From Bacillota bacterium (GTDB lineage: Bacteria; Bacillota; Clostridia; Acetivibrionales; DTU013): a DNA stretch of 64,000 bases. Shown here one piece after another: positions 1-64,000 of the stretch. The first letter of the stretch is position 1. Each line of letters opens with the position of its first letter. Both the position numbers and the translations under genes were made by a program. The DNA lies in the NCBI GenBank assembly GCA_023412915.1, contig JAEZRE010000018.1, forward strand, positions 123,127 through 187,126, read 5' to 3'. Below the pieces are notes generated by a model. That model was not told the origin of the DNA. It searched no databases and saw nothing but the letters and a program-made list of their open reading frames with translations.

Positions 1-20
1 TGTAAATGCTTATAATCCAT
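1..20 (-). CDS. first 6 codons of an unidentified CDS running off the left edge
   Basis: Reverse strand reads GGGAGGA, 6-nt spacer, ATG GAT TAT AAG CAT TTA. Too short to name. Confidence 0.3.
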
Positions 21-225
21 TGGACTTCCTCCCATAATAGCACACTATTCCTGACAGGTATAAAGAGCAACAAAATAGTGTTTACCTTCTCTCCAATATA
101 TCATGATACCTTCCAGCTTTATAGGGAGAAAATGAGGCCTTTAATTTTTGGGAATTATTGGTAATTAAGAGAAGGATGAGGCATGTGGTGAAAACGACCG
201 TAGAATGCATTCCAACAGGCTACGT

Positions 226-253
226 AAAGGCAAGGAACCCACTCCTTGCCTTT
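226..253. terminator. stem-loop downstream of the ABC-F gene (bidirectional shape)
   Basis: AAAGGCAAGGA / 6-nt loop / TCCTTGCCTTT gives an 11-bp stem with A and T runs on either side. It lies 17 nt past the ABC-F stop. Confidence 0.7.
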
Positions 254-269
254 ATCGGTCTTCCTGCCA

Positions 270-2339
270 TTAAATACGCCCGACAGGATATTTTGAGCCT
301 TCAGGAGCGGCGCGGTCACAAAGGCTCAGCCAGACGTCCATCATTTTACCGAGTTCCGCGTTAAGCTCCTCACGCCTGCAGTACAGCTTGCTCAGCTCAT
401 CATAATCGATCCCGTCCGCAGACATGCTTACATCAATTTTCTGTACTTCATCCTCGAGTGACTTCATATCGCACTCGAGCTTCTTCAGGTCTGCCGCTGT
501 TTTGATAGCCTCAGCCTGATGAATGCCCCCGGCAGTATTATTCCTTAAGCCATTTTCCCCGGCATCCCTATCTCCGTATGCGTTATCATTGACAGCTTTA
601 TCCCTTACGGCATTATCCCCAACAGCTTTAATCCCGGCGCCTTTATTCCCGATACTCTTTGACTCCTCCCTTTGCCGGCTTCGCTCTTCCTTTTTCAGCT
701 TATAATAATCATAGTTGCCGGGATAGCTTGAAAGCTTTTTGTCTTCGACGGCGATGACCCTGCCGCTTACCTTGTTTATAAAATATCTGTCATGGGATAT
801 GAACAGCAGCGTGCCCTCGAAATCCTCCAGTGCCTCTTCCAGGGCCTCGATCGATTCAATATCCAGATGGTTGGTAGGCTCATCCAGTATCAATACATTA
901 ATTTCATCGTACAGCAGCATGGATAGCTTCAGCCTTACCCTTTCTCCTCCGGACAGCTGCTTCACCTTCCTGAACGGGGCTTTCCCGAAAAACATGAACC
1001 GGGCCAGGTATTCCCGGGCTTTGCCCTCCAGTATATACCTGTCTTCACGAAAGCAGTCGATAACCGTTGCCTCCTCATCCTTAAAGGTAATGATCTGGGG
1101 GAGGTATGCGATTCTGGCATTTGCTCCAAATGCCGCATTACCGGAGTCTGCAGCTGCTTCTCCCAGGAGCAGTTTCAGAAAAGTGGTTTTTCCGCTGCCG
1201 TTCGGGCCGATCAAAGCTATCCTTTCGCCGGATGCGGCATACAAGTCTGCGTTGTCAAGAATGGTCCTGTCCCCGAAGCTTTTTGAGAGTCCGCAAACCT
1301 TTATGACGTCGTTTCCCGATTTGTCCGATGCATTGAAATTGATCCTGATGCTTTGCCTTTTAAATTGAGGCCTGCTTATCCTGTCCATTTTGTCCAGCTT
1401 TCTCTGAAGACTGACAGCTCTTCTGAAAAACTTGTTGTTATCAGCTTGCAGCGCCCAATTCCTTAGATCCTTAATCGTCTTTTCCATCGAGTCGATTCTT
1501 TTGCACTGCTCTTTATAGTTTTCATACTGCAGGAGCAGGTTTTCCTCTTTTTGCCGGACATAATCGGAGTAATTGCCTTCGTATGTCTCGCACTGCTTAT
1601 TCTCCACCTCTATGATTTTTGTGGCCACGTTGTCGAGAAAATACCTGTCGTGGGACACAACGATGACAATGCCCCTGTAGCCCCTGAGATGGCTTTCAAG
1701 CCATTCCGCAGAATCCATATCCAGGTGGTTCGTGGGCTCATCCAGCAGCAGTATATCCGGGCCTTCCAGAAGAATCTTTCCAAGCATTACGGACGTTCTT
1801 TCACCTCCGCTTAAAATATTGAATTCCTTCTGAAGGAACGCATCGTCAAACTTCAGTCCCGCGCATACTTTGCCGAGCTTTTCCTCCTTTTCGTACCCTC
1901 CCTTTGCGTCATAGCTCTGCTGTAACCTGCCGTACTTCTTCAGTACGGCGTCAAGAGCCTCTCCCGCAAGCTGCCCCATTAATTCCTCCAGAGCCCTCAA
2001 CTCATCTTCGATAAGCGTGAACTCCCGAAGTGCGAGCATCAGAATGTCAATTACCCTGAGGCCGGCGGGGAAGGCAGGCAGTTGATCGAGGTAGGCGACG
2101 GTTGTCCCGGCGGGATAGCTTATCCGACTCTTGCCTTCGCATATTTTCCGGTAATCTATATCCATGGGTTCGATTCCGGCAAGTAGCTTCAAAATGGTGC
2201 TTTTGCCGCTCCCGTTCGATCCAACCATGCCGACCTTGTCTCCTTCGTAGACTTTAAAACCTGCGTCGTACAGGACCAGGTTATCACCAAAATATTTTCT
2301 TATATTGTACATTGTCAATTCAAGCATAAAATCCCTCAT
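270..2339 (-). CDS. ABC-F family ATPase (two ABC domains, no membrane domain) with a long low-complexity/coiled-coil C-terminal extension
   Basis: Walker A GSNGSGKST and GPNGSGKTT. Signatures LSGGERT and LSGGERV. Walker B LLLDEPTNHLD and LILDEPTNHLD. Inter-domain linker of about 80 aa. The real start is probably ATG 2327 (GAGGG plus 5 nt) rather than 2339. Confidence 0.9.
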   Translation of the reverse strand: MRDFMLELTMYNIRKYFGDNLVLYDAGFKVYEGDKVGMVGSNGSGKSTILKLLAGIEPMDIDYRKICEGKSRISYPAGTTVAYLDQLPAFPAGLRVIDILMLALREFTLIEDELRALEELMGQLAGEALDAVLKKYGRLQQSYDAKGGYEKEEKLGKVCAGLKFDDAFLQKEFNILSGGERTSVMLGKILLEGPDILLLDEPTNHLDMDSAEWLESHLRGYRGIVIVVSHDRYFLDNVATKIIEVENKQCETYEGNYSDYVRQKEENLLLQYENYKEQCKRIDSMEKTIKDLRNWALQADNNKFFRRAVSLQRKLDKMDRISRPQFKRQSIRINFNASDKSGNDVIKVCGLSKSFGDRTILDNADLYAASGERIALIGPNGSGKTTFLKLLLGEAAADSGNAAFGANARIAYLPQIITFKDEEATVIDCFREDRYILEGKAREYLARFMFFGKAPFRKVKQLSGGERVRLKLSMLLYDEINVLILDEPTNHLDIESIEALEEALEDFEGTLLFISHDRYFINKVSGRVIAVEDKKLSSYPGNYDYYKLKKEERSRQREESKSIGNKGAGIKAVGDNAVRDKAVNDNAYGDRDAGENGLRNNTAGGIHQAEAIKTAADLKKLECDMKSLEDEVQKIDVSMSADGIDYDELSKLYCRREELNAELGKMMDVWLSLCDRAAPEGSKYPVGRI

Positions 2340-2379
2340 TCCATAATGTATAAGCCAGTTGTCTCCTTTTGTTTTCAGG

Positions 2380-2423
2380 TGTGAAAATGAAAAGGCTGCA
2401 GGAAGGTGATTCTTCCTGCAGCC
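2380..2423 (-). terminator. intrinsic terminator inside the ABC-F leader (attenuator)
   Basis: Minus strand has GGCTGCAGGAAG-aatcac-CTTCCTGCAGCC (12-bp stem, 2423..2394) followed by TTTTCATTTTC. It sits between the leader uORF and the ABC-F start. Confidence 0.75.
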
Positions 2424-2617
2424 TGAACTACCGGTTCCCTACGGTTTATATGGACAGGGGCGCCGAGAGCCTGTGCCAACCGTAAAAAGTCTGATATATT
2501 TCAGTAAAGTCAGTTACCTTCCCAATTGCCGTTCCTTTTGTGAGTGCGAAAACAAGCCTGCCTTTGCAACAAGACAAGTTTCAACTCTCCGGGAACAGAA
2601 TGATTCAGTTTTATGAA

Positions 2618-2638
2618 TCAGCAATTGGTCGGTGTCAT
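2618..2638 (-). CDS. 6-codon leader peptide uORF (MTPTNC)
   Basis: AAAGGAGAG, 9-nt spacer, ATG ACA CCG ACC AAT TGC TGA on the minus strand. Its CCAATTGC is complementary to GCAATTGG at 2529..2522. Confidence 0.5.
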   Translation of the reverse strand: MTPTNC

Positions 2639-2725
2639 GACTTCGAGCTCTCCTTTGCCTAATATATCAAACCTGACAATATTATATATGCATTCAAGCT
2701 TGCTGTATTTGTATAATTTGATTAT

Positions 2726-2971
2726 ATGGATATTTTAGGTGGTACATATGGTAAACCGATTCAGATTATCGATCGACCTGAACGATGCATAGAAAATAAT
2801 TCAGATTCATATAATAAAGTTCGGCATTTTTCAGATTTTAAATGGAGAGATGCAAATAAGGAAATCCGAAAATGGCTTTCTGGAGAGCTGGCAGGAGGAT
2901 TTCAAACATACAAATTGTTGAAATTCGGTGCTTGTAAGCCATATTTACAATTGACTTTTGACAATATATAA
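2726..2971 (+). CDS. hypothetical 81-aa protein (doubtful)
   Basis: Open frame only. No Shine-Dalgarno before ATG 2726, an A+T-rich context and no recognisable motif. Confidence 0.25.
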   Translation: MDILGGTYGKPIQIIDRPERCIENNSDSYNKVRHFSDFKWRDANKEIRKWLSGELAGGFQTYKLLKFGACKPYLQLTFDNI

Positions 2972-3054
2972 TGATTAAATCGAACGGTTAGGAAGAGCGT
3001 TTTCATAATTTCATAACGATCGCAAAAATGCAACTGTGAAATTGGAGAAGTCAC

Positions 3055-4899
3055 ATGTTTATTAAAAGAATAACGCAAGCTTTTCTGAAACTGAGGTTCG
3101 TATTCTTAACACGATCAATCAAAGCCGACTTATTGGTTGCATTTCTCATTGTGGCTTTATTGCCTGCAGCGGTTATCAATTTTTACTATTATTCCATGAT
3201 GCACAGGGAAATGAACAATAAGATTCAGTCCTATACGAGTGAAATCATCAGGCAGGTAGGGCAGACAATCGATACAATGCTTGCCCAGACCGAGCTGATA
3301 CAAAAGCAGATCATCTCGGTAATGATCACTTCCGTCGCACCGGAGCTTGAAGGCAATATGAGTCCTGAAGAAAAATTGAACCTGCCTTACAAAACTGACA
3401 GGCTTATTACGAATATCATACGCGATTTTCCTCCGATTTCGGATGCGTATTTTATTGAAAGCGGAGGAGATCATTACTCTTCAAGCATGAATGTGAACTA
3501 TGAGCTCTTGGACCGAAAGGAGTGGATTCATAACGCGGCTGATCTGCCTGCTGCAGGCACTGTCATACCGACCCATTACAACGATTATTATGACATAAAC
3601 AGGGCCGGCAATATGTTTCCCGTCGTTTCCTTCATCAAAAGAGTGAACTACGGAAAAGGCCCGGGATCCGAAAGAATTGGCGTGGCACAGGTGGATCTCA
3701 AATATGACGCCATCGCAGAAATCATCGAAAATGCCCGGATAGATGGGGAAAGCTTGACATACTTAACGGACGGGAACGGCAGGGTGATCTATTCAAACGA
3801 CAGCAAAGATTTCGGGAAAACCACGGAATTCCTCAAATATAATGGAATCCGTATCAGCGAACTGATGGAGAATCCTCAGTTGATGAAAAAAAACAATGCC
3901 GTTGTGCTGAAATATGAATTTGCAGACTACAAATGGAATCTGATAACCGTCTTGTCCACGGACGTCATGTACAAGCAGCTGAACGAACTCAAGAACCTGT
4001 CGGTTCTGGTCATGGGAATATCTCTGATCATTACGCTGATCATGTCCTTCACGCTGTCGGGCAGTATCATACGACCGATCAACAGGATGGTCGGAGCGAT
4101 GAAGAAGGTCGAAGGCGGAGATTTCAATGTAACAGTACCGGATATCGGGTACAGGGACCTTCATGTTTTATCCGCCAGCTTCAATAAAATGATCAGTGAA
4201 ATCGATGTATTGATGAAGAACATGATCGAAAAAGAAACAGAAAAAACGAATGCGCAGCTCAAGGCATTGCAAGCGCAGATCAATCCCCATTTCCTGTACA
4301 ACACGCTGGAGGTTGTCAGAAGCATTGCTCTGGAGAATAAGGTAAAAAGTATTGCGGAAATTTCTAAATCCCTGTCGGGAATCTTTCGCTACAGTATCAG
4401 CAAAGAGAAGGATATCGTAACGGTTGGGGAGGAAATCGAGCACATAAGGAATTACCTGAAAATCCAGCATTACAGGTTCGGAGACAAGCTGGAGGCGCTG
4501 ATTGACATCGGCGAAGATGCGATGAAATGCAAAATTCCCCGTTTCATCATACAACCGCTGGTTGAAAACTCCATTTTTCACGGAATTGAAACGAAGCTCG
4601 GAAAAGGGACGATCCGCATAAGCGCTTCCAGATCGGAAGGCGTGCTGGATATCTGGGTTTCGGACAACGGAACAGGAATACCTGCCGATAAACTGGAAAG
4701 CATAAAACATGCCTTGAACGAATATGGACTCGAAGCGTTGAAGGACAATAACTCAAGTCTTGGCATCGGAGTCCTGAATGTAAATATGAGACTGAAGCTG
4801 CTATATGGCGACAAATGTCATTTTGAAATAAAGAGCATTCCTTATGTGGAAACGACCGTTCATATTCAAATACCGGAGATACTGGGGGTGAATCCGTGA
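3055..4899 (+). CDS. sensor histidine kinase, YesM/LytS-type (two TM segments around a large extracytoplasmic domain, then HAMP, His_kinase and HATPase)
   Basis: H-box region QINPHFLYNTLE. ATPase boxes ENSIFHG, DNGTGI and GIGVLNV. N-terminal TM LLVAFLIVALLPAAVINFYYY and a second TM around residue 320. GGAGAAG precedes the ATG. Confidence 0.9.
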   Translation: MFIKRITQAFLKLRFVFLTRSIKADLLVAFLIVALLPAAVINFYYYSMMHREMNNKIQSYTSEIIRQVGQTIDTMLAQTELIQKQIISVMITSVAPELEGNMSPEEKLNLPYKTDRLITNIIRDFPPISDAYFIESGGDHYSSSMNVNYELLDRKEWIHNAADLPAAGTVIPTHYNDYYDINRAGNMFPVVSFIKRVNYGKGPGSERIGVAQVDLKYDAIAEIIENARIDGESLTYLTDGNGRVIYSNDSKDFGKTTEFLKYNGIRISELMENPQLMKKNNAVVLKYEFADYKWNLITVLSTDVMYKQLNELKNLSVLVMGISLIITLIMSFTLSGSIIRPINRMVGAMKKVEGGDFNVTVPDIGYRDLHVLSASFNKMISEIDVLMKNMIEKETEKTNAQLKALQAQINPHFLYNTLEVVRSIALENKVKSIAEISKSLSGIFRYSISKEKDIVTVGEEIEHIRNYLKIQHYRFGDKLEALIDIGEDAMKCKIPRFIIQPLVENSIFHGIETKLGKGTIRISASRSEGVLDIWVSDNGTGIPADKLESIKHALNEYGLEALKDNNSSLGIGVLNVNMRLKLLYGDKCHFEIKSIPYVETTVHIQIPEILGVNP

Positions 4900-5735
4900 T
4901 AAACATGATAATTATCGACGATGAAGAATGGATCCTGAAATTGATAAAAAACCTCGTACCGGCGAAAGAATTGGGGATTTCCATTGTCGGGGAGGCGTCC
5001 AACGGAGTGGACGGCCTTTCGCTTTGCCGAAAGTACAAACCGGATATTGTGCTATCCGACATCAGAATGCCTGTTATAGACGGATTGGAACTGATCGAGC
5101 GTCTGCATTATGAATGCCCGAATACCAAGGTTGTTGTCATAAGCGGATACGATGAATTTGCCTATGCCCAGAAAGCTCTTAAATTCGGAGCCTTCGATTA
5201 CATTCTGAAGCCGATAGACGAGGAGGAACTGGTGAAAATACTTGTGCGGTTCAAAAACCAGTTTACCAGACAGGAAAAAGCACAGCAAAAGATCCGGAAA
5301 TTGAAGTCCGAATTGGAGAAGGTACAGCAAAGCATTACCGAACCTGCTCCGGCTGCCGCTCCGTCCGACGAAACGGAAGGAAAATCCGAGGTGGGTAAAA
5401 TACTTGCGTATATCGGGGAGAAATACCGGGACAGTATTACGCTGGAAGATGCGGCAAAAATGGTTTTCATGAATAAGAACTACTTTTCGGAGGTGTTCAA
5501 AAAGGAAGCCGGGATAGGGTTCAATGAATATCTCAACAAGGTAAGGATACAAAAGGCTAAAAAATTGTTGGAGATCCCTCACCTGAAGATCAATGAAGCG
5601 GGCGACATGGTTGGATACAGTGACGCCGCTTATTTCATCAAGGTCTTTAAAAAATATTACGGGATGACCCCAAACGAATACAGACAGCAAATCTTCCTTA
5701 CCCGGAAGGATGCGGGATTGGAGGAGAACGATTGA
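4896..5735 (+). CDS. response regulator, REC plus AraC-type HTH (YesN-like)
   Basis: REC motifs IIIDDEEW, SDIRMPVIDG and KP. C-terminal AraC HTH (YFSEVFKKEAGIGFNEYL..GYSDAAYFIKVFKKYYGMTPNEYR). The start overlaps the kinase stop (GTGA). Confidence 0.9.
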   Translation: MINMIIIDDEEWILKLIKNLVPAKELGISIVGEASNGVDGLSLCRKYKPDIVLSDIRMPVIDGLELIERLHYECPNTKVVVISGYDEFAYAQKALKFGAFDYILKPIDEEELVKILVRFKNQFTRQEKAQQKIRKLKSELEKVQQSITEPAPAAAPSDETEGKSEVGKILAYIGEKYRDSITLEDAAKMVFMNKNYFSEVFKKEAGIGFNEYLNKVRIQKAKKLLEIPHLKINEAGDMVGYSDAAYFIKVFKKYYGMTPNEYRQQIFLTRKDAGLEEND

Positions 5736-7087
5736 AAAAAGTCTTACTCAGGCGAATACACCTATTGTTCGCTTTGCTGCTATCAGCCGGATTGCTGGCG
5801 GGCTGCATAGCTTCGCCGGCAGTGGATCCGGGGCAGAACGCTTCCGGACAGGACGGGAAGGAAAAGCCCAAGATACGGATCGCTTACAGCTGGAATGCCG
5901 GGACAGGGTTTGAAAAGGCATTTTCAGATCAGTTGAAGCAATTCGGGGAAGACAATGCCGAGCTCGCGGAATACACTTTCGAGGGGGAACGGGGAGACAG
6001 CCTGAGGGACAAGATTAAAATCGATCAGGCGGCGAACAGCCTTCCCGACATCTTCTACTACTGGTCTCTCACGTCGCTTAAGACGATGTACGAAGAAGGC
6101 CTTATTCTGGATGTGAATAAGTATTTCGACGCCAGCAATTCCGTCAAGGCCGATAAATTTGTCCGGTATGCTCTGGACGCGTATTCGCCCGACGGAAAGA
6201 GCGTTTACGCAGTGCCCGCAACCGGTTCCATGGATTATTTTGCGTGTAACCGTGAATTGTTCGAAAAATACGGTCTGAAGTATCCGAAAACCTATGAGGA
6301 GCTTCTTGCCGTCTCTAAAGTCTTCCGGGATAACGGCGTGACGCCGCTGGCCGTCGGATCCAAAGGCGGAAATCCGGCGCATTTCCTGTTTGCGGAAGTC
6401 TATTACCAGTTCGGCTCACTTGAATACATGAATAAGGTCACAACGGGCAAAAACAGGTTCGATTATGATCTGAACAGAAAAACTGCGGATATTGTTCTCG
6501 ACATGGCGCGAAACGGTTTATTCCCTGAAGATACCGTGGCCAGCGGTTATTTTGCACCTAGCGTATCCCTTTTCAACGAGGAAAAAGCCGCGATGATCCT
6601 CGGTCAGACTTGGTCGATACAGTATTTCAAGGATGAGATCATCCCGAAGATAGATCTGATAACCTTCCCAAAATTCCCGGATGCCGTGAACGACCCCTCG
6701 AGCTTTTGCGTTGGCGGGGTAAACAACGGATGGGTGATCAACAGGGCATCCTTCGAAGACCCCAAGGAAGGGAAGGCTGTAGTTGCCGCCATGGATTTCC
6801 TCGTCTCCGACCGGATAATGTCACTGATTGCCGAAAACGGAGAGTTTATTATGAAAAAAATGGAGGTCGATCCATCCAAGCTTTCCCCCCTTTATAAGAA
6901 GGTTGTCCAATTCACTCAGGCTCAGAAGCCTCTCACAAATTTCTGGATTCTCATGCCAGATCCTACCTCGCAGGAAGTTTTAAGTGTTTCCATGGATGAG
7001 CTCTGGGCACAGACCATCGATTCTGCAACGTTTTGCAGGAAGATCCAGTCTTCCATCGACAACGCGGTGCAAAATGAATTGCCTTGA
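5732..7087 (+). CDS. extracellular solute-binding lipoprotein (ABC SBP family 1), probably the sensor-associated paralogue
   Basis: Lipobox LLAGC. TTG start overlaps the regulator stop (ATTGA) and follows GGAGGAG. About two-thirds identical, by eye, to the next SBP over the blocks I aligned. Confidence 0.85.
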   Translation: MKKVLLRRIHLLFALLLSAGLLAGCIASPAVDPGQNASGQDGKEKPKIRIAYSWNAGTGFEKAFSDQLKQFGEDNAELAEYTFEGERGDSLRDKIKIDQAANSLPDIFYYWSLTSLKTMYEEGLILDVNKYFDASNSVKADKFVRYALDAYSPDGKSVYAVPATGSMDYFACNRELFEKYGLKYPKTYEELLAVSKVFRDNGVTPLAVGSKGGNPAHFLFAEVYYQFGSLEYMNKVTTGKNRFDYDLNRKTADIVLDMARNGLFPEDTVASGYFAPSVSLFNEEKAAMILGQTWSIQYFKDEIIPKIDLITFPKFPDAVNDPSSFCVGGVNNGWVINRASFEDPKEGKAVVAAMDFLVSDRIMSLIAENGEFIMKKMEVDPSKLSPLYKKVVQFTQAQKPLTNFWILMPDPTSQEVLSVSMDELWAQTIDSATFCRKIQSSIDNAVQNELP

Positions 7088-7088
7088 C

Positions 7089-7152
7089 CTGAATTTTTTC
7101 CTACGAATCTGAATTATTTAAAATTTCATAGAATGTACCTGATGCTTATAAT
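7089..7152 (+). promoter_or_regulatory. candidate regulated promoter of the sugar operon with upstream direct repeats
   Basis: CTGAATTTTTT at 7089 and CTGAATTATTT at 7109 (20-bp period). TTCATA (7125-7130), 16-nt spacer, TATAAT (7147-7152). Confidence 0.4.
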
Positions 7153-7207
7153 GTAATTGTAATCAGTTTTTAAAAACGATTATGAAAAATGAAAAGGAGG
7201 AAATAGA

Positions 7208-8584
7208 ATGTACAAAAAAAGCATCAGGCGCATCACCACCCTCATCCTCGTGGCTCTTCTCGTCGGGGGTGCATTTACCGGCTGCGGAGCGAACTCGCAA
7301 GGGACCGGGGATCAAACCTCTACCGCAGCGAATGCATCCACAGCAGTTGCAGAACAAACGGCACCTTCTGAAAAACCGACAATCAGAATAGCTCACACGT
7401 GGACTGCCGACAAAGGTGTGGACAAGGCTATAAACGATGGAATCAAAAATTTCATCGATGCCAACAAGGACCTCGCTAACTACAGTGTAGAAGCGGAGCA
7501 GGGGGATAACCTGAGAAACAAGATCAAGATCGATCTTGCCGCAAACAATCTTCCCGACATCTTCTACTATTGGGCGATCACTTCTTTGAAACCCATGTAT
7601 GAAGCGGATCTTCTCCTCGACGTAAATGAATATTTCGCTAAAAGTACGGAAGTAAAAGCCGAAGATTTCGTACCTGAAGCCCTCGCATCCTACACGCCGG
7701 ACGGAAAGCATACTTACGGAATCCCTACGGAGGGTTCGGCTGACTATCTTGCCTGCAACAAGGAATTGTTTGCAAAATATAATCTCCAATATCCTAAAAC
7801 CTACAAGGAACTTCTGGCAGTTGCCAAGGTCTTCTCAGACAACGGCATCATCCCCATGGCTGTTGGAGCCAAGGGCGGCAATCCCGGCCATTTCTTCTTT
7901 GCTGAAGCTTATTACCAGTTCGGAAGCTTTGATTACATGAATAAGGTAACCACCGGCGAAAACAAATTCGACTACGACCTGAACCAAAAGACAGCCGGCC
8001 TTATTCTTGACATGGCAAAGAACAAGGTATTCCCGAGCGATACTATAGGCAATGGAGATTTCGCTCCCGCAGTTTCCCTCTACAACGAGGAAAAGGCTGC
8101 TATGATTCTCGGACAGACCTGGTCCATCAGCAATTTCAAGGATGAGATCGTGTCAAAGACCGATCTGATCAGCTTCCCCAAATTCGAGGACGCAGTGAAC
8201 GATCCCGCAGGCTTTACAGTAGGCGGCGTCAACAACGGATGGGTTATAAACAAGGCCTCCTTCAACGATCCGGCAAAGCAGGCTGCCATCGTAAAGGCAA
8301 TGGACTATCTCGTTTCCGATGAAATGTATGTCTACATGGCTGAATTCGGACAGTTCATAATGAAGAATGTAGACATTTCCAAAGCAAAAATTTCTCCTCT
8401 GTACTCCAAGGTACTTGACTTTACGAAAGACCAGAAAAAATACGCAAACTTCTGGGTTCTGATGCCGGATCCCGTATCACAGGAAGTATTCAGTTCTTCA
8501 ATCGACGAACTCTGGGCGCAGGCAATTGACGCCAAGGGCTTCTGTGAAAAAGTTCAAAAATCCATAGACAAAGCAGTGAAATAA
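7208..8584 (+). CDS. extracellular solute-binding lipoprotein of the ABC importer
   Basis: Lipobox FTGC. AAAGGAGGA lies 7 nt before the ATG. Paralogue of 5732-7087. Followed by a stem-loop and two permease genes. Confidence 0.9.
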   Translation: MYKKSIRRITTLILVALLVGGAFTGCGANSQGTGDQTSTAANASTAVAEQTAPSEKPTIRIAHTWTADKGVDKAINDGIKNFIDANKDLANYSVEAEQGDNLRNKIKIDLAANNLPDIFYYWAITSLKPMYEADLLLDVNEYFAKSTEVKAEDFVPEALASYTPDGKHTYGIPTEGSADYLACNKELFAKYNLQYPKTYKELLAVAKVFSDNGIIPMAVGAKGGNPGHFFFAEAYYQFGSFDYMNKVTTGENKFDYDLNQKTAGLILDMAKNKVFPSDTIGNGDFAPAVSLYNEEKAAMILGQTWSISNFKDEIVSKTDLISFPKFEDAVNDPAGFTVGGVNNGWVINKASFNDPAKQAAIVKAMDYLVSDEMYVYMAEFGQFIMKNVDISKAKISPLYSKVLDFTKDQKKYANFWVLMPDPVSQEVFSSSIDELWAQAIDAKGFCEKVQKSIDKAVK

Positions 8585-8604
8585 ATTGGTTACCTGGCTT
8601 GAGT

Positions 8605-8634
8605 AAAAACGAGGGTGATTCACCCTCGTTTTTA
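8605..8634 (+). terminator. intra-operon stem-loop after the SBP gene (partial terminator or mRNA stabiliser)
   Basis: AAAAACGAGGGTG-att-CACCCTCGTTTTT, a 13-bp perfect stem followed by a T run. Confidence 0.7.
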
Positions 8635-8661
8635 AATAATCATGGGATCGAGAGGGATGTT

Positions 8662-9537
8662 ATGAAAAAGGGCGAAAACCTTTTTAGTGCGGTCTTTTTA
8701 GCTCCCGCGCTGATATTCTTTACTATATTGGTCATATTCCCAATCTGCCTTTCCACCTACTACACGCTGGTGGACTGGCCGGGGATCGGCGAAAAGACCT
8801 TTGTCTGGTTCAACAACTATAAAGAGATCTTCACGGACAGCGAATACTGGCAAGTAGCAAAAAACACATTTATACTGGTTGTGCTTGCAATTGTGATCCA
8901 AAACCCTTTGGGCATCATGCTGGCATACCTCATTTCACGAATCAAATTCGGGTACAAATTGTTCAGATCCCTTATATTCCTGCCGGTAGTCATATCTGCG
9001 GCAACGACGGGCTTAATGTTTTCATTGCTGCTGAACAACGATCTCGGTACCTTCAACAACATACTAAAGACGCTGGGATTGGGTTTTCTCCAGCATAACT
9101 GGCTCACAGACCCGAAAGTAGTATTGTATTCCGTAGCGCTTCCGCAGGTTTGGCAATACCTCGGAATTCACTTCATTATTTACCTGGCCGCAATCCAGTC
9201 CATTCCGCGTGAATTGTTCGAAAGCGCCTATATAGACGGCGCAAACGGTTTCCATGTACTCAGGAGGATCATCATCCCAATGATGTGGGAGGTCGTTCAG
9301 ATCTGCATCATCCTGAATGTCACCGGCTCCCTGAAGGCCTTCGATATGTCGTGGATCATGACGTGGGGTGGTCCGGGCTCCGCATCATCCTATATCTCGG
9401 TGCTTATGTTCCGGTATGCGTTTAAAGGCTTCAACTTCAGCTATGGCACTACGATTGCCATGACGATACTGATCTTTTCCCTGTTGTTTACTGTGGTTTT
9501 CAAGAAGTTTTTCTCCAAAGAGACCATCGAGTATTAG
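8662..9537 (+). CDS. ABC sugar transporter permease (MalF/UgpA-like)
   Basis: Six predicted TM segments. EAA-loop region ESAYIDGANGFHVLRRIIIPM. The start is moved to ATG 8662 (GAGAGGGA upstream) because the longer ORF would read through the hairpin. Confidence 0.9.
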   Translation: MKKGENLFSAVFLAPALIFFTILVIFPICLSTYYTLVDWPGIGEKTFVWFNNYKEIFTDSEYWQVAKNTFILVVLAIVIQNPLGIMLAYLISRIKFGYKLFRSLIFLPVVISAATTGLMFSLLLNNDLGTFNNILKTLGLGFLQHNWLTDPKVVLYSVALPQVWQYLGIHFIIYLAAIQSIPRELFESAYIDGANGFHVLRRIIIPMMWEVVQICIILNVTGSLKAFDMSWIMTWGGPGSASSYISVLMFRYAFKGFNFSYGTTIAMTILIFSLLFTVVFKKFFSKETIEY

Positions 9538-9569
9538 AGGAGCAATCCACATAAAAGGAGTAATTCGGC

Positions 9570-10418
9570 ATGAATAAAAATTCGGCAGCTAGTAAGCTAA
9601 AAAAGATAAGACCACTTTCCATCCTGACCTATGCATTTGTTGCAATCTATGGACTGGGCTGTCTTGTCCCCTTCCTGTGGGCTATACTGAATTCGTTCAA
9701 AACCAATGACGAGATTCTGGTGATGCCGTTCAGTCTGCCGCGTGTGTGGAAGATAATCAACTACATTGACGCCTGGGTTGGGGCGAAAATGGCGACCTAC
9801 TTTTTCAATACGGCAGTGTATACAATTTTGTCCACGGCAGTGCTTCTGCTGATCGCTGCAATGGCATCCTATATAGTGGCCCGTGTCAAACCAGGACTTT
9901 TGCTGTACACGTATTTCACGCTGGGAATCATGATTCCCGTACAGGCGATTATCCTTCCTCTGTTTATTACGATGAGGGATCTGGGGTTGACCAATACCAG
10001 AACCAGTATTGTTCTGGTCTATATCGCGTTGAATATCTCGATCAGCGTTTTTATCCTCGTAGGATTTATGAAATCCCTGCCCAGGGAACTGGAGGAAGCT
10101 GCACAAATCGACGGCTGCACAAGGTACGGAACCTTCTTCAGGATCATGCTCCCGCTTTCCTCGCCCGGACTTGCCACTATAGGAATCCTCGCTTTTTTGG
10201 GCAACTGGAACGAGTATTTGGTTCCGCTGATCCTTCTGACAGATAAAAAGCTCAAAGTTATTTCACTTGGCGTCCAGGAATTGAGAGGACTGTACTCGCA
10301 AGATTACGGGCTGATCACGGCGGGAATCGTAATCTCCTTCCTGCCGGTCGTTATCATCTATATAGCGTTCCAGGAAAAGGTCATTGCCGGTATGACCGCC
10401 GGCGCCGTGAAAGGATAA
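9570..10418 (+). CDS. ABC sugar transporter permease (MalG/UgpE-like)
   Basis: EAA loop EEAAQIDGCTRYGTFFRIMLPL. Multiple TM segments. AAAAGGAG precedes the ATG. Confidence 0.9.
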   Translation: MNKNSAASKLKKIRPLSILTYAFVAIYGLGCLVPFLWAILNSFKTNDEILVMPFSLPRVWKIINYIDAWVGAKMATYFFNTAVYTILSTAVLLLIAAMASYIVARVKPGLLLYTYFTLGIMIPVQAIILPLFITMRDLGLTNTRTSIVLVYIALNISISVFILVGFMKSLPRELEEAAQIDGCTRYGTFFRIMLPLSSPGLATIGILAFLGNWNEYLVPLILLTDKKLKVISLGVQELRGLYSQDYGLITAGIVISFLPVVIIYIAFQEKVIAGMTAGAVKG

Positions 10419-10455
10419 AAGCGGCGGAAAGAAAATTAACAAAAAGGAGAACGGT

Positions 10456-11868
10456 ATGAACAATAAACCTGTACTTGGCGTTATTGTCATTGCAAAAAAG
10501 AATCACTTCAAGGGTGAGGCCTATCAACTGCTGGAATACTGCAAAAAAAGGTTTTCAACGGATGAAACGATTGAATTGATGCTTGAGGAGAACGTCCTGT
10601 TCAACGAATCAGAGATCGCCTGCCATGCCCATACCATGGAAAAGGAAGGGGCCGACGCAATAATGCTCTGCGTTGGGACTTGGATATACTCTTCCAATAT
10701 CATATCGGCTGTGAACGATTTGAATATTCCCTTCGTGCTGTTCGGCTTGTCGGACCGCATAGCCAACGGCAACATCGGTGCCGCAATACAGATCAGATAT
10801 GTTTTGGAGGAAATGGGCAAAAACTTCCTGTTCCTGTCCGGAAAAATAGAGGATGAATCAAACTATCTTGAGATAAAGAAATACCTGAAGGCGGCATGGG
10901 TGAAGAAAAGTCTGAGGAACAGGAAAATCGCGACCATCGGCGGGAAATGCATGATGATGTACCAGACCCAGGTAAACGAATTCGACTGGAAGTCGGTGTT
11001 CGGGGTGGATTTCCCTCAATACGATACTGTCCATATATTCAAGGAGATGGAGAATGTTGACCTGGAGGAAGCCAGGAAGGTGGAGCAGGACTTCCTGGCC
11101 AAGGTGGATCAAATCCACTGGGAAACTGAGGACGGTGACAAAATCTCTGAGGATGCCATACTGTCTCAGGCTAAAATGTACCTGGCCTTTAAAAGGATGA
11201 AGAAGCTCTACGGAATAGACATCTTTGCCAACAAGTGCATGCCCGAAATGTCGGCCATTCCCTGCGGATACGGCTATGCCGGCTGCCTTGCGACCTGCAT
11301 GCTGAACGACGACGGAATCATGACCGCCTGCGAAGCGGATGTTCCTGCGGCGCTCTCCATGTATATCATGCACCTGCTTTCCGGAAATTCGGTCTTTTTT
11401 GCGGATATTACGCGTTTGAACAAAGCGGCGGGCAGGATAACCTTCTTTAATTGCGGCACGGCTCCCATTTCAATGGCGGACAAAAAGAAAGGCGTATCCC
11501 TCTGGCCCATTCCCGGCAATATCGCGGATGAGGCTCTGCCGGAGGAATATTATGTAGGGAAGATGAAGGGCGCCTGTATCAATCTGGAGCTGGAGGAAGG
11601 CCGCGAGGTCACCATATTGAGAGTCGGCGGAAACGGAGATTCTCTGCGCTTCTCCGTGGCGAAGGCAAAGACCGTCAAGAGGGAAGTTGAGCCTGAAGAG
11701 GTACTTGGAAACAGATGGCCGGGGTTCGGCCTGGAATTCAGGGAGGACATCGACAAATTCCTGAACAATACCACGGGTCACCATTACTCCCTTGCCTTCG
11801 GCGACTATACCAAGGAACTGGAATACCTTGCGAAAATTTATGGAATTAAATTTACAATAAACGAATAG
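10456..11868 (+). CDS. L-fucose isomerase-superfamily sugar isomerase (short, about 470-aa type)
   Basis: N-terminal Rossmann-like IGxxxI layout. ACEADV acidic catalytic-type motif, and C-terminal TTGHHYSLAFGD resembling the FucI/AraA C-terminal domain. AAGGAGA precedes the ATG. Confidence 0.7.
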   Translation: MNNKPVLGVIVIAKKNHFKGEAYQLLEYCKKRFSTDETIELMLEENVLFNESEIACHAHTMEKEGADAIMLCVGTWIYSSNIISAVNDLNIPFVLFGLSDRIANGNIGAAIQIRYVLEEMGKNFLFLSGKIEDESNYLEIKKYLKAAWVKKSLRNRKIATIGGKCMMMYQTQVNEFDWKSVFGVDFPQYDTVHIFKEMENVDLEEARKVEQDFLAKVDQIHWETEDGDKISEDAILSQAKMYLAFKRMKKLYGIDIFANKCMPEMSAIPCGYGYAGCLATCMLNDDGIMTACEADVPAALSMYIMHLLSGNSVFFADITRLNKAAGRITFFNCGTAPISMADKKKGVSLWPIPGNIADEALPEEYYVGKMKGACINLELEEGREVTILRVGGNGDSLRFSVAKAKTVKREVEPEEVLGNRWPGFGLEFREDIDKFLNNTTGHHYSLAFGDYTKELEYLAKIYGIKFTINE

Positions 11869-11880
11869 GAGAAACTCAAC

Positions 11881-13998
11881 ATGAATAACTGGTATAAAAA
11901 GCTTTATCGCAGACATCTCCTGGATTTCCACATCGACGACTGGAACGAAGAGTTCCTTTCAAAATTCGATCATTCCATAATCGCGGACAATCTTCAGCAG
12001 GCCAAAGTCGGTGCGGCTACTGTTTTTGCCAACACACATTCGGGGAAATGCAATTATCCTACAAAGGTCGGCGCTATGCACAGGGGTCTCAAAGGGAAGG
12101 ACGCCCTTAAGGAAATGATCGACAACTGCCATGCCAGAGGAATGAGTGTCGTCGTATATTACTGCCTGATCTATACGGACTGGTACTGGGACAACAATCC
12201 GGACTGCAGGATAGTGGACGCGGAAGGTAAGAGTGAAAAATTCACCATCAATTCGACCGGACGTCCGAAAAGGTTCAGCCTTTGCTGCCCCAACAACCTG
12301 AAATACCGCGATTTCGTGAAGGCGCAGCTGGAAGAGATCTGCACCGGGTATGAATTCGAGGGCGTGTGGCCCGACATGACCTTCTGGCCGACGGTCTGCT
12401 ACTGCCCTTCCTGCCAGGAAAGATATGCAAGAGAGGTCGGAGGGGAGATCCCGAGGATCATAGACTGGACCGATCCTAAATGGGTCGCGTTCCAGAGGAA
12501 GAGGCAGGAGTGGATTCTTGATTTTGTTAAGTTTGTAAATTCATCTATCCGGAAATACAAGCCGGAGGTAACCATAGCCCATCAGTCGCAGACCTATACG
12601 GACGACTGGCTGTTCGCACCTTCTGCGGAGCTGTCGAGGCATACCGACTGGCTTTCCGCCGACGTGTACAGGGACAAGACGGACATGTCCTTCCTGTCCA
12701 AGCTGTTTTACAGCCTGAGTGAATACAAGCCCTACGAGCACATCAACTGCTGGTACTATCCCAGCATACACGAACATGTCGTCGCCAGAACGGAGGACAG
12801 CCTGCGCTGCACAGCCTTCTCGGCACTGGCCAACAACGGATCCATGGTGTTCATCGACGCCATTGATCCTAAAGGAACAGTAAACAAAAAGAACTACCTG
12901 AAGGCCGGAAATATCTTCAGGGACGTTGAGAAATACGAGCAATACGCCGGCGGACAATACTGCCAGGATGTTGCGATCTATTACAGCTTCGAGTCACTCT
13001 TCGGCATGGAGGAAAACGGCAGGGACGTCATAAGCGCGGCGTACAATTTTCTCCCGGGCAGAAGGAAGCTGGGCATGAGCGCCCACAATAACGCCTCGCT
13101 CGGACTGGCCGGAGCGCTTGTGCAGAACCATATTCCCTATGGCGTCATAACGAAAAAGGATCTGGCTGACCTCGGCCGGTACAGTGTAATCGCTCTGTCC
13201 AATGTCGTCATGCTGGACGATGAAGAAATCAATGCTCTGAAGGAGTACGTCAGAGCGGGAGGAAGCCTTTACGCAAGCAAGTACACCTCTTTAATCACCG
13301 TTGATGGGCATAAACAGGACAATTTCCTCCTGTCGGAGCTTTTCGGAGTTTCCTTCGAGGGCGAAACCGGTGAAAAGCTTACCTATGTGGCCCCTGTAAA
13401 GGATGCGGAGGAATACTTCGGCGATTTCAACAGCGACTATCCGTACACAGTGCCCGACACACAGCTCAAAGTCCGGCTGAATCCCGGCGCAAGGGCGCTA
13501 GCTACGATCACACTGCCATATACGGATCCGACGGATACCAGATACTCCAGTATTCTGACCGATCCTCCGGGAATACCGACTTCCCATCCCGCAGTCGTCC
13601 TCAACGAGTACGGCAAGGGAAAGGTAATGTACAGCGCTGGAACCATCGAGAGCTGTGATTACGAAACACAGAAGCTTGTGATCGGCAACCTGATCAGGCT
13701 CCTCTCGGCAAAGCCCTTCTTTTTCACGGCGGACGCGCCCAAACCGGTGGAGATCACCATGTTCGACCAGCCTGACAACAAGCGGTCTATCATCAATGCC
13801 GTCAACTATCAGAGAGAGCTTCCCAATCTTCCGGTTAGAAATATACGCCTCAAGATCAGGCTCGACGGAAGAAAGCCGCGCAAGCTGAGTGTACTTCCGG
13901 ACGGCTCCGAGCTGGAGTTTGCCGTATGTGAGGATCAGGTTGAGGTCGTATTACCCGAACTGAATACTTTCATGATGCTGGAATTGAGTTATGAGTGA
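11881..13998 (+). CDS. putative glycoside hydrolase, GHL6-like TIM barrel plus beta-galactosidase-trimerisation-like (GATase1-like) domain; no signal peptide
   Basis: N-terminus YRRHLLDFHIDDW..AKVGAATVFANTHSG..CHARGMSVVVYY is typical of the 'hypothetical glycosyl hydrolase 6' family. The middle and C-terminal part resembles the GH42 trimerisation domain. Family call is by recollection only. Confidence 0.55.
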   Translation: MNNWYKKLYRRHLLDFHIDDWNEEFLSKFDHSIIADNLQQAKVGAATVFANTHSGKCNYPTKVGAMHRGLKGKDALKEMIDNCHARGMSVVVYYCLIYTDWYWDNNPDCRIVDAEGKSEKFTINSTGRPKRFSLCCPNNLKYRDFVKAQLEEICTGYEFEGVWPDMTFWPTVCYCPSCQERYAREVGGEIPRIIDWTDPKWVAFQRKRQEWILDFVKFVNSSIRKYKPEVTIAHQSQTYTDDWLFAPSAELSRHTDWLSADVYRDKTDMSFLSKLFYSLSEYKPYEHINCWYYPSIHEHVVARTEDSLRCTAFSALANNGSMVFIDAIDPKGTVNKKNYLKAGNIFRDVEKYEQYAGGQYCQDVAIYYSFESLFGMEENGRDVISAAYNFLPGRRKLGMSAHNNASLGLAGALVQNHIPYGVITKKDLADLGRYSVIALSNVVMLDDEEINALKEYVRAGGSLYASKYTSLITVDGHKQDNFLLSELFGVSFEGETGEKLTYVAPVKDAEEYFGDFNSDYPYTVPDTQLKVRLNPGARALATITLPYTDPTDTRYSSILTDPPGIPTSHPAVVLNEYGKGKVMYSAGTIESCDYETQKLVIGNLIRLLSAKPFFFTADAPKPVEITMFDQPDNKRSIINAVNYQRELPNLPVRNIRLKIRLDGRKPRKLSVLPDGSELEFAVCEDQVEVVLPELNTFMMLELSYE

Positions 13999-14067
13999 GT
14001 ATCGGTTTGAACGTGAAACGCAAGTGATATACGGATAAATGAACGTCATTCGGAAAGGACTGCGGAT

Positions 14068-15075
14068 ATGAAGAAAGTACTGTTAATCGGAGGGCCGGGC
14101 AATATTTCGACCAGCACGGTAAGCGAACTCCTTTCGAAGGGTTTCGAAGTCGGCATATTTACACTGCCTTCGAGCCCGAGCCTCGGATTTGAGAAGAATG
14201 TGACTTTTTACAGGGGGAACCGTGACAAGCGGGATGAGCTGGAGAGCGCCGTTCTTGCGTTCAAGCCCGACACCGTAATTGACTTTGTCTGCTTCAGACC
14301 GGAACAAGCCAGGCAGATGGCAGAACTTCTGTCCGGCAGGATCGGCCAGTATATTTTCATCAGCACGGTGGACGTATACGGCTACCCACTGACACACCTG
14401 CCGATGCGGGAGAACGATCCCAAAATAATGGGGAACTGCCAGTATGCCGTTGACAAAATGCTGTGCGAGAATGTACTTCGGGAGAAGGAGGAAAAGGACA
14501 AGCTGCCGCTGACCGTCGTGCGGCCGGTCTATTCCTTCGGCCCGGATTTCGTACTGGACCTGATGTCGCGAAAGGGCGGTAAGCAAATGCTGCTCCGGTT
14601 GAAAAACCATTTGCCCATTCTGGTGCCCGGTGGCGGGAATACGCTCATCCATGCCAGCAGCGCGTATAATACGGGCAGGATGATTGCGCAGCTGGCAGGT
14701 CACGCAGCCAGTATAGGTAAAACCTACAACTGCGGGCATCCGACCCCTATGACCCATGATGAATATGTGATGCTGTTTGCCGATGCGCTTGGTGTCAAGC
14801 CCAAGCTGGTGCACATTCCGTTTGAAATACTGCTTAGCCTGCGACTGCCGGAAATAGAGGAGGAAATCCTGCCGATCCTAAGCAGGTTCAATCTGTATTT
14901 CTCAACGGAAGCTTTTGTGAAAGAGTTCCCGGGCTTCGAGTGGGAGCTTTCGCTGGAGGAAGCCGCAAAACAATATGTGGAGCATAATTACAGGGCCGGC
15001 AATCTGGCCGGTCCCTTTGTGGAAGATTTCGAGGACCGGATTACGGCGGACTGGCTGACGAGGGTCGGGGACTAA
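14068..15075 (+). CDS. NAD-dependent epimerase/dehydratase family (extended SDR) protein
   Basis: N-terminal LIGGPGNIST glycine-rich dinucleotide motif. About 335 aa, which is typical length. Confidence 0.75.
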   Translation: MKKVLLIGGPGNISTSTVSELLSKGFEVGIFTLPSSPSLGFEKNVTFYRGNRDKRDELESAVLAFKPDTVIDFVCFRPEQARQMAELLSGRIGQYIFISTVDVYGYPLTHLPMRENDPKIMGNCQYAVDKMLCENVLREKEEKDKLPLTVVRPVYSFGPDFVLDLMSRKGGKQMLLRLKNHLPILVPGGGNTLIHASSAYNTGRMIAQLAGHAASIGKTYNCGHPTPMTHDEYVMLFADALGVKPKLVHIPFEILLSLRLPEIEEEILPILSRFNLYFSTEAFVKEFPGFEWELSLEEAAKQYVEHNYRAGNLAGPFVEDFEDRITADWLTRVGD

Positions 15076-15089
15076 TTGGAGGGGTAGGC

Positions 15090-16373
15090 ATGGAACACCT
15101 TAAAATATCGGATTCAAAGGATTGTTTTACACTGAACGGCAGGGAATTCTTCTACCTGGCGGATACTGTCTGGAGCGCTTTCACCAATCCATCCCGGGAG
15201 GAATGGGAGGAGTACCTCGATTACAGGAGGCTGCAGAACTTCAATGTTCTGCAGATCAATATCCTTCCCCAGTGGGACCGCAGCGGATGGGACCTTCCTT
15301 TGGAAATAGCCCCCTTCGCTGTGAAGCAGGACGGCACATATGATTTTTACAGCCCTAAGGAAGAATACTTTGCAAAAGCGCAGAAAATGCTTGATATGGC
15401 TGTAGAACGGGACTTCCGGATCGCGTTGGTGGTCCTGTGGTGCGACTTTGTAAAGGGCACCTGGGCCTCGGACCTGATGCCGGAGCATATGATGCCGCTT
15501 GATGCGGTGGAGCCCTATGTGCGGTATGTGCTGGAGAAATTCTCCCGGTACGACCCTGTCTATCTGGTCAGCGGGGATACGGATTTTCCTTCGGAGGAGA
15601 CGAACCGGTACTACAGAATTGCGTTGGAAACAATCAAAAGGTTATGTCCCGGAGCTATCACAACAATGCATCCGGCAGGCAAGCTGGCCGAGCTTCCCGG
15701 GGAATTTGAGAATTCTCGCGACCTGGACTTCTATATGTACCAATCCGCCCATTTCGCAGAGGATCAGCACATGCCCCGTGAAATGGCGGAGGTGTTTTGC
15801 CAAAAGGCGGTCAGACGTCCGGTCCTGAATGGAGAGCCTTGCTATGAAGGGCATGGATACGGTCGGAGATACGGCCGCTTCAATGCCTTCGACATCAGAA
15901 AAGCGACCTGGCAGAGCCTTTTATCCGGGGCGAAGGCGGGCATCGCTTACGGAGCCCACGGTGTCTGGTCCTGGCACAGAAAAGGAATGAACTTTGCGAA
16001 TGAGGCGTTTTCAAGCAAACCTTACGAATGGAGAGAGGCTCTCAGATTCAGAGGCGCATGGGATGTATCCTTCGCAAAGTATATTTTTGAGACATACCGG
16101 CTGTTCGATCTCATTCCCGGCGACATCGTCCGGAATGATACGAAGGAAATCCGGTTTGCTATGTCCGCGGACGCAGGCAAGTTTGCCATGTACGCACCCT
16201 ATCAGGCCGATATTGCAGTGAATATGGATCTGAGCGGATACGACCTGACACTCGTGAACCTGGAGGACAGGATTTTTGCGAGACCTGCGGCCGATTGTGA
16301 GCCGGGAGGGTCGATTCTCCGGATGAAGGAGTTCAACTCCGATGTGCTGGTGATTGGAATCAGAAGAGCTTGA
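15090..16373 (+). CDS. DUF4038 / GH140-like glycoside hydrolase; no signal peptide
   Basis: FFYLADTVWSAF, NVLQINILPQW and VLNGEPCYEGHG match the conserved blocks I recall for DUF4038 (GH140) TIM-barrel proteins. Confidence 0.6.
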   Translation: MEHLKISDSKDCFTLNGREFFYLADTVWSAFTNPSREEWEEYLDYRRLQNFNVLQINILPQWDRSGWDLPLEIAPFAVKQDGTYDFYSPKEEYFAKAQKMLDMAVERDFRIALVVLWCDFVKGTWASDLMPEHMMPLDAVEPYVRYVLEKFSRYDPVYLVSGDTDFPSEETNRYYRIALETIKRLCPGAITTMHPAGKLAELPGEFENSRDLDFYMYQSAHFAEDQHMPREMAEVFCQKAVRRPVLNGEPCYEGHGYGRRYGRFNAFDIRKATWQSLLSGAKAGIAYGAHGVWSWHRKGMNFANEAFSSKPYEWREALRFRGAWDVSFAKYIFETYRLFDLIPGDIVRNDTKEIRFAMSADAGKFAMYAPYQADIAVNMDLSGYDLTLVNLEDRIFARPAADCEPGGSILRMKEFNSDVLVIGIRRA

Positions 16374-16447
16374 GGTCACTTAAACGAAGCTGGAGCCCTG
16401 AACGGTTTGAAGGATGAACGCTACAAAAAATTACGGAGGGGTACAAA

Positions 16448-17056
16448 TTGGATAATAGAGAGCTGTGGAGCAGTATTTCGAACACATTGTCATCGGAAGC
16501 GGATGCCATTTTGAGGTTAACGGATTCCATATCACAGGAAGCTGTGCTTGAGGCTGTCAGACTCATAGGGGACTGCAAAGGGAAGGTATTGGTATCGGGC
16601 TGCGGAACCTCCGCGGCTGCCGCGAAAAAAATCGCCCATTCCCTTTGCTGCGTGGAAAGGCCCGCCGCTTACCTGAATCCGTCGGACGCAGTACATGGCG
16701 CGTTGGGGATGCTACAGAAGGACGACCTGCTGCTTCTGATCTCCAAGGGCGGCAATACCAGGGAGATTATAAGCATGATCCCTGCCTGCAAGACAAAAGC
16801 GGCAAAGCTTATCGGCATTACAGAGAATCCGGATTCCGTTCTGGCCAGGGAATCGGATCTGCTTTTGAAGATAAAAGTGGACAAGGAGCCATGTCCGTTC
16901 AACATGCTGGCAACCGCAAGCACTATGGCGGTAATCGCGGTATTTGACGCTATCTGTATCGCCCTGATGCACTACACGGGTTACACGCGCGAGCAGTTCG
17001 CCGTCATACATCCGGGCGGAGCGGTCGGCGACAGGCTGTTGTCGGGCGGAAAGTGA
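16448..17056 (+). CDS. SIS-domain sugar-phosphate isomerase/binding protein (single SIS domain)
   Basis: VSGCGTSAAAAKKIAHSL and LLLISKGGNT are SIS motifs. TTG start after ACGGAGGGG. Confidence 0.8.
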   Translation: MDNRELWSSISNTLSSEADAILRLTDSISQEAVLEAVRLIGDCKGKVLVSGCGTSAAAAKKIAHSLCCVERPAAYLNPSDAVHGALGMLQKDDLLLLISKGGNTREIISMIPACKTKAAKLIGITENPDSVLARESDLLLKIKVDKEPCPFNMLATASTMAVIAVFDAICIALMHYTGYTREQFAVIHPGGAVGDRLLSGGK

Positions 17057-17062
17057 GGAGAT

Positions 17063-18121
17063 ATGGTGGAGAAGATCAGAACGATGAAAGCAGCGGTTTT
17101 TGAAGGAATAGAGAGCATGGCGGTACGGGAGGTTCCGGTGCCGCAATGTGAAGAGGACGGCATGCTGGTCAAGGTTGAGACCTGCTGCATTTGTGGCGGA
17201 GATATAAGGAACTTTCATACGGGTCTGCGCTACGGAGTGGAAAAGCAGATCATGGGTCATGAGATTGCCGGCGTCGTGGAAGAGACCGGCAGCAGGGTAA
17301 CCAGGTTCAAAAAGGGAGACAGGGTGGCCATTGCTCCCGATGTGAGCTGCGGCGAATGCTATTACTGCAGAAGAGGGCTGGTAAATCTCTGCATGAACCA
17401 TAAAATGCTCGGAACCAACTGGCCGGGCGGATTTGCGCAGTATATCTACCTGCCGTCGGCCGTCATGGCACGCGGATTTGTCGAGCATGTGCCGGATTCC
17501 CTTGATTTCGACGAGGCGGCCATGGCCGAACCTGCATCATCCGTTATCGCCTGCCAGGAATACAATAATATCGGCCTGGGCGACACAGTTGTAATCATTG
17601 GAGACGGGCCGATCGGCTGCCTGCACATAGAGGTGGCCAGAGCCAGGGGCGCGTCAAGGATCATACTCTCGGGATTGAGCAGGCTCGATTCGGTTCCCCA
17701 GTTCGGGCCGGACTTCATTATAGACTCGGCAAAGCAAAATCCTGTGGAAGAGGTGCAGAAAATCACCGGAGGTATCGGAGCCGACATCGTAATCTGCGCA
17801 GCACCGGTGACCGCAATCCAGGAGCAGGCTCTGGAAATGGTAAGGAAGAGGGGCAGGGTAGTCCTGTTCGGGGGAGTGAATAAGAACAATCCAATGACCA
17901 CCCTTAACAGCAACCTGATCCATTACAATGAAATCACCGTAGTCGGAGCGTTCTCCTACCCGGCGACCGGCTTGTACAAGGCGGTGAACCTGATCGCGGA
18001 AGGAAGGATCTCAGCAAAGAAATATGTGACGAAAAAGGTAAAGCTCAATGAAATCCCTGAGGGAATCGCCTGCGCCGAACAAGGCAAGGCGCTGAGGGTT
18101 GCAGTTAAGCCCTGGGAATAG
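17063..18121 (+). CDS. zinc-dependent medium-chain alcohol/polyol dehydrogenase
   Basis: GHEIAGVVEE catalytic zinc motif. Structural zinc CGECYYCRRGLVNLC. Rossmann motif VIIGDGPIG. The start could be ATG 17084 (MKAAVFEG). Confidence 0.9.
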   Translation: MVEKIRTMKAAVFEGIESMAVREVPVPQCEEDGMLVKVETCCICGGDIRNFHTGLRYGVEKQIMGHEIAGVVEETGSRVTRFKKGDRVAIAPDVSCGECYYCRRGLVNLCMNHKMLGTNWPGGFAQYIYLPSAVMARGFVEHVPDSLDFDEAAMAEPASSVIACQEYNNIGLGDTVVIIGDGPIGCLHIEVARARGASRIILSGLSRLDSVPQFGPDFIIDSAKQNPVEEVQKITGGIGADIVICAAPVTAIQEQALEMVRKRGRVVLFGGVNKNNPMTTLNSNLIHYNEITVVGAFSYPATGLYKAVNLIAEGRISAKKYVTKKVKLNEIPEGIACAEQGKALRVAVKPWE

Positions 18122-18151
18122 GCAGTTAAAATTAAATTATGAGGTGATCAT

Positions 18152-19435
18152 ATGTATGAAATAGACGCAAGGCTTTTGGAAAGAGAAAAGGCGGGAAAGC
18201 TCGTTATGGTAAGCCTCATCGGCTGCGGTCAGATGGGAACGGATATCATTGCGCAGGTGGATCAAATGAAAGGGATGCAGATTCCCGTCATTGTCGACCT
18301 CGATACGAGCATTGCATTAAAATCGTTGGAGACGGCGGAATGCAAAAGGGAGTACCTGTGTACGAATGATTTTGCAGAAGCGGAAAAAGCAGTAGGAGAA
18401 GGAAAGCTGGTTATAACGAACGACTGGAAAATCGCCGTCCGCCTGCCCCAGATCGAGGCGGTCATAGACTGTACAGGATCGCCTGTCATGGGAGCGACTA
18501 TTACGTTGGAATGCATTAATTACAGGAAACACATCGTCATGATGAATGTGGAATGTGATATTACCGTAGGCCCGATTTTAAGGCAAATGGCCCAGAATTC
18601 AGGCATAGTATACACTCTGGCGGCAGGCGACGAACCTGCGGCAATCATGGAACTCTACCGTTTTGCCAATGCGCTCGGCTTTACCGTGGTGTCGGCCGGA
18701 AAGGGGAAAAACAATCCTCTGGACCTGACCGCGACGCCCGACACGCTGGCAGAAAAAGCGAAGGCAAGGAATATGAGCGCATACATGCTTTGCGAATTCG
18801 TCGACGGCTCCAAAACCGCCATTGAAATGGCGGCCGTATCAAATGCTACCGGACTGGTACCGGATATCCAGGGAATGCATGGCGCAAAATCCACCGTGGA
18901 TACGTTGAACAAGGTCTTTTGTCCGAAAAAGGACGGAGGCGTGCTCGACAGGGTCGGCGTAGTGGACTTTGCAATCGGTGTCCACCCTGGTGTCTTCCTG
19001 ACCATCACCACTGAAAACAAGAGGCTGCGTTCCTCCTTCATTCAGCGTGATATGGGCGATGGTCCATACTATACGCTGTTCAGGCCATTCCATCTGTGTT
19101 CCATGGAAGTGCCCCTCACCGCTGCGCAGGCGGTGCTTTACGGAGAATCCTCCGGCCATCCGCTGAAAAAGCTTACTTCCGAATGTATAGCTATCATGAA
19201 AAAGGATGGTAAGGCCGGAGACAAGCTGGACGGCATCGGAGGGTACTCCTATCGCGTAAGCATCGATTACGCCGAGGTGGCTGCAAAGGACGGAATGCTG
19301 CCTGCCGGTCTTGCAAAGGGAGCAGTCCTGAAAAGAGATGTGAAGGTCGGAGAAATACTGACCTATGATATGGTCGAGCTCAATGATACGGTATTGCTTC
19401 AGTTGCGCAAGATACAGGACAAAATCTGCATATGA
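18152..19435 (+). CDS. NAD(P)-binding oxidoreductase with C-terminal SAF domain (COG4091-like 'homoserine dehydrogenase-like' family)
   Basis: N-terminal LIGCGQMGTD Rossmann motif. C-terminal VKVGEILTYDMVEL is SAF-like. Function of this family is unassigned as far as I know. Confidence 0.6.
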   Translation: MYEIDARLLEREKAGKLVMVSLIGCGQMGTDIIAQVDQMKGMQIPVIVDLDTSIALKSLETAECKREYLCTNDFAEAEKAVGEGKLVITNDWKIAVRLPQIEAVIDCTGSPVMGATITLECINYRKHIVMMNVECDITVGPILRQMAQNSGIVYTLAAGDEPAAIMELYRFANALGFTVVSAGKGKNNPLDLTATPDTLAEKAKARNMSAYMLCEFVDGSKTAIEMAAVSNATGLVPDIQGMHGAKSTVDTLNKVFCPKKDGGVLDRVGVVDFAIGVHPGVFLTITTENKRLRSSFIQRDMGDGPYYTLFRPFHLCSMEVPLTAAQAVLYGESSGHPLKKLTSECIAIMKKDGKAGDKLDGIGGYSYRVSIDYAEVAAKDGMLPAGLAKGAVLKRDVKVGEILTYDMVELNDTVLLQLRKIQDKICI

Positions 19436-19471
19436 CGCCGATCCGCATCAATTAACAGAGGGGGATATGTG

Positions 19472-20893
19472 ATGGACTACAGGGTAAAAATCGGCTTCGC
19501 GCCGACCAGAAGAACCATTTTCAGCATTGAAGACGCCTTAAAATACAAAGGGCTCATAGAGAAAAAGCTTTCGGACATGGGCGTGGAATACGTTGATATA
19601 AACGATGTCAACGAGGAAGGCCTGCTGTGGCAGGACAGCGATGTTGGCAAGGTTATCGCCAAGTTCAAGGAAGAAAAAGTAGACGCGCTTTTCTTCCCCC
19701 ATTGCAATTTTGGAACGGAATATCTGGTGGGAGAAGTCGCAAAAGCGCTGAATGTTCCCATACTACTGTGGGGTCCGAGAGATGAAGCGCCCCTGGCCGA
19801 CGGGGCAAGGTTGAGGGATACCCAGTGCGGACTTTTTGCAACCGGAAAGGTTTTGAGGCGTTTCCGTCTTCCCTTTACTTACCTTCCGAACTGCAGGCTG
19901 GAGGATGAGGCGTTTGAAAGAGGTGTGCGGAATTTTATTGCCGCGGCGAATGTCGTCAAGGAATTTAAAAAGCTCCGTATTCTTCAGATTTCTACACGCC
20001 CCGCTCCATTCTGGACAATGATGTGCAATGAGGGAGAGCTACTTGAACGTTTTGGCATACAGATCAGACCGTTGTCCATGACGGAGTTCACACACCGGGT
20101 CCGGAAACTGGATGCTTCCAACGATCCAGAGGTGCTCGAAACCGTGCGGTTCATGAAGGAGAACATGGAAATATGTGTGCCGGACGAGGCGGTGAAGACA
20201 CTTGCGGCCTTGAAGGTATCCATGAAGAGGTTCGCTTCTGAATTTGAATGCGGCGCCATAGCCATTCAATGCTGGGATGCCCTGCAGCAGGAATTGCATG
20301 TCATGCCTTGCGTAGCGAACTCGCTGCTCACCGACGAGGGACTGCCCGTGGTCTGCGAAACCGACATACACGGCGCAGTCAGCGCTGTTATGGCTCAAGC
20401 TGCCGGAATGGGAAGAACACCTACTTTCTTTGTGGACTGGTCCGTACGCCATCCCTGGAATGAAAACGGAGAGTTGCTGCAGCACTGCGGTCCATGGCCC
20501 ATATCTCTCGCAAAGGAAGGGACGAAGGCAAAGCTGGGCAGGCCGTTCGCATTCGATGAACACTGCCCGGGGTCCGTTATCGCCGAAATCAAGGGAGGAG
20601 AGATCTCCATTGTAAGGTTTGACGGGGACAACGGCGAATATTCCATGCTGCTGGGTAATGCCAGGGGCATCGAAGGGCCGAAAACCATCGGAACGTATCT
20701 CTGGATCGAGGTGGAGAACTGGTCCAGGCTGGAGCACAAGATTGTTACAGGGCCTTATGTTCACCATGCGGTCGGGATACATGGCGATATCGTTCCCGTT
20801 CTTTATGAAGCATGCAGGTATATTCCCGGTCTAAAGCCGGATTTGTATGACCCGATCCAGGATAAGGTGGAAGCCTGGCTGCGGGGAGAATAA
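19472..20893 (+). CDS. second L-fucose isomerase-superfamily sugar isomerase (divergent paralogue of 10456-11868)
   Basis: VVCETDIHGAV acidic motif and C-terminal GPYVHHAVGIHGD. GAGGGGGA lies 6 nt before ATG 19472. Confidence 0.7.
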   Translation: MDYRVKIGFAPTRRTIFSIEDALKYKGLIEKKLSDMGVEYVDINDVNEEGLLWQDSDVGKVIAKFKEEKVDALFFPHCNFGTEYLVGEVAKALNVPILLWGPRDEAPLADGARLRDTQCGLFATGKVLRRFRLPFTYLPNCRLEDEAFERGVRNFIAAANVVKEFKKLRILQISTRPAPFWTMMCNEGELLERFGIQIRPLSMTEFTHRVRKLDASNDPEVLETVRFMKENMEICVPDEAVKTLAALKVSMKRFASEFECGAIAIQCWDALQQELHVMPCVANSLLTDEGLPVVCETDIHGAVSAVMAQAAGMGRTPTFFVDWSVRHPWNENGELLQHCGPWPISLAKEGTKAKLGRPFAFDEHCPGSVIAEIKGGEISIVRFDGDNGEYSMLLGNARGIEGPKTIGTYLWIEVENWSRLEHKIVTGPYVHHAVGIHGDIVPVLYEACRYIPGLKPDLYDPIQDKVEAWLRGE

Positions 20894-20915
20894 TAAGCGG
20901 GTTGAGGTGAACGGT

Positions 20916-22421
20916 ATGTATTTGCTTGGACTTGATGTGGGAACAACTGGCACGAAGGCTGTTGTGTTCGATCCGGAGGGAAATATCAAGGGTTACGGAT
21001 TTGAGGAATATGATGTTATATGCGAGAAGCCGGGGTATGCGGAACAGGACCCGGAGAAGGTCTGGAACCTGACCAAACAGGTGATCCGGAAGGCAGTCAT
21101 GTATAGCGGCGTGAAAGAAATCGCGGCAATGAGCCTTTCTGTCCAGGGGGATGCTGTCATTCCTGTGGATAGAAATTTGAAACCGCTTCACAATACGCTG
21201 CTTGGAATGGACTACCGATCGTCGCTTCAGAGCCGCAAATGCTCGGAGCTGTTCGGCGACAGGGAGCTTTTCCGCCTTACCGGCATGAGGCCCCATCCGA
21301 TGAATTCCCTTACGAAAATTCTCTGGATCAGGGATAACATACCGGAGGTATACCAAGCCACCTACAAATTCATGACGTACGCCGATTTTATTCTGTCCCG
21401 ACTGGGCGCCGAGCCTTCCATCGACTATACGATGGCATCCAGGACCATGGCGTTTGACCTGGCAGAAAAAAAGTGGTCGAAAACCGTTCTCGACAAGACG
21501 GCAGTGGATGATAATCTGCTATCCAGGCCCGTACCGCCGGGTGAAACAGTGGGGAGAATCAACCCTGCCCTTGCCGTGGAACTGGGCCTGCCGAATAACG
21601 TCCTGCTGGTTTCCGGCGGCCATGACCAGACCTGTGCCGCTCTGGGAGCAGGTGTCGTGGAGGAAAGCATCGCCATCGATTCCCATGGAACCGCGGAGGT
21701 CCTGTCCACTGCCTTCAACAAACCCGTATTGAACGACGGCATGTTCAACGGATACTATCCCTGTTACTGCCATGCTAAAAACGGGATGTACTTCACTTTT
21801 TCCTTGAACCATATCGGAGGGATCCTGCTTAAGTGGTACAGGGACAATCTGGGCTATGCGGAGGTCAGGGAGGCGGAAGAAAAGCAGGAGCCTGTTTACC
21901 GGCTAATGGAGGAGAAGGCGCCGGAAGGCCCTTCTTCCGTATTGGTGCTGCCCCATTTCAATGGAAGCGGCACTCCGTGGTGCGACCTGGATTCCAAAGG
22001 CGCTTTCGTCGGCTTGACAATGTCGACGACCAGACATGATATCGTCAAAGGAATTCTGGACAGCCTTACCTATGAGCTCCGCATGAACATGGAGACAATG
22101 AGAAGCGCGGGAATCAGCATCCGGGAGCTCAGATCCGTAGGGGGAGCGGCTCGGTCCGCAAAGTGGCTGCAGATCAAGGCGGATATTACCGGATGTTCCG
22201 TTTCAACGCTCAGGGTCCGCGAGGCCGCTTGTCTTGGCGCGGCGCTTCTGGCCGGAACTGCGACGGGCTGCTACTCCGATTTGAATGAAGCGGTGAAGCA
22301 AACCGTAGTCGTTCATCACAAATATGAGCCGGACAATAAAATGGCCAAATTGTATGAAGAGAAATATAGCGCATACAAAGATTTATATGATACACTGAAA
22401 AGTATAAATAAAAGGCTCTAA
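20916..22421 (+). CDS. FGGY-family carbohydrate kinase (xylulokinase-like)
   Basis: LGLDVGTTGTKAVVFD N-terminal phosphate-1 motif and C-terminal SVGGAARS. The start is moved to ATG 20916 (GAGGTGA upstream); the longer ORF overlaps the preceding gene. Confidence 0.9.
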   Translation: MYLLGLDVGTTGTKAVVFDPEGNIKGYGFEEYDVICEKPGYAEQDPEKVWNLTKQVIRKAVMYSGVKEIAAMSLSVQGDAVIPVDRNLKPLHNTLLGMDYRSSLQSRKCSELFGDRELFRLTGMRPHPMNSLTKILWIRDNIPEVYQATYKFMTYADFILSRLGAEPSIDYTMASRTMAFDLAEKKWSKTVLDKTAVDDNLLSRPVPPGETVGRINPALAVELGLPNNVLLVSGGHDQTCAALGAGVVEESIAIDSHGTAEVLSTAFNKPVLNDGMFNGYYPCYCHAKNGMYFTFSLNHIGGILLKWYRDNLGYAEVREAEEKQEPVYRLMEEKAPEGPSSVLVLPHFNGSGTPWCDLDSKGAFVGLTMSTTRHDIVKGILDSLTYELRMNMETMRSAGISIRELRSVGGAARSAKWLQIKADITGCSVSTLRVREAACLGAALLAGTATGCYSDLNEAVKQTVVVHHKYEPDNKMAKLYEEKYSAYKDLYDTLKSINKRL

Positions 22422-22442
22422 ATTTTTCAGGGAGACAAGGAT

Positions 22443-23324
22443 ATGCCGATCACACTGAAAGGGAAAAACCTGGAACTCATACCGCATAATTGCCTGATCA
22501 GACTACAGGCGATTTACGATTCACTCAAATCCGCAGAGAAAAAAGCGGCGGATCTCCTGCTGGACAGGCCGGATTTCGTTTCCGAAGCTTCGATCATCGA
22601 GGCGGCGGGAGCGGCGGGATGTAGTGAAGCCACTCTGGTGAGGCTTGCCAGAAAGCTGGGGTATTGCGGATACCCGGAACTGAAAGCCTGCCTGCATCCG
22701 GACAATCGGCAGAATCCCATTCCCATGTACGCGGGAGTCACTGCGGAGGACTCCTGTGAAACTGTTGCGGAGAAGGTGTTCGAAGCATCCATACAGGCTC
22801 TGCACGATACGCTGGAAGCCATAGACAGGAACGAATACCGGAAGGCGGTCGACGCTGTGGCAGATGCCGGAAGCATAGTTTTCTGCGGAGCCGGAGATGC
22901 TGCAAATGTGGCGCTTTCCGGATTTCAGAAGTTCGTCCGCACCGGCGCGCACGTTTATGCGTCGCCGGATCCGGATATTCAGCTGATCACCGTATCCCAC
23001 CTGAAAAAGAAGGATGTGGTCATTGCCATATCCCATTCGGGAAGGACAAAAAGCGTAGTCGATGTGGTCAAATATGCAAAAGCCGCAGGTGTGACTGTAA
23101 TCTGTATCACGAATTTTCCGGTTTCACCTCTTGCAAAAAATTCGGATATCGTCCTGCTGACAGCAGCTTTTGCAGAGCATCTCAAAGGCGAGGTCATGTC
23201 CAAGAGGGTTGCGGAGCTTTGCCTCTTGGAAAGCCTGTTTGTAAACGTTCTCCTGAAAAAGGGGAATACCTGCCTTGAAGGCCTGAAAAGGTCCAATGAC
23301 GCTCTCGAAGTAAATAAGCTATAG
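22443..23324 (+). CDS. RpiR/MurR-family transcriptional regulator (HTH_6 plus SIS)
   Basis: N-terminal HTH (SEASIIEAAGAAGCSEATLVRLARKLGYCGY). SIS motifs FCGAGDAA and VIAISHSGRTK. Confidence 0.9.
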   Translation: MPITLKGKNLELIPHNCLIRLQAIYDSLKSAEKKAADLLLDRPDFVSEASIIEAAGAAGCSEATLVRLARKLGYCGYPELKACLHPDNRQNPIPMYAGVTAEDSCETVAEKVFEASIQALHDTLEAIDRNEYRKAVDAVADAGSIVFCGAGDAANVALSGFQKFVRTGAHVYASPDPDIQLITVSHLKKKDVVIAISHSGRTKSVVDVVKYAKAAGVTVICITNFPVSPLAKNSDIVLLTAAFAEHLKGEVMSKRVAELCLLESLFVNVLLKKGNTCLEGLKRSNDALEVNKL

Positions 23325-24524
23325 GATAAACCGGTCCATAAGCGTACAACCTTTTTCAACGAATATACCGGTCCTCTGCGCCTGGAACTCGTCGTAGCCC
23401 GCAATTCCTGAGGGCATGCTCGAGCCTTTTCTGTATATGATGTACGGAACGGGTTCCGGGGTATGCGTCCTTAATGAGAGCGGAGTCGGGTGGTCCGGCA
23501 GCACCATAATGCCGTAATCGTCGAATTCTTTCATACCTTCGAGCAACACTCCTACGATCTCACTATCGATTAGCTCTATGGAACGCACCTTGTTGTCGAT
23601 TTCGTATCTGTGACCGCACTCGTCGGGCGCTTCCACGTGGACATAAACGAAATCCTTGCCGTTCCTGAGCTCCTTCAGCGCGGCTTCGGCCTTGCCCCTG
23701 AAGTTTGTATTTATATTGCCCGTAGCTCCTTCGACGTCAATAGAGTCAAGTCCGGCGCATATGCCGATTCCTTTTATGAGGTCGACTGCTGAGACAACAG
23801 AGCCTTTTATGCCGTATTTATCCGTGAATTTCGGGATCGCAGGCTTTTTCCCTTCGCCCCAGAGCCATATTGAATTGGCAGGGCGCAGACCGCGTGCTAT
23901 TCTGGCTTTGTTTACCGGATGATCCTTCAGCAGCTCATAGCTCTTCTTCTGCATTTCCAACATCATTTCACTGCTGTCTCCGGCAGGCAGATAGGATGAG
24001 ATATTCTTTTCCAGTATGTCGTGTGGAGGCGTCATTTTCCTGCTGCCTCGGCCGTTATGCCAGACCATGCAGTGCCTGTAGCTTATTCCGGGATGAAATG
24101 TGATATCATCGTTCGAAAGGTATTTGTTTATTTCCTTTATCAATTCGGAGGCTTCGGCCGTAGAGATCTCATCGGAGCTGTAATCGACCATCGTAGCCGT
24201 TTCATAATTGCCTTCGACGGCCAGGTTGACAAGATTGCAACGGAAGGCGAGGTCGGTGTCGGACAGTTCGACGCCCATGCTTACTGCTTCGAGAGGCGAT
24301 CTGCCTGTGTAATATTTATTCGGGTCGTAGCCCATGACTGAAAGGTTAGCTGAGTCGCTTCCCGGGGGTATCCCTTCCGGAATGGTTTTGACCATACCGA
24401 TTTCACCGTTTGCGGCAAGATAATCTATATTCGGCTTTTTAGCGCATTGCAGGGGAGTCCTGTTTCCCAGCTGGGGCATTCGGTAGTCTGCCATTCCGTC
24501 GCCCAGAACAACTACGTATTTCAT
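23319..24524 (-). CDS. apgM: cofactor-independent phosphoglycerate mutase family protein, archaeal ApgM type (alkaline phosphatase superfamily)
   Basis: MKYVVVLGDGMAD.., GSDSANLSVMGYDP, VYVHVEAPDECGH and VLPDHPTP are the metal-ligand blocks of this family. Confidence 0.8.
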   Translation of the reverse strand: MKYVVVLGDGMADYRMPQLGNRTPLQCAKKPNIDYLAANGEIGMVKTIPEGIPPGSDSANLSVMGYDPNKYYTGRSPLEAVSMGVELSDTDLAFRCNLVNLAVEGNYETATMVDYSSDEISTAEASELIKEINKYLSNDDITFHPGISYRHCMVWHNGRGSRKMTPPHDILEKNISSYLPAGDSSEMMLEMQKKSYELLKDHPVNKARIARGLRPANSIWLWGEGKKPAIPKFTDKYGIKGSVVSAVDLIKGIGICAGLDSIDVEGATGNINTNFRGKAEAALKELRNGKDFVYVHVEAPDECGHRYEIDNKVRSIELIDSEIVGVLLEGMKEFDDYGIMVLPDHPTPLSLRTHTPEPVPYIIYRKGSSMPSGIAGYDEFQAQRTGIFVEKGCTLMDRFIL

Positions 24525-24566
24525 ATGCTGTCAAATCTCCATTCTGTTTTCGAATAATCCGTCACC

Positions 24567-24596
24567 AATTATACCATGATTTATCATGGTATAATT
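24567..24596. repeat. perfect 14-bp inverted repeat (2-nt spacer) just upstream of the apgM-type gene; candidate operator
   Basis: AATTATACCATGAT tt ATCATGGTATAATT. Each arm contains TATAAT. Confidence 0.6.
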
Positions 24597-24666
24597 GCGC
24601 ATCGCCGTTTTGCCATCCAAATATTCAAGGGCAAATTATCGGCGGCGCATAAATTCCGCCGGAGGC

Positions 24667-24699
24667 ATATAATAGCCTTACCTCGTAAGGCTATTATAT
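24667..24699. repeat. perfect 15-bp stem / 3-nt loop hairpin in the intergenic region
   Basis: ATATAATAGCCTTAC ctc GTAAGGCTATTATAT. No U tract on either strand. Confidence 0.6.
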
Positions 24700-24743
24700 C
24701 AAACTTTGAAATTCGTGGAAAGGATATTTACTGTTCCTGTAAA

Positions 24744-24772
24744 TTGTCCGCGCATAATTCTTACTGTATAAT
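24744..24772 (+). promoter_or_regulatory. sigma-A-type promoter for the 24949 gene
   Basis: TTGTCC, 17-nt spacer, TATAAT. Implies a 5' leader of about 170 nt. Confidence 0.5.
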
Positions 24773-24948
24773 ATAAACATATTATAACGAGGCGCAAAAG
24801 TATTTACCTCGTTGAAACGCTATAGAGGAAAGAAAATTTTTCTACAAACGAATAATTTTCTTTGAATTGACGCGTTACAGTCCGGCAAATAGTACATCAT
24901 ACGGATGAACCGGGTATATTGCGGTACCCGGGGTAAGAAAGGTCCCAG

Positions 24949-26574
24949 GTGAAAGGCATGAATAGGAAAGCACTGGCTGTTATTGTTATTCTGACAGTAT
25001 TACTGCTCGCAGCGTTATTCGTATATTATGATCACAAGCTTGTTGACAATTTCGTACAAACGGCAGAGGAGCAGCAAACACCGGAGGCTTCGAATACGGG
25101 CGTCGATGGAACAGCTATCGGCGGAACTGCCGTCGCCGATGCCGCCGGCGCGGATGCCGCCGGGGAGAATTCGACAGTTTCGCAGGCAGGCGACGGCGCA
25201 AATACAGCCGGACAGCCGCCGGCGCCAGAACCTGTGCTTAACGCCGAGAAGGTCGACGTCAGGTACAACTCGCCCGAATACGATCTGAAGCTCGACCTGA
25301 GCGAGAGCCCGGATAAGAAAACCTTCATCCGGATGAAATACTATCTTGACGGGTCGGAAAGGATAAACGAGCTTGCTGAGGACAGTCTGCCGGAGCTGGC
25401 GGGGCTTTTTGAAAAAAGGAAAGAGAACGCTGGTACCGAGGGCGGCTACAAAATATCTCAAGCCTTGCTAAACCCTGTTTTCGGGCAGCTTTACATACTT
25501 ATAAACGACGTGCCTCCGGGAGAATATATGCAGTCCTCCTTTTACATGATCGATCTTAAGGATTTGTCGGTAAAGAAGCTTTTTTACTATCCCGGGAAAT
25601 ATGGGGAAATGGAGTTCAACAAGGACTTCAGCCTTTTGGCGTACAGCTTCGGGGATCCTCCGGTATTGAGCGTCCACCAGGAAGACAACCTGGTCGAGGT
25701 TTTTGACTGTAAAAATACAGAATACGCGGTGAAGGGAAACCTGTTTTTGCCTGAACAGCACATCATCGGGACAAACAGCAGCAAGGACGTTTTATACGAC
25801 TTCTGGTTCGAAGGGTGGAATACCCAAAAGGTGCTGAAGCTGAAAATGGGTATGCGGCCGCTGAACGCTCCGGATACCGAACCGGTCCTGAAAGAGGTGC
25901 TGTACGATATTTCGAGGAATCTTCTGCTTGATATGAACGGCGGAGAATTGAAACACGAGGTTCCGGACAATTCGGCGGCCTCCTCCATATCCACGGAAGA
26001 ATCGGACGAAGGTTCGGACAATGAGCCTGAAAAGAGCAGCATGACGGGAAACGGCACAAATGCTGGCCAAACCGGCAGCAAGACTACTACGGACCGGACG
26101 GACGGCAAGACGACCGCAGGGAGCCAAACCGGGGACGGCACAACCGGCAATCCGGGCAAGGTCGGTTCGGATTCCGCCGTGAAGCCCACGGATTCAGAGC
26201 CCTTAAAGGTGTTGAAAAATTTCTATATTAATCTGAACTCCGCAGACACATATACAAAGGCAATGGATATGCTTGACGACGGCTTTGTTCTCAAGCTGGG
26301 CATGCTCGAACAATTCGGAGTTACCGCGATAAATAAAAAAGACATATCCTCCGAATATAACGAAGATAACATAAACTTGTACAGCGAATTGTTAAAGGCG
26401 GCAAACTTTGATACAATTGCAAAGGAAAATACCAAAGGCAGTCTCAGTACGATAGCCTACTACCAGGTCATGAGCCTTGGGGAGGCTTCGCATGAGAGAC
26501 AGTACCTTTCCGCGCAGCTCAGGCTTGCGGACGGCAAGTGGAAAATCACATTGATAGAGGACGGGGTCAAATAA
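24949..26574 (+). CDS. hypothetical membrane-anchored/secreted protein with low-complexity linkers
   Basis: N-terminal TM ALAVIVILTVLLLAALFVYY. Ala/Gly/Thr-rich low-complexity stretches. C-terminal part of about 130 aa looks like a small globular domain. GTG start after AAGAAAGG. Confidence 0.7.
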   Translation: MKGMNRKALAVIVILTVLLLAALFVYYDHKLVDNFVQTAEEQQTPEASNTGVDGTAIGGTAVADAAGADAAGENSTVSQAGDGANTAGQPPAPEPVLNAEKVDVRYNSPEYDLKLDLSESPDKKTFIRMKYYLDGSERINELAEDSLPELAGLFEKRKENAGTEGGYKISQALLNPVFGQLYILINDVPPGEYMQSSFYMIDLKDLSVKKLFYYPGKYGEMEFNKDFSLLAYSFGDPPVLSVHQEDNLVEVFDCKNTEYAVKGNLFLPEQHIIGTNSSKDVLYDFWFEGWNTQKVLKLKMGMRPLNAPDTEPVLKEVLYDISRNLLLDMNGGELKHEVPDNSAASSISTEESDEGSDNEPEKSSMTGNGTNAGQTGSKTTTDRTDGKTTAGSQTGDGTTGNPGKVGSDSAVKPTDSEPLKVLKNFYINLNSADTYTKAMDMLDDGFVLKLGMLEQFGVTAINKKDISSEYNEDNINLYSELLKAANFDTIAKENTKGSLSTIAYYQVMSLGEASHERQYLSAQLRLADGKWKITLIEDGVK

Positions 26575-27329
26575 TGCAGCATGCATTTTCAAGGTTTGAA
26601 ATGCTGGTTGGAGAGGACGCGATACAAAAGCTCAAGCAGGCCAGGGTAGCCATATTCGGGGTGGGAGGCGTCGGGAGTTTCGTCGTCGAGGGACTCGTCA
26701 GGAGCGGCGTCGGCAAATTCATGCTTGTGGATGACGACCTGGTATGCCTGACAAATCTGAACCGGCAGATACATGCGACCAGAAAAACGATAGGTAAGCC
26801 GAAGGTCGACGTAATGAAGGAGAGGATACTTGACATAAACCCAAAGGCCGAGGTGGAGACGCACAAGCTGTTTTATCTGCCCGAGACAGCGGGGCAGCTG
26901 CTCGACGGACAGCTCGACTATATTGTGGACGCCATCGACACCGTGACGGCCAAGATAGATCTTGTCATGAAGGCGAAAGGGAAGGGTATACCCATAATTT
27001 CAAGCATGGGCACGGGGAACAAGTTCGACCCTACAAAGCTCATGATAACCGATATAAGCAAGACATCGATCGATCCGCTCGCAAGAGTCATGCGCAAGGA
27101 ATTGAGGGTCAGAGGCATCACATCTTTAAAGGTGCTGTTTTCCAGCGAGGAACCTTCCAAAACCTTGCTAACGGAGAGGACAAGCTGTAAGGAAAACTGC
27201 GTTTGCCCTGCCGGCACCGATAGAAAATGCACCGACAGGCGGAATATACCGGGGAGCACTCCTTTCGTTCCGCCGGCCGCGGGTCTCATCATCGCAAGCG
27301 AAGTAGTCAGGGAATTGATAGGACGATGA
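26574..27329 (+). CDS. tcdA: tRNA threonylcarbamoyladenosine dehydratase (ThiF/MoeB-fold E1-like, TcdA/CsdL)
   Basis: FSRFEMLVGEDAIQKL..VAIFGVGGVGSFVVEGLVRSGVGKFMLVDDD..NLNRQ matches TcdA. The ATG overlaps the previous stop (TAATG). Confidence 0.85.
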   Translation: MQHAFSRFEMLVGEDAIQKLKQARVAIFGVGGVGSFVVEGLVRSGVGKFMLVDDDLVCLTNLNRQIHATRKTIGKPKVDVMKERILDINPKAEVETHKLFYLPETAGQLLDGQLDYIVDAIDTVTAKIDLVMKAKGKGIPIISSMGTGNKFDPTKLMITDISKTSIDPLARVMRKELRVRGITSLKVLFSSEEPSKTLLTERTSCKENCVCPAGTDRKCTDRRNIPGSTPFVPPAAGLIIASEVVRELIGR

Positions 27330-27388
27330 ATAAAGAGCGGGCTTGAGTCAACATCGTGGGCGGTACTCAGGCATCATGGAGGGCAAGT

Positions 27389-28063
27389 ATGTTCGAACAC
27401 AGAATAACGATATTTACCGGCCATTTCGGCAGCGGTAAAACCGAGGTCTCGGTAAATTATGCTTTTCATCTGGCAAGGTCCGGCAAAAAGACAGTGATCG
27501 TGGATCTTGACATAGTAAATCCGTTTTTCAGAACTGCGGATGCCAAAAAACCTCTGGAAGAAAAGGGAATTAAGGTAATAGTTCCCGTTTATGCAAATAC
27601 CAACGTCGACGTCCCGTCACTGCCGGCTCAGATAAATACGGTTTTCGAGGATAAAAGCTATCATGTGGTGCTCGATGTTGGAGGGGACGACCTTGGAGCG
27701 CGCATTCTTTCAAGATATAACGGAGAAATAACCAAAGAAGATTATATCCATTATTTCGTAGTGAATACAAGGCGCCCTATGACAAGGACACCGGAGGAAA
27801 TAGAGCGGATGGTAGATGAAATACAGGGCAGCGCCAGGCTCAAGGTTGACAGCTTTGTCAACAACGCGAACCTGCTCGGCGCAAGCTCTCCTGAGCTGAT
27901 TGCGGAGGCTTCCGGGATCATTGGCGGGGTTTCGGAAAAGCTCGGCATACCTGTTGGCATCATCAGCGGAATGCAAGACATTTTGAGCGACTATACCGGC
28001 GATCCCGGCGTTGAAAGGCTATACCTGGACAAATACATCAGGCTGCCGTGGGATATTTCGTGA
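27389..28063 (+). CDS. P-loop NTPase of unknown function (SIMIBI/G3E-like)
   Basis: Walker A GHFGSGKTE and Walker B-like VVLDVGGDD. GGAGGG lies 6 nt before ATG 27389. Confidence 0.75.
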   Translation: MFEHRITIFTGHFGSGKTEVSVNYAFHLARSGKKTVIVDLDIVNPFFRTADAKKPLEEKGIKVIVPVYANTNVDVPSLPAQINTVFEDKSYHVVLDVGGDDLGARILSRYNGEITKEDYIHYFVVNTRRPMTRTPEEIERMVDEIQGSARLKVDSFVNNANLLGASSPELIAEASGIIGGVSEKLGIPVGIISGMQDILSDYTGDPGVERLYLDKYIRLPWDIS

Positions 28064-28073
28064 AATGCAGCGA

Positions 28074-28105
28074 TTAGGGACGCAGGGACTTAGGGACGCA
28101 GGGAC
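28074..28105 (+). repeat. perfect 2 x 16-bp tandem direct repeat (GGGAC every 8 nt, 4 times)
   Basis: TTAGGGACGCAGGGAC TTAGGGACGCAGGGAC, starting 11 nt after the stop codon. The last GGGAC begins the following hairpin. Confidence 0.9.
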
Positions 28106-28154
28106 GGTTCTTTTGTTTCGTTTTAGTTAGTTAACGAAACAAAAGAACCGTCCC
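28101..28154 (+). terminator. very long perfect hairpin (22-bp stem), probable terminator
   Basis: GGGACGGTTCTTTTGTTTCGTT-ttagttagtt-AACGAAACAAAAGAACCGTCCC. Only a weak T-rich tail follows. Confidence 0.55.
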
Positions 28155-28164
28155 TATGTTTCAC

Positions 28165-28193
28165 TTGCATTTAAATACAATGAGATTTATAAT
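28165..28193 (+). promoter_or_regulatory. sigma-A-type promoter of the oxidoreductase operon
   Basis: TTGCAT, 17-nt spacer, TATAAT. Lies 40 nt before the korD-like start. Confidence 0.6.
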
Positions 28194-28232
28194 TATTGAA
28201 AGCTTTTACATGACTTACAGAAGCTTAGAAAT

Positions 28233-28451
28233 GTGAGGTGCTTTATGCCAAAGGTTATATTCAACGAAGAGCGTTGCAAGGGCTGCAAGCTTTGCTTGTC
28301 CGTCTGTCCTAAAAATATTGTCATTATAGATGAAGAAAAGCTCAACCTCAAAGGTTTTCACCCGGCGGGAGTCAAAGAAATGGACAAATGCATCGGGTGC
28401 GCTTTCTGTGCAACGATATGTCCTGACTGCGTAATAGAAGTAGAGAAGTGA
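28233..28451 (+). CDS. korD: 2-oxoacid:ferredoxin oxidoreductase delta subunit (2x[4Fe-4S] ferredoxin)
   Basis: CKGCKLCLSVCP and CIGCAFCATICP cluster motifs. 72 aa. Followed by alpha, beta and gamma subunit genes. Confidence 0.85.
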   Translation: MRCFMPKVIFNEERCKGCKLCLSVCPKNIVIIDEEKLNLKGFHPAGVKEMDKCIGCAFCATICPDCVIEVEK

Positions 28452-28456
28452 TAGAA

Positions 28457-28632
28457 GAATGTTTATCGCCCAAGGGGCGCGGATTTCATTTAGCCCAAAA
28501 GGCGCAGATTTCCTTAAAACGTTCAAAGGGAAATGTTTAGCGCCCAAAGGGCGTGGATTTCATTTGAAACATTCAATGGGAATGTTTATCGCCCAAGAGG
28601 CGCGAATTTCATTTGAAACATTCAATGGAGGG
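28457..28632 (+). repeat. about 3.7 tandem copies of a 50-bp structured repeat filling the delta-alpha intercistronic spacer
   Basis: Unit is AATGTTTAnCGCCCAAnGGGCGnGnATTTCATTTGAAACATTCAATGGG. The outer arms AATGTTT/AAACATT pair, and so does the inner CGCCC-aaa-GGGCG. The last copy supplies the GGAGGG RBS of the alpha subunit. Confidence 0.9.
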
Positions 28633-28640
28633 ATCATATA

Positions 28641-29714
28641 ATGGGAGAAAAAATTCTTATGAAGGGAAACGAGGTCATTGCCGAGGCTGCCTTAAGGGCA
28701 GGCTGCAGGTATTATTTCGGATATCCCATAACGCCTCAGACTGAAGTGGCGCATTATTTCGCAAAGAAAATGCCCCAGTACGGAGGAGCTTTTATACAGG
28801 CTGAAAGCGAAATCGCCGCGATGAATATGGTCTACGGTGCGGCTAGTGCCGGCGCACGCAGCATGACTTCATCCTCGAGCCCGGGGATCAGCCTGAAGCA
28901 GGAAGCTATTTCCTACGCCGCATGCGCGGAGCTTCCGGCGGTAGTTGTAAATATAGTCAGGGCAGGCCCGGGGCTGGGCGGCATTCTGGCGGCTCAGGGC
29001 GACTATTTTCAGGCGACCAAGGGCGGCGGTCACGGCGATTACAGGATGGTAGTGCTCGCACCGAGCAGCGTTCAGGAATTGTACGAGCTTACTGTTGAAG
29101 CCTTCAATATTGCCGATAAATACAGAACGTTATGCATGATCATGGGCGACGGCATGCTGGGCCAGATGATGGAGGGCGTCGAGTTCAAGGATCGCGAAGA
29201 GATCTGCCAGGCTGGCAAGGACTGGGCTGTGACGGGAACAGGCATGAATAGGGAACATAATGTGATCACCTCGATCTATATCGACCCTGAGGTGCTTGAA
29301 AACCATAACCTGAAGCTTCAGGCAAAGTATAGGAAAATCGCCGAAAACGAGACGCGCGCCGAAGCCTATAACTGCGATGGCGCCGATATAATCGTAACAG
29401 CTTATGGCACTGTGGCCAGAATAATAAAGAACGTAATAAAGACGGCTGCCAGGGAAGGCATCAAGGTCGGACTAATCAGACCGATCACACTCTGGCCCTT
29501 CCCGTCGGCGGTATTTGAAAAATATGCGGAAGTTCCGAAGGCTTTCTTGTCGGTAGAGCTCAGCGCAGGCCAGATGGTCGAAGACGTGAGGCTGGCGGTA
29601 AATGGCAAGAGGCCGGTTTACTTCCATGGCAGGATGGGCGGAATGATACCGACCCAGCAGGAGATACTTGACAAGATCAAGGAAATTTTGAACAAGGTCG
29701 GTGTAGATCGGTAA
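28641..29714 (+). CDS. korA: 2-oxoacid:ferredoxin oxidoreductase alpha subunit
   Basis: MKGNEVIAEAALRAGCRYYFGYPITPQTE and the overall 357-aa layout are typical of KorA/VorB. Confidence 0.9.
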   Translation: MGEKILMKGNEVIAEAALRAGCRYYFGYPITPQTEVAHYFAKKMPQYGGAFIQAESEIAAMNMVYGAASAGARSMTSSSSPGISLKQEAISYAACAELPAVVVNIVRAGPGLGGILAAQGDYFQATKGGGHGDYRMVVLAPSSVQELYELTVEAFNIADKYRTLCMIMGDGMLGQMMEGVEFKDREEICQAGKDWAVTGTGMNREHNVITSIYIDPEVLENHNLKLQAKYRKIAENETRAEAYNCDGADIIVTAYGTVARIIKNVIKTAAREGIKVGLIRPITLWPFPSAVFEKYAEVPKAFLSVELSAGQMVEDVRLAVNGKRPVYFHGRMGGMIPTQQEILDKIKEILNKVGVDR

Positions 29715-29838
29715 CCTAGCCCTGGCATTGTTCAAACGCCGCGCGAAAGCGGGGTGCGCAGGCATAGCCTGCGTGAGCAAATGACGTATTCATTACGGCA
29801 TTTGCGTTAAGCTAAATTTGAAGCAAAGGGGAATGACG

Positions 29839-30585
29839 ATGGCTATAGTATTTCAAAGACCTCACGCCTTGAGAGAGACGGAACTGCATTACTGCCCGGG
29901 CTGCACGCACGGCATCGCACACCGGCTCGTTGCCGAGGTCATAGATGAATTAGGTGTGGAAGGCAGTACGATAGGCGTTTCTCCTGTCGGCTGCGCTTAC
30001 AACAACTATCTGTATTTCAACTGCGATATGGTGCAGGCGGCACATGGAAGAGCTCCGGCTGTGGCAACGGGCATAAAGCGCGTACATCCCGGAAACATGG
30101 TGTTCACTTACCAGGGGGACGGCGATCTTGCCTCCATCGGAACTGCCGAGATCGTACACGCTGCAAACAGAGGCGAGAAGATCACAACGATATTCATAAA
30201 CAATGCGATATATGGAATGACCTCGGGCCAGATGGCGCCGACTACGCTTGTAGGCCAGGTGACCACCACGTCGCCTTTCGGCAGAAAGCCGGAGATAGAG
30301 GGCTATCCTCTCAATATGAGCGAGATGCTTTCCACACTTAAGGGCGCAGTGTTCGTCGAAAGAGTGTCATTGCATGACATAAAGAATATAAAGAATGCCA
30401 AGAAGGCCATTATGAAGGCCTTCAAGGTTCAGCAAGCAGGGCTTGGCTTCTCTATCGTGGAAGTGCTTTCAAGCTGTCCTACGAACTGGGGCCTCGAGCC
30501 TGTTCAGGCTCTCAAGTGGATCGAGGACAAAATGATCCCCCAGTATCCTCTCGGTAACTTTAAAGGAAAGGATTTGGAGGTGTAA
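29839..30585 (+). CDS. korB: 2-oxoacid:ferredoxin oxidoreductase beta subunit (TPP-binding)
   Basis: YCPGCTHG and TYQGDGDLASIG..NNAIYGMTSGQ are TPP motifs. Start chosen at ATG 29839 (GGGG, 7-nt spacer). Confidence 0.9.
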   Translation: MAIVFQRPHALRETELHYCPGCTHGIAHRLVAEVIDELGVEGSTIGVSPVGCAYNNYLYFNCDMVQAAHGRAPAVATGIKRVHPGNMVFTYQGDGDLASIGTAEIVHAANRGEKITTIFINNAIYGMTSGQMAPTTLVGQVTTTSPFGRKPEIEGYPLNMSEMLSTLKGAVFVERVSLHDIKNIKNAKKAIMKAFKVQQAGLGFSIVEVLSSCPTNWGLEPVQALKWIEDKMIPQYPLGNFKGKDLEV

Positions 30586-30589
30586 GGCG

Positions 30590-31123
30590 ATGGCACAGAT
30601 AGACATCATTTTTTCAGGCTTCGGAGGCCAGGGTATCCAGGCTGCGGGCAAGCTTATCGCTTATGCAGGTATGCTAGAGGATAAATTCGTATCGTTTCTG
30701 CCGTCCTATGGACCTGAAATGAGAGGCGGAACCTCCAATTGCCATGTCATAGTATCCGACGAACCGGTCGGTTCGCCGATACTGAACAGCGCGACAGCAT
30801 TGATGGCCATGAACAGGCCTTCGCTCGACAAATTTGAAAGCAGCGTAGTTCCCGGCGGAATCATCCTCCTTGACAGCTCACTGGTCAACAGAATCCCTGA
30901 ACGCAAGGACGTCAAGGTATTTGCGATACCTGCCACGCAGATCGCCTCCGATATGGGCAATCTGGCATATGCCAACATCATAATGCTGGGCAAGCTCATT
31001 GAAGAAACCGGCGCAGTTTCAGCCGAATTTTTCGAGAAAGGCCTGAAAAAGGTGCTGCCTGAAAAGAAGCATTACCTGATACCCGAAGAAATGAAAGCTC
31101 TCGAACTTGGTATGAAGTATTGA
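30590..31123 (+). CDS. korC: 2-oxoacid:ferredoxin oxidoreductase gamma subunit
   Basis: FSGFGGQGIQAAGKLIA motif. 177 aa. Confidence 0.9.
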   Translation: MAQIDIIFSGFGGQGIQAAGKLIAYAGMLEDKFVSFLPSYGPEMRGGTSNCHVIVSDEPVGSPILNSATALMAMNRPSLDKFESSVVPGGIILLDSSLVNRIPERKDVKVFAIPATQIASDMGNLAYANIIMLGKLIEETGAVSAEFFEKGLKKVLPEKKHYLIPEEMKALELGMKY

Positions 31124-31208
31124 GCAATATATGCCGGACCGTTGAAAAGCTGCATTAAGTGCGGCTTTTTAACATATACCTAATAATAATTTGCTGGAGG
31201 TACTTAAT

Positions 31209-32336
31209 ATGCGATACAAAAAATACGGCAATACCGGAGCCGAAGTATCGGCGCTCGGATTCGGATGCATGCGCTTTCCGATGATACGCAAGGATTCGAA
31301 GGAATACGTGGATGAAGACAAAACCATTCCGATGCTCCTCCGTGCTTACGAACTCGGAGTCAACTACTTCGATACCGCATATTTCTACTGTAACGGCCAG
31401 AGCGAGATCGTTCTCGGAAAGGCTCTGAAAGGTATCAGGGATAAGGTCTATGTCTCGACAAAAAGCCCGGGGCACCTGGTGAAGAAACCCGGCGATTACA
31501 GAAGGATACTTGAAGAGCAGCTGAAAAAGCTCGATATGGATGTTATAGATTTTTATCATTTCCATGGCATAGGCTACAATGGTTTTTATAATATCGATAA
31601 TGCTTCGGGTTGGCTGAAGGAAGCAAAACAGGCAAAGGAAGAGGGACTTGTCAGGCATGTTTCCTTTTCGTTCCATGACGAACCGGCAGCAATGGTGAAG
31701 CTCGTAGACACCGGGCTGTTCGAAAGCGTTCTGTGCCAGTACAACGCGATCGACAAGAGCAATGCGGAAGGTATCGCGCATGCCAAGGCCAAAGGTCTCG
31801 GCGTTGCAGTCATGGGCCCGCTCGGAGGCGGAAGGGTGTCGGGCATGCCCTCCGAAGTCGCCGACAAGCTTGGCATAAAGGTGAGGAGCAGCGCTGAGCT
31901 TGCACTCAGGTTTGTACTTGCCAATCCCAATATAGATATAGCGCTTTCAGGCATGGGATCCATGCAGATGCTCGAGGAAAACGTAGCCACCGCTGCTAAT
32001 TCCGAACCGCTGAGCAAGCAGGAGCTTGATGCGATCAATGGCATGATGGAGGAGAACGAGAAACTGGCGAAGCTTTATTGCACCGGTTGCTCCTATTGTC
32101 TGCCCTGTCCGTCCGGTGTGAATATTCCGCATATATTCAAAACCATGAATTACTACCGTATATACAACACCGTGGAATACGCGAGAAACGAATACGCCAA
32201 CATAGGAAGCGAATGGATCCCCGGAAAGGATGCCACTGCCTGCACCGAATGCGGCGCCTGCGAGAATAAATGTCCCCAGAAGCTGAAGATACGCGAGCAG
32301 CTTAAGGAAAGCCATGCCGCGCTTTCAGCCAAATAG
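31209..32336 (+). CDS. aldo/keto reductase with C-terminal 4Fe-4S domain
   Basis: AKR N-terminus MRYKKYGNTGAEVSALGFGCMRF..DTAYFY. C-terminal CTGCSYCLPCP and CTECGACENKCP. GGAGG precedes ATG 31209. Confidence 0.9.
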   Translation: MRYKKYGNTGAEVSALGFGCMRFPMIRKDSKEYVDEDKTIPMLLRAYELGVNYFDTAYFYCNGQSEIVLGKALKGIRDKVYVSTKSPGHLVKKPGDYRRILEEQLKKLDMDVIDFYHFHGIGYNGFYNIDNASGWLKEAKQAKEEGLVRHVSFSFHDEPAAMVKLVDTGLFESVLCQYNAIDKSNAEGIAHAKAKGLGVAVMGPLGGGRVSGMPSEVADKLGIKVRSSAELALRFVLANPNIDIALSGMGSMQMLEENVATAANSEPLSKQELDAINGMMEENEKLAKLYCTGCSYCLPCPSGVNIPHIFKTMNYYRIYNTVEYARNEYANIGSEWIPGKDATACTECGACENKCPQKLKIREQLKESHAALSAK

Positions 32337-32362
32337 GCGCCATATAAAAAGCCGGATTTAAG

Positions 32363-32683
32363 TCAACGGATTACATTGACAGCCTGCGTGCTTGAATAAT
32401 AGGATATGTCTTCGGACGTAAAACCCTTGAATTCATGTTCATGCAGGCTGTTGCTTTCCAATACGCCTTCCATCCTGTGAACATGACCGTTTTCCGTTTT
32501 GATCGGCATACCTGTTATGCCGTAAAAATAGTGGGTGTGGTTTCTGTACGACGAAACTCCATAAAAAACATGGATATGAAAATTACCTACGCCAAGCATA
32601 TTGCCGGCACACCCCAGAAGCCTGTGGTTATGGCCTTCGGTCATCTGGCAATCGAATTTGTATCTGTGCAGGTGAAATTTCAT
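32363..32683 (-). CDS. YmaF-family histidine-rich protein
   Basis: Repeated H-x-H blocks (EGHNHRL, HIHVFYG, NHTHYFYG, NGHVHRMEG, LHEHEF) are characteristic of YmaF. Confidence 0.7.
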   Translation of the reverse strand: MKFHLHRYKFDCQMTEGHNHRLLGCAGNMLGVGNFHIHVFYGVSSYRNHTHYFYGITGMPIKTENGHVHRMEGVLESNSLHEHEFKGFTSEDISYYSSTQAVNVIR

Positions 32684-32844
32684 GCTACCCTCCGCATCTC
32701 ATCCTGAAGTTAGGTTATGCATTGTGTACAAGTTTATTAGTTGTATATTTTGTAAATTAATTCTGTAATTGTTTTTGTTGTTTAAAAGAAAATTGTGGTA
32801 ATAATATGTTTGTTGAGCAAAATTATTGTTTAGTGGAGGTTGTT

Positions 32845-33438
32845 ATGAAAAGTCTGAAAGGAACAAAAACGCTCGAAAACCTGATGAAGGCATTTGCCGG
32901 CGAATCCCAGGCGCGCAACAGATATACCTACTACGCTTCGGCCGCAGCAAAGGAGGGCTATAAGCAGATCGAGGCAATATTCCTTGAAACGGCTGATAAC
33001 GAAAAGGAACATGCCAAGAGATTTTTCAAATTGGTTCTTTCCGGTATGGAAGGCGAGCTCCCGGCCGATATCCAAATCACCGCAACATATCCCGCCGCGA
33101 TGGGTACAACGCTTGAAAACCTCGATTACGCGGCGCATGGCGAAAACGAGGAGTGGACGGTACTGTATCCCGAATTTGCGAGGATTGCGGCAGAAGAGGG
33201 TTTCAACGAAGTTGCCGCGGCTTTCAAGTCTATTGCGACAGTTGAAAAGCATCATGAGGCGAGATACAGGAAGCTCTATGACAATGTGAAGGATCTCAGG
33301 GTTTTCAGGAAGGACGGAGTGACCTACTGGATATGCAGGAACTGCGGCTACATACATGTTGGAGAAAGCGCTCCCGAGATCTGCCCGGCATGCCTGCATC
33401 CACAAGCTTATTTCGAGATTCTCAAAGAAAACTATTAA
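32845..33438 (+). CDS. rbr: rubrerythrin (ferritin-like diiron domain plus C-terminal rubredoxin)
   Basis: [32 protein letters not shown], and C-terminal [17 protein letters not shown] lies 6 nt before ATG 32845. Confidence 0.95.
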
Positions 33439-33455
33439 CCCGGTGCGGAATACAT

Positions 33456-33494
33456 AAAAAGGGCTGTATGCTTTGCGTGCAGCTCTTTTTATGT
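33456..33494 (+). terminator. intrinsic terminator after the rubrerythrin gene
   Basis: AAAAAGGGCTG / 13-nt loop / CAGCTCTTTTT (one G-U pair) with a T run. Confidence 0.65.
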
Positions 33495-33607
33495 ATGGCG
33501 CCACATATAAAGCCTCTTCATGGTGACATAATGACCTAATTATGTTATTATAATTTTTGACAGGCAGATAGGTTGCCGAGTATTCCATGTTTTTTTGGGG
33601 AGTCTGA

Positions 33608-34891
33608 ATGAGACCGGGTCGAATTGTACTGATCCTTACTATAATATTTCTGTTGGCTGCGGCTGCCTGTTCGGTGGTCTATTTTACCGGCGCGTATCAG
33701 AGCAGGCCAGTGATGCAGGAAGCGGCGGAAGACGCATCTTCGGCTGCCGGACAGCCGTCACTTCAGCCGGCCGGTTCCACCGGTCAGGCGAATAATGCCA
33801 CCGGAGCGGCTATAGGTACGACAAGCCAGGCGATCAGTATCCCGGGCGAGGCTTCCGGCATAACGGGGCAGGCGCTCCAGACTTCTCCCCAGGCTATTTC
33901 AGGAAACACCGAAGAGCCTGAACTCAGGCTGATGGCGGTGGGAGATATAATGCTGGGCAGGGGTGTGGGAATGAGACTGAAGAAGGAAGGAGATTATGGG
34001 TTTGCTTTCAGTAAGGTATCCGATTACCTCAAACAGGGTGACGTTACTTTTGCAAATCTCGAATCGCCCATTACCGCAAGCACCCATAGCCTCGATAAAA
34101 AAAGGAAAATAGTACTGAAGGGAGATCCCGGGTCCGTAGAAGCATTGACGGGAGCGGGTATAGACGTAGTAAGCCTCGCAAACAACCACATGATGGATTA
34201 CTACGAAAAAGGTCTTTTCGATACTATCGATATTCTTGATAAAAACAATATTCTGCATACGGGCAGCGGAAGAAACTTAGATGACGCAAGAAGGCCAGTG
34301 GTTATTGAGAGGAACGGCATAAAGATCGGGTTTTTGGCATATTCGGATATGGCTGAGCTCGTTTTTGCAGGCGATCCGTATCTAAAATACAGCGCTGAGA
34401 AGGATAAGTCGGGGGTTTTACCGAGAAAATACGAGACGATAAAGGAAGATGTCGGCAAACTCAGGGGCGAGGTGGATATTCTTGCCGTATCGCTGCACTG
34501 GGGGGGGGAGGAGAGCTTTACAATTCCGCCCGAACAGGTGGAATTCGCGCACAGACTGATAGACGACGGTGTCGATGTCATTTTGGGCCACCATCCTCAT
34601 CAGTTCCAGGGGATTGAAATGTACAAGGGCAAGCCTATAATATACAGTATGGGCAATTTCCTGTTTGATCAGAACGATACTGAGAACATGGAAGCATTCA
34701 TCATGGATCTCAGGTATAAAGGAAACAAACTCGAAGCTTGTACCGCAATTCCGGTAAGGATCCTGGACAAATCCTACGTGGAGATACAAACAGGCGCTGC
34801 GGCGTCGAACATACTCGAAAGAGAAACAAAACTATGCAGTAAGCTTGGAACGGTGCCTGAAACAGTGAATGACACGCTGGTATTCAAATAG
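33608..34891 (+). CDS. CapA-family metallophosphatase-like protein (poly-gamma-glutamate synthesis CapA/PgsA type), membrane-anchored
   Basis: N-terminal TM. Then MAVGDIMLGR, FANLESPI, SLANNHMMDY, VSLHWGGE and GHHPH blocks. Confidence 0.85.
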   Translation: MRPGRIVLILTIIFLLAAAACSVVYFTGAYQSRPVMQEAAEDASSAAGQPSLQPAGSTGQANNATGAAIGTTSQAISIPGEASGITGQALQTSPQAISGNTEEPELRLMAVGDIMLGRGVGMRLKKEGDYGFAFSKVSDYLKQGDVTFANLESPITASTHSLDKKRKIVLKGDPGSVEALTGAGIDVVSLANNHMMDYYEKGLFDTIDILDKNNILHTGSGRNLDDARRPVVIERNGIKIGFLAYSDMAELVFAGDPYLKYSAEKDKSGVLPRKYETIKEDVGKLRGEVDILAVSLHWGGEESFTIPPEQVEFAHRLIDDGVDVILGHHPHQFQGIEMYKGKPIIYSMGNFLFDQNDTENMEAFIMDLRYKGNKLEACTAIPVRILDKSYVEIQTGAAASNILERETKLCSKLGTVPETVNDTLVFK

Positions 34892-34924
34892 CAGAATTAT
34901 TCAAAAGAACAAAGGAGATATGGC

Positions 34925-35167
34925 ATGAAAGCAGTCAAATGCATGTTTTGCGGAAGTATCACATCAATACATAGTATTAACGCCCAAAAAAAGATAAAGG
35001 GCAAGATCATCACATTATCGAACTCGCCCGTATACTATTGCGACCACTGCAAGGAGACCTTCACCTCCAAGGAGGTACAGGACGTTTTCAGATATATTCA
35101 GGACAGAGGGCTTGAAGAAAAAACCATACTGTTCAATTACGACGACATGGCCAAAAAGATATATTAA
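34925..35167 (+). CDS. small zinc-ribbon protein (YgiT/MqsA-type zinc-finger-like), function unknown
   Basis: CMFCGS ... CDHC cysteine pairs. AAAGGAGA precedes the ATG. No HTH domain and no partner toxin seen. Confidence 0.6.
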   Translation: MKAVKCMFCGSITSIHSINAQKKIKGKIITLSNSPVYYCDHCKETFTSKEVQDVFRYIQDRGLEEKTILFNYDDMAKKIY

Positions 35168-35715
35168 TCGTGCATGCTTTGAAGCCTTGGCATAACGGAC
35201 CCCGAAATAACTGCGGCTATCAGGAAGAGCACGGTATCCTTGGAGATATAGGGAAGATTGCCGTAGAGCACAAGCAGAAGGCCGGTTTCCTGATTGCCGA
35301 GATATACTCTCATTATCAGAAACATATAGACAACACCTACGGCATAGATCGTTAAAAGCCCCGCCAGCAAAGCTTTGACGTTGTTTGCAAACACAGGTCT
35401 GCCAAGCTTTTTCGAAACGGTCCCAATGATATAGGCGCCGGCGATAAATCCCAGTATGAACCCGAAGCTGGGTTTGAAGATGTATAGAAGTCCGCCGCCG
35501 CCTGTAAATACGGGGACGCCTGTAAGGCCAAGCAGTGTATACACTGTCATAGCCAGCGCCGCAAGCCTGGGACCGAGGATCATTCCCGCAAGCGCGCAGA
35601 TAAAAGGCTGAAATGTGACCGGCAGGAACGGAAAGGGTATACGTATAAAGGTGCCTGCGATCATCAGCGCCGTGAACAGCGCCGTAATAATTATGTCTTT
35701 TGTAGTAAGCTTCAT
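35164..35715 (-). CDS. bioY: biotin transporter BioY (ECF S-component)
   Basis: MKLTTKDIIITALFTALMIAGTFIRIPFP..VTFQ..GMILGP is typical BioY. Start set at 35715 (AAAGGA, 8-nt spacer); the longest ORF begins at 35724. Confidence 0.9.
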   Translation of the reverse strand: MKLTTKDIIITALFTALMIAGTFIRIPFPFLPVTFQPFICALAGMILGPRLAALAMTVYTLLGLTGVPVFTGGGGLLYIFKPSFGFILGFIAGAYIIGTVSKKLGRPVFANNVKALLAGLLTIYAVGVVYMFLIMRVYLGNQETGLLLVLYGNLPYISKDTVLFLIAAVISGSVMPRLQSMHD

Positions 35716-35767
35716 AACGACCATCCTTTATGTATTTGTTATTTAGAGGATAAAACATCTTAACCTG

Positions 35768-35801
35768 ATTGTCAACCTGTAAAATTGTTCCGGTTGACAA
35801 T
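35768..35801. promoter_or_regulatory. BirA operator upstream of bioY
   Basis: ATTGTCAACC-N14-GGTTGACAAT, perfect 10-bp arms. Matches the Firmicute BirA site TGTnAACC-N14-GGTTnACA. Confidence 0.8.
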
Positions 35802-35827
35802 CAAAAGTTAAAATTCTACATTTGCTC

Positions 35828-35856
35828 TTGATTTGTTTTATGTAATAGGTTATATT
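35828..35856 (+). promoter_or_regulatory. sigma-A-type promoter for the Spo0E-like ORF / tRNA-Ala unit
   Basis: TTGATT, 17-nt spacer, TATATT. Confidence 0.5.
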
Positions 35857-35891
35857 ATTAAAGTTCAATTGCATAAAATGGGGTCAAATGT

Positions 35892-36038
35892 ATGGAAACG
35901 GATTATTTACAAAAGCTTAAGAAAAGATTGGATAATTTACTTAACGAACTGCCGATAGATTCTCCGGAAATTTTAGGTTTAAGTTGTGAAATCGATAATC
36001 TTATTGTAGAATATTACGAGAGGGAATTATACAACTAA
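35892..36038 (+). CDS. Spo0E-family aspartyl-phosphate phosphatase-like small protein (48 aa, absent from the ORF track)
   Basis: METDYLQKLKKRLDNLLNELPIDSPEILGLSCEIDNLIVEYYERELYN. SCEIDNLIVEYY parallels the Spo0E SQELDxLIxEYH motif. GGGG lies 8 nt before the ATG. Confidence 0.65.
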   Translation: METDYLQKLKKRLDNLLNELPIDSPEILGLSCEIDNLIVEYYERELYN

Positions 36039-36045
36039 ACGGCTT

Positions 36046-36120
36046 GGGGCTGTAACTCAGAGGGAGAGTGTCACATTCGCATTGTGAAAGCCGTGGGTTC
36101 GAATCCCATCAGCTCCACCA
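36046..36120 (+). tRNA. tRNA-Ala (anticodon CGC), CCA encoded
   Basis: Hand-folded cloverleaf: acceptor GGGGCTG/CAGCTCC with a G3-U70 pair, anticodon arm TCACA-TTCGCAT-TGTGA, T arm GTGGG-TTCGAAT-CCCAT, 3' ACCA. Confidence 0.9.
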
Positions 36121-36146
36121 AATCTATCAACCGAGATTTATACAAT

Positions 36147-36185
36147 GAGAGCCAGTCCATCAGGATTGGCTCTTGTTGTATTTTC
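36147..36185 (+). terminator. intrinsic terminator after tRNA-Ala
   Basis: AGAGCCA / 12-nt loop / TGGCTCT followed by TGTTGTATTTT. Confidence 0.6.
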
Positions 36186-36231
36186 GGGTATAGTAGCGTG
36201 AAATCAAGGGCTTCCGAGGCTATAAGGTTGA

Positions 36232-36555
36232 TTTCGCTCCCGCGCGCGTGAGTTCGCGGTATTGCGCAGCGTAGGCATGACACCGGCGGGACTCAATCGT
36301 ATGCTCAACCTTGAAAGTAAATTATGTTCTGTTAAAGCCCTTATTTTCGGAATTCCGCTTGGCATAACCGGGTCATATTTACTCTATCATGCTTTTTCGT
36401 CACTCGTAGCGCTGGATTATGCGATACCGTGGATGGCTATAGCTCAGTGCTCGCTCGCTATAATTGCCGTAACGTGGGTTACAATGCGGTATTCAATGTC
36501 ACGGCTTCGCGGCGATAATATCGTTGAAACGATACGTTCGGAACAAGGATTATAA
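36232..36555 (+). pseudogene. 5'-truncated remnant of an FtsX-family ABC permease (last ~107 codons only)
   Basis: Reads FRSRAREFAVLRSVGMTPAGLNRML..three TM helices..RGDNIVETIRSEQGL. This corresponds to the C-terminal FtsX domain only. An in-frame TGA at 36229 closes it upstream, and no ATPase or N-terminal half is nearby. Confidence 0.7.
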
Positions 36556-36772
36556 ATCACGGGTGCGGAATATCGGGCAAGGCTCCTTGGGGTTTTGAAT
36601 AAAATATACAAAACAGGGTATCGATTTATATATAATATTGTCAAATTTTCAGTTTTAATTTTGATTGGCTGCTATTGTGTGATTTACCTAAAAATGATAT
36701 GCTAAAGTCGTTTGAGAAGATTTACACAAGCAATGTATATATTAATAAATCATTACGGAAAGAAGATGGACA

Positions 36773-37825
36773 ATGACAGTTGCTCTTGGTGATTTTCTAA
36801 TTCAGATCGTTTCAAACCCGGCTTTACTTATTACTGTGCTGCTAACTCTGGGAGTTGTGCTTGTTAACGGCTGGACCGATGCTCCAAATGCCATAGCTAC
36901 ATGTATTTCCACCCGTTCCATGAGTCCCCGGCCTGCTATTATCATGGCGGCTATTTTCAATTTTCTCGGCGTATTCATTATGACAATGTTCAATTCAATG
37001 GTAGCTGAGACCATTTATAATATGGTTGATTTCAGGGGTGATACTCATGAAGCCCTGGTAGCTCTTTGCGCAGCGCTTTTTGCAATAGTTTTATGGGCTA
37101 CTGTAGCCTGGTGGTTCGGAATACCGACAAGCGAAAGCCATGCTTTGATTGCCGGGGTTTCAGGCGCGGCAATTGCGTTGCAAAAGGGTATCGGAGGAAT
37201 TAATTTCGGCGAATGGAGCAAGGTGCTGTATGGGCTTCTGCTCTCGCTTGTCGTCGGCTTTGTATCAGGCTGGGTCATTGTAAAATTGGTCGAGCTCATT
37301 TTCAAGAGGATGAACAGAAGAAAGACCTATGCGACTTTCAAATACGCCCAAATCGCTGGGGCGGCAGGCATGGCGTTCATGCACGGCGCTCAGGACGGTC
37401 AGAAGTTTATTGGAGTTTTTATGCTTGGTATATTTCTTGCCGAAGGACAAGGCCAGGTTTCAAAGTTTGCAATACCTGTGTGGCTCATTATTCTTTGCTC
37501 TCTTGTTATAGCTTTGGGTACCTCAATCGGGGGAATGCGCATAATAAAATCGGTGGGAATGGATCTGGTAAAGCTGCAGACGTATCAGGGGTTTTCTGCC
37601 GACATGGCCGGCGTCTTCTGCCTGTTCCTGGCTTCTGCCTTCGGACTGCCCGTAAGTACGACGCACACGAAGACAACTGCAATTATGGGCGTCGGAGCGG
37701 CTAAAAGGGTATCTTCCGTAAACTGGGGTGTCGTGAAGGACATGCTGGTGGCATGGTTCCTGACTTTCCCCGGATGCGGACTGATAGGGTTTTTGATAGC
37801 GTTCCTGTTTATGAGAATATTCTAA
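36773..37825 (+). CDS. pit: inorganic phosphate transporter, PiT family
   Basis: NGWTDAPNAIAT and FMHGAQDGQKFIG are duplicated PHO4 signature-type motifs. About 10 TM segments. Confidence 0.9.
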   Translation: MTVALGDFLIQIVSNPALLITVLLTLGVVLVNGWTDAPNAIATCISTRSMSPRPAIIMAAIFNFLGVFIMTMFNSMVAETIYNMVDFRGDTHEALVALCAALFAIVLWATVAWWFGIPTSESHALIAGVSGAAIALQKGIGGINFGEWSKVLYGLLLSLVVGFVSGWVIVKLVELIFKRMNRRKTYATFKYAQIAGAAGMAFMHGAQDGQKFIGVFMLGIFLAEGQGQVSKFAIPVWLIILCSLVIALGTSIGGMRIIKSVGMDLVKLQTYQGFSADMAGVFCLFLASAFGLPVSTTHTKTTAIMGVGAAKRVSSVNWGVVKDMLVAWFLTFPGCGLIGFLIAFLFMRIF

Positions 37826-37862
37826 TGCCGAAAAAATATAATGAATGAGGAAGGGCAAAACA

Positions 37863-38486
37863 ATGGCACGTAAAAAAGATGAAAACTATTTCGATACTTT
37901 TGTTGAACTGGCCGGATATTCCTGTAAGGCAGCCGCGCTGCTGAACGAGATCGTGCATAATTACGACGCGGAAAAGCTTCCTGAGAAGATGAAGGAAATG
38001 CACGCCATAGAGCATGACGGGGATGAAGCCAGACACAGGATGATAAAGAGGCTGGCCAGGGAATTCATAACGCCAATCGAGCGTGAGGACATCATGGCAA
38101 TGGCGGATTCCATAGATACAGTGACGGATACGATCGAGGACGTTGTAATGCGTATGCACATGTACAATATACGCAATGTTTCCGAGTATGCATTGAAGAT
38201 GACAGAGGTTATAGTGAAGTGTTGCGAGTCATTGAAGATAGCGTTGGATGAGTTCTATAACTTCCGCAAATCACAGAAGCTTCACAATCTTATCATTGAA
38301 ATAAACCGTCTCGAGGAAGTAGGCGATGATCTTTTCATGAAGGCTACCAGGGATCTCTATGTGAACTGTCCTGATTACAGAGATCTGTCAGCCTGGGACA
38401 CGACATACCATTACCTTGAAAAATGCTGTGATTCCTGTGAGGACGTGGCAAATGTTATTGAGAATGTCATAATGAAGAATTCATAA
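37863..38486 (+). CDS. DUF47 / PhoU-like phosphate transport regulator family protein
   Basis: Helical 207-aa protein next to pit. HAIEHDGDEARHRM and LEEVGDDLFMKA are typical of the TIGR00153/DUF47 family. Confidence 0.8.
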   Translation: MARKKDENYFDTFVELAGYSCKAAALLNEIVHNYDAEKLPEKMKEMHAIEHDGDEARHRMIKRLAREFITPIEREDIMAMADSIDTVTDTIEDVVMRMHMYNIRNVSEYALKMTEVIVKCCESLKIALDEFYNFRKSQKLHNLIIEINRLEEVGDDLFMKATRDLYVNCPDYRDLSAWDTTYHYLEKCCDSCEDVANVIENVIMKNS

Positions 38487-38530
38487 TAGTTTCTGAGGTC
38501 TCGTTTGGGGGAGATGGATTGGCTAAAGGT

Positions 38531-39598
38531 ATGAAAACCATAGTTTTGACAGGCGGAGGCACTTCGGGGCATGTTACGCCTAATATCGCATTATTGCCGG
38601 CTTTGAAAAGGGCCGGTTATTTTATCCATTATATCGGTTCGCAGAACGGGATCGAAAAGCAGCTTATAGAAAGGGAGGGCTTGCCTTACCATTCGATCAG
38701 TACAGGTAAGCTGCGAAGGTATTTCGATCTGAAAAATTTCACGGATGCCTTTAGAGTTGTGGGCGGTTTCGGGCAAGCTTATGCTTTGTTAGGGAAAATC
38801 AAGCCCGACGTTATTTTCAGCAAGGGCGGTTTCGTTTCCTGCCCGGTAGTATGGGCTGCATGGCTCAGAGGAATCCCTGTAGTCATACATGAATCGGATA
38901 TGACGCCAGGATTGACAAATAAGCTGTCAATTCCATTTTCGAAAAACGTATGCTATACCTTTCCTGAGTCCGAAGTACACATACCTTCAAAAAAAGGCGT
39001 CAGGACAGGAATGCCTATAAGGGAAGGTCTTCTCGGAGGCAGCCGTTCGAGCGGCGCCAAAATATGCGGATTCAGGACAGAGAAGCCTGTTATAATGGTA
39101 ATAGGCGGAAGCCTGGGATCCGAAAAGATCAATAACGCAGTACGCAGTATACTAGACAGGCTTCTGAAGGAATATAACGTCTGCCATATCTGCGGAAAGG
39201 GCAATTTAAAGCCTGAGCTTGAGGGAAAACCCGGTTACAGGCAGTTTGAATATATAAATGAGGAGCAGCCGCATATTTACGCACTTGCCGACCTGGTAAT
39301 ATCAAGGGCGGGAGCGACGGTTCTATTTGAATTGCTGGCCTTGAAAAAGCCAAACCTTCTCATTCCGCTTTCAAAAGCCGTAAGCAGGGGGGACCAGATA
39401 CTTAATGCGGCTTCATTCGAAAAGCAGGGCTTCAGTATGGTGCTTCAGGAAGAAAAGCTCGACGGCAATTCGTTGGAGCAGGCAATAAAAGAATTAAGCT
39501 CTTCCGGAAGCAGGTATACGCAAGCTATGAAGGCAAACAGGGAAGACAGCGGGGTGTCTGCCGTCATTAAGGTACTGGGGAAAGCTTCGGTGAAATAA
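38531..39598 (+). CDS. murG: undecaprenyl-PP-MurNAc-pentapeptide UDP-GlcNAc transferase MurG
   Basis: LTGGGTSGHVTPNIAL G-loop, VIHESDMTPG, GGSLGS, and C-terminal SRAGATVLFELLALKKP. Confidence 0.95.
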   Translation: MKTIVLTGGGTSGHVTPNIALLPALKRAGYFIHYIGSQNGIEKQLIEREGLPYHSISTGKLRRYFDLKNFTDAFRVVGGFGQAYALLGKIKPDVIFSKGGFVSCPVVWAAWLRGIPVVIHESDMTPGLTNKLSIPFSKNVCYTFPESEVHIPSKKGVRTGMPIREGLLGGSRSSGAKICGFRTEKPVIMVIGGSLGSEKINNAVRSILDRLLKEYNVCHICGKGNLKPELEGKPGYRQFEYINEEQPHIYALADLVISRAGATVLFELLALKKPNLLIPLSKAVSRGDQILNAASFEKQGFSMVLQEEKLDGNSLEQAIKELSSSGSRYTQAMKANREDSGVSAVIKVLGKASVK

Positions 39599-39619
39599 TA
39601 TGGCGCTCAGCGGCCTGCA

Positions 39620-39859
39620 TTACTGCAGATAAACCAGCTTTTGGGCGTTTTCAGGCAATAGGCAATTGAATTCATATATAATATCGTCTGCATTTCTTCT
39701 TTCCTTTTCGGAAGAAATGTAATCGATATTTTCTTTCAGGAATTTTAATTTGGTTTCCGAGTAGTCTATAAATTCTTCGTATGTTATCCTTTGTTTACTA
39801 TACATCTCATGTATCACTTTCAGCATTAGTACGGTGCATTCAGCTAATTCGGACAACAT
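39620..39859 (-). CDS. hypothetical 79-aa helical protein, divergent from agrB
   Basis: GAGG lies 9 nt before the ATG. No recognisable motif. Confidence 0.5.
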   Translation of the reverse strand: MLSELAECTVLMLKVIHEMYSKQRITYEEFIDYSETKLKFLKENIDYISSEKERRNADDIIYEFNCLLPENAQKLVYLQ

Positions 39860-39932
39860 ATAGCAAACCTCACATATTTTTTATGTACATAAAATATCAT
39901 CTTAGGAAGAGATTGTCAAATAAATTTCTATA

Positions 39933-39983
39933 ATTTCCCAATTCTATTTTTTTATCTCATTTATATTTCCCAAATTCGTTTTT
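39933..39983 (+). repeat. two 18-19-bp direct repeats in the divergent promoter region upstream of agrB
   Basis: ATTTCCCAATTCTATTTT at 39933 and ATTTCCCAAATTCGTTTTT at 39965, 32 bp start to start. Confidence 0.8.
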
Positions 39984-40082
39984 ATAACATAAAATTCTGT
40001 TTTCCGACCAATAAAATAGTATTTTCAACAAATTTTGTAATAGGGCATTGACAGCATAGTATAATTAAAACAGGTGATGACA

Positions 40083-40679
40083 ATGTTCGATAAAATCAGT
40101 AATTATATGACAGACATGATTTATGAGACATTACCCGATGTAGATCCCGAAAGGAGGGAGGTCATAGAATATGGTGTCTATATGATCGCTTCCGAAATTG
40201 TCAAGGTAAGTGTAGTGATCACTCTGGGCATCATAATGGGAATACTGCCTTATGTACTAGGTACGATAGCGATCTGCGGTATTCAAAGGACTTTTCTGGG
40301 AGGTATCCACTCTAAAACACATGTTGGCTGCGTTATTGCCCAAACTTCCATAGTGTTCGGTGTGTTGGCAGCCTCGCTTATTTCCGACATAAACAGGCTT
40401 TACTTACTTGTTCCGGCTGCTGTTTTCTCATTTGTTACCGCTTTTAAATATGCGCCTGCAGACCTTCCTCAGAAGCCCGTCAAATCGAAAAGGCAGAGGA
40501 AGCAGCTGAGGTTCGGAGGCTTTATACTACTGACAGCTCTTTTCACAACAACATGGTTTGTACCGCAGGTTTGGTCGAACATAATCATTTTCTCCTGTGT
40601 TACTCAGGCGGTTTTTATGACGCCATTTGCGTATAGAATAACAAAAAATAAGTATGGTAGAGAGGAGACATCGGCATGA
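40083..40679 (+). CDS. agrB: AgrB-family membrane peptidase (AgrD processing/cyclisation)
   Basis: Polytopic protein of about 200 aa with RTFLGGIHSKTHVGC (the conserved His/Cys region of AgrB). Immediately followed by an AgrD-like ORF. AGGTGA lies 5 nt before ATG 40083; the longest ORF starts at GTG 40074. Confidence 0.85.
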   Translation: MFDKISNYMTDMIYETLPDVDPERREVIEYGVYMIASEIVKVSVVITLGIIMGILPYVLGTIAICGIQRTFLGGIHSKTHVGCVIAQTSIVFGVLAASLISDINRLYLLVPAAVFSFVTAFKYAPADLPQKPVKSKRQRKQLRFGGFILLTALFTTTWFVPQVWSNIIIFSCVTQAVFMTPFAYRITKNKYGREETSA

Positions 40680-40819
40680 AAAAGAATTATCTAAAAGTAC
40701 TTCTTTGTTCCGCAGCGATGATAGGCGTTTTTGTAGCATCTACGGTTTCGGTTTATGGCTGTTGGTTCTGGGCATGGCACCAGAGAGAGTGCCCGAAGGC
40801 TCTGATCAGGGAAGATTAA
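40676..40819 (+). CDS. agrD: AgrD-like autoinducing peptide precursor (47 aa, absent from the ORF track)
   Basis: MKKNYLKVLLCSAAMIGVFVASTVSVYGCWFWAWHQRECPKALIRED. It has an amphipathic leader, a Cys-containing core and a charged tail with a P-K-x-L motif. ATGA overlap with the agrB stop. Confidence 0.8.
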   Translation: MKKNYLKVLLCSAAMIGVFVASTVSVYGCWFWAWHQRECPKALIRED

Positions 40820-40848
40820 GAAAGGGGTAGATATTCTACCCCTTTCTT
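40818..40848. terminator. bidirectional terminator between agrD and the convergent kinase gene
   Basis: AAGAAAGGGGTAGA-tat-TCTACCCCTTTCTT, a perfect 14-bp stem. Overlaps both stop codons. Confidence 0.85.
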
Positions 40849-42119
40849 TTTAGTATTTCTATGGTTTGCGTAAATACATTATCCTCGTAGCTTGTTATAT
40901 GCAGTATGTTTTTATTTTTTTCAATGATTTTTTTAGTGATGGCAAGGCCCATACCCCTGCCGTCACCTTTGGTCGAATAGCCTTCCTTTGCGATCATCTG
41001 GAGATCGGGCTTGCTTTCGCAGCTGTTGAATATGGATATTTCAATATAGGAATTTCCGTTTTGCATTTTCAAGCCGATGGATTTGGTGGATTTACAAGCC
41101 TCTTCAATAGCGTTGTCGAGAAAAATACCGATTATCTCGCAGAGCTCCGATATTTTAACGCCGGGTATGTTCTCGATCTCACCTATGACACTGAGGTCGA
41201 CAGCCACTCCTTTTTCATGCGCCTGGTTGATTTTGGAGGAGATTATTCCAAACAAACCGGCATTCTTCAGATTGAAGATCTCGGTATTGCCGTGTTCGGC
41301 ATTCTGAGCTATCAATTCCGATATATACTGCTTTAATTCCGACATTTTATCCATTTTAAGCATAGAGTTTATAACGGTCAGGTTATTGATCCAATCATGC
41401 TTGATTCTCCTCAGATCAAAGAGCGTACTGCGGAGAGATTCGTTGTAGAATTTCTGCTGGGCGAGATCTTCATCGCTGATGGTCTTCCTTAGCGTATTGA
41501 TCCACATTATTACTATGAAAATACAGTAGGACAGACATACTGCGGCTATTATGAGGTATGCCGTAAGGCTGAAGGTCTGCAGATAAAAATAAAGCGCCGA
41601 GGATGAACAGATTACGGCGAAGGTCACAGCAGTCACAACCAGCATGAACTTATTGTGACTCACTATTTTAATGTATTTCTTGAGAGGGTTGACAAAACTC
41701 AAAAGAAGGTAAGCGGTGAAATTGGATAATAAATTGCCCATCAGCAGCAGGAACGGGTCTCTTTGGTACAACTCCAGCGACAGATCGGAGATGAAGATCT
41801 TCAATACCACGGGTACCAATACATTACCTACCGCAAGGCCGATACTGAACAGTGTAAATGTAAAAAAAGACTGTACAAAGGAGCATTTCAGGAAAAATAT
41901 CAGGATGGAAAGGGACAATACCAACAACAATATCGGTTTGAAAGCGTATGGTGAGAGTAAATATGCTCCTATGCCGTTAATCATACTGAACGCTGCGATG
42001 AATAGAATACGGTAGTTTTTCGGTACTGCATGCTCCATTATATTTTTTACGAAGTGGGTTATTATCAGAGCCCCAATAAATGCGGAAATAATATTAATTG
42101 AGATCAACTCAAAACTCAT
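40836..42119 (-). CDS. AgrC-like sensor histidine kinase (6-7 TM sensor plus GHKL ATPase)
   Basis: Polytopic N-terminal half. Dimerisation region LRRIKHDWINNL. ATPase blocks FLDNAIEEA and GDGRGMGL. Paired with a LytTR regulator. Confidence 0.85.
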   Translation of the reverse strand: MSFELISINIISAFIGALIITHFVKNIMEHAVPKNYRILFIAAFSMINGIGAYLLSPYAFKPILLLVLSLSILIFFLKCSFVQSFFTFTLFSIGLAVGNVLVPVVLKIFISDLSLELYQRDPFLLLMGNLLSNFTAYLLLSFVNPLKKYIKIVSHNKFMLVVTAVTFAVICSSSALYFYLQTFSLTAYLIIAAVCLSYCIFIVIMWINTLRKTISDEDLAQQKFYNESLRSTLFDLRRIKHDWINNLTVINSMLKMDKMSELKQYISELIAQNAEHGNTEIFNLKNAGLFGIISSKINQAHEKGVAVDLSVIGEIENIPGVKISELCEIIGIFLDNAIEEACKSTKSIGLKMQNGNSYIEISIFNSCESKPDLQMIAKEGYSTKGDGRGMGLAITKKIIEKNKNILHITSYEDNVFTQTIEILKRKG

Positions 42120-42847
42120 ATTTTTATGCTGCTCCTTTCGCTGCAGGAGGAAAAGGAATTATTTTTAGTTCCAAGCCTGCAGCTGAAACCGTTAGTCAAT
42201 ACTACGGTTCTGTTTTTCTTATCTATATATTCGACATAATCCTTGTTTACGATAACAGCCCTGTGGCATTTTATAAATTTATGGTCATTTAACCGTGAAG
42301 ATATCGAGTCGAGGCTTTCATAGACCTCAATCACTCTGCTTGCAGTATGTATTATGGTTTTTGTACCTTCTCTCAGCATGTGCGTTATTGAGTCCATGGG
42401 TATGTAATAGATACGCGACCCGGTCTTGATCTCGAATATGCGTTTTTCGCTTTCTCGTTCTTCAATTTCCTTGTTCAATTTTACAAGGCATTTTTCCAGA
42501 TTAATGCCCACAGGCTTGGTAATAAAATGGTAGGCGTTTACCTCGAAAGCCTGCTGCATGTATTCCAGCATACCAGTGCAAAATATGATCTCCGCTTTGA
42601 TATTTTCCTTCCGGAGATATCTTGCAATATAAAGGCCGTTTACTTCCGAACGGAGATTTATATCGATAATGCAAACGTTTACCGAATGGCGGCAGACTTC
42701 CGATATGAATTCCCTGTATTCCGTTGTTGCAACCACGATTTGTCCCTTGATATTGTTTTTTGAAAACCAGGCGGGCAGAATTTGTTCATATTCTTCAAGC
42801 ACCTTTATATTATCGTCAAGAATGGCAATTGAAAGCATCATCAACAC
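42116..42847 (-). CDS. LytTR-family response regulator (AgrA-like)
   Basis: REC domain (ILDDN.., IIDINL) plus C-terminal LytTR block (YIPMDSITHM..FIKCHRAVIVNKDYV). Likely real start is ATG 42841 (GAAGGGG upstream). Confidence 0.9.
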   Translation of the reverse strand: MLMMLSIAILDDNIKVLEEYEQILPAWFSKNNIKGQIVVATTEYREFISEVCRHSVNVCIIDINLRSEVNGLYIARYLRKENIKAEIIFCTGMLEYMQQAFEVNAYHFITKPVGINLEKCLVKLNKEIEERESEKRIFEIKTGSRIYYIPMDSITHMLREGTKTIIHTASRVIEVYESLDSISSRLNDHKFIKCHRAVIVNKDYVEYIDKKNRTVVLTNGFSCRLGTKNNSFSSCSERSSIKI

Positions 42848-43044
42848 CCCTTCAAATAAATCTACTAAGGCGGTTTATCTATATATGTAAATTTAGCGTT
42901 CATCCTATGAAAATTACCCATAAAATAACAAAAAAGAAAAAGCTGTTAGCAATTAAGTACAGTATACTATTGATATTTGTTCTTGAAAAGTAAGAATTTA
43001 TTCCCATAATACTGATACTACAGTCACCGTCGCTTTGTCCATAG

Positions 43045-43262
43045 CTACAAATATTTACCGGCTTTGGGTATGCTGTCAGAGCATGTTTGGTAGAGCCGCG
43101 AACAATATGCCGACTTTTGTAAGTACTTCTCAATACCCTCGCTGATACCTTCGGCTAGTTTAAATTGATATAATTGCTCCGACATTTTTAATATCTTGAC
43201 GGGCAGTAGACATGAATCCCATTTCGACTAATGCGACAGGTATGGTGGACAGCTTTAACTTT
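43045..43262 (-). pseudogene. frameshifted C-terminal remnant of an Amidase_3-type N-acetylmuramoyl-L-alanine amidase
   Basis: One frame reads KLKLSTIPVALVEMGFMSTARQDIKN. The +1 frame continues MSEQLYQFKLAEGISEGIEKYLQK. Together they mimic the ..iPavLvElGFmsN..d...l.s..yq.kiAeaI.eGI.kYl C-terminus. No upstream catalytic part is present. Confidence 0.45.
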
Positions 43263-43270
43263 CGTTTATA

Positions 43271-43308
43271 AAACAAAAAAAGCCTTCAAAGAGGCTTTTT
43301 TGTTTTTT
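43271..43308. terminator. bidirectional-type terminator immediately 3' of tRNA-Lys
   Basis: AAAAAAGCCT-tcaaag-AGGCTTTTTT, a 10-bp stem flanked by long A and T runs. Confidence 0.8.
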
Positions 43309-43384
43309 TGGTGCGCCATCAGGGATTCGAACCCGGGACACCCTGATTAAGAGTCAGGTGCTCTACCAACTGAGCTAATGGCGC
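43309..43384 (-). tRNA. tRNA-Lys (anticodon CUU), CCA encoded
   Basis: Reverse complement is GCGCCAT-TA-GCTC-AGTTGGTA-GAGC-A-CCTGA-CTCTTAA-TCAGG-GTGTC-CCGGG-TTCGAAT-CCCTG-ATGGCGC-A-CCA. There is one C-U mismatch in the T stem. Confidence 0.85.
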
Positions 43385-43405
43385 GTATCTCAACGGCACT
43401 TCCTT

Positions 43406-43434
43406 ATTATAATGGCATCCTGCCGTGTTGTCAA
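43406..43434 (-). promoter_or_regulatory. consensus sigma-A promoter driving tRNA-Lys
   Basis: Minus strand has TTGACA, 17-nt spacer, TATAAT. The -10 ends 21 nt before the mature tRNA 5' end. Confidence 0.75.
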
Positions 43435-43624
43435 CACTAAATTACTCCTTTTTTACACTCCAATTTTTAGTTTATCTTAAGCTTTGTATACTTATTTCAA
43501 CAGTATTTTACTAGTGCGACTAAAATATCGGATTTTTAGCGAACACACAAAGGAATATATGAAATAAATGTAGAATAGATATATACCGTGCAAAAGTATA
43601 CTGATGGGATAAGCGGGTGAATAT

Positions 43625-44809
43625 ATGGCCGGCCACAAAATAGACGTAGCGCAGCTCGACAAGATCATAAAGAAGACTATAGAAGCAATAAACAACAGCA
43701 AGACGGAAATATATGATATTGCCGACAGCTCCAGAAGGGAATGCAAAAGGCTGGAAGAGGAGCTTACAGCACTCAAGCAGCAGGTCAGCCAGCTTATCAG
43801 CGAAGTCGAGGTACTGGAGGTCGCACTCAAGGACAGCAAACGAAAGCTGATGCTCATCAATAAAAACTTTTCAAATTATTCTCAGGATGAGCTTAAGGAA
43901 GCTTATGAAAAAGCCGATAATTTACGAGTAGAACTTGCCGTGAAGCGTGAGATGGAGCAATTTCTGATCAGGCGACGCAATGAGCTGGAAATAAGGATAA
44001 AGGATTCTTTGAAGATCGTTCAAAAGGCCGACAACCTTATAACGCAGGTAGGCGCCGCGTTGGGCTATCTGACGGGCGATCTCCGGGAAGTAAGCCTCCA
44101 GCTGGATGATCTGCAGCACAAGCACCTGTTCGGGCTCAAGATAATCAAAGCGCAGGAGGAAGAGCGCCAGCGCGTGGCAAGGGATATTCACGATGGTCCC
44201 GCGCAGCTCCTGTCGAATGTTGTCCTGAAGGCGGAGATCTGCGAAAGAATGATCGACGTAGATCTTGAAAAAACGCGCGAAGAACTGAGAAACCTGAAAA
44301 AGATCGTAAGAGAAAGCCTGCAGGACGTAAGGAAAATCATTTACAACCTGAGACCAATGTCGCTTGATGATCTGGGGCTGATTCCTACATTACAGAGATA
44401 TGTTCTGACCTTTCAGGAGGAGACGGGCATTGCGGTTCTGCTCCAGACCAGAGGTTTGCAGCCCGAACTGAAATCGGTGATTGTACTTACGGTTTTCAGG
44501 ATAGTTCAGGAATCGATGAACAATGTGGCGAAGCATGCAAAGGCAAATAATGTTTCGATACATATCGAGTTTTTAAAAACCGAACTCAAGCTTTATATAA
44601 TAGACGACGGGCAGGGTTTTGACACAGAAAAGCTGAAGGAACATAACGAGGACATTTCAAGCGGCTTCGGGCTGGTCAGCATGAGGGAAAGAGTGGAACT
44701 CCTGGGCGGAGAAATGTCAATCAGTTCTGAACCGGACAGGGGCACCCGGTTGAATATATCGATACCTTTTACACAAGATGAGGAGGTCACAGATGGGAAG
44801 AAAGATTAA
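43625..44809 (+). CDS. degS: cytoplasmic sensor histidine kinase DegS
   Basis: N-terminal DegS-type coiled coil (IYDIADSSRRECKRLEEEL). HisKA_3 H-box RVARDIHDGPAQ. HATPase blocks (NNVAKHA, DDGQGF, GFGLVSMRER). Confidence 0.85.
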   Translation: MAGHKIDVAQLDKIIKKTIEAINNSKTEIYDIADSSRRECKRLEEELTALKQQVSQLISEVEVLEVALKDSKRKLMLINKNFSNYSQDELKEAYEKADNLRVELAVKREMEQFLIRRRNELEIRIKDSLKIVQKADNLITQVGAALGYLTGDLREVSLQLDDLQHKHLFGLKIIKAQEEERQRVARDIHDGPAQLLSNVVLKAEICERMIDVDLEKTREELRNLKKIVRESLQDVRKIIYNLRPMSLDDLGLIPTLQRYVLTFQEETGIAVLLQTRGLQPELKSVIVLTVFRIVQESMNNVAKHAKANNVSIHIEFLKTELKLYIIDDGQGFDTEKLKEHNEDISSGFGLVSMRERVELLGGEMSISSEPDRGTRLNISIPFTQDEEVTDGKKD

Positions 44810-45446
44810 CGTCCTGATCGCCGATGATCATCCGCTGATCCGGCAGGGACTGAAACAGATTCTGGAACTCGAAAATGATATCAGTGTCATAGCTCAGGCG
44901 TCCAATGGGAATGAAGCGGTTCAAATGACAAGGGAGTACAAACCGGATGTTGTCCTGATGGATATCAACATGCCGGGTATCAGCGGATTGCAGGCAATAC
45001 AGGAAATAAGGCAGGAGAAACTGCCTTGTAAAATAATCGTGCTGACTGTAAATGACGACCGCGAGTATCTTTTCAAAACGCTGCAGATGGGAGCGGAAGG
45101 GTATGTCCTGAAGGATGCGGAACCGTCCGTACTGTTGGAAGCAATCAGAAACGTCTACTCGGGTCAGTCCTATATACAGCCGAATATGACGTCTGAGCTT
45201 GTCAGGGAATTCAACAGGGTTACGCTGCACGACAAGGAAAAGCATGAGGAAAATGATCTCACCGACCGCGAAATAGAAGTCCTGAAGCTTATAGCGGAGG
45301 GTATGATCAACAAGGAAATAGCAAAGCAGCTGTATATAAGTGAAAAAACCGTCAAAAACCACGTCTCCAATATATTCAGAAAGCTAAACGTTTCAGATAG
45401 GACCCAGGCCGCCATCTATGCCTTCAAACACAACATAAAGAACTGA
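44793..45446 (+). CDS. degU: NarL/LuxR-family response regulator DegU
   Basis: REC domain (VLIADDHPLIRQG, DVVLMDINMPG) plus LuxR HTH (LTDREIEVLKLIAEGMINKEIAKQLYISEKTVKNHVSNI). AGGAGG lies 6 nt before ATG 44793. The gene overlaps the degS end. Confidence 0.9.
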   Translation: MGRKINVLIADDHPLIRQGLKQILELENDISVIAQASNGNEAVQMTREYKPDVVLMDINMPGISGLQAIQEIRQEKLPCKIIVLTVNDDREYLFKTLQMGAEGYVLKDAEPSVLLEAIRNVYSGQSYIQPNMTSELVREFNRVTLHDKEKHEENDLTDREIEVLKLIAEGMINKEIAKQLYISEKTVKNHVSNIFRKLNVSDRTQAAIYAFKHNIKN

Positions 45447-45511
45447 TGGCGTAAGGCAGGCGCCTGTTACGATAATACCACAAGTAGGACAATAGCCTCA
45501 TGAATGCAGGG

Positions 45512-45545
45512 ACCTTCGGATATAAGAATCCGAAGGTTTTTTTTA
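45512..45545 (+). terminator. intrinsic terminator after degU
   Basis: ACCTTCGGAT-ataaga-ATCCGAAGGT followed by TTTTTTTT. Confidence 0.85.
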
Positions 45546-45681
45546 GGCCCAAATCACCAGCAAAAAAAGGGCTTGCGACGGATAGTTAAAAAATGTTAGC
45601 CGCCTTATAATGAAAATGCAAGAGGGCAAATGAAAACAATGTGAATTCTTTATAAAAAATTTTTGAAAGGTGGAATGAAAA

Positions 45682-45885
45682 ATGTTAGTATCGATGTTCA
45701 ATTATCTGAGGGTAAGACTCGCAAGCAAAAAAGGGCAGGGCATGGTTGAGTACGGACTTATAATTGGGCTTATAGCAGTACTTATCGTTGGTGCTCTCAC
45801 AATTTTCCGGGATAACCTCTCAGCTCTGTTTACCCAAATCTCGAGCGTAATCACTGGCACTACCGGTGATATCACCACCCCGTAA
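45682..45885 (+). CDS. flp: Flp-family type IVb pilin
   Basis: KKGQGMVEYGLIIGLIAVLIVGAL contains the Flp G/xxxxEY processing motif and hydrophobic helix. AAGGTGG precedes the ATG. Confidence 0.85.
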   Translation: MLVSMFNYLRVRLASKKGQGMVEYGLIIGLIAVLIVGALTIFRDNLSALFTQISSVITGTTGDITTP

Positions 45886-45902
45886 TTATCAACGTAATCA
45901 TG

Positions 45903-45940
45903 AAATTACCCTATCTGATCTCAGATAGGGTAATTTTTTA
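45903..45940 (+). terminator. strong stem-loop with T run between the pilin gene and tadE (partial terminator)
   Basis: AAATTACCCTATCTGA-tc-TCAGATAGGGTAATTT, a perfect 16-bp stem, then TTTT. Confidence 0.75.
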
Positions 45941-45952
45941 GAGGTGAAGGTT

Positions 45953-46351
45953 ATGAGAACAGGATCGTTTCGTAAAAATAAAGGACAATCTATTGTTGAG
46001 GCAGCATTGGTGCTTCCTGTGATCCTCCTTCTTCTGACAGGAATCATTGACTTTGGGCTGCTGTTCAACAACTATCTTATTGTCAGCAACGCTTCACGCG
46101 AAGGAGCCAGGGCAGCTGCTATCGGAAGTACGGATGCACAGATCCGCACTGTTGTTAATAATGACACCAGTTCACTTGACCCGGCAAAGCTGACATTAAC
46201 GATAGCTCCGAACGAGTCGACAGGACGTAGATCAGGCGATGCGGTAACGGTGACAGTTCAATACCAGTACAGTATGATAACACCGGTCATTGCGGCGATT
46301 ATCCCGGGACCGATAAATCTCAACACAAGCACAACCATGCGCTGTGAGTAA
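45953..46351 (+). CDS. tadE: TadE-like pseudopilin
   Basis: NKGQSIVEAALVLPVILLLLTGIIDFG is the TadE N-terminal motif. GAGGTG precedes ATG 45953. Confidence 0.8.
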   Translation: MRTGSFRKNKGQSIVEAALVLPVILLLLTGIIDFGLLFNNYLIVSNASREGARAAAIGSTDAQIRTVVNNDTSSLDPAKLTLTIAPNESTGRRSGDAVTVTVQYQYSMITPVIAAIIPGPINLNTSTTMRCE

Positions 46352-46365
46352 AACCGGAGGTATAT

Positions 46366-47133
46366 ATGGGAAAGACAAATAGAAAAATCATTCTGATTGC
46401 AGTCGCGTTGGCACTTGTTACCGCCATACTCATATACTCCTACATTTCGTCCATAGATACTGCTACACCCGTCAATACACCTAAGACCGAGCTCGTGAGC
46501 GTATGTGTCGCAGCAAAGACGATACCGGGACGTACGCAGATAATCGAAGCTGACATAAAGCAGGTACAGGTTGACCAGAAGCTTCTGGCTGCAAGCGCAA
46601 TCACGGATAAGAATGAAATAGTCGGCAAATATACGCTCGAAAGTATAATAGTGGGTGAACAGATCCTTGCTGAACGGCTTGCCGATGAGAAGAGCATGCT
46701 TTTCTCCTACAAGGTTCCAAAGGGAACAAGGGCCGTCAGTATAAATGTCAACGAACAGATAGACGTTGCAAACCTAATAAGGCCCGGGGACTTTGTGGAT
46801 GTTGTGGCGAGTTTTGAAAAGGAAGAGGAAGATAACGGCCAGCTCGTAAAGTATTACCCGAGAATTACGAAAACACTTCTTCAGAATGTGCAGGTGCTTG
46901 CTTTGGGACAGGATTCCGCACTGACCGCGGATAAGCTCAAGGAACAGCCGGTTACGGCAACACTTGCTATAAAGCAGGAAGATGTCGAGCAGTTCGTTTT
47001 TGCATCTGAATACGCTACTTTGAGGCTTGCGTTAAGGCCTCTCGACGATAATTCACAGAATAACACACAGGGCATTATTAGATCGGATATTTCAGGCTCG
47101 AAAGGCGTATATACCAAGCCTTCGGGCAATTAG
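46366..47133 (+). CDS. cpaB: Flp pilus assembly protein CpaB/RcpC (SAF domain)
   Basis: N-terminal TM and SAF-like block VCVAAKTIPGRTQIIEADI. Located between tadE and tadZ. Confidence 0.75.
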   Translation: MGKTNRKIILIAVALALVTAILIYSYISSIDTATPVNTPKTELVSVCVAAKTIPGRTQIIEADIKQVQVDQKLLAASAITDKNEIVGKYTLESIIVGEQILAERLADEKSMLFSYKVPKGTRAVSINVNEQIDVANLIRPGDFVDVVASFEKEEEDNGQLVKYYPRITKTLLQNVQVLALGQDSALTADKLKEQPVTATLAIKQEDVEQFVFASEYATLRLALRPLDDNSQNNTQGIIRSDISGSKGVYTKPSGN

Positions 47134-47170
47134 AACATATACTTCGATAAAGCGGGGAGGGGCATTATTC

Positions 47171-48367
47171 ATGGAAAGGATAAAAGTTGTCATTGTAGAT
47201 GATTCGGCGGATACGAGAAATAATATAAGGCAGCTGCTTTCATTCGAGAAGAGGATTGAAGTGATCGGTGAAGCGGAGAATGGGGAGGAAGCCATTTTCA
47301 TAGCAAAGGAATCCAGACCCGATATAATCCTGATGGATATAAACATGCCTGTGATCGACGGCATACGAGCTACGGAAGAAATATCGCTGAGCGTGCCCGA
47401 GGCAACCGTCATCATAATGTCGGTACAGGGAGAAACAGAGTATGTCAGGAAGGCTATGAACGCGGGAGCGAGGGATTTCCTCTGCAAACCCTTCAACGTA
47501 GATGAGCTGAGTGCAACGATCATAAATACCTACAATATGGAGTCAAAGAGAAGGGAAAAGGCTCCGTCGCCTAAAAATCAGGAAATCCTCAAATCACGCG
47601 TTATCTCTGTATTCAGCACTAAGGGCGGCGTCGGCAAGACTACGATCGCGTCGAACCTGGCGGTTTCGATCGCACGAACGGCAAAGAAAAAAGTTGCGCT
47701 CGTGGATCTGGATCTGCAGTTTGGGGACGTGGCGATCATGTTGAACGTTTCGGTAAAAAACACTATAAGCGATCTTGTCAAGGAAGCCGGCCAGCTTGAC
47801 TCAAATCTGATGGAGGAATACCTCGTCACTCATTTTTCAGGCGTCAAGGTACTGCCCGCACCGATCAAGCCCGAGTATGCCGAGTATATCACGGCCAATC
47901 ATGTTGAAAAGATCATAAATACGCTGAGGGAGTCCTATCATTATATAATTGTCGATACTTCCGCAAGCTTCCACGAATCCGTGCTCTCGGCATTGGACAT
48001 GTCGGACCGGATACTTCTGGTATCGACACTGGATCTTCCGACGATAAAGAATATCAAAGCCGGATTGGACGTTATGGAAACGCTGCATTACCCAGCTGAA
48101 AAGATCCATATTATATTGAACAAGGCGTCCGAACAGTATGGGATCAAATACAAGGATTTCGAAAGCACGCTCCGCAGGCAGATATGGTCGTATGTGCCGG
48201 AAGACAATCAGACAGTCGTAACTTCGGCGAATAAAGGCTTTCCTTTCGTAATGACGCGTACAGAAACTAAGGTGGCAAAAGCTGTCATGGAAATCGGGAA
48301 AGAACTGCTGAGGGAGATGGATGGCGAGGCCAAGGACAAACCGGGTTTCAAAAAGCTTTTCGGCTGA
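47171..48367 (+). CDS. tadZ: TadZ/CpaE-type ParA/MinD-like ATPase with N-terminal receiver (REC) domain
   Basis: REC-like VVIVDDSADTRNN..DIILMDINMPVIDG..KP. Deviant Walker A FSTKGGVGKTTIASNLA. Confidence 0.85.
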   Translation: MERIKVVIVDDSADTRNNIRQLLSFEKRIEVIGEAENGEEAIFIAKESRPDIILMDINMPVIDGIRATEEISLSVPEATVIIMSVQGETEYVRKAMNAGARDFLCKPFNVDELSATIINTYNMESKRREKAPSPKNQEILKSRVISVFSTKGGVGKTTIASNLAVSIARTAKKKVALVDLDLQFGDVAIMLNVSVKNTISDLVKEAGQLDSNLMEEYLVTHFSGVKVLPAPIKPEYAEYITANHVEKIINTLRESYHYIIVDTSASFHESVLSALDMSDRILLVSTLDLPTIKNIKAGLDVMETLHYPAEKIHIILNKASEQYGIKYKDFESTLRRQIWSYVPEDNQTVVTSANKGFPFVMTRTETKVAKAVMEIGKELLREMDGEAKDKPGFKKLFG

Positions 48368-48383
48368 TGTGAGGTGAGAGTCG

Positions 48384-49751
48384 ATGTCACTACTTGAAAG
48401 ACTGCAAAAGGAAAAGAGCAGCGAGCTTCCCGCGGATACGCTGAATCAGCAGAAAAGCCGCAGGATTGCCGTGCCGAAGGTCGATCCCTTCGAAAGCCTG
48501 AAAGAAAAAATACAGGCTAAAATAATTGATGAAATCAACGCGAATACTCTAAAAGACATTGATCTCGAAGGACAGGACGATAATCTCCAGAAGAAAATTA
48601 CGGATATAGTGGAGAAATTTCTTGCCGATGAAGGAACCTTTATAACAAAGCTTGAGAAACAAAAGCTTATATCCGAAATCATTGACGATACTATAGGCTT
48701 CGGGCCTATTAACCAGTTCATACATGACGAATCCGTTTCGGAAATCATGGTAAACGGTCCGGATATGATATACCTCGAAAAAAAAGGCAGGATCGTGCTC
48801 AGCGATGTTACTTTCAAGGATGACCAGCACGTTATGAAGGTCATAGAAAAAATAGTCGCTCCGCTTGGCCGAAGGATCGATGAAAGCTCACCGATGGTGG
48901 ATGCCAGGCTGCCAAACGGCTCGCGTGTAAATGTGATAATCCCTCCGTTGTCTCTTAACGGACCTACTATTACAATAAGAAAGTTCTCGGAGAAGCCTTT
49001 TACGGTTAAAGACCTCATAAATTTCGGGACACTGACGCCCGAGGTCGCGATGCTGCTTAAAGCCTGTGTCGAGGCAAGACTCAACATCGTTGTGTCGGGA
49101 GGTACGGGAAGCGGTAAAACCACAACGCTGAACGTTATTTCTTCCTTTATTCCCGAGGATGAAAGAATTGTCACCATAGAAGATGCCGCTGAGCTGCAGC
49201 TTGCGCAGGAGCACGTGGTCAGGCTTGAAACAAGGCCTCCGAATATAGAAGGCAAGGGTATGATAACGATCAGGGATCTCGTAAGGAACTCGCTTCGTAT
49301 GAGACCGGACAGGATCGTCGTAGGAGAGGTCCGAAGCGGTGAAGCGCTTGACATGCTGCAGGCGATGAACACCGGCCATGACGGATCGCTCACCACCGGC
49401 CATGCAAATTCCCCGAGAGATATGATTTCAAGGCTTGAGACGATGGTTTTAATGGCCGGTATGGAATTACCGGTGAAAGCTATACGCGAGCAGATATCGT
49501 CGGCTGTCGATCTGATAGTACAGCAATCAAGGCTCAGGGACGGTTCAAGAAAAATCACCTACATAACCGAAGTAACCGGAATGGAAGGCGATGTTATAAC
49601 ACTCCAGGATGTCTTTGTTTTCAAGCAGCATGGCAGGGACGAAAAAGGTCGAATCATAGGATCGCTGGTACCTACCGGCATAAAACCGAGGTTCGTTGAG
49701 AAGTTCGAAGATGCGGGAATAACTCTGCCATTGGATATATTCATGCATTAG
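48384..49751 (+). CDS. tadA: CpaF/TadA secretion ATPase (T2SSE family)
   Basis: Walker A SGGTGSGKTT, Asp box, Walker B RPDRIVVGEVR and His box TGHDGSLTTGHAN. Confidence 0.95.
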   Translation: MSLLERLQKEKSSELPADTLNQQKSRRIAVPKVDPFESLKEKIQAKIIDEINANTLKDIDLEGQDDNLQKKITDIVEKFLADEGTFITKLEKQKLISEIIDDTIGFGPINQFIHDESVSEIMVNGPDMIYLEKKGRIVLSDVTFKDDQHVMKVIEKIVAPLGRRIDESSPMVDARLPNGSRVNVIIPPLSLNGPTITIRKFSEKPFTVKDLINFGTLTPEVAMLLKACVEARLNIVVSGGTGSGKTTTLNVISSFIPEDERIVTIEDAAELQLAQEHVVRLETRPPNIEGKGMITIRDLVRNSLRMRPDRIVVGEVRSGEALDMLQAMNTGHDGSLTTGHANSPRDMISRLETMVLMAGMELPVKAIREQISSAVDLIVQQSRLRDGSRKITYITEVTGMEGDVITLQDVFVFKQHGRDEKGRIIGSLVPTGIKPRFVEKFEDAGITLPLDIFMH

Positions 49752-49765
49752 GAGGATTTAAATAT

Positions 49766-50740
49766 ATGAAGAATTTGCTGGTCCTTCTGAGTTTTATATC
49801 TGCTTTATTCCTGTTTTACCAGGTTCTTAAGCTTTTAGTCCCAAATAGCGACTATATGTCACGACTAAGAAGCTACACCAGCGAAGAAGATATAAAAGAA
49901 GAGCAGAAAAAATCGAAAAAAAGGGGAGGGGCTGTCTCGTTCGGTGGCTCCATTTCTAGGGAAATAGGGAAGTTAAAATTCCTTGAAGGATATAAGAAAA
50001 AAGTGCAGACAAACCTGTCGAGGGCACATATCCTCCTGAAACCGGAGGAATTCGAAACGCTCTGCCTTATACTTTTCGTGGTGTTCATATTGATGGTGGT
50101 AATGATCGGGGGAACAGATTCATGGCCGTTAGCTATAATTATGGGGATAGTAGGGTGGTTCCTCCCGACATTTGTGGTAAAAAACAAGATAAAGAAGAGA
50201 TTGAAGCTGTTGAATGAACAATTGGGTGATGCGTTGACAATGATGTCCAATTCCCTCAAAGCCGGATATAGTTTTTTTCAGACGGTGGATATGGTTGCGG
50301 AGGAAATGACAGGGCCGATTGCAGAAGAATTCGGGATTCTTAAAAAGGAAGTCAACCTTGGGCTTAATACTGAAAAGGCTCTCGAAAATATGGTAGGCAG
50401 AGTTTCAAGCGAGGACCTCGAACTTGTTGTCACTGCCGTAATGATACAAAGGCAGGTCGGCGGAAATCTCTCCGAGGTCCTCGATAATATAACTGCAACA
50501 ATACGGGATCGTGTAAAAATAAAAGGCGAACTAAAAACTATCACAGCTCAAGGAAAAATTTCGGGTCTCGTAATATCGCTACTGCCTCTTATACTTTGCG
50601 GACTGATTTTTTTGATAAGCCCCAAGATGATGAGTATGCTTTTTACCACAGCCATGGGACAGATAATGATAGGCGTTGCACTATTCATGGAGACAATTGG
50701 TATAATCCTGATAAGAAAGGTCGTAAGAATCGAAATTTAG
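49766..50740 (+). CDS. tadB: TadB-type inner-membrane platform protein (T2SSF domain)
   Basis: N-terminal TM, T2SSF-like cytoplasmic domain (LPDALTMMSNSLKAGYSF..) and C-terminal TMs. TAGGAGGA precedes the ATG. Confidence 0.85.
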   Translation: MKNLLVLLSFISALFLFYQVLKLLVPNSDYMSRLRSYTSEEDIKEEQKKSKKRGGAVSFGGSISREIGKLKFLEGYKKKVQTNLSRAHILLKPEEFETLCLILFVVFILMVVMIGGTDSWPLAIIMGIVGWFLPTFVVKNKIKKRLKLLNEQLGDALTMMSNSLKAGYSFFQTVDMVAEEMTGPIAEEFGILKKEVNLGLNTEKALENMVGRVSSEDLELVVTAVMIQRQVGGNLSEVLDNITATIRDRVKIKGELKTITAQGKISGLVISLLPLILCGLIFLISPKMMSMLFTTAMGQIMIGVALFMETIGIILIRKVVRIEI

Positions 50741-50761
50741 GTGTAACGGGAGGTATATCAA

Positions 50762-51682
50762 ATGCCGCTGATAATAACGGTAATGGCTTTCATCTCAAGC
50801 TTTCTGGTTGTTTATTCATTAATGACTTATTTCAAGCGCGACAGTCTTGCCGTATCATCCAGATTGAACAACATCAGGGATTCTGAAACAGGATATGAGA
50901 ACAGCGAGTTGAATAGTCCGCTTTATATAAGAGTATTTAAGCCCATCCTTGATAATATAAGCAAGGTCATGATAAAAATCACTCCTGCCGAGATCATTTC
51001 TTCCTTGGAGGCTAAAATAATCAAGGGAGGAAATCCTGGAAACCTTACGGTAAAGGAATGGGTAAACATTCAGGCATTACTCGCCGTGGGTCTGCCGGCA
51101 CTTACGTTCCTTTTATGCAGAGAGGGCAAGGCAAATGCAGGTATTACATTCCTTTTAATATTGACGGAGGTGGCTCTTGCGTTTGTCCTGCCGGGGTTCA
51201 TCCTTGGCAAGATAATCACCGCCAGGCAGAAGGTCATACTGTATTCGCTCCCGGACGTCATAGACCTTCTGACCGTCAGTGTAGAGGCAGGTCTGGGGTT
51301 TGACGGAGCGCTGATGAAGGTGGTCGAGAAAAAGCCAGGACCTCTTGCCTCCGAGTTTGAAAAGGTATTGCAGGAAATCAAGGTAGGCAGGCAGAAAAGG
51401 GATGCTTTGAGAGATATGGCTAAGAGGATAGATATACAGGATCTCACCGCCTTTATCGGTTCGGTGATACAGGCTGACCAATTTGGCGTCGGCATAGCAA
51501 ACGTGCTCAGGATACAGGCTGAGCAAATCAGGCTGCGGCGCAGGCAAAGGGCTCAGGAACGGGCGATGAAGGTGCCCGTCAAAATGCTTCTGCCAATGGT
51601 GGTATTCATATTCCCAACGCTGTTCATAGTATTGCTGGGTCCGGTAATTATTCAATTGATCGATCAATTTGCAAATATGTAG
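50762..51682 (+). CDS. tadC: TadC-type inner-membrane platform protein (T2SSF domain)
   Basis: LPDVIDLLTVSVEAGLGFDGAL.. T2SSF block with terminal TMs. GGGAGG precedes the ATG. Confidence 0.85.
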   Translation: MPLIITVMAFISSFLVVYSLMTYFKRDSLAVSSRLNNIRDSETGYENSELNSPLYIRVFKPILDNISKVMIKITPAEIISSLEAKIIKGGNPGNLTVKEWVNIQALLAVGLPALTFLLCREGKANAGITFLLILTEVALAFVLPGFILGKIITARQKVILYSLPDVIDLLTVSVEAGLGFDGALMKVVEKKPGPLASEFEKVLQEIKVGRQKRDALRDMAKRIDIQDLTAFIGSVIQADQFGVGIANVLRIQAEQIRLRRRQRAQERAMKVPVKMLLPMVVFIFPTLFIVLLGPVIIQLIDQFANM

Positions 51683-51697
51683 CAGCAGTGTAGGCGC

Positions 51698-51806
51698 GTT
51701 GAGCTCGAGGTTCTTATTTAGCCCGAGGAACACTTAGAGCTCGAGGTTCGTGATTAGCCCGAGGACCGCTTAGAGCTCGAGGTCTGTGTTAAGCTCCTAG
51801 GACCGC
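51698..51806 (+). repeat. 36-bp tandem repeat, about 3 copies (18-bp sub-period), non-coding
   Basis: GAGCTCGAGG recurs at 51701, 51737 and 51773. The unit is TTAGAGCTCGAGGTTCGTGATTAGCCCGAGGACCGC. Stop codons occur in all frames. Confidence 0.9.
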
Positions 51807-51872
51807 GTCAAGCTCATTGGAAAGCCCTCATAATTATTGCCTCCCCAAAAGCCTCCGATTACCATAATGTAG

Positions 51873-51901
51873 TTGAAGATGAATGAAGATAGTGGTATAA
51901 T
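51873..51901 (+). promoter_or_regulatory. sigma-A-type promoter (extended -10) for the metH-like gene
   Basis: TTGAAG, 17-nt spacer ending in TGG, TATAAT. Confidence 0.55.
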
Positions 51902-51951
51902 GAATGAAACAGTTCATCTCAATTGATAATATGTGGCGGAGGCTTTTTTAT

Positions 51952-53277
51952 ATGAGTAATTTCCTTGGCGAGATAGAAAAACGTGTACTTATACATGACG
52001 GTTCAAAGGGATATATGCTTCAGAAGCTCGGCCTGAAGGGCGGAGAATGCGGCGAGTCATGGAATATTTCGAAGCCTGACGCAGTCAGGGAGGTATACCG
52101 CGCTTATCTTGAAGCAGGCTCGGACGTCATCCAGACGAACACTTTTCCGGGCAACCGCATAGAGCTTGAGAAATACGGCCTGGGCGACAAGACTTACGAG
52201 ATTAATTACCAGGGGGCCAGGCTGGCGCGTGAAGTTGCGGGCGGCAAGGCTTTTGTCTGCGCATCGATAGGACCTACGGGGCTTTTGTTCGAGCCATCCG
52301 GCGAGCTCACCTTCGACAGGGCGTATGAAATATTCAGCGAACAGGTCAAGGCAGTTGCTGATGGCGGGGCGGATGTGATCAATTTTGAGACCTTTACCGA
52401 TATTGCGGAGCTGAGGGCGGCATATTTCGCCGCACGGGACAACACAGAGCTGCCCGTCATCTGTTCCCTGGCATTCGAAAACAACGGCCACACCTTGATG
52501 GGAACCGATCCATATGTGGAGGCACTGGTGCTGAACGCCATAGGGGCAGATATGGCCGGTACGAATTGTTCCTTCGGACCCGAGCATATGACGGGGATAG
52601 TAAAAAAACTGCAGGAAGCGGGCGGAGGATATCTGAGCGCGAAGCCGAACGCGGGGCTGCCCCAGATTATAGACGGCAAAACGGTGTATGATGAAACTCC
52701 GGAGCATTTCGCCGACCTAGCCGCAAAGTTTGCGGGATACGGCGCCAGACTCATCGGCGGCTGCTGCGGGACTACTCCGGAATATATAACGGCGCTGAAG
52801 GCGAAGCTTGCTGATCAATCTGCAGTACCGACGGCACAGCTTAAAAAGGAGCTGCCGAAGGGCATTCTTACGTCTGCCGTCAGGTTTGTCGAGGCCGATA
52901 ACCTAGATACGGGCAATATAGGAATTCTCGACGCCTCCAAGGACGCCGTGCTGCTGGAAGCGTTAAAGAGCGGAGATATATCGTTTGTCGAGGATGCAGC
53001 GCTCGATCTTGCATCCGAAGGGTATGAAGCTGTATTTGTCAGCATAGACGCGGTACAGGGTGAAACTGAGCTGCTTGGCAGGGTAGTCGACATGATCCAG
53101 TGGTATGTAAAGGAGCCTTTGATAATCCGCACCGGGGATGCTGCCGCGCTCGACAGAGCGCTCAGGTTATACCGGGGCATTGCAGGCGTCGCGCTCTGCG
53201 GCGATGAAGACGGCAAAAAGGCATTGAAAACAGTCGCGGCCAAATACGGTGGCGTTGTGGTGGATATCGAATTTTAA
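51952..53277 (+). CDS. metH: homocysteine S-methyltransferase domain protein with only a partial pterin-binding domain (apparently 3'-truncated metH)
   Basis: N-terminal Hcy-binding barrel (DGSKGYMLQ, VIQTNTF, GGCCGTTPEYI). The following 140 aa resemble the first half of the MetH pterin-binding barrel and end at ..KYGGVVVDIEF. GGAGG lies 10 nt before ATG 51952. Confidence 0.75.
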   Translation: MSNFLGEIEKRVLIHDGSKGYMLQKLGLKGGECGESWNISKPDAVREVYRAYLEAGSDVIQTNTFPGNRIELEKYGLGDKTYEINYQGARLAREVAGGKAFVCASIGPTGLLFEPSGELTFDRAYEIFSEQVKAVADGGADVINFETFTDIAELRAAYFAARDNTELPVICSLAFENNGHTLMGTDPYVEALVLNAIGADMAGTNCSFGPEHMTGIVKKLQEAGGGYLSAKPNAGLPQIIDGKTVYDETPEHFADLAAKFAGYGARLIGGCCGTTPEYITALKAKLADQSAVPTAQLKKELPKGILTSAVRFVEADNLDTGNIGILDASKDAVLLEALKSGDISFVEDAALDLASEGYEAVFVSIDAVQGETELLGRVVDMIQWYVKEPLIIRTGDAAALDRALRLYRGIAGVALCGDEDGKKALKTVAAKYGGVVVDIEF

Positions 53278-53383
53278 CAGGCGCGCAGCAGGTCATCGCA
53301 AGATGGAACTTCAAGTGACGCAGAGTGAAGTGCACCCCAAATGTTAGACAAAAAATAACTAACATTTGGAGGTGTACTTTTTT

Positions 53384-53906
53384 ATGGCAAAGTATTTTTA
53401 TGAACAACGTATGAAGGCTGTGTTAGTTGTAACCGAAAAACACATGTCATACGAAGTTGTTGGTAAGCAACTGGGATATTGTAAAACTCATGTAATACGG
53501 TGGGTAAAACGATATGAGAGATTTGGAGCAGATGGGCTGACTTTAAAACGCGGAACCTATACTGGAGAATTCAAACAGAATGTCGTAGAATATATATACA
53601 AAAACCATTTATCGATTTTCGAAACAGCAACGATTTTTGAAATTCCCACTGATGTAATACTGCGAGAAAGGACCAGTGGCGCTTTACAAGAAAGGCCAGG
53701 GTGGTTTGAAAAGTATGTCATCTGATAGACCCAAGAAGCAAAAACCTAATAATGAACAGGAAAAAGCCTTACTAGCTGAAATCGAACAACTTCGCATGGA
53801 GAACGCATACTTAAAAAAATTGAACACCTTAGTTCAGGAAAGAATTGCCCGAGAGAGTGGGAGAAAGCAGCCTCTTGCTTGTCATTCAGATACTAAAATT
53901 AAATAA
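53384..53906 (+). pseudogene. IS3-family transposase orfA, frameshifted
   Basis: HTH part is MAKYFYEQRMKAV..VIRWVKRYERFGADGL. A leucine-zipper part LLAEIEQLRMENAYLKKLNTL lies in another frame (switch near 53660-53690). An A7 run at 53813-53819 is the usual slippery-site position. Confidence 0.75.
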
Positions 53907-54044
53907 TCAAATATTTGAAAGCATGTGATAGTTCATAATGTCAGTTGAATACATGATAAAATCCCCAAAAATGTCCGCACCTCCCGGTAATCAATTTTCG
54001 CCGGCGTTGACAAAAATAAGAAAAAAATTAGGAGAATAACTTAT

Positions 54045-54515
54045 ATGAGTAAAAGAATAGGTATGATTTACAAACTTATGCCACAAGAAATAGAAGGAAT
54101 TTATACATTTGATAAGATAAGTTCTGATGATATACATGGATTATCAGTTTCTATGTTAGAAGCATTTAAGGATACAGCGGACTTCAATGGTGAAACTCTA
54201 GAAGAGTTAAACGAAGAGATTTATAGTGTCGTTGAAAGTACATTTGGCACATTTATTACTGATGCGTCATTTCAAATTAAACAAAATGGGGAAATTGTGG
54301 CTGTAATTCTTATAAGTTTGTATAAAGATAAACCATTTGTTTCAGAATTATTTACTGTTAAGAAATATTTGAAACTAGGTATGGCAAGTAATCTTTTGAA
54401 AAAGAGCATAAATGTATTATTGGAATTAGGGTATAAAGATTTAGTTTTATATGTGCATCCTGAAAATGTTGCTGCTATTAATCTTTATAAAAAAATTGGA
54501 TTTTTAGATTTATAA
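54045..54515 (+). CDS. GNAT-family N-acetyltransferase (passenger gene inside the IS remnant)
   Basis: C-terminal motif-A region FTVKKYLKLGMASNLLKKSINVLLELGYKDLVLYVHPENVAAINLYKKIGF. TAGGAGAA precedes the ATG. Very A+T-rich. Confidence 0.7.
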   Translation: MSKRIGMIYKLMPQEIEGIYTFDKISSDDIHGLSVSMLEAFKDTADFNGETLEELNEEIYSVVESTFGTFITDASFQIKQNGEIVAVILISLYKDKPFVSELFTVKKYLKLGMASNLLKKSINVLLELGYKDLVLYVHPENVAAINLYKKIGFLDL

Positions 54516-54562
54516 CTTTATTTATAATTTTTTAATTGTCAGCAAAAATAAGTTTATTATAA

Positions 54563-54968
54563 GAAATCGCATTATTCAAGATTTGAATATATCCGACAGG
54601 CCATCATTCCATCAGACTATGAATATACTTGATAAAGCGTTTGCCGTCATCCCTGATAATACAAATCTGATTCTCCATTCTGATCAGGGTGGCAATATCA
54701 GATGAAGTATTACCAGTATCGGCTTCAACAAAAGGGAATAAGGCAAAGCATGTTACGTAAAGGAAACTGTCTGGATAATTCAGTTATTGAGAACTTTTTT
54801 GGCCTACTAAAGTCAGAATTGCTTTATTTACATGAGTTTGACTCAATTGATCATTTTCGTAAAGAGCTTGAAGATTACATAGATTACTACAACAATAAGC
54901 GAATTAAGTGCAAACTAAAAGGACTGAGTCCGGTTAATTATCGGATCCAGTCCCTTAGGATTGTTTAA
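54563..54968 (+). pseudogene. IS3-family transposase orfB, 3' part only, frameshifted
   Basis: Reads ..ISDRPSFHQTMNILDKAFAVIPDNTNLILHSDQG, then after a 1-nt loss in a G run WQYQMKYYQYRLQQKGIRQSM.RKGNCLDNSVIENFFGLLKSE..YYNNKRIK. This is the rve DDE core C-terminus. Confidence 0.8.
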
Positions 54969-55029
54969 TTAAAATCGTCTAACTTTTTGGGTTCAGTTCA
55001 CCTTGCGTTTCGGTCTGTGTTTGCCTGTC

Positions 55030-56199
55030 TTACACCACCTGCAGGATGGCGCATTTCAGATATTCCGTCTCGGGAGCCGCAAGCAGAATCGGATGATCCT
55101 TCGCCTGCGAGCGGTATTCGATGAGTCTTATCTTTCTGCGGGAATCGATACCCGCGTTGTAAACAATATCCATGAACATTTCAGGATCGATATGCTGAGA
55201 GCAGGAGCAGGTTACCAGAAAACCGCCGCTGTTCAGTATCTGCATGGCACGTAGGTTTATTTCCTTATATCCCCGCACCGCTCCTTCCACGGAGCTCTTG
55301 TTTTTTGTGAAAGCAGGCGGATCGAGTATGACCGTATCGAAGCGTTCACCGCTTTCGCGGTATTCCCTAAGCCTGTCGAAAACGTTTGCGCTCTCAAACC
55401 GGCAGATGCCCTCGAGCCGGTTCAGTCTTGCATTAGCCGATGCGGTTTCCACGGCGTGTTCCGAAATATCGAGGCCTAGAACGCTCGAGGCGCCGTAGCT
55501 GCCTGCATGCAGCGCAAACGATCCGGTATGGCTGAAGCAGTCCAGTACCTTCGCACCCTTTACGAATGGCCGGATAGCCGCTCTGTTTTCCTTCTGATCA
55601 AGGAAAAAGCCGGTTTTTTGACCTTCGGCCACATCGACTATGAACCTAATACCGTTCTCACGCATTTCAACATCGGTGTCGAATTCGCCTCTCAGAAAGC
55701 CTTTTTTCTCTTCAAGGCCTTCGAGCAGGCGCACGCCTATGTCATTCCTCTCATAAACTCCGCGAGGGTTGATTATTTTGCAGAGCATATCGACGATTTC
55801 CTGCTTATATTTTTCAATACCTAGCGATGAAGTCTGAATTACAAGTATGTCGGAGAATTTATCAACAATAAGGCCTGGCAGGAAGTCCGATTCGGAGAAA
55901 ACCACCCTGCAGCTGTCGAGGTCTGCAACCTTCTTACGATACTCCCACGCGGCCTCCAGCCGCTTGAAAAAGAAATCCGGTCCGATCTGTTCCTGCTCGT
56001 AAGTAAGAATTCTGAGCGTGATCTGAGATTTCGGGTTGTAGAAGCCCCTTGCCAGGAAGCGATTATTACCGGCATATATATCGACGATATCACCGGGCTT
56101 TGCATCGGGCTCTACAGAGGCTATATCGCTCCTGTATATCCAGGGATGCCCGTATTCGACCCGCTTTTCCTTACCTTTGACCAAAACTGCCTTTGCCAT
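55030..56199 (-). CDS. class I SAM-dependent rRNA methyltransferase, RlmI-like (PUA plus MTase)
   Basis: N-terminal GHPWIYRSDI (PUA-like). SAM motif VLDCFSHTGSFALHA and DPPAF. Confidence 0.85.
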   Translation of the reverse strand: MAKAVLVKGKEKRVEYGHPWIYRSDIASVEPDAKPGDIVDIYAGNNRFLARGFYNPKSQITLRILTYEQEQIGPDFFFKRLEAAWEYRKKVADLDSCRVVFSESDFLPGLIVDKFSDILVIQTSSLGIEKYKQEIVDMLCKIINPRGVYERNDIGVRLLEGLEEKKGFLRGEFDTDVEMRENGIRFIVDVAEGQKTGFFLDQKENRAAIRPFVKGAKVLDCFSHTGSFALHAGSYGASSVLGLDISEHAVETASANARLNRLEGICRFESANVFDRLREYRESGERFDTVILDPPAFTKNKSSVEGAVRGYKEINLRAMQILNSGGFLVTCSCSQHIDPEMFMDIVYNAGIDSRRKIRLIEYRSQAKDHPILLAAPETEYLKCAILQVV

Positions 56200-56289
56200 G
56201 TGAATTCTCCTTTCGAGTACATCTCATATTATACCAACGCGTTATTTACAGTCAAGGAAGCAATGGGCGAAACATCGGGATGGTTTTTC

Positions 56290-56496
56290 GAGACGCAGGG
56301 GCGGCTGCAAGGATGCTTGATGATGCGACTTAGCGGCATATGGCAAATGCAAATACAGGCGAGGTAAATCCGCCATGGATGGCGGATTTAGCCAGATACG
56401 GCTGGATGCCGTTAGAGGCGGCCGAGCAATGCGGTGCATGAGCCTTATGCCGCTCGGAGCCATCATCCCGCATCCTTACAGCGGCCCCTGCGTCTC
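56290..56496. repeat. 207-bp imperfect palindrome between ltaS and the rlmI-like gene
   Basis: The left arm GAGACGCAGGGGCGGCTGCAAGGATGC.. pairs with the reverse complement of the right end, GAGACGCAGGGGCCGCTGTAAGGATGC... The arms are alignable for about 60 nt. The centre holds a perfect 12-bp hairpin TAAATCCGCCAT gg ATGGCGGATTTA (56364-56389). The right arm overlaps the ltaS stop codon. Confidence 0.85.
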
Positions 56497-58345
56497 ACTT
56501 TTCATCTTCCTTGAGGTACTTCAGCGCGTCCTTGTGCAGGATCAGGTCGGATATTTTCAGCTCATACTGATATTTTGCTATTTCAGCCTCATACAAGCTC
56601 TTATCCACAGGCCTCCCCTTGCTGTCGTAAACCTTGTCCTCTGTAGACACATAGGTGAAATCCTTTGTTATTACGGAGGAGTTCCTGAGGACCGCGTGGC
56701 CGTTCTCGCTGTTGAATATATCGTGCCCTATTGCGTAAGGAGCTTCAAACCCCATAAGGTTGGCGAGGGTGGGGAGCAGATCGAGCTGTCCGCATACCGT
56801 CCTGTTCACACCCGTAGCTTTCATCCCAGGAAACCGTATAAAGCACGGCACCCTCTGAAATCTGACCCAATTATATTCGCTGAACGTGTAACCGGTGAGG
56901 TCCGAGAAGGATTTATTCTGATCCTTCGGAAAAGCATAATGGTCGCCGTACAGGACAATCACGGAATTATCATAGAGGTCTCTGCGTTTCAGTTCGTAAA
57001 ACAATTCGCCGACGGCTTCATCTACATAATTTGCCGCCTTGACATAATCACCTGACAGTGTGCCCTCGAGACTCCCTGTGTCGAAGCCTTCGCCTGCATT
57101 GAAGAAATTATAGGGGTGATGGCTTGACAGAGTTATCATGAAACTGTATACAGGGCCTGCGACGTCGGACAGCTCGAGTGCCTGGCGGAAGAAGGATTTA
57201 TCGCTGAGCCCCCATCCGAGAAGATCGTCCATCGTGAAATCCCTGCTGCTTATGAATTGGTCGAACCCCAGGGCGCCGTACATCTCCGTCCTGTTCCAGA
57301 AGCTCGGGTAATTGGCATGGAAAACGAACGAAGAATATTTCTTTTTATCAAGCATTCGGCTCAAACTGTCATAGGTGTTGCCGGAAAACCTGAAATAGAC
57401 GGAGGAGTCTCCCAGCGGGTAAAGCGAGGTATTTGTCAGAAATTCCGCATCCGAGGTGTTTCCGGCGCCTGTCTGGCTGTAAAAATTATTGAAATAGACG
57501 CTGTCACGGATGAAACGGTTGAGATTGGGTGTTATTTCCTTCCCGTTGCACTTCGCGTTGATCAGGAATTGTTGGATCGCTTCAAGCTGAATGACGATAA
57601 GGTTTTTTCCGGCCGCGGCTCCTTTGAATTTGATACCCGTATCGCGGTTCGAAGTGAAAAAGCTTTCGAGCTCGGATTTTTCTTCTGCTTGAAGGGTGCG
57701 GTCTTCGAAGTAGTTTTCCTTTATAAACCTGTCGCTATCGTAATAATGGAAGTAGAATATGCCAAGGTTATTTACAACATATTTATTGTCATATGGAAAA
57801 GTCCCCTGCGATGACTTGCCATAAGCAAAGTTCGACAGTGCGTATCCGCATGTGAAAAGCAGAAGCGCCGCGCAGAGCTTGAAAACAGGCTTTATCCTCG
57901 TTACACCGCCCCTGATCCGGAATTTCAGCACAACGATACCTATACACAATATAGGCAGGTCCGCGGCGAAAATCAAATCGCCCGGTTTGAACAAGGACTT
58001 TATGCTGCCTCCTACTGCTCCCAACAGCCTGAGTTGATTCAAAACCGTTACTGTCATAAGGTTTTGGAAATACCGGAAATAGAGCATGTCAGCCAGTAAT
58101 AGCAGACTGACAGCCACATCGGCAAAAATCAGGATATAAAGCCTCCGGCGGTTAAACAGTACAAGTATCGCAGAAGAAACCAAAATGCAGGAAGCAAGCA
58201 GCGATATGTACATGTTTATATTAATACGGCTGAAAAACGGCATTTCACTAATCCCGGACGAGAATTGAAAATGGACGGCCTTAAACATTACACCACAAAT
58301 TGAGGCTATCCATAAAAAAGCTTCTATGACCTTTTTACTGCGCAA
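56495..58345 (-). CDS. ltaS: lipoteichoic acid synthase family protein (LtaS; 5 TM plus sulfatase domain)
   Basis: Five N-terminal TMs, then a sulfatase-fold ectodomain (QLEAIQQFLI, TGAGNTSDAEF, LSSHHPY, VLYGDHY). TTG start. Confidence 0.9.
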   Translation of the reverse strand: MRSKKVIEAFLWIASICGVMFKAVHFQFSSGISEMPFFSRININMYISLLASCILVSSAILVLFNRRRLYILIFADVAVSLLLLADMLYFRYFQNLMTVTVLNQLRLLGAVGGSIKSLFKPGDLIFAADLPILCIGIVVLKFRIRGGVTRIKPVFKLCAALLLFTCGYALSNFAYGKSSQGTFPYDNKYVVNNLGIFYFHYYDSDRFIKENYFEDRTLQAEEKSELESFFTSNRDTGIKFKGAAAGKNLIVIQLEAIQQFLINAKCNGKEITPNLNRFIRDSVYFNNFYSQTGAGNTSDAEFLTNTSLYPLGDSSVYFRFSGNTYDSLSRMLDKKKYSSFVFHANYPSFWNRTEMYGALGFDQFISSRDFTMDDLLGWGLSDKSFFRQALELSDVAGPVYSFMITLSSHHPYNFFNAGEGFDTGSLEGTLSGDYVKAANYVDEAVGELFYELKRRDLYDNSVIVLYGDHYAFPKDQNKSFSDLTGYTFSEYNWVRFQRVPCFIRFPGMKATGVNRTVCGQLDLLPTLANLMGFEAPYAIGHDIFNSENGHAVLRNSSVITKDFTYVSTEDKVYDSKGRPVDKSLYEAEIAKYQYELKISDLILHKDALKYLKEDEK

Positions 58346-58392
58346 AAGCGTACCTGCCTTTTTTGTGTATTATTTTTTACATTATATTAAAG

Positions 58393-58421
58393 TTGATACC
58401 TCATTTTTTGAGTGGTAGAAT
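58393..58421 (+). promoter_or_regulatory. near-consensus sigma-A promoter (extended -10) at the ltaS / truncated murA junction
   Basis: TTGATA, 17-nt spacer ending in TGG, TAGAAT. Confidence 0.55.
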
Positions 58422-59407
58422 TATTAAAGACAAATATGGAAAATGAAAAAGGTTTTGGAGCATATGGCAATAAGGTTATACATCCGGGTGGGTGCGAAAT
58501 AGGCCCCAGACCGATCGACCTGCATCTGAAAGCGCTTCGGAGCATGGGCGCCAAGATCCAGGATGCTCAGCGGGGGTTTATATACTGCGAGGCGGAAAGG
58601 CTTAAAGGCTGCGACATCCAGCTCGATTACCCCAGTGTGGGAGCCACGGAAAACATAATGCTCGCTTCCGTATTTGCCGAGGGCGAGACGATCATCAGAA
58701 ATGCCGCGAAGGAACCGGAGATCCTGGATCTGCAGAATTATCTTCAGGCGACGGGAGTGCAGGTCACCGGAGCCGGAACGAGCGTGATCCGGATACAGGG
58801 TGGAGAACACAAGCTGCGAAGCGCGGAGCATACGATTATTACCGACCGGATAGTGACCGGTACATATATGGCCGCTGCAGGGATCACAGGCGGGGTGTTG
58901 CTTTTGAAGAATGTTATCCCGGAGTATCTGACTTCCATTACAGCCATTTTGCGTGAAAGCGGCTGCAGGGTCAATATCAAGGGAAGTACGATGCTGGTCA
59001 CGGGACCCAGCAGACTCAGGGCCGTTGATATCATAAGGACACTGCCGTATCCCGGGTTTCCGACAGACATGCAGGCTCAGCTCGTGGCAATGCTCACGAT
59101 AGCCAGAGGCACAAGCATAATGGTCGAAACGGTTTTTGAAAACAGGTATAAACATGTCGACGAATTGCTTAGAATGGGAGCGAATATAAAGCTCGAAGGC
59201 CGCCTGGCCGTTATCAAGGGAGTAAAGAAGCTGACGGGTGCAAATGTCTGCGCGCGCGATCTCAGAGGAGGAGCGGCATTGGTGCTGGCAGGTCTTGCCG
59301 CCGAAGGCGAGACTGTTATTTCGGACATAAAGCATATCGACAGGGGTTATGAGTATATAGAAGAGAAACTGAGGCAGTGCGGAGCGTCTATCCAGCGCTT
59401 ACCATGA
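58412..59407 (+). pseudogene. murA: UDP-GlcNAc 1-carboxyvinyltransferase MurA lacking about the first 95-100 codons
   Basis: Homology starts at ..GNKVIHPGGCEIGPRPIDLHLKAL (the catalytic Cys loop, around residue 115 of full-length MurA) and runs to the normal C-terminus. An in-frame TGA lies at 58409. No SD precedes any in-frame start. Confidence 0.75.
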
Positions 59408-59449
59408 CCCAGGCGGGCATACAAAAGATGGATATTCAGGGGGATATTC

Positions 59450-60298
59450 ATGAAATTACGAAGGATTAAGAAAGCAAACGGACCTTCGCTTAAAACAGAA
59501 AAAGGCAAGAAAAGGCGCAGAAAGGCAGTGAGGCTGGTTAGAAATCTTATTGTGACCGCCTTGTTTACTGCGACATTGATTTACGCCGCACTCTCGCCTT
59601 TTTTTAATATCAAGGAAATATCGGTAAACGCTTCGAAGCATTACGACAAGGCTATTCTTGAGGAGGCTTCCGGCGTAAGCACGGGACAGAACGGCTTCAG
59701 GCTTTTATTCGGCGGGGCGGGCAGGTTTTTCCTTTTACATATCGGATCGGCCGAGAAACAGATACTTGAGAAATGCCCATATGTAAAAAGCGCCAGTGTA
59801 AGGTATATACTGCCCTCAAAGGTCATCATCGGGGTTGAGGAGAGGACTCCCGCCGTAATAATCCGGACAAAAACAGCGAGTATTCTGGCCGACAAGGAAG
59901 GATACCTGCTGGAAACCGGCGCGGATCCGAAGAAGCTGAAATTGCCCGTGATCAAAGTCCCGGAGCCCAAAACGCTGATTCTGGGAAAAAAGATCGATAC
60001 ACCCGGGGAAAATCTTATATCCGCCTATGATCTGTTCGATACTATAAGGGAAATGGATGGCGCAAATGAGGACAAGCTGATACCCGTGGTGGATTACGTC
60101 GATGTCAGCGATATGAACAATGTGCGTTTTTCACTGCAGAATCGCGTTACTGTCAATTTGGGGAAATTGGATGATTTGCATTATAAAATTAACACTACCA
60201 GAACTATTTTCTTAAAGAGCCTGAAAAAAACAGACAGGGGAGTGCTGGATTTCTCGATAGATGCAGATCCGGTATTTACCCCGGAAAGCGGAGGTTGA
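59450..60298 (+). CDS. divIB: cell division protein DivIB/FtsQ (TM plus POTRA)
   Basis: Basic N-terminus, single TM LIVTALFTATLIYAAL, POTRA-type IKEISVNASKHYDKAILEEASG. Located upstream of ftsA. Confidence 0.85.
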   Translation: MKLRRIKKANGPSLKTEKGKKRRRKAVRLVRNLIVTALFTATLIYAALSPFFNIKEISVNASKHYDKAILEEASGVSTGQNGFRLLFGGAGRFFLLHIGSAEKQILEKCPYVKSASVRYILPSKVIIGVEERTPAVIIRTKTASILADKEGYLLETGADPKKLKLPVIKVPEPKTLILGKKIDTPGENLISAYDLFDTIREMDGANEDKLIPVVDYVDVSDMNNVRFSLQNRVTVNLGKLDDLHYKINTTRTIFLKSLKKTDRGVLDFSIDADPVFTPESGG

Positions 60299-60304
60299 AC
60301 ATAT

Positions 60305-60655
60305 ATGTTGCCGATTTTAGGAATGATCATAGGGATTTTGATAGGAGTATTTTTAATACCGGTCAATATTCCGCAGCAGTACTCGATCTATATGGCCGTG
60401 GCGATCCTTGCGGCGCTTGATTCCGTATTCGGAGGTATCGCCGCTACGATGCAGCAGAAATTCGACATGAAGGTTTTCATTTCGGGATTTTTCGGGAATG
60501 CCGTTCTGGCGGCTATTCTTGCATACATAGGAGATCAGCTGGGTTTGCAGCTTTACCTTGCGGCAATATTTGCATTTGGAAACAGAATATTTCTAAATTT
60601 CGCAGTTATTCGCAGATATATGTTGAATAAGTCGGCCAAAAAAGATAATATATAG
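60305..60655 (+). CDS. sbp: small basic membrane protein Sbp (DUF1290)
   Basis: LDSVFGGIAA..FISGFFGNAVLAAILAYIGDQLGLQLYLAAIFAFGNRIFLNFAVIRR matches DUF1290. Same position as B. subtilis sbp, before ftsA. Confidence 0.85.
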   Translation: MLPILGMIIGILIGVFLIPVNIPQQYSIYMAVAILAALDSVFGGIAATMQQKFDMKVFISGFFGNAVLAAILAYIGDQLGLQLYLAAIFAFGNRIFLNFAVIRRYMLNKSAKKDNI

Positions 60656-60676
60656 TTTGTAGGGGGTTGCTTCTTT

Positions 60677-61909
60677 GTGGGTGATTTGATTGTTAGCATT
60701 GACATCGGAACTTCCAAGGCCTGTGCGCTTATAGGAAGGATCAATAAGAATTCCCAGCTGGATATTATCGGCAGGGGCATGGCTCCGTGCAGCGGCTTGA
60801 AAAAGGGTGTCATCGTAGACATCGAAAGTACTGCTGCCAGTATTAAAAACGCGCTCGGGGATGCCGAGTCGGCCGCCAATATTCGCGTAGGTTCCGCTTA
60901 CGTCAATATACACGGCATGCATGTCAGTGTTATCAACAACCTAAGCCGGCTCAGTATCAACGGCAGGGAAATTACACAGCGCGACGTCGACGGTATACTG
61001 CATGAAGCCGGTGACATCGAGATACCGGAAGACAGGCAGCTTATCGACGTCATACCCAGACAATACATAATTGACGGTTACGATGAGATAGCAGATCCCG
61101 TAGGCATGGTAGGGACCAGGATGGAAGTCGACGCCGACATACTCGTCGGGAAGATAACTTCTGTTCAGAACATTGTGAAAAGCATGGAACGCGTAGGCAT
61201 CAAGATCGACGGGATAGTTGCCGAGGCTTTTGCCACGGGTGAGATAGGTCTGACCTCGGATGAAAAGGATATAGGCGTAGCAATGCTCGATGTAGGAGGC
61301 AGTGTTACAGACATTTCATTATATATAGGAAAACGTCTTGTTTTTTACGATACTATACCGGTCGGCGGAGACCACATAACGAACGACATAGCGATTGGCC
61401 TGAAGATCTCGAATATGGAGGCTGAAAAGATAAAACGCCAGTTCGAGCTTGCGCTGACCTCGCTTATAAAGAACGATCAGGAAATAAGTGTTCTCGACAT
61501 CAACGAAAATAAAAAGAAAAACGTAAAAGTGTCGGAAGTGGTTGAAATAATCGAAGCCAGGGTTTATGAGATATTCTCGCTTTGCAGGTCGCAGATGGAA
61601 AAGGCAGGCTTCAGGATACCTGAAAACGGGAGCGTCGTTATGACCGGCGCGGGCATCTCTTATGTCGACGGCTGCAGGCAGCTCGCACAGGAGGTTTTCG
61701 AGCTTCCGGTAAGAGTGGTTCAGGCCGGACAGCTGCAGGGAGTTTCCAAACCGGAATTCATCGCGGCGGCAGGAATGATCCGCTATGTTGCCAACATAAG
61801 AAAAGGCGGAAGCACAGCTAATGAAATAAAGCTCAAAAAAACTGCAAACGCGCCAGTTAAAGAGTCTTTCATAGATAAAATTATTTCGTTTATTAAGGAA
61901 ATATTTTGA
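60677..61909 (+). CDS. ftsA: cell division protein FtsA
   Basis: Actin-fold motifs VSIDIGTSK, DVGGSVTD and GGDHITNDIA. GTG start. Immediately upstream of ftsZ. Confidence 0.95.
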   Translation: MGDLIVSIDIGTSKACALIGRINKNSQLDIIGRGMAPCSGLKKGVIVDIESTAASIKNALGDAESAANIRVGSAYVNIHGMHVSVINNLSRLSINGREITQRDVDGILHEAGDIEIPEDRQLIDVIPRQYIIDGYDEIADPVGMVGTRMEVDADILVGKITSVQNIVKSMERVGIKIDGIVAEAFATGEIGLTSDEKDIGVAMLDVGGSVTDISLYIGKRLVFYDTIPVGGDHITNDIAIGLKISNMEAEKIKRQFELALTSLIKNDQEISVLDINENKKKNVKVSEVVEIIEARVYEIFSLCRSQMEKAGFRIPENGSVVMTGAGISYVDGCRQLAQEVFELPVRVVQAGQLQGVSKPEFIAAAGMIRYVANIRKGGSTANEIKLKKTANAPVKESFIDKIISFIKEIF

Positions 61910-62019
61910 ATTTTTCAGGCATTTCAGATAGAATTTTTTATGAAAACTTTGCTTGCTTAAATGTATGGAATAAGATATTATTTAAGTAATGCCAAACCAA
62001 TGACGAAGGGGGATTCAAT

Positions 62020-63117
62020 TTGCTGGAGTTTGATATCGACATGGAACAATTTGCCCAGATTAAGGTCATAGGCGTCGGTGGTGGAGGCAATAACGCCGTC
62101 AACAGGATGATATCCGCGGGTCTTCGCGGTGTAGAATTCATAGCAATAAATACTGATAAACAGGCTCTTTTTCTTTCCAAAGCAAATACAAAAATACAAG
62201 TAGGGGACAAGCTTACCAAAGGTCTCGGCGCGGGTGCAAATCCTGAAATCGGTGAAAAAGCCGCCGATGAAAGCAAGGATGAGATAGCACAGTCAATTAA
62301 AGGCGCCGATATGGTATTCGTTACAGCCGGAATGGGCGGCGGTACCGGAACCGGAGGAGCTCCAGTAGTCGCGCAGATCGCGAAGGAAATGGGTATCCTG
62401 ACCGTGGGCGTTGTCACCAAGCCCTTCATGTTCGAAGGCCGTAAGAGGATGCAGTATGCGGAACAGGGCATCGAGAAGCTCAAAAGTGTGGTTGATACTC
62501 TCGTAACGATCCCCAATGACAGATTGCTGCAGGTCGCTGAAAAGAAAACTTCCATTATAGATGCTTTCAGAATGGCTGATGATGTGCTCAGACAGGGCGT
62601 TCAGGGTATTTCGGACCTGATAGCGGTGCCCGGACTGATCAATCTGGATTTTGCCGATGTAAAGACGATCATGCTCAACACCGGTATAGCGCATATGGGT
62701 ATTGGCCGTGCGTCCGGAGACGGCAGGGCCGAGGAAGCGGCAAAACAGGCCATACAGTCTCCGCTGCTCGAAACGACTATCGACGGCGCAAGGGGCGTAT
62801 TGCTCAATATCACGGGCGGTGCGGATCTCGGGTTGTTCGAAGTCAACATGGCAGCCGAACTCATTCAGAAATCCGCCGATCCTGACGCCAATATCATTGT
62901 TGGTGCGGTTATCGACGAGAACCTTAAGGATGAGATACTCATCACCGTTATAGCTACAGGCTTCGAAAAGGGACCGGTCATAAGAAAGCTTGAAAAGATA
63001 GCCGAAAAGACCCCTCTAAAGTCTGAACCTGCTCCTCTGAAGAGACATACGGGCGGAGAGGTATCGGATGACGAGCTGGAAATTCCCACTTTCCTTAGGA
63101 AAAACCGTTTTAAATAG
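62020..63117 (+). CDS. ftsZ: cell division GTPase FtsZ
   Basis: [30 protein letters not shown], tubulin signature [17 protein letters not shown], and C-terminal [14 protein letters not shown] start after AAGGGGG; the N-terminus aligns with B. subtilis MLEFE... Confidence 0.97.
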
Positions 63118-63170
63118 GATATGAGTCCGGTGTAAATCCCGTTGAAGGTATCCTGATAATCACTGCAGAT

Positions 63171-63205
63171 AAACCAGGTCATAATTGAATGACCTGGTTT
63201 TTTAT
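63171..63205 (+). terminator. intrinsic terminator after ftsZ
   Basis: AAACCAGGTCAT-aattga-ATGACCTGGTTT followed by TTTTAT. Confidence 0.85.
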
Positions 63206-63449
63206 TTCACAATGACAATTTTTTGTCGTCAAATTTTCATATTTCTACAGTATCATATGACACAAAAATAAACAGGCTTGAAATATAATCTGAGTTGTAC
63301 AAATGATGCAATACACGGTTCAAATATTTAATCATAAAAGTACAGGCATACGAATATATGTAAAATAGGGGAAGCCTGACTTGTACCCGATCGGTACGGG
63401 AATACCAGCCGGACCTTTGGGGTGCTGCGACCGGTGTGTGAGGTAAAAC

Positions 63450-64000
63450 GTGGAGATCTATCTGGATATCATTGTCCTTGAGAATATAGTAATCAATTAT
63501 CTGATCCTTTTGGTAACCGCAAAATTTTCAAAGAACAGATCAAGCAATTTACGCCTTCTGCTTGGCGCCGTGCTCGGCGCCGCATATCTTTCCGCAATGC
63601 TGCTTCTGCCCGAAATGAAGATATACACGACTTTGCTGTCAAAATGCCTGCTTTCTTTTGCAATGATAGCAGTGACGTTCCATTTTAAGAAGCTGTCCGA
63701 ATTCCTGAAAACGCTGCTTATTTTCTATGCGTCGACTTTTATATTTGCCGGCGCCGGTTTTGCGCTTATGTTTTTCAACCAGGATTGGGGGATACTGCGT
63801 AACGGCGTTATGGTCACGCCCCTGTCCTTCTTCAATACCTCCTGGGCTGAATTGCTGCTTGCGCTGGCAGTTACGCTTATTATACTGCGCGTCATCTGGG
63901 ACATGATTCAGAACCGTTTTATCAGGGAAAAGCTCCTGGTCCTCCTGCGCATTACCTTTGACAAAAAGGCTATAGAACTGTCCGCCCTTGTCGATACGGG
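63450..64000 (+). CDS. spoIIGA: sigma-E processing peptidase SpoIIGA, N-terminal part (runs off the right edge)
   Basis: Hand translation from GTG 63450 gives VEIYLDIIVLENIVINYLILLVTAKF..five TM segments..KAIELSALVDTG, the start of the catalytic DTGN motif. Sits downstream of ftsZ as in Bacillus. Confidence 0.85.
   Translation, partial: MEIYLDIIVLENIVINYLILLVTAKFSKNRSSNLRLLLGAVLGAAYLSAMLLLPEMKIYTTLLSKCLLSFAMIAVTFHFKKLSEFLKTLLIFYASTFIFAGAGFALMFFNQDWGILRNGVMVTPLSFFNTSWAELLLALAVTLIILRVIWDMIQNRFIREKLLVLLRITFDKKAIELSALVDT

Follow-up and report, generated by a model that had tools for sequence, protein, structure and literature searches.

The window analysed here, a 64-kb stretch of DNA, contains at positions 7208–22421 an array of 12 tightly packed genes, all on the plus strand. 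A gene for an RpiR-family regulator (22443–23324, plus strand; HTH_6 and SIS domains in Pfam) starts 21 nt past the last of these, the FGGY kinase gene, and is the 13th and last gene of a unit that ends at a convergent minus-strand gene. The original prediction placed RpiR correctly behind the array, in which it had counted 14 genes; the count is 12, which is also the total of its own list. Two starts were corrected: permease 1 begins at ATG 8662 instead of TTG 8599 in the mechanical ORF, and the FGGY kinase begins at ATG 20916, preceded by a GAGGTG ribosome-binding site. With these starts, the intergenic gaps from the solute-binding protein (SBP) gene to the RpiR gene are 77, 32, 37, 12, 69, 14, 74, 6, 30, 33, 22, and 21 nt, so the earlier statement that no gap exceeds 77 nt is correct. 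The 77-nt gap behind the SBP gene contains a stem-loop (8609–8633, plus strand) that was read directly from the sequence as a perfect 9-bp stem, ACGAGGGTG-ATT-CACCCTCGT, followed by the T run TTTT, and it is a putative partial terminator or attenuator. It had been named as the sole terminator, and a terminator scan revealed no other convincing site (20 weak sites versus 19.4 expected by chance). Upstream of the operon, a consensus scan found the promoter-like element TTCATA-16-TATAAT (7125–7152, plus strand), a pattern match only, with 10 of 12 positions matching. Taken as a whole, the original description was confirmed in part: the array, the gaps, and the domain calls, all of which are upheld by Pfam, stand, but the gene count does not.

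Three further plus-strand genes at 3055–7087 had been overlooked. According to Pfam, the first two encode a membrane sensor histidine kinase with dCache, HAMP, His_kinase, and HATPase_c domains (3055–4899) and a response regulator with an AraC-type HTH (4896–5735), the gene of which overlaps the end of the kinase gene by 4 nt. The third encodes a second lipoprotein SBP (5732–7087; SBP_bac_1, lipobox LLAGC) that shares 60% identity with the transporter SBP and is probably the sensor partner of the kinase/regulator pair. Such pairs also adjoin the catabolic module described below in loci L011, L018, and L093, and the adjacency of the FGGY and RpiR genes is kept in clade-A loci. It is strongly supported that the locus is under the control of this three-component sensor (histidine kinase, AraC-type response regulator, and lipoprotein SBP) and of RpiR.

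The array begins with a CUT1-type ABC importer, consisting of a solute-binding lipoprotein (7208–8584; SBP_bac_1/SBP_bac_8) and two BPD_transp_1 permeases (8662–9537, with the corrected start, and 9570–10418). That this importer has no ATPase of its own and stands, like the two hydrolases described below, under the locus regulators is likewise well supported. The accessory block continues with a FucI-like isomerase, FucI1 (10456–11868), which scores 31.7 bits against Fucose_iso_C, above the cut-off, and 1e-28 against the SftI model. FucI1 homologues with 62–68% identity adjoin GH140 genes in L117, L119, and L126, in the last together with GHL6 and SDR genes, and a homologue in L019 (55%) comes after AptB/AptA and a kinase. 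The next gene encodes a cytoplasmic glycoside hydrolase-like protein of the GHL6 and GH42M types (11881–13998; Pfam GHL6 1e-18, Glyco_hydro_42M) with a weak Alpha_L_fucos match in Pfam and an N terminus that matches an α-L-fucosidase (PDB 6TVK) at 8.5e-13. It is followed by an extended SDR of the "NAD-dependent epimerase/dehydratase" family (14068–15075; Pfam Epimerase 1e-10), which accompanies GH140 or the module in L003/L007, L013, L014, L022, L126, L140, L144/L145, and L171/L174. The last protein of the block is a cytoplasmic GH140 glycosidase (15090–16373) that matches PF13204 (Apiosidase) at 3.7e-82, the "Apiosidase" structure 8T9W at 8.5e-28, and 3KZS/5MSY at 3.5e-13. Both characterised GH140 enzymes are apiosidases, and the similarity suggests that this protein is probably a β-D-apiosidase. 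No signal peptide is present on the GHL6 or the GH140 hydrolase, and both SBPs carry a lipobox; the imported glycoside is therefore expected to be cut inside the cell, as the original prediction had proposed.

Behind the two cytoplasmic hydrolases lies a conserved catabolic core of SIS, Zn-ADH, DRL, FucI2, and FGGY, an arrangement that is strongly supported. The first enzyme is a single-domain SIS sugar-phosphate isomerase (16448–17056) that is KpsF/GutQ-like without CBS domains (TIGR00393 2e-46, below cut-off). It matches PDB 3FXA from Listeria at 2e-80, with 60% identity by BLASTP, and arabinose-5-phosphate isomerases at 1e-28 to 1e-33. The Zn-dependent ADH (17063–18121; ADH_N/ADH_zinc_N) is of the polyol/ketose dehydrogenase type; among labelled structures it comes nearest to L-threonine 3-dehydrogenases, closely followed by sorbitol dehydrogenase and ketose reductase. 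FucI2 (19469–20893) is only 20% identical to FucI1, and it matches the SftI model at 1.4e-35 and Fucose_iso_C at 19.6 bits, below the cut-off. The NCBIfam sulfoquinovose isomerase model SftI covers both proteins over their full length. The short FucI-like family had been called functionally unassigned, but it has a characterised relative in the sulfoquinovose isomerase SftI (PMC7491151), and FucI2 orthologues occur in putative apiose transketolase clusters. The core ends with a XylB-like FGGY sugar/polyol kinase (20916–22421; FGGY_N/C), which scores 316 bits against TIGR01312 (XylB), below the cut-off of 380. No enzyme of the cluster reaches an NCBIfam equivalog cut-off, and the literature searched for this gene set contains no assignment of it, in agreement with the earlier remark that it could not be matched to a pathway. 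The cluster encodes no ABC ATPase, aldolase, transketolase, or dehydratase, as had been stated, and there are no AptA/AptB homologues within the 64-kb window.

The remaining core gene (18152–19435) had been described as encoding a SAF-domain dehydrogenase of an unassigned family. It belongs to the DRL/DXR-II family of NAD(P)-dependent oxidoreductases (PF21135, 3.8e-63), for which there is a solved structure and DXP reductoisomerase activity demonstrated in Brucella and others (PMC3847144). The protein matches Brucella DRL (PDB 3UPL/3UPY) at 1.5e-108 and retains Gly-121, Asp-167, Glu-168, Lys-191, Lys-193, Thr-229, His-250, and Arg-320; of the named substrate-binding and signature residues, Val-351 alone is not kept. 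The fosmidomycin/substrate anchors Lys-191, Lys-193, and Thr-229, together with Asp-167, Glu-168, His-250, and Arg-320, are kept in all module-linked clades. In at least 20 loci, the DRL gene is followed by acetoin-dehydrogenase-like E1α/E1β/E2 genes, with plasmid examples also containing a kinase or PTS; the family thus works catabolically elsewhere. Module-linked and E1-linked enzymes differ consistently at only three positions (L308R, K309D, and P350L), where the E1-linked group resembles Brucella DRL. A DXR-like active site alone does not prove a skeletal rearrangement.

A SIS-ADH-DRL-(FucI)-FGGY-(RpiR) module is present in about 39 of the 80 loci in the genome sample, one truncated Verrucomicrobiota locus being left uncounted. 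It occurs in at least seven phyla: Bacillota, Spirochaetota, Planctomycetota, Chloroflexota, Acidobacteriota, Candidatus Aerophobetes, and Alphaproteobacteria. Both this module and the DRL/DXR-II membership of its oxidoreductase had escaped the original prediction. The module mostly lies beside a CUT2 monosaccharide ABC importer (ATPase in 26 loci, permease in 21, SBP in 19). The module-adjacent SBPs share only 24–28% identity with the apiose SBP of E. coli, a point against apiose as the substrate, and their matches in the PDB do not discriminate. Genes for ribulose-phosphate 3-epimerase (Rpe) come after the module in five loci, which points to a pentulose 5-phosphate as the product. The cluster is a composite of a widely conserved core of four to five enzymes, a separately conserved import-hydrolysis block, and the three-component sensor.

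Apiose had been named as a speculative substrate, and two independent genome-neighbourhood tests back it. Among clade-A neighbours, PF13204 is the commonest non-core family (7 of 85 proteins) and the sole glycosidase family in the 25 commonest. GH140 adjoins 11 of the 40 module-type loci (the 39 module loci and a truncated module in L013) but no non-module DRL locus (0 of 40; p = 4e-4). The reciprocal test started from window-type GH140 genes and took in the 47 metagenome loci around them that span at least 8 kb: AptA/AptB/AplK homologues are present in 10, DRL-module genes in 8, and both in none; the 29 loci with neither route count against the apiose reading. The homologues in the 10 loci share 34–50% identity with the apiose cluster of E. 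coli SE15, and carriers of that cluster grow on apiose (PMC13001218). In 7 of these 10 loci, FucI2 homologues (56–65% identity) share a strand run with the AptA/AptB/AplK homologues and GH140, and others (61–76%) lie inside DRL modules, indicating that one isomerase family feeds two alternative downstream routes. No paper linking apiose to the DRL/DXR-II family was found in the literature searched.

Judged from gene content and neighbourhood, there is about an even chance that the operon serves to import apiose-containing plant glycosides, cleave them inside the cell, and channel apiose to central metabolism by an undescribed DRL-centred route. Cleavage in the cytoplasm would free D-apiose, which FucI2 would convert to apulose, a sugar without a stereocentre. 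The Zn-ADH, acting as a ketose reductase, would reduce apulose to the branched pentitol apiitol, before or after the XylB-like kinase places a phosphate, putatively on the terminal CH2OH adjoining the CHOH. A D-apiose reductase (EC 1.1.1.114) that makes apiitol was reportedly described by Neal and Kindel in 1970. In our best reading, the DRL-like enzyme would replace transketolase cleavage by straightening the branched skeleton to a pentulose phosphate. It would run the DXR reaction in reverse, oxidising a branch CH2OH with NAD(P)+, and a 1,2-shift or a retro-aldol/aldol step would then yield linear xylulose or ribulose 5-phosphate. The KpsF-like SIS isomerase, which is present throughout the core and is not required by the simplest scheme, may tune the pentose-phosphate isomer, with Rpe in some genomes. 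Direct reduction of D-apiose would lead to apiitol 1-phosphate with a configuration at the carbinol carbon opposite to that of MEP, so that the isomerase detour is needed. It counts against the scheme that a FucI-like gene is missing from the surrounding 10 kb in about 15 of the 39 module loci, some of which have an M24-like gene instead.

The Zn-ADH and the XylB-like kinase form a classical pentitol pair, FucI enzymes act on D-arabinose, and the 60%-identical Listeria SIS lies in an operon with Gat-type PTS, Zn-ADH, and Rpe genes but no DRL. The core could accordingly break down an unbranched substrate, a pentose such as D-arabinose or a pentitol such as xylitol or an arabitol, with DRL as a plain polyol-phosphate dehydrogenase, SIS as a true arabinose-5-phosphate isomerase, and an indirect link to GH140. 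We consider this unlikely, since GH140 is the sole recurring glycosidase family, FucI2 also occurs in the apiose transketolase clusters, the DXR-II substrate-binding signature is fully retained, and four or five enzymes exceed the needs of a pentitol.

It is less probable still that the known route operates here, with FucI2 and the FGGY kinase supplying apulose phosphate to a housekeeping transketolase and with ADH, DRL, and SIS left to side reactions or a second substrate. FucI2 orthologues are indeed the isomerase partner of AptAB/AplK homologues, and both gene sets are adjacent in L012 and L019. However, the module kinase is of the XylB type, with 24–27% identity to the GlpK-like AplK kinases, and each of the 18 informative GH140 loci contains just one of the two gene sets, AptAB or the DRL module. 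ADH, DRL, and SIS stay with the kinase over seven phyla, which is hard to reconcile with dispensable side activities.

We regard it as very improbable that the core acts on another rare sugar of rhamnogalacturonan-II released with apiose, such as the branched aceric acid, while other genes handle apiose. A close relative, L095 (DRL 87% identical), has a fused GH140-GH127 enzyme, and GH127 includes the aceric-acid hydrolase BT1003. The same locus also contains Gfo/Idh/MocA, Amidohydro_2, and AP_endonuc_2 genes, which we take to be families of the oxidative apiose route. Against this, GH127 is missing from most module loci, which contain a monosaccharide importer; a carboxy-branched sugar would call for a decarboxylase, which the core lacks; and apiose is far commoner than free aceric acid. 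Finally, although the protein lacks just one DXR-II signature residue and E. coli dxr mutants are complemented by members of the family (PMC3847144), a host isoprenoid DXP reductoisomerase placed here by chance is barely credible for a gene that lies inside a 13-gene array under sugar regulators, with gaps of 30–33 nt on each side, the same neighbours over seven phyla, and no other MEP-pathway gene in the window.

The interpretation in the original prediction is thus partly supported: its core is strengthened, and it is amended on four points, including the DRL and FucI families and the composite make-up of the cluster. The proposed DRL-centred route would be redox-neutral and would proceed without transketolase, aldolase, or decarboxylase. 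The FGGY kinase shares only 24% identity with E. coli AplK, and this distance argues for another substrate or another phosphorylation site. In the genome loci L012 and L019, the module and the AptAB/AplK-type genes lie side by side; exclusion between the two routes is thus not strict, and in these loci the module might act on another, related substrate.

We rate the locus as a probable apiose utilisation cluster with an undescribed downstream route, and its most interesting element is a DXR-II-type enzyme central to a deeply conserved module. The plus strand carries 12 closely spaced ORFs between 7208 and 22421, so the operon described earlier is real except for its count of 14 genes. When the mechanical ORF starts of permease 1 and the FGGY kinase are corrected to ATG 8662 and ATG 20916, the latter with a GAGGTG site in front, the gaps are 77, 32, 37, 12, 69, 14, 74, 6, 30, 33 and 22 nt, within the predicted limit of 77 nt. 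RpiR (22443-23324) follows 21 nt after the kinase, and the next gene is convergent, which closes the unit. The 77-nt gap behind the SBP gene contains a perfect 9-bp hairpin with a T run (8609-8633). The terminator scan was otherwise at chance, with 20 sites against 19.4 expected, and this agrees with the claim that no other terminator is present. A promoter-like TTCATA-16-TATAAT lies at 7125-7152. The Rfam scan of the window revealed no riboswitch, leader or other regulatory RNA, and only two tRNAs, both outside the operon (36046-36117, plus strand; 43312-43384, minus strand). Upstream on the same strand are a Cache/HAMP histidine kinase, an AraC-type response regulator and another lipoprotein SBP, which shares 60% identity with the SBP of the transporter. 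Such a trio is the usual three-component sugar sensor of Firmicutes.

The remaining translations, read by eye, are Clostridia-type housekeeping genes, among them 2-oxoacid:ferredoxin oxidoreductase subunits, a Tad pilus, murA, ftsA and ftsZ. The same reading suggests a likely LytTR-type two-component pair (40836-42847, minus strand), a likely DegS/DegU-like pair (43625-45446, plus strand) and a Tad/Flp-type pilus assembly set with CpaB-, TadZ-, CpaF/TadA-, TadB- and TadC-like proteins (46366-51682, plus strand).

The domain assignments of the original prediction were upheld by Pfam and NCBIfam. The importer is of the CUT1 type, with an SBP_bac_1 lipoprotein and two BPD_transp_1 permeases. Neither a dedicated nor an MsmX/MsmK-type importer ATPase is encoded in the cluster, as had been stated, or in the rest of the window; the sole ABC ATPase of the window (270-2339, minus strand) reads by eye as ABC-F type. 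Firmicutes CUT1 importers usually share an ATPase encoded elsewhere. The array also encodes a GHL6 + GH42M-type hydrolase-like protein, an extended SDR and a GH140 protein homologous to BT1012, which matches PF13204 at 3.7e-82 (276.9 bits, profile positions 9-319 of 320). The nearest structure of the GH140 protein is PDB entry 8T9W, "Apiosidase", and 5MSY and 3KZS were also matched. Because both hydrolases lack a signal peptide, the imported glycoside should be cleaved in the cytoplasm, as predicted.

The two short FucI-like isomerases, FucI1 (10456-11868) and FucI2 (19469-20893), are a mere 20% identical to each other. Both cover the full length of SftI, the sulfoquinovose isomerase model, but score far below its cut-off. 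With 470-474 residues and only weak Fucose_iso_C matches they fall outside L-fucose isomerase (FucI), their best family being the short SftI type, and the PDB search with these proteins gave no sequence match. The SIS protein (202 residues) resembles the isomerase domain of KpsF/GutQ; it has no tandem CBS domains, and its TIGR00393 score of 158.7 bits is below the 203.7 cut-off of KpsF/GutQ arabinose-5-phosphate isomerases. The Zn-ADH is of the polyol-dehydrogenase type, the FGGY kinase is XylB-like, and the last gene encodes RpiR. None of the enzymes of the cluster reached an NCBIfam equivalog cut-off, and PDB searches with the FGGY kinase, SDR and ADH returned generic relatives only. The top "TAL effector" PDB matches of the SDR are compositional noise, with zero significant stretches.

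The SAF-domain dehydrogenase (18152-19435, plus strand), earlier regarded as functionally unassigned, is a DRL protein of family PF21135 (3.8e-63). It also contains NAD_binding_3 and SAF domains, in the order found in DXR-II, and it aligns over its whole length with the DXR-like protein of Brucella abortus (3UPL/3UPY; 1.5e-108). It has more than 7000 homologues at E <= 1e-30, and the window protein itself is encoded on metagenome assemblies only. Residues G121, T229, H250, R320 and V351 separate true DXR-II from the uncharacterised DLO1 and DLO2 clades (Carretero-Paulet et al., PMC3847144). All are kept in the DRL-like enzyme except V351, which is Thr. The fosmidomycin/substrate anchors Lys-191 and Lys-193 (K191, K193) are kept as well, and D167 and E168 are identical to Brucella. 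The enzyme thus has fold, family, domain order and residues K191, K193, T229, D167, E168, H250 and R320 in common with Brucella DXR-II. In contrast, its gene lies in a sugar operon with a kinase, Zn-ADH and SIS and not in isoprenoid metabolism, and the reaction proposed below would be oxidative and catabolic, on the hydroxymethyl instead of the methyl analogue. The class changes L308R, K309D and P350L, and V351T in the window protein, are further differences; these three class changes are the only consistent ones between module-linked DRL enzymes and those linked to E1 genes.

A first look at Pleomorphomonas, Massiliimalia and a 10-Mb genome, all distant carriers, showed the module. The main scan covered 80 species-representative genomes, whose locus ORFs were all matched by BLASTP against the proteins of the window; none of the loci is identical to that of the window. 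Of these 80 loci, 39 have the order SIS, Zn-ADH, DRL, (FucI-like), FGGY, (RpiR), and they span Bacillota, Spirochaetota, Planctomycetota, Chloroflexota, Acidobacteriota, Candidatus Aerophobetes and Alphaproteobacteria; one truncated locus from Verrucomicrobiota (L013) was left out of the 39. Clustering of neighbour ORFs in these 39 loci gave a CUT2 importer ATPase in 26, its permease in 21 and its SBP in 19, a FucI-like isomerase in 24 and a SorC regulator in 15. The CUT2 importer counts indicate that the substrate is monosaccharide-sized. Clusters closely related to that of the window, with DRL proteins 85-88% identical, retain the core and exchange the periphery. Three of them have, respectively, a CUT2 importer with a chemoreceptor, nothing extra, and a CUT1 importer with a fused GH140-GH127. 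The periphery of the window (SBP, permeases, FucI1, GHL6, SDR and GH140) is found as a unit without the core on a metagenome contig (L126), and in part on two shorter contigs (L117, L119). The exchange in relatives and the free-standing unit on L126 together mark the 15-kb cluster as a composite.

Several modules differ in detail. In one close relative a methyl-accepting chemotaxis protein gene (L093:6204-7919) is located between the CUT2 importer and the module, which hints at chemotaxis towards the same sugar. The slot of FucI2 between DRL and FGGY is filled in this locus by a Peptidase_M24 gene of the creatinase/prolidase fold (L093:11407-12516), as in five other loci (L006, L018, L027, L031 and L043), and this gene may be a non-homologous isomerase replacement. 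Six Chloroflexota loci (L034, L042, L051, L053, L056 and L062) and L012 have an additional DRL paralogue that is more distant, with 38-42% identity to the window protein. Except in the truncated L056, these paralogues adjoin an additional FGGY paralogue and stand a few kb away from the main module, and they deviate at the dimer-interface residues E174 and F178.

Three lines of evidence converge on apiose as the substrate: the GH140 link, a reverse test starting from GH140, and a common FucI2 isomerase. PF13204 is the commonest family among the non-core, non-transporter neighbours of the clade-A modules (7 of 85 proteins), and the 25 commonest families of these neighbours include no other glycosidase family. 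Of the 40 module-type loci (the 39 and the truncated L013), 11 adjoin a GH140 gene, whereas none of 40 non-module DRL loci does (p = 4e-4); by clustering the count is 12 of 39. The two characterised GH140 enzymes, BT1012 and one from a mangrove metagenome, are both beta-D-apiosidases.

For the reverse test, the surroundings of GH140 genes of the window type (43-55% identity) in 80 metagenome loci were scored with the proteins of the window and of the E. coli SE15 cluster, and the 47 loci at least 8 kb long were counted. Homologues of AptA, AptB and AplK (34-50% identity) are present in 10 of the 47 and DRL-module genes in 8; no locus has both sets, and 29 have neither. The genes aptA and aptB are named in the E. 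coli cluster, and strains with the same cluster grow on apiose (PMC13001218). In 7 of the 10 loci of the transketolase type, FucI2 homologues (56-65% identity) share a strand run with AptA, AptB, AplK and GH140, and the homologues inside DRL modules are 61-76% identical. The simplest reading of these sequences is that FucI2 would be an apiose-to-apulose isomerase, below which lie two alternative gene sets, the known kinase and transketolase or the DRL module. Two genome loci (L012 and L019) contain both sets side by side, so that the mutual exclusion is strong, not absolute.

The GH140 neighbourhoods and the common isomerase raise apiose from a speculation in the original prediction to the leading hypothesis. 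That interpretation was right in outline, and what it failed to recognise was the DXR-II-type enzyme in a deeply conserved module. The physiological substrate is probably apiose or an apioside. Many ribose-type SBPs in the PDB match a module-linked CUT2 SBP about equally, including the apiose binder 5IBQ/4RY0, and this comparison does not discriminate between ligands. A close relative (L095, DRL 87% identical) encodes a 1180-residue fusion of DUF5060, GH140 and GH127 (L095:4535-8077), and its module is neighboured by PGDH_C, Amidohydro_2, Gfo/Idh/MocA, AP_endonuc_2 and E1/E2 genes. GH127 is the family of the RG-II aceric-acid hydrolase, and the gene content suggests that this locus serves fragments of RG-II side chain B.

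The proposed mechanism builds on observed family memberships, conserved active-site residues, gene order and co-occurrence counts, from which we infer the remaining steps. A 1,2-shift could linearise the apiose skeleton only if one branch CH2OH were converted to an aldehyde beside the tertiary carbinol, and this arrangement would be exactly the DXR reaction intermediate. Apiitol phosphorylated on C1 would be a 2-C-hydroxymethyl-tetritol 4-phosphate, that is, 2-C-methylerythritol 4-phosphate (MEP) with CH2OH in place of the methyl group, and a reversed DXR reaction would turn it into 1-hydroxy-DXP, equivalent to xylulose 5-phosphate (or ribulose 5-phosphate). Passage of apiose through the achiral ketose apulose to a stereoselective ketose reductase would avoid the wrong carbinol configuration, and this detour would account for the joint presence of an isomerase and a sorbitol-dehydrogenase-type Zn-ADH. 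Phosphorylation of a terminal CH2OH beside a D-configured CHOH would suit a XylB-like kinase. Rpe genes lie behind the module in five loci. The small change of substrate is consistent with, though not proven by, these Rpe genes, the unchanged anchors and the three class positions. We give the DRL-like enzyme an even chance of straightening the apiose skeleton in this way. The scheme has no need for the KpsF-like SIS; the window SIS is 60% identical to the SIS of an operon that lacks DRL, so it probably acts late, on a pentose or pentulose 5-phosphate.

Other schemes were weighed against this one. A pentulose 1-phosphate could be the product, to be cleaved by an aldolase; this is possible, and Massiliimalia has Aldolase_II, RpiB and TIM genes after its module. 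In that locus the three genes lie behind the RpiR of the module (L003:14119-16075) and are followed by a third GH140 gene. The set would suit either an L-ribulose-5-P epimerase, a pentulose-1-P aldolase or else tetrulose-phosphate isomerases, and bears on the product of the module. It is also possible that a branch CH2OH is phosphorylated and that CH2OP migrates to give a 3-pentulose-5-P for the SIS protein, which would thereby gain a role, but this fits the DXP-like active-site geometry less well. Two further schemes were rejected for chemical reasons. Direct reduction and phosphorylation of D-apiose would leave the carbinol (S), as against (R) in MEP, and would be viable only if a retro-aldol step erased the centre. 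An alpha-ketol shift directly on apulose-1-P or apulose-4-P would merely swap branched isomers.

In at least 20 non-module loci the DRL gene is directly followed by acetoin/pyruvate-dehydrogenase-like E1alpha, E1beta and E2 genes (L025, L026, L041, L045, L054-L085, and two plasmids), often with SorC regulators. Both plasmid sets have SorC, accompanied by a PTS in Rhizobium sp. B230/85 (L087:8962-13609) and by an MFS transporter and an FGGY kinase in Priestia (L086:9001-12221). DXP is an acetoin-like methyl ketone, and the set therefore reads as a route from methylerythritol through MEP and DXP to acetyl-CoA and glyceraldehyde-3-phosphate. This gene context supports a catabolic use of the DRL family. 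Relatives from Halanaerobium and Tepidanaerobacter belong to the E1-linked group, and species of both genera are listed as DXR-II (PMC3847144). We found no report of such a 2-C-methylerythritol route.

Tentatively, at somewhat less than even odds, the module-linked DRL branch may consist of catabolic "oxido-isomerases". The one in the window would form xylulose or ribulose 5-phosphate from a phosphorylated derivative of apiose that resembles MEP but has a hydroxymethyl group for the methyl. This would be a fifth apiose pathway, free of C-C cleavage and spread over at least seven phyla. Brucella DXR-II and its relatives would be a recruit from such enzymes, and the DRL-E1alpha/E1beta/E2 clusters, which are nearest to DXR-II in the sample, may break methylerythritol down via DXP to acetyl-CoA and glyceraldehyde-3-phosphate. 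Literature searches gave no link of apiose to DRL/DXR-II, PF21135, COG4091 or apiitol phosphate, and the only evolutionary study of the DRL family left genomic context aside.

Every plant cell wall contains apiose (in rhamnogalacturonan-II). The sugar accounts for a large part of duckweed and seagrass pectin and is also attached to many flavonoid and aroma glycosides of the diet. Its use by most of the sampled Firmicutes, Spirochaetes, Chloroflexi and Planctomycetes would not be accounted for by the four bacterial routes known so far. If the proposal is true, straightening a branched skeleton to a pentose phosphate would be new enzymology in sugar catabolism, and thousands of proteins annotated as [quoted passage not shown] would gain a physiological function. 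It would also explain the origin of the alternative isoprenoid enzyme DXR-II, which matters because fosmidomycin sensitivity changes with it, and would provide markers with which cross-feeding on apiose and RG-II could be traced in metagenomes of gut and sediment.

Among known systems, the non-oxidative D-apiose pathway (ApsI/AplK/AptAB), reportedly described by Carter et al. in 2018 and represented by a cluster of E. coli ST131 (PMC13001218), has the same presumed substrate. Its clusters share GH140 neighbours and the FucI2-type isomerase with the module, and both routes should yield pentose phosphates. The split transketolase is absent from the window, where no ORF matches AptA or AptB of E. 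coli SE15 at E < 1e-5. The window FGGY kinase is XylB-like and only 24% identical to the GlpK-like AplK of E. coli; module and AplK-type kinases are 24-27% identical, and the module kinase is no AplK orthologue. The window adds three conserved enzymes, Zn-ADH, DRL and SIS. The oxidative routes of the same authors reportedly use a Gfo/Idh/MocA apiose dehydrogenase, an amidohydrolase-type lactonase, a DUF1537-type kinase, and a RuBisCO-like protein or a xylose-isomerase-fold decarboxylase, and Pfam finds none of these families in the 13 genes. Judged by sequence, the cluster appears to lack what defines each of the four apiose routes known to date.

The lmo0501-lmo0508-type operon of Listeria monocytogenes has an SIS (PDB code 3FXA) that is 60% identical to the window SIS and is its nearest solved structure, and an Rpe that is 37-49% identical to the module-adjacent Rpe genes. 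In contrast to the window, it has neither DRL nor FGGY kinase, and its ADH is 32% identical. The Listeria region (L090:8937-15812) encodes a BglG antiterminator, SIS, a Gat-type PTS, Rpe and Zn-ADH, with rpiB, rpe and tal in front. The literature reports no function for this operon; its substrate, once known, would probably reveal which reaction SIS catalyses in the module.

ApnO, a D-apionate oxidoisomerase, couples an NAD+-dependent oxidation to a shift in which a carbon substituent of the apiose skeleton migrates (PMC12994016). The proposed DRL chemistry would be analogous. The substrate of ApnO, however, is a sugar acid and the skeleton stays branched, so that decarboxylation follows. The plant UDP-apiose/UDP-xylose synthase interconverts the linear pentose and the apiose skeleton; with NAD+ bound, it uses retro-aldol/aldol chemistry that passes through a branch aldehyde. 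This enzyme is an SDR acting on nucleotide sugars and does not have the DRL fold; the window SDR (14068-15075) is a member of the same broad superfamily. The proposed DRL step would be the catabolic mirror image of its reaction.
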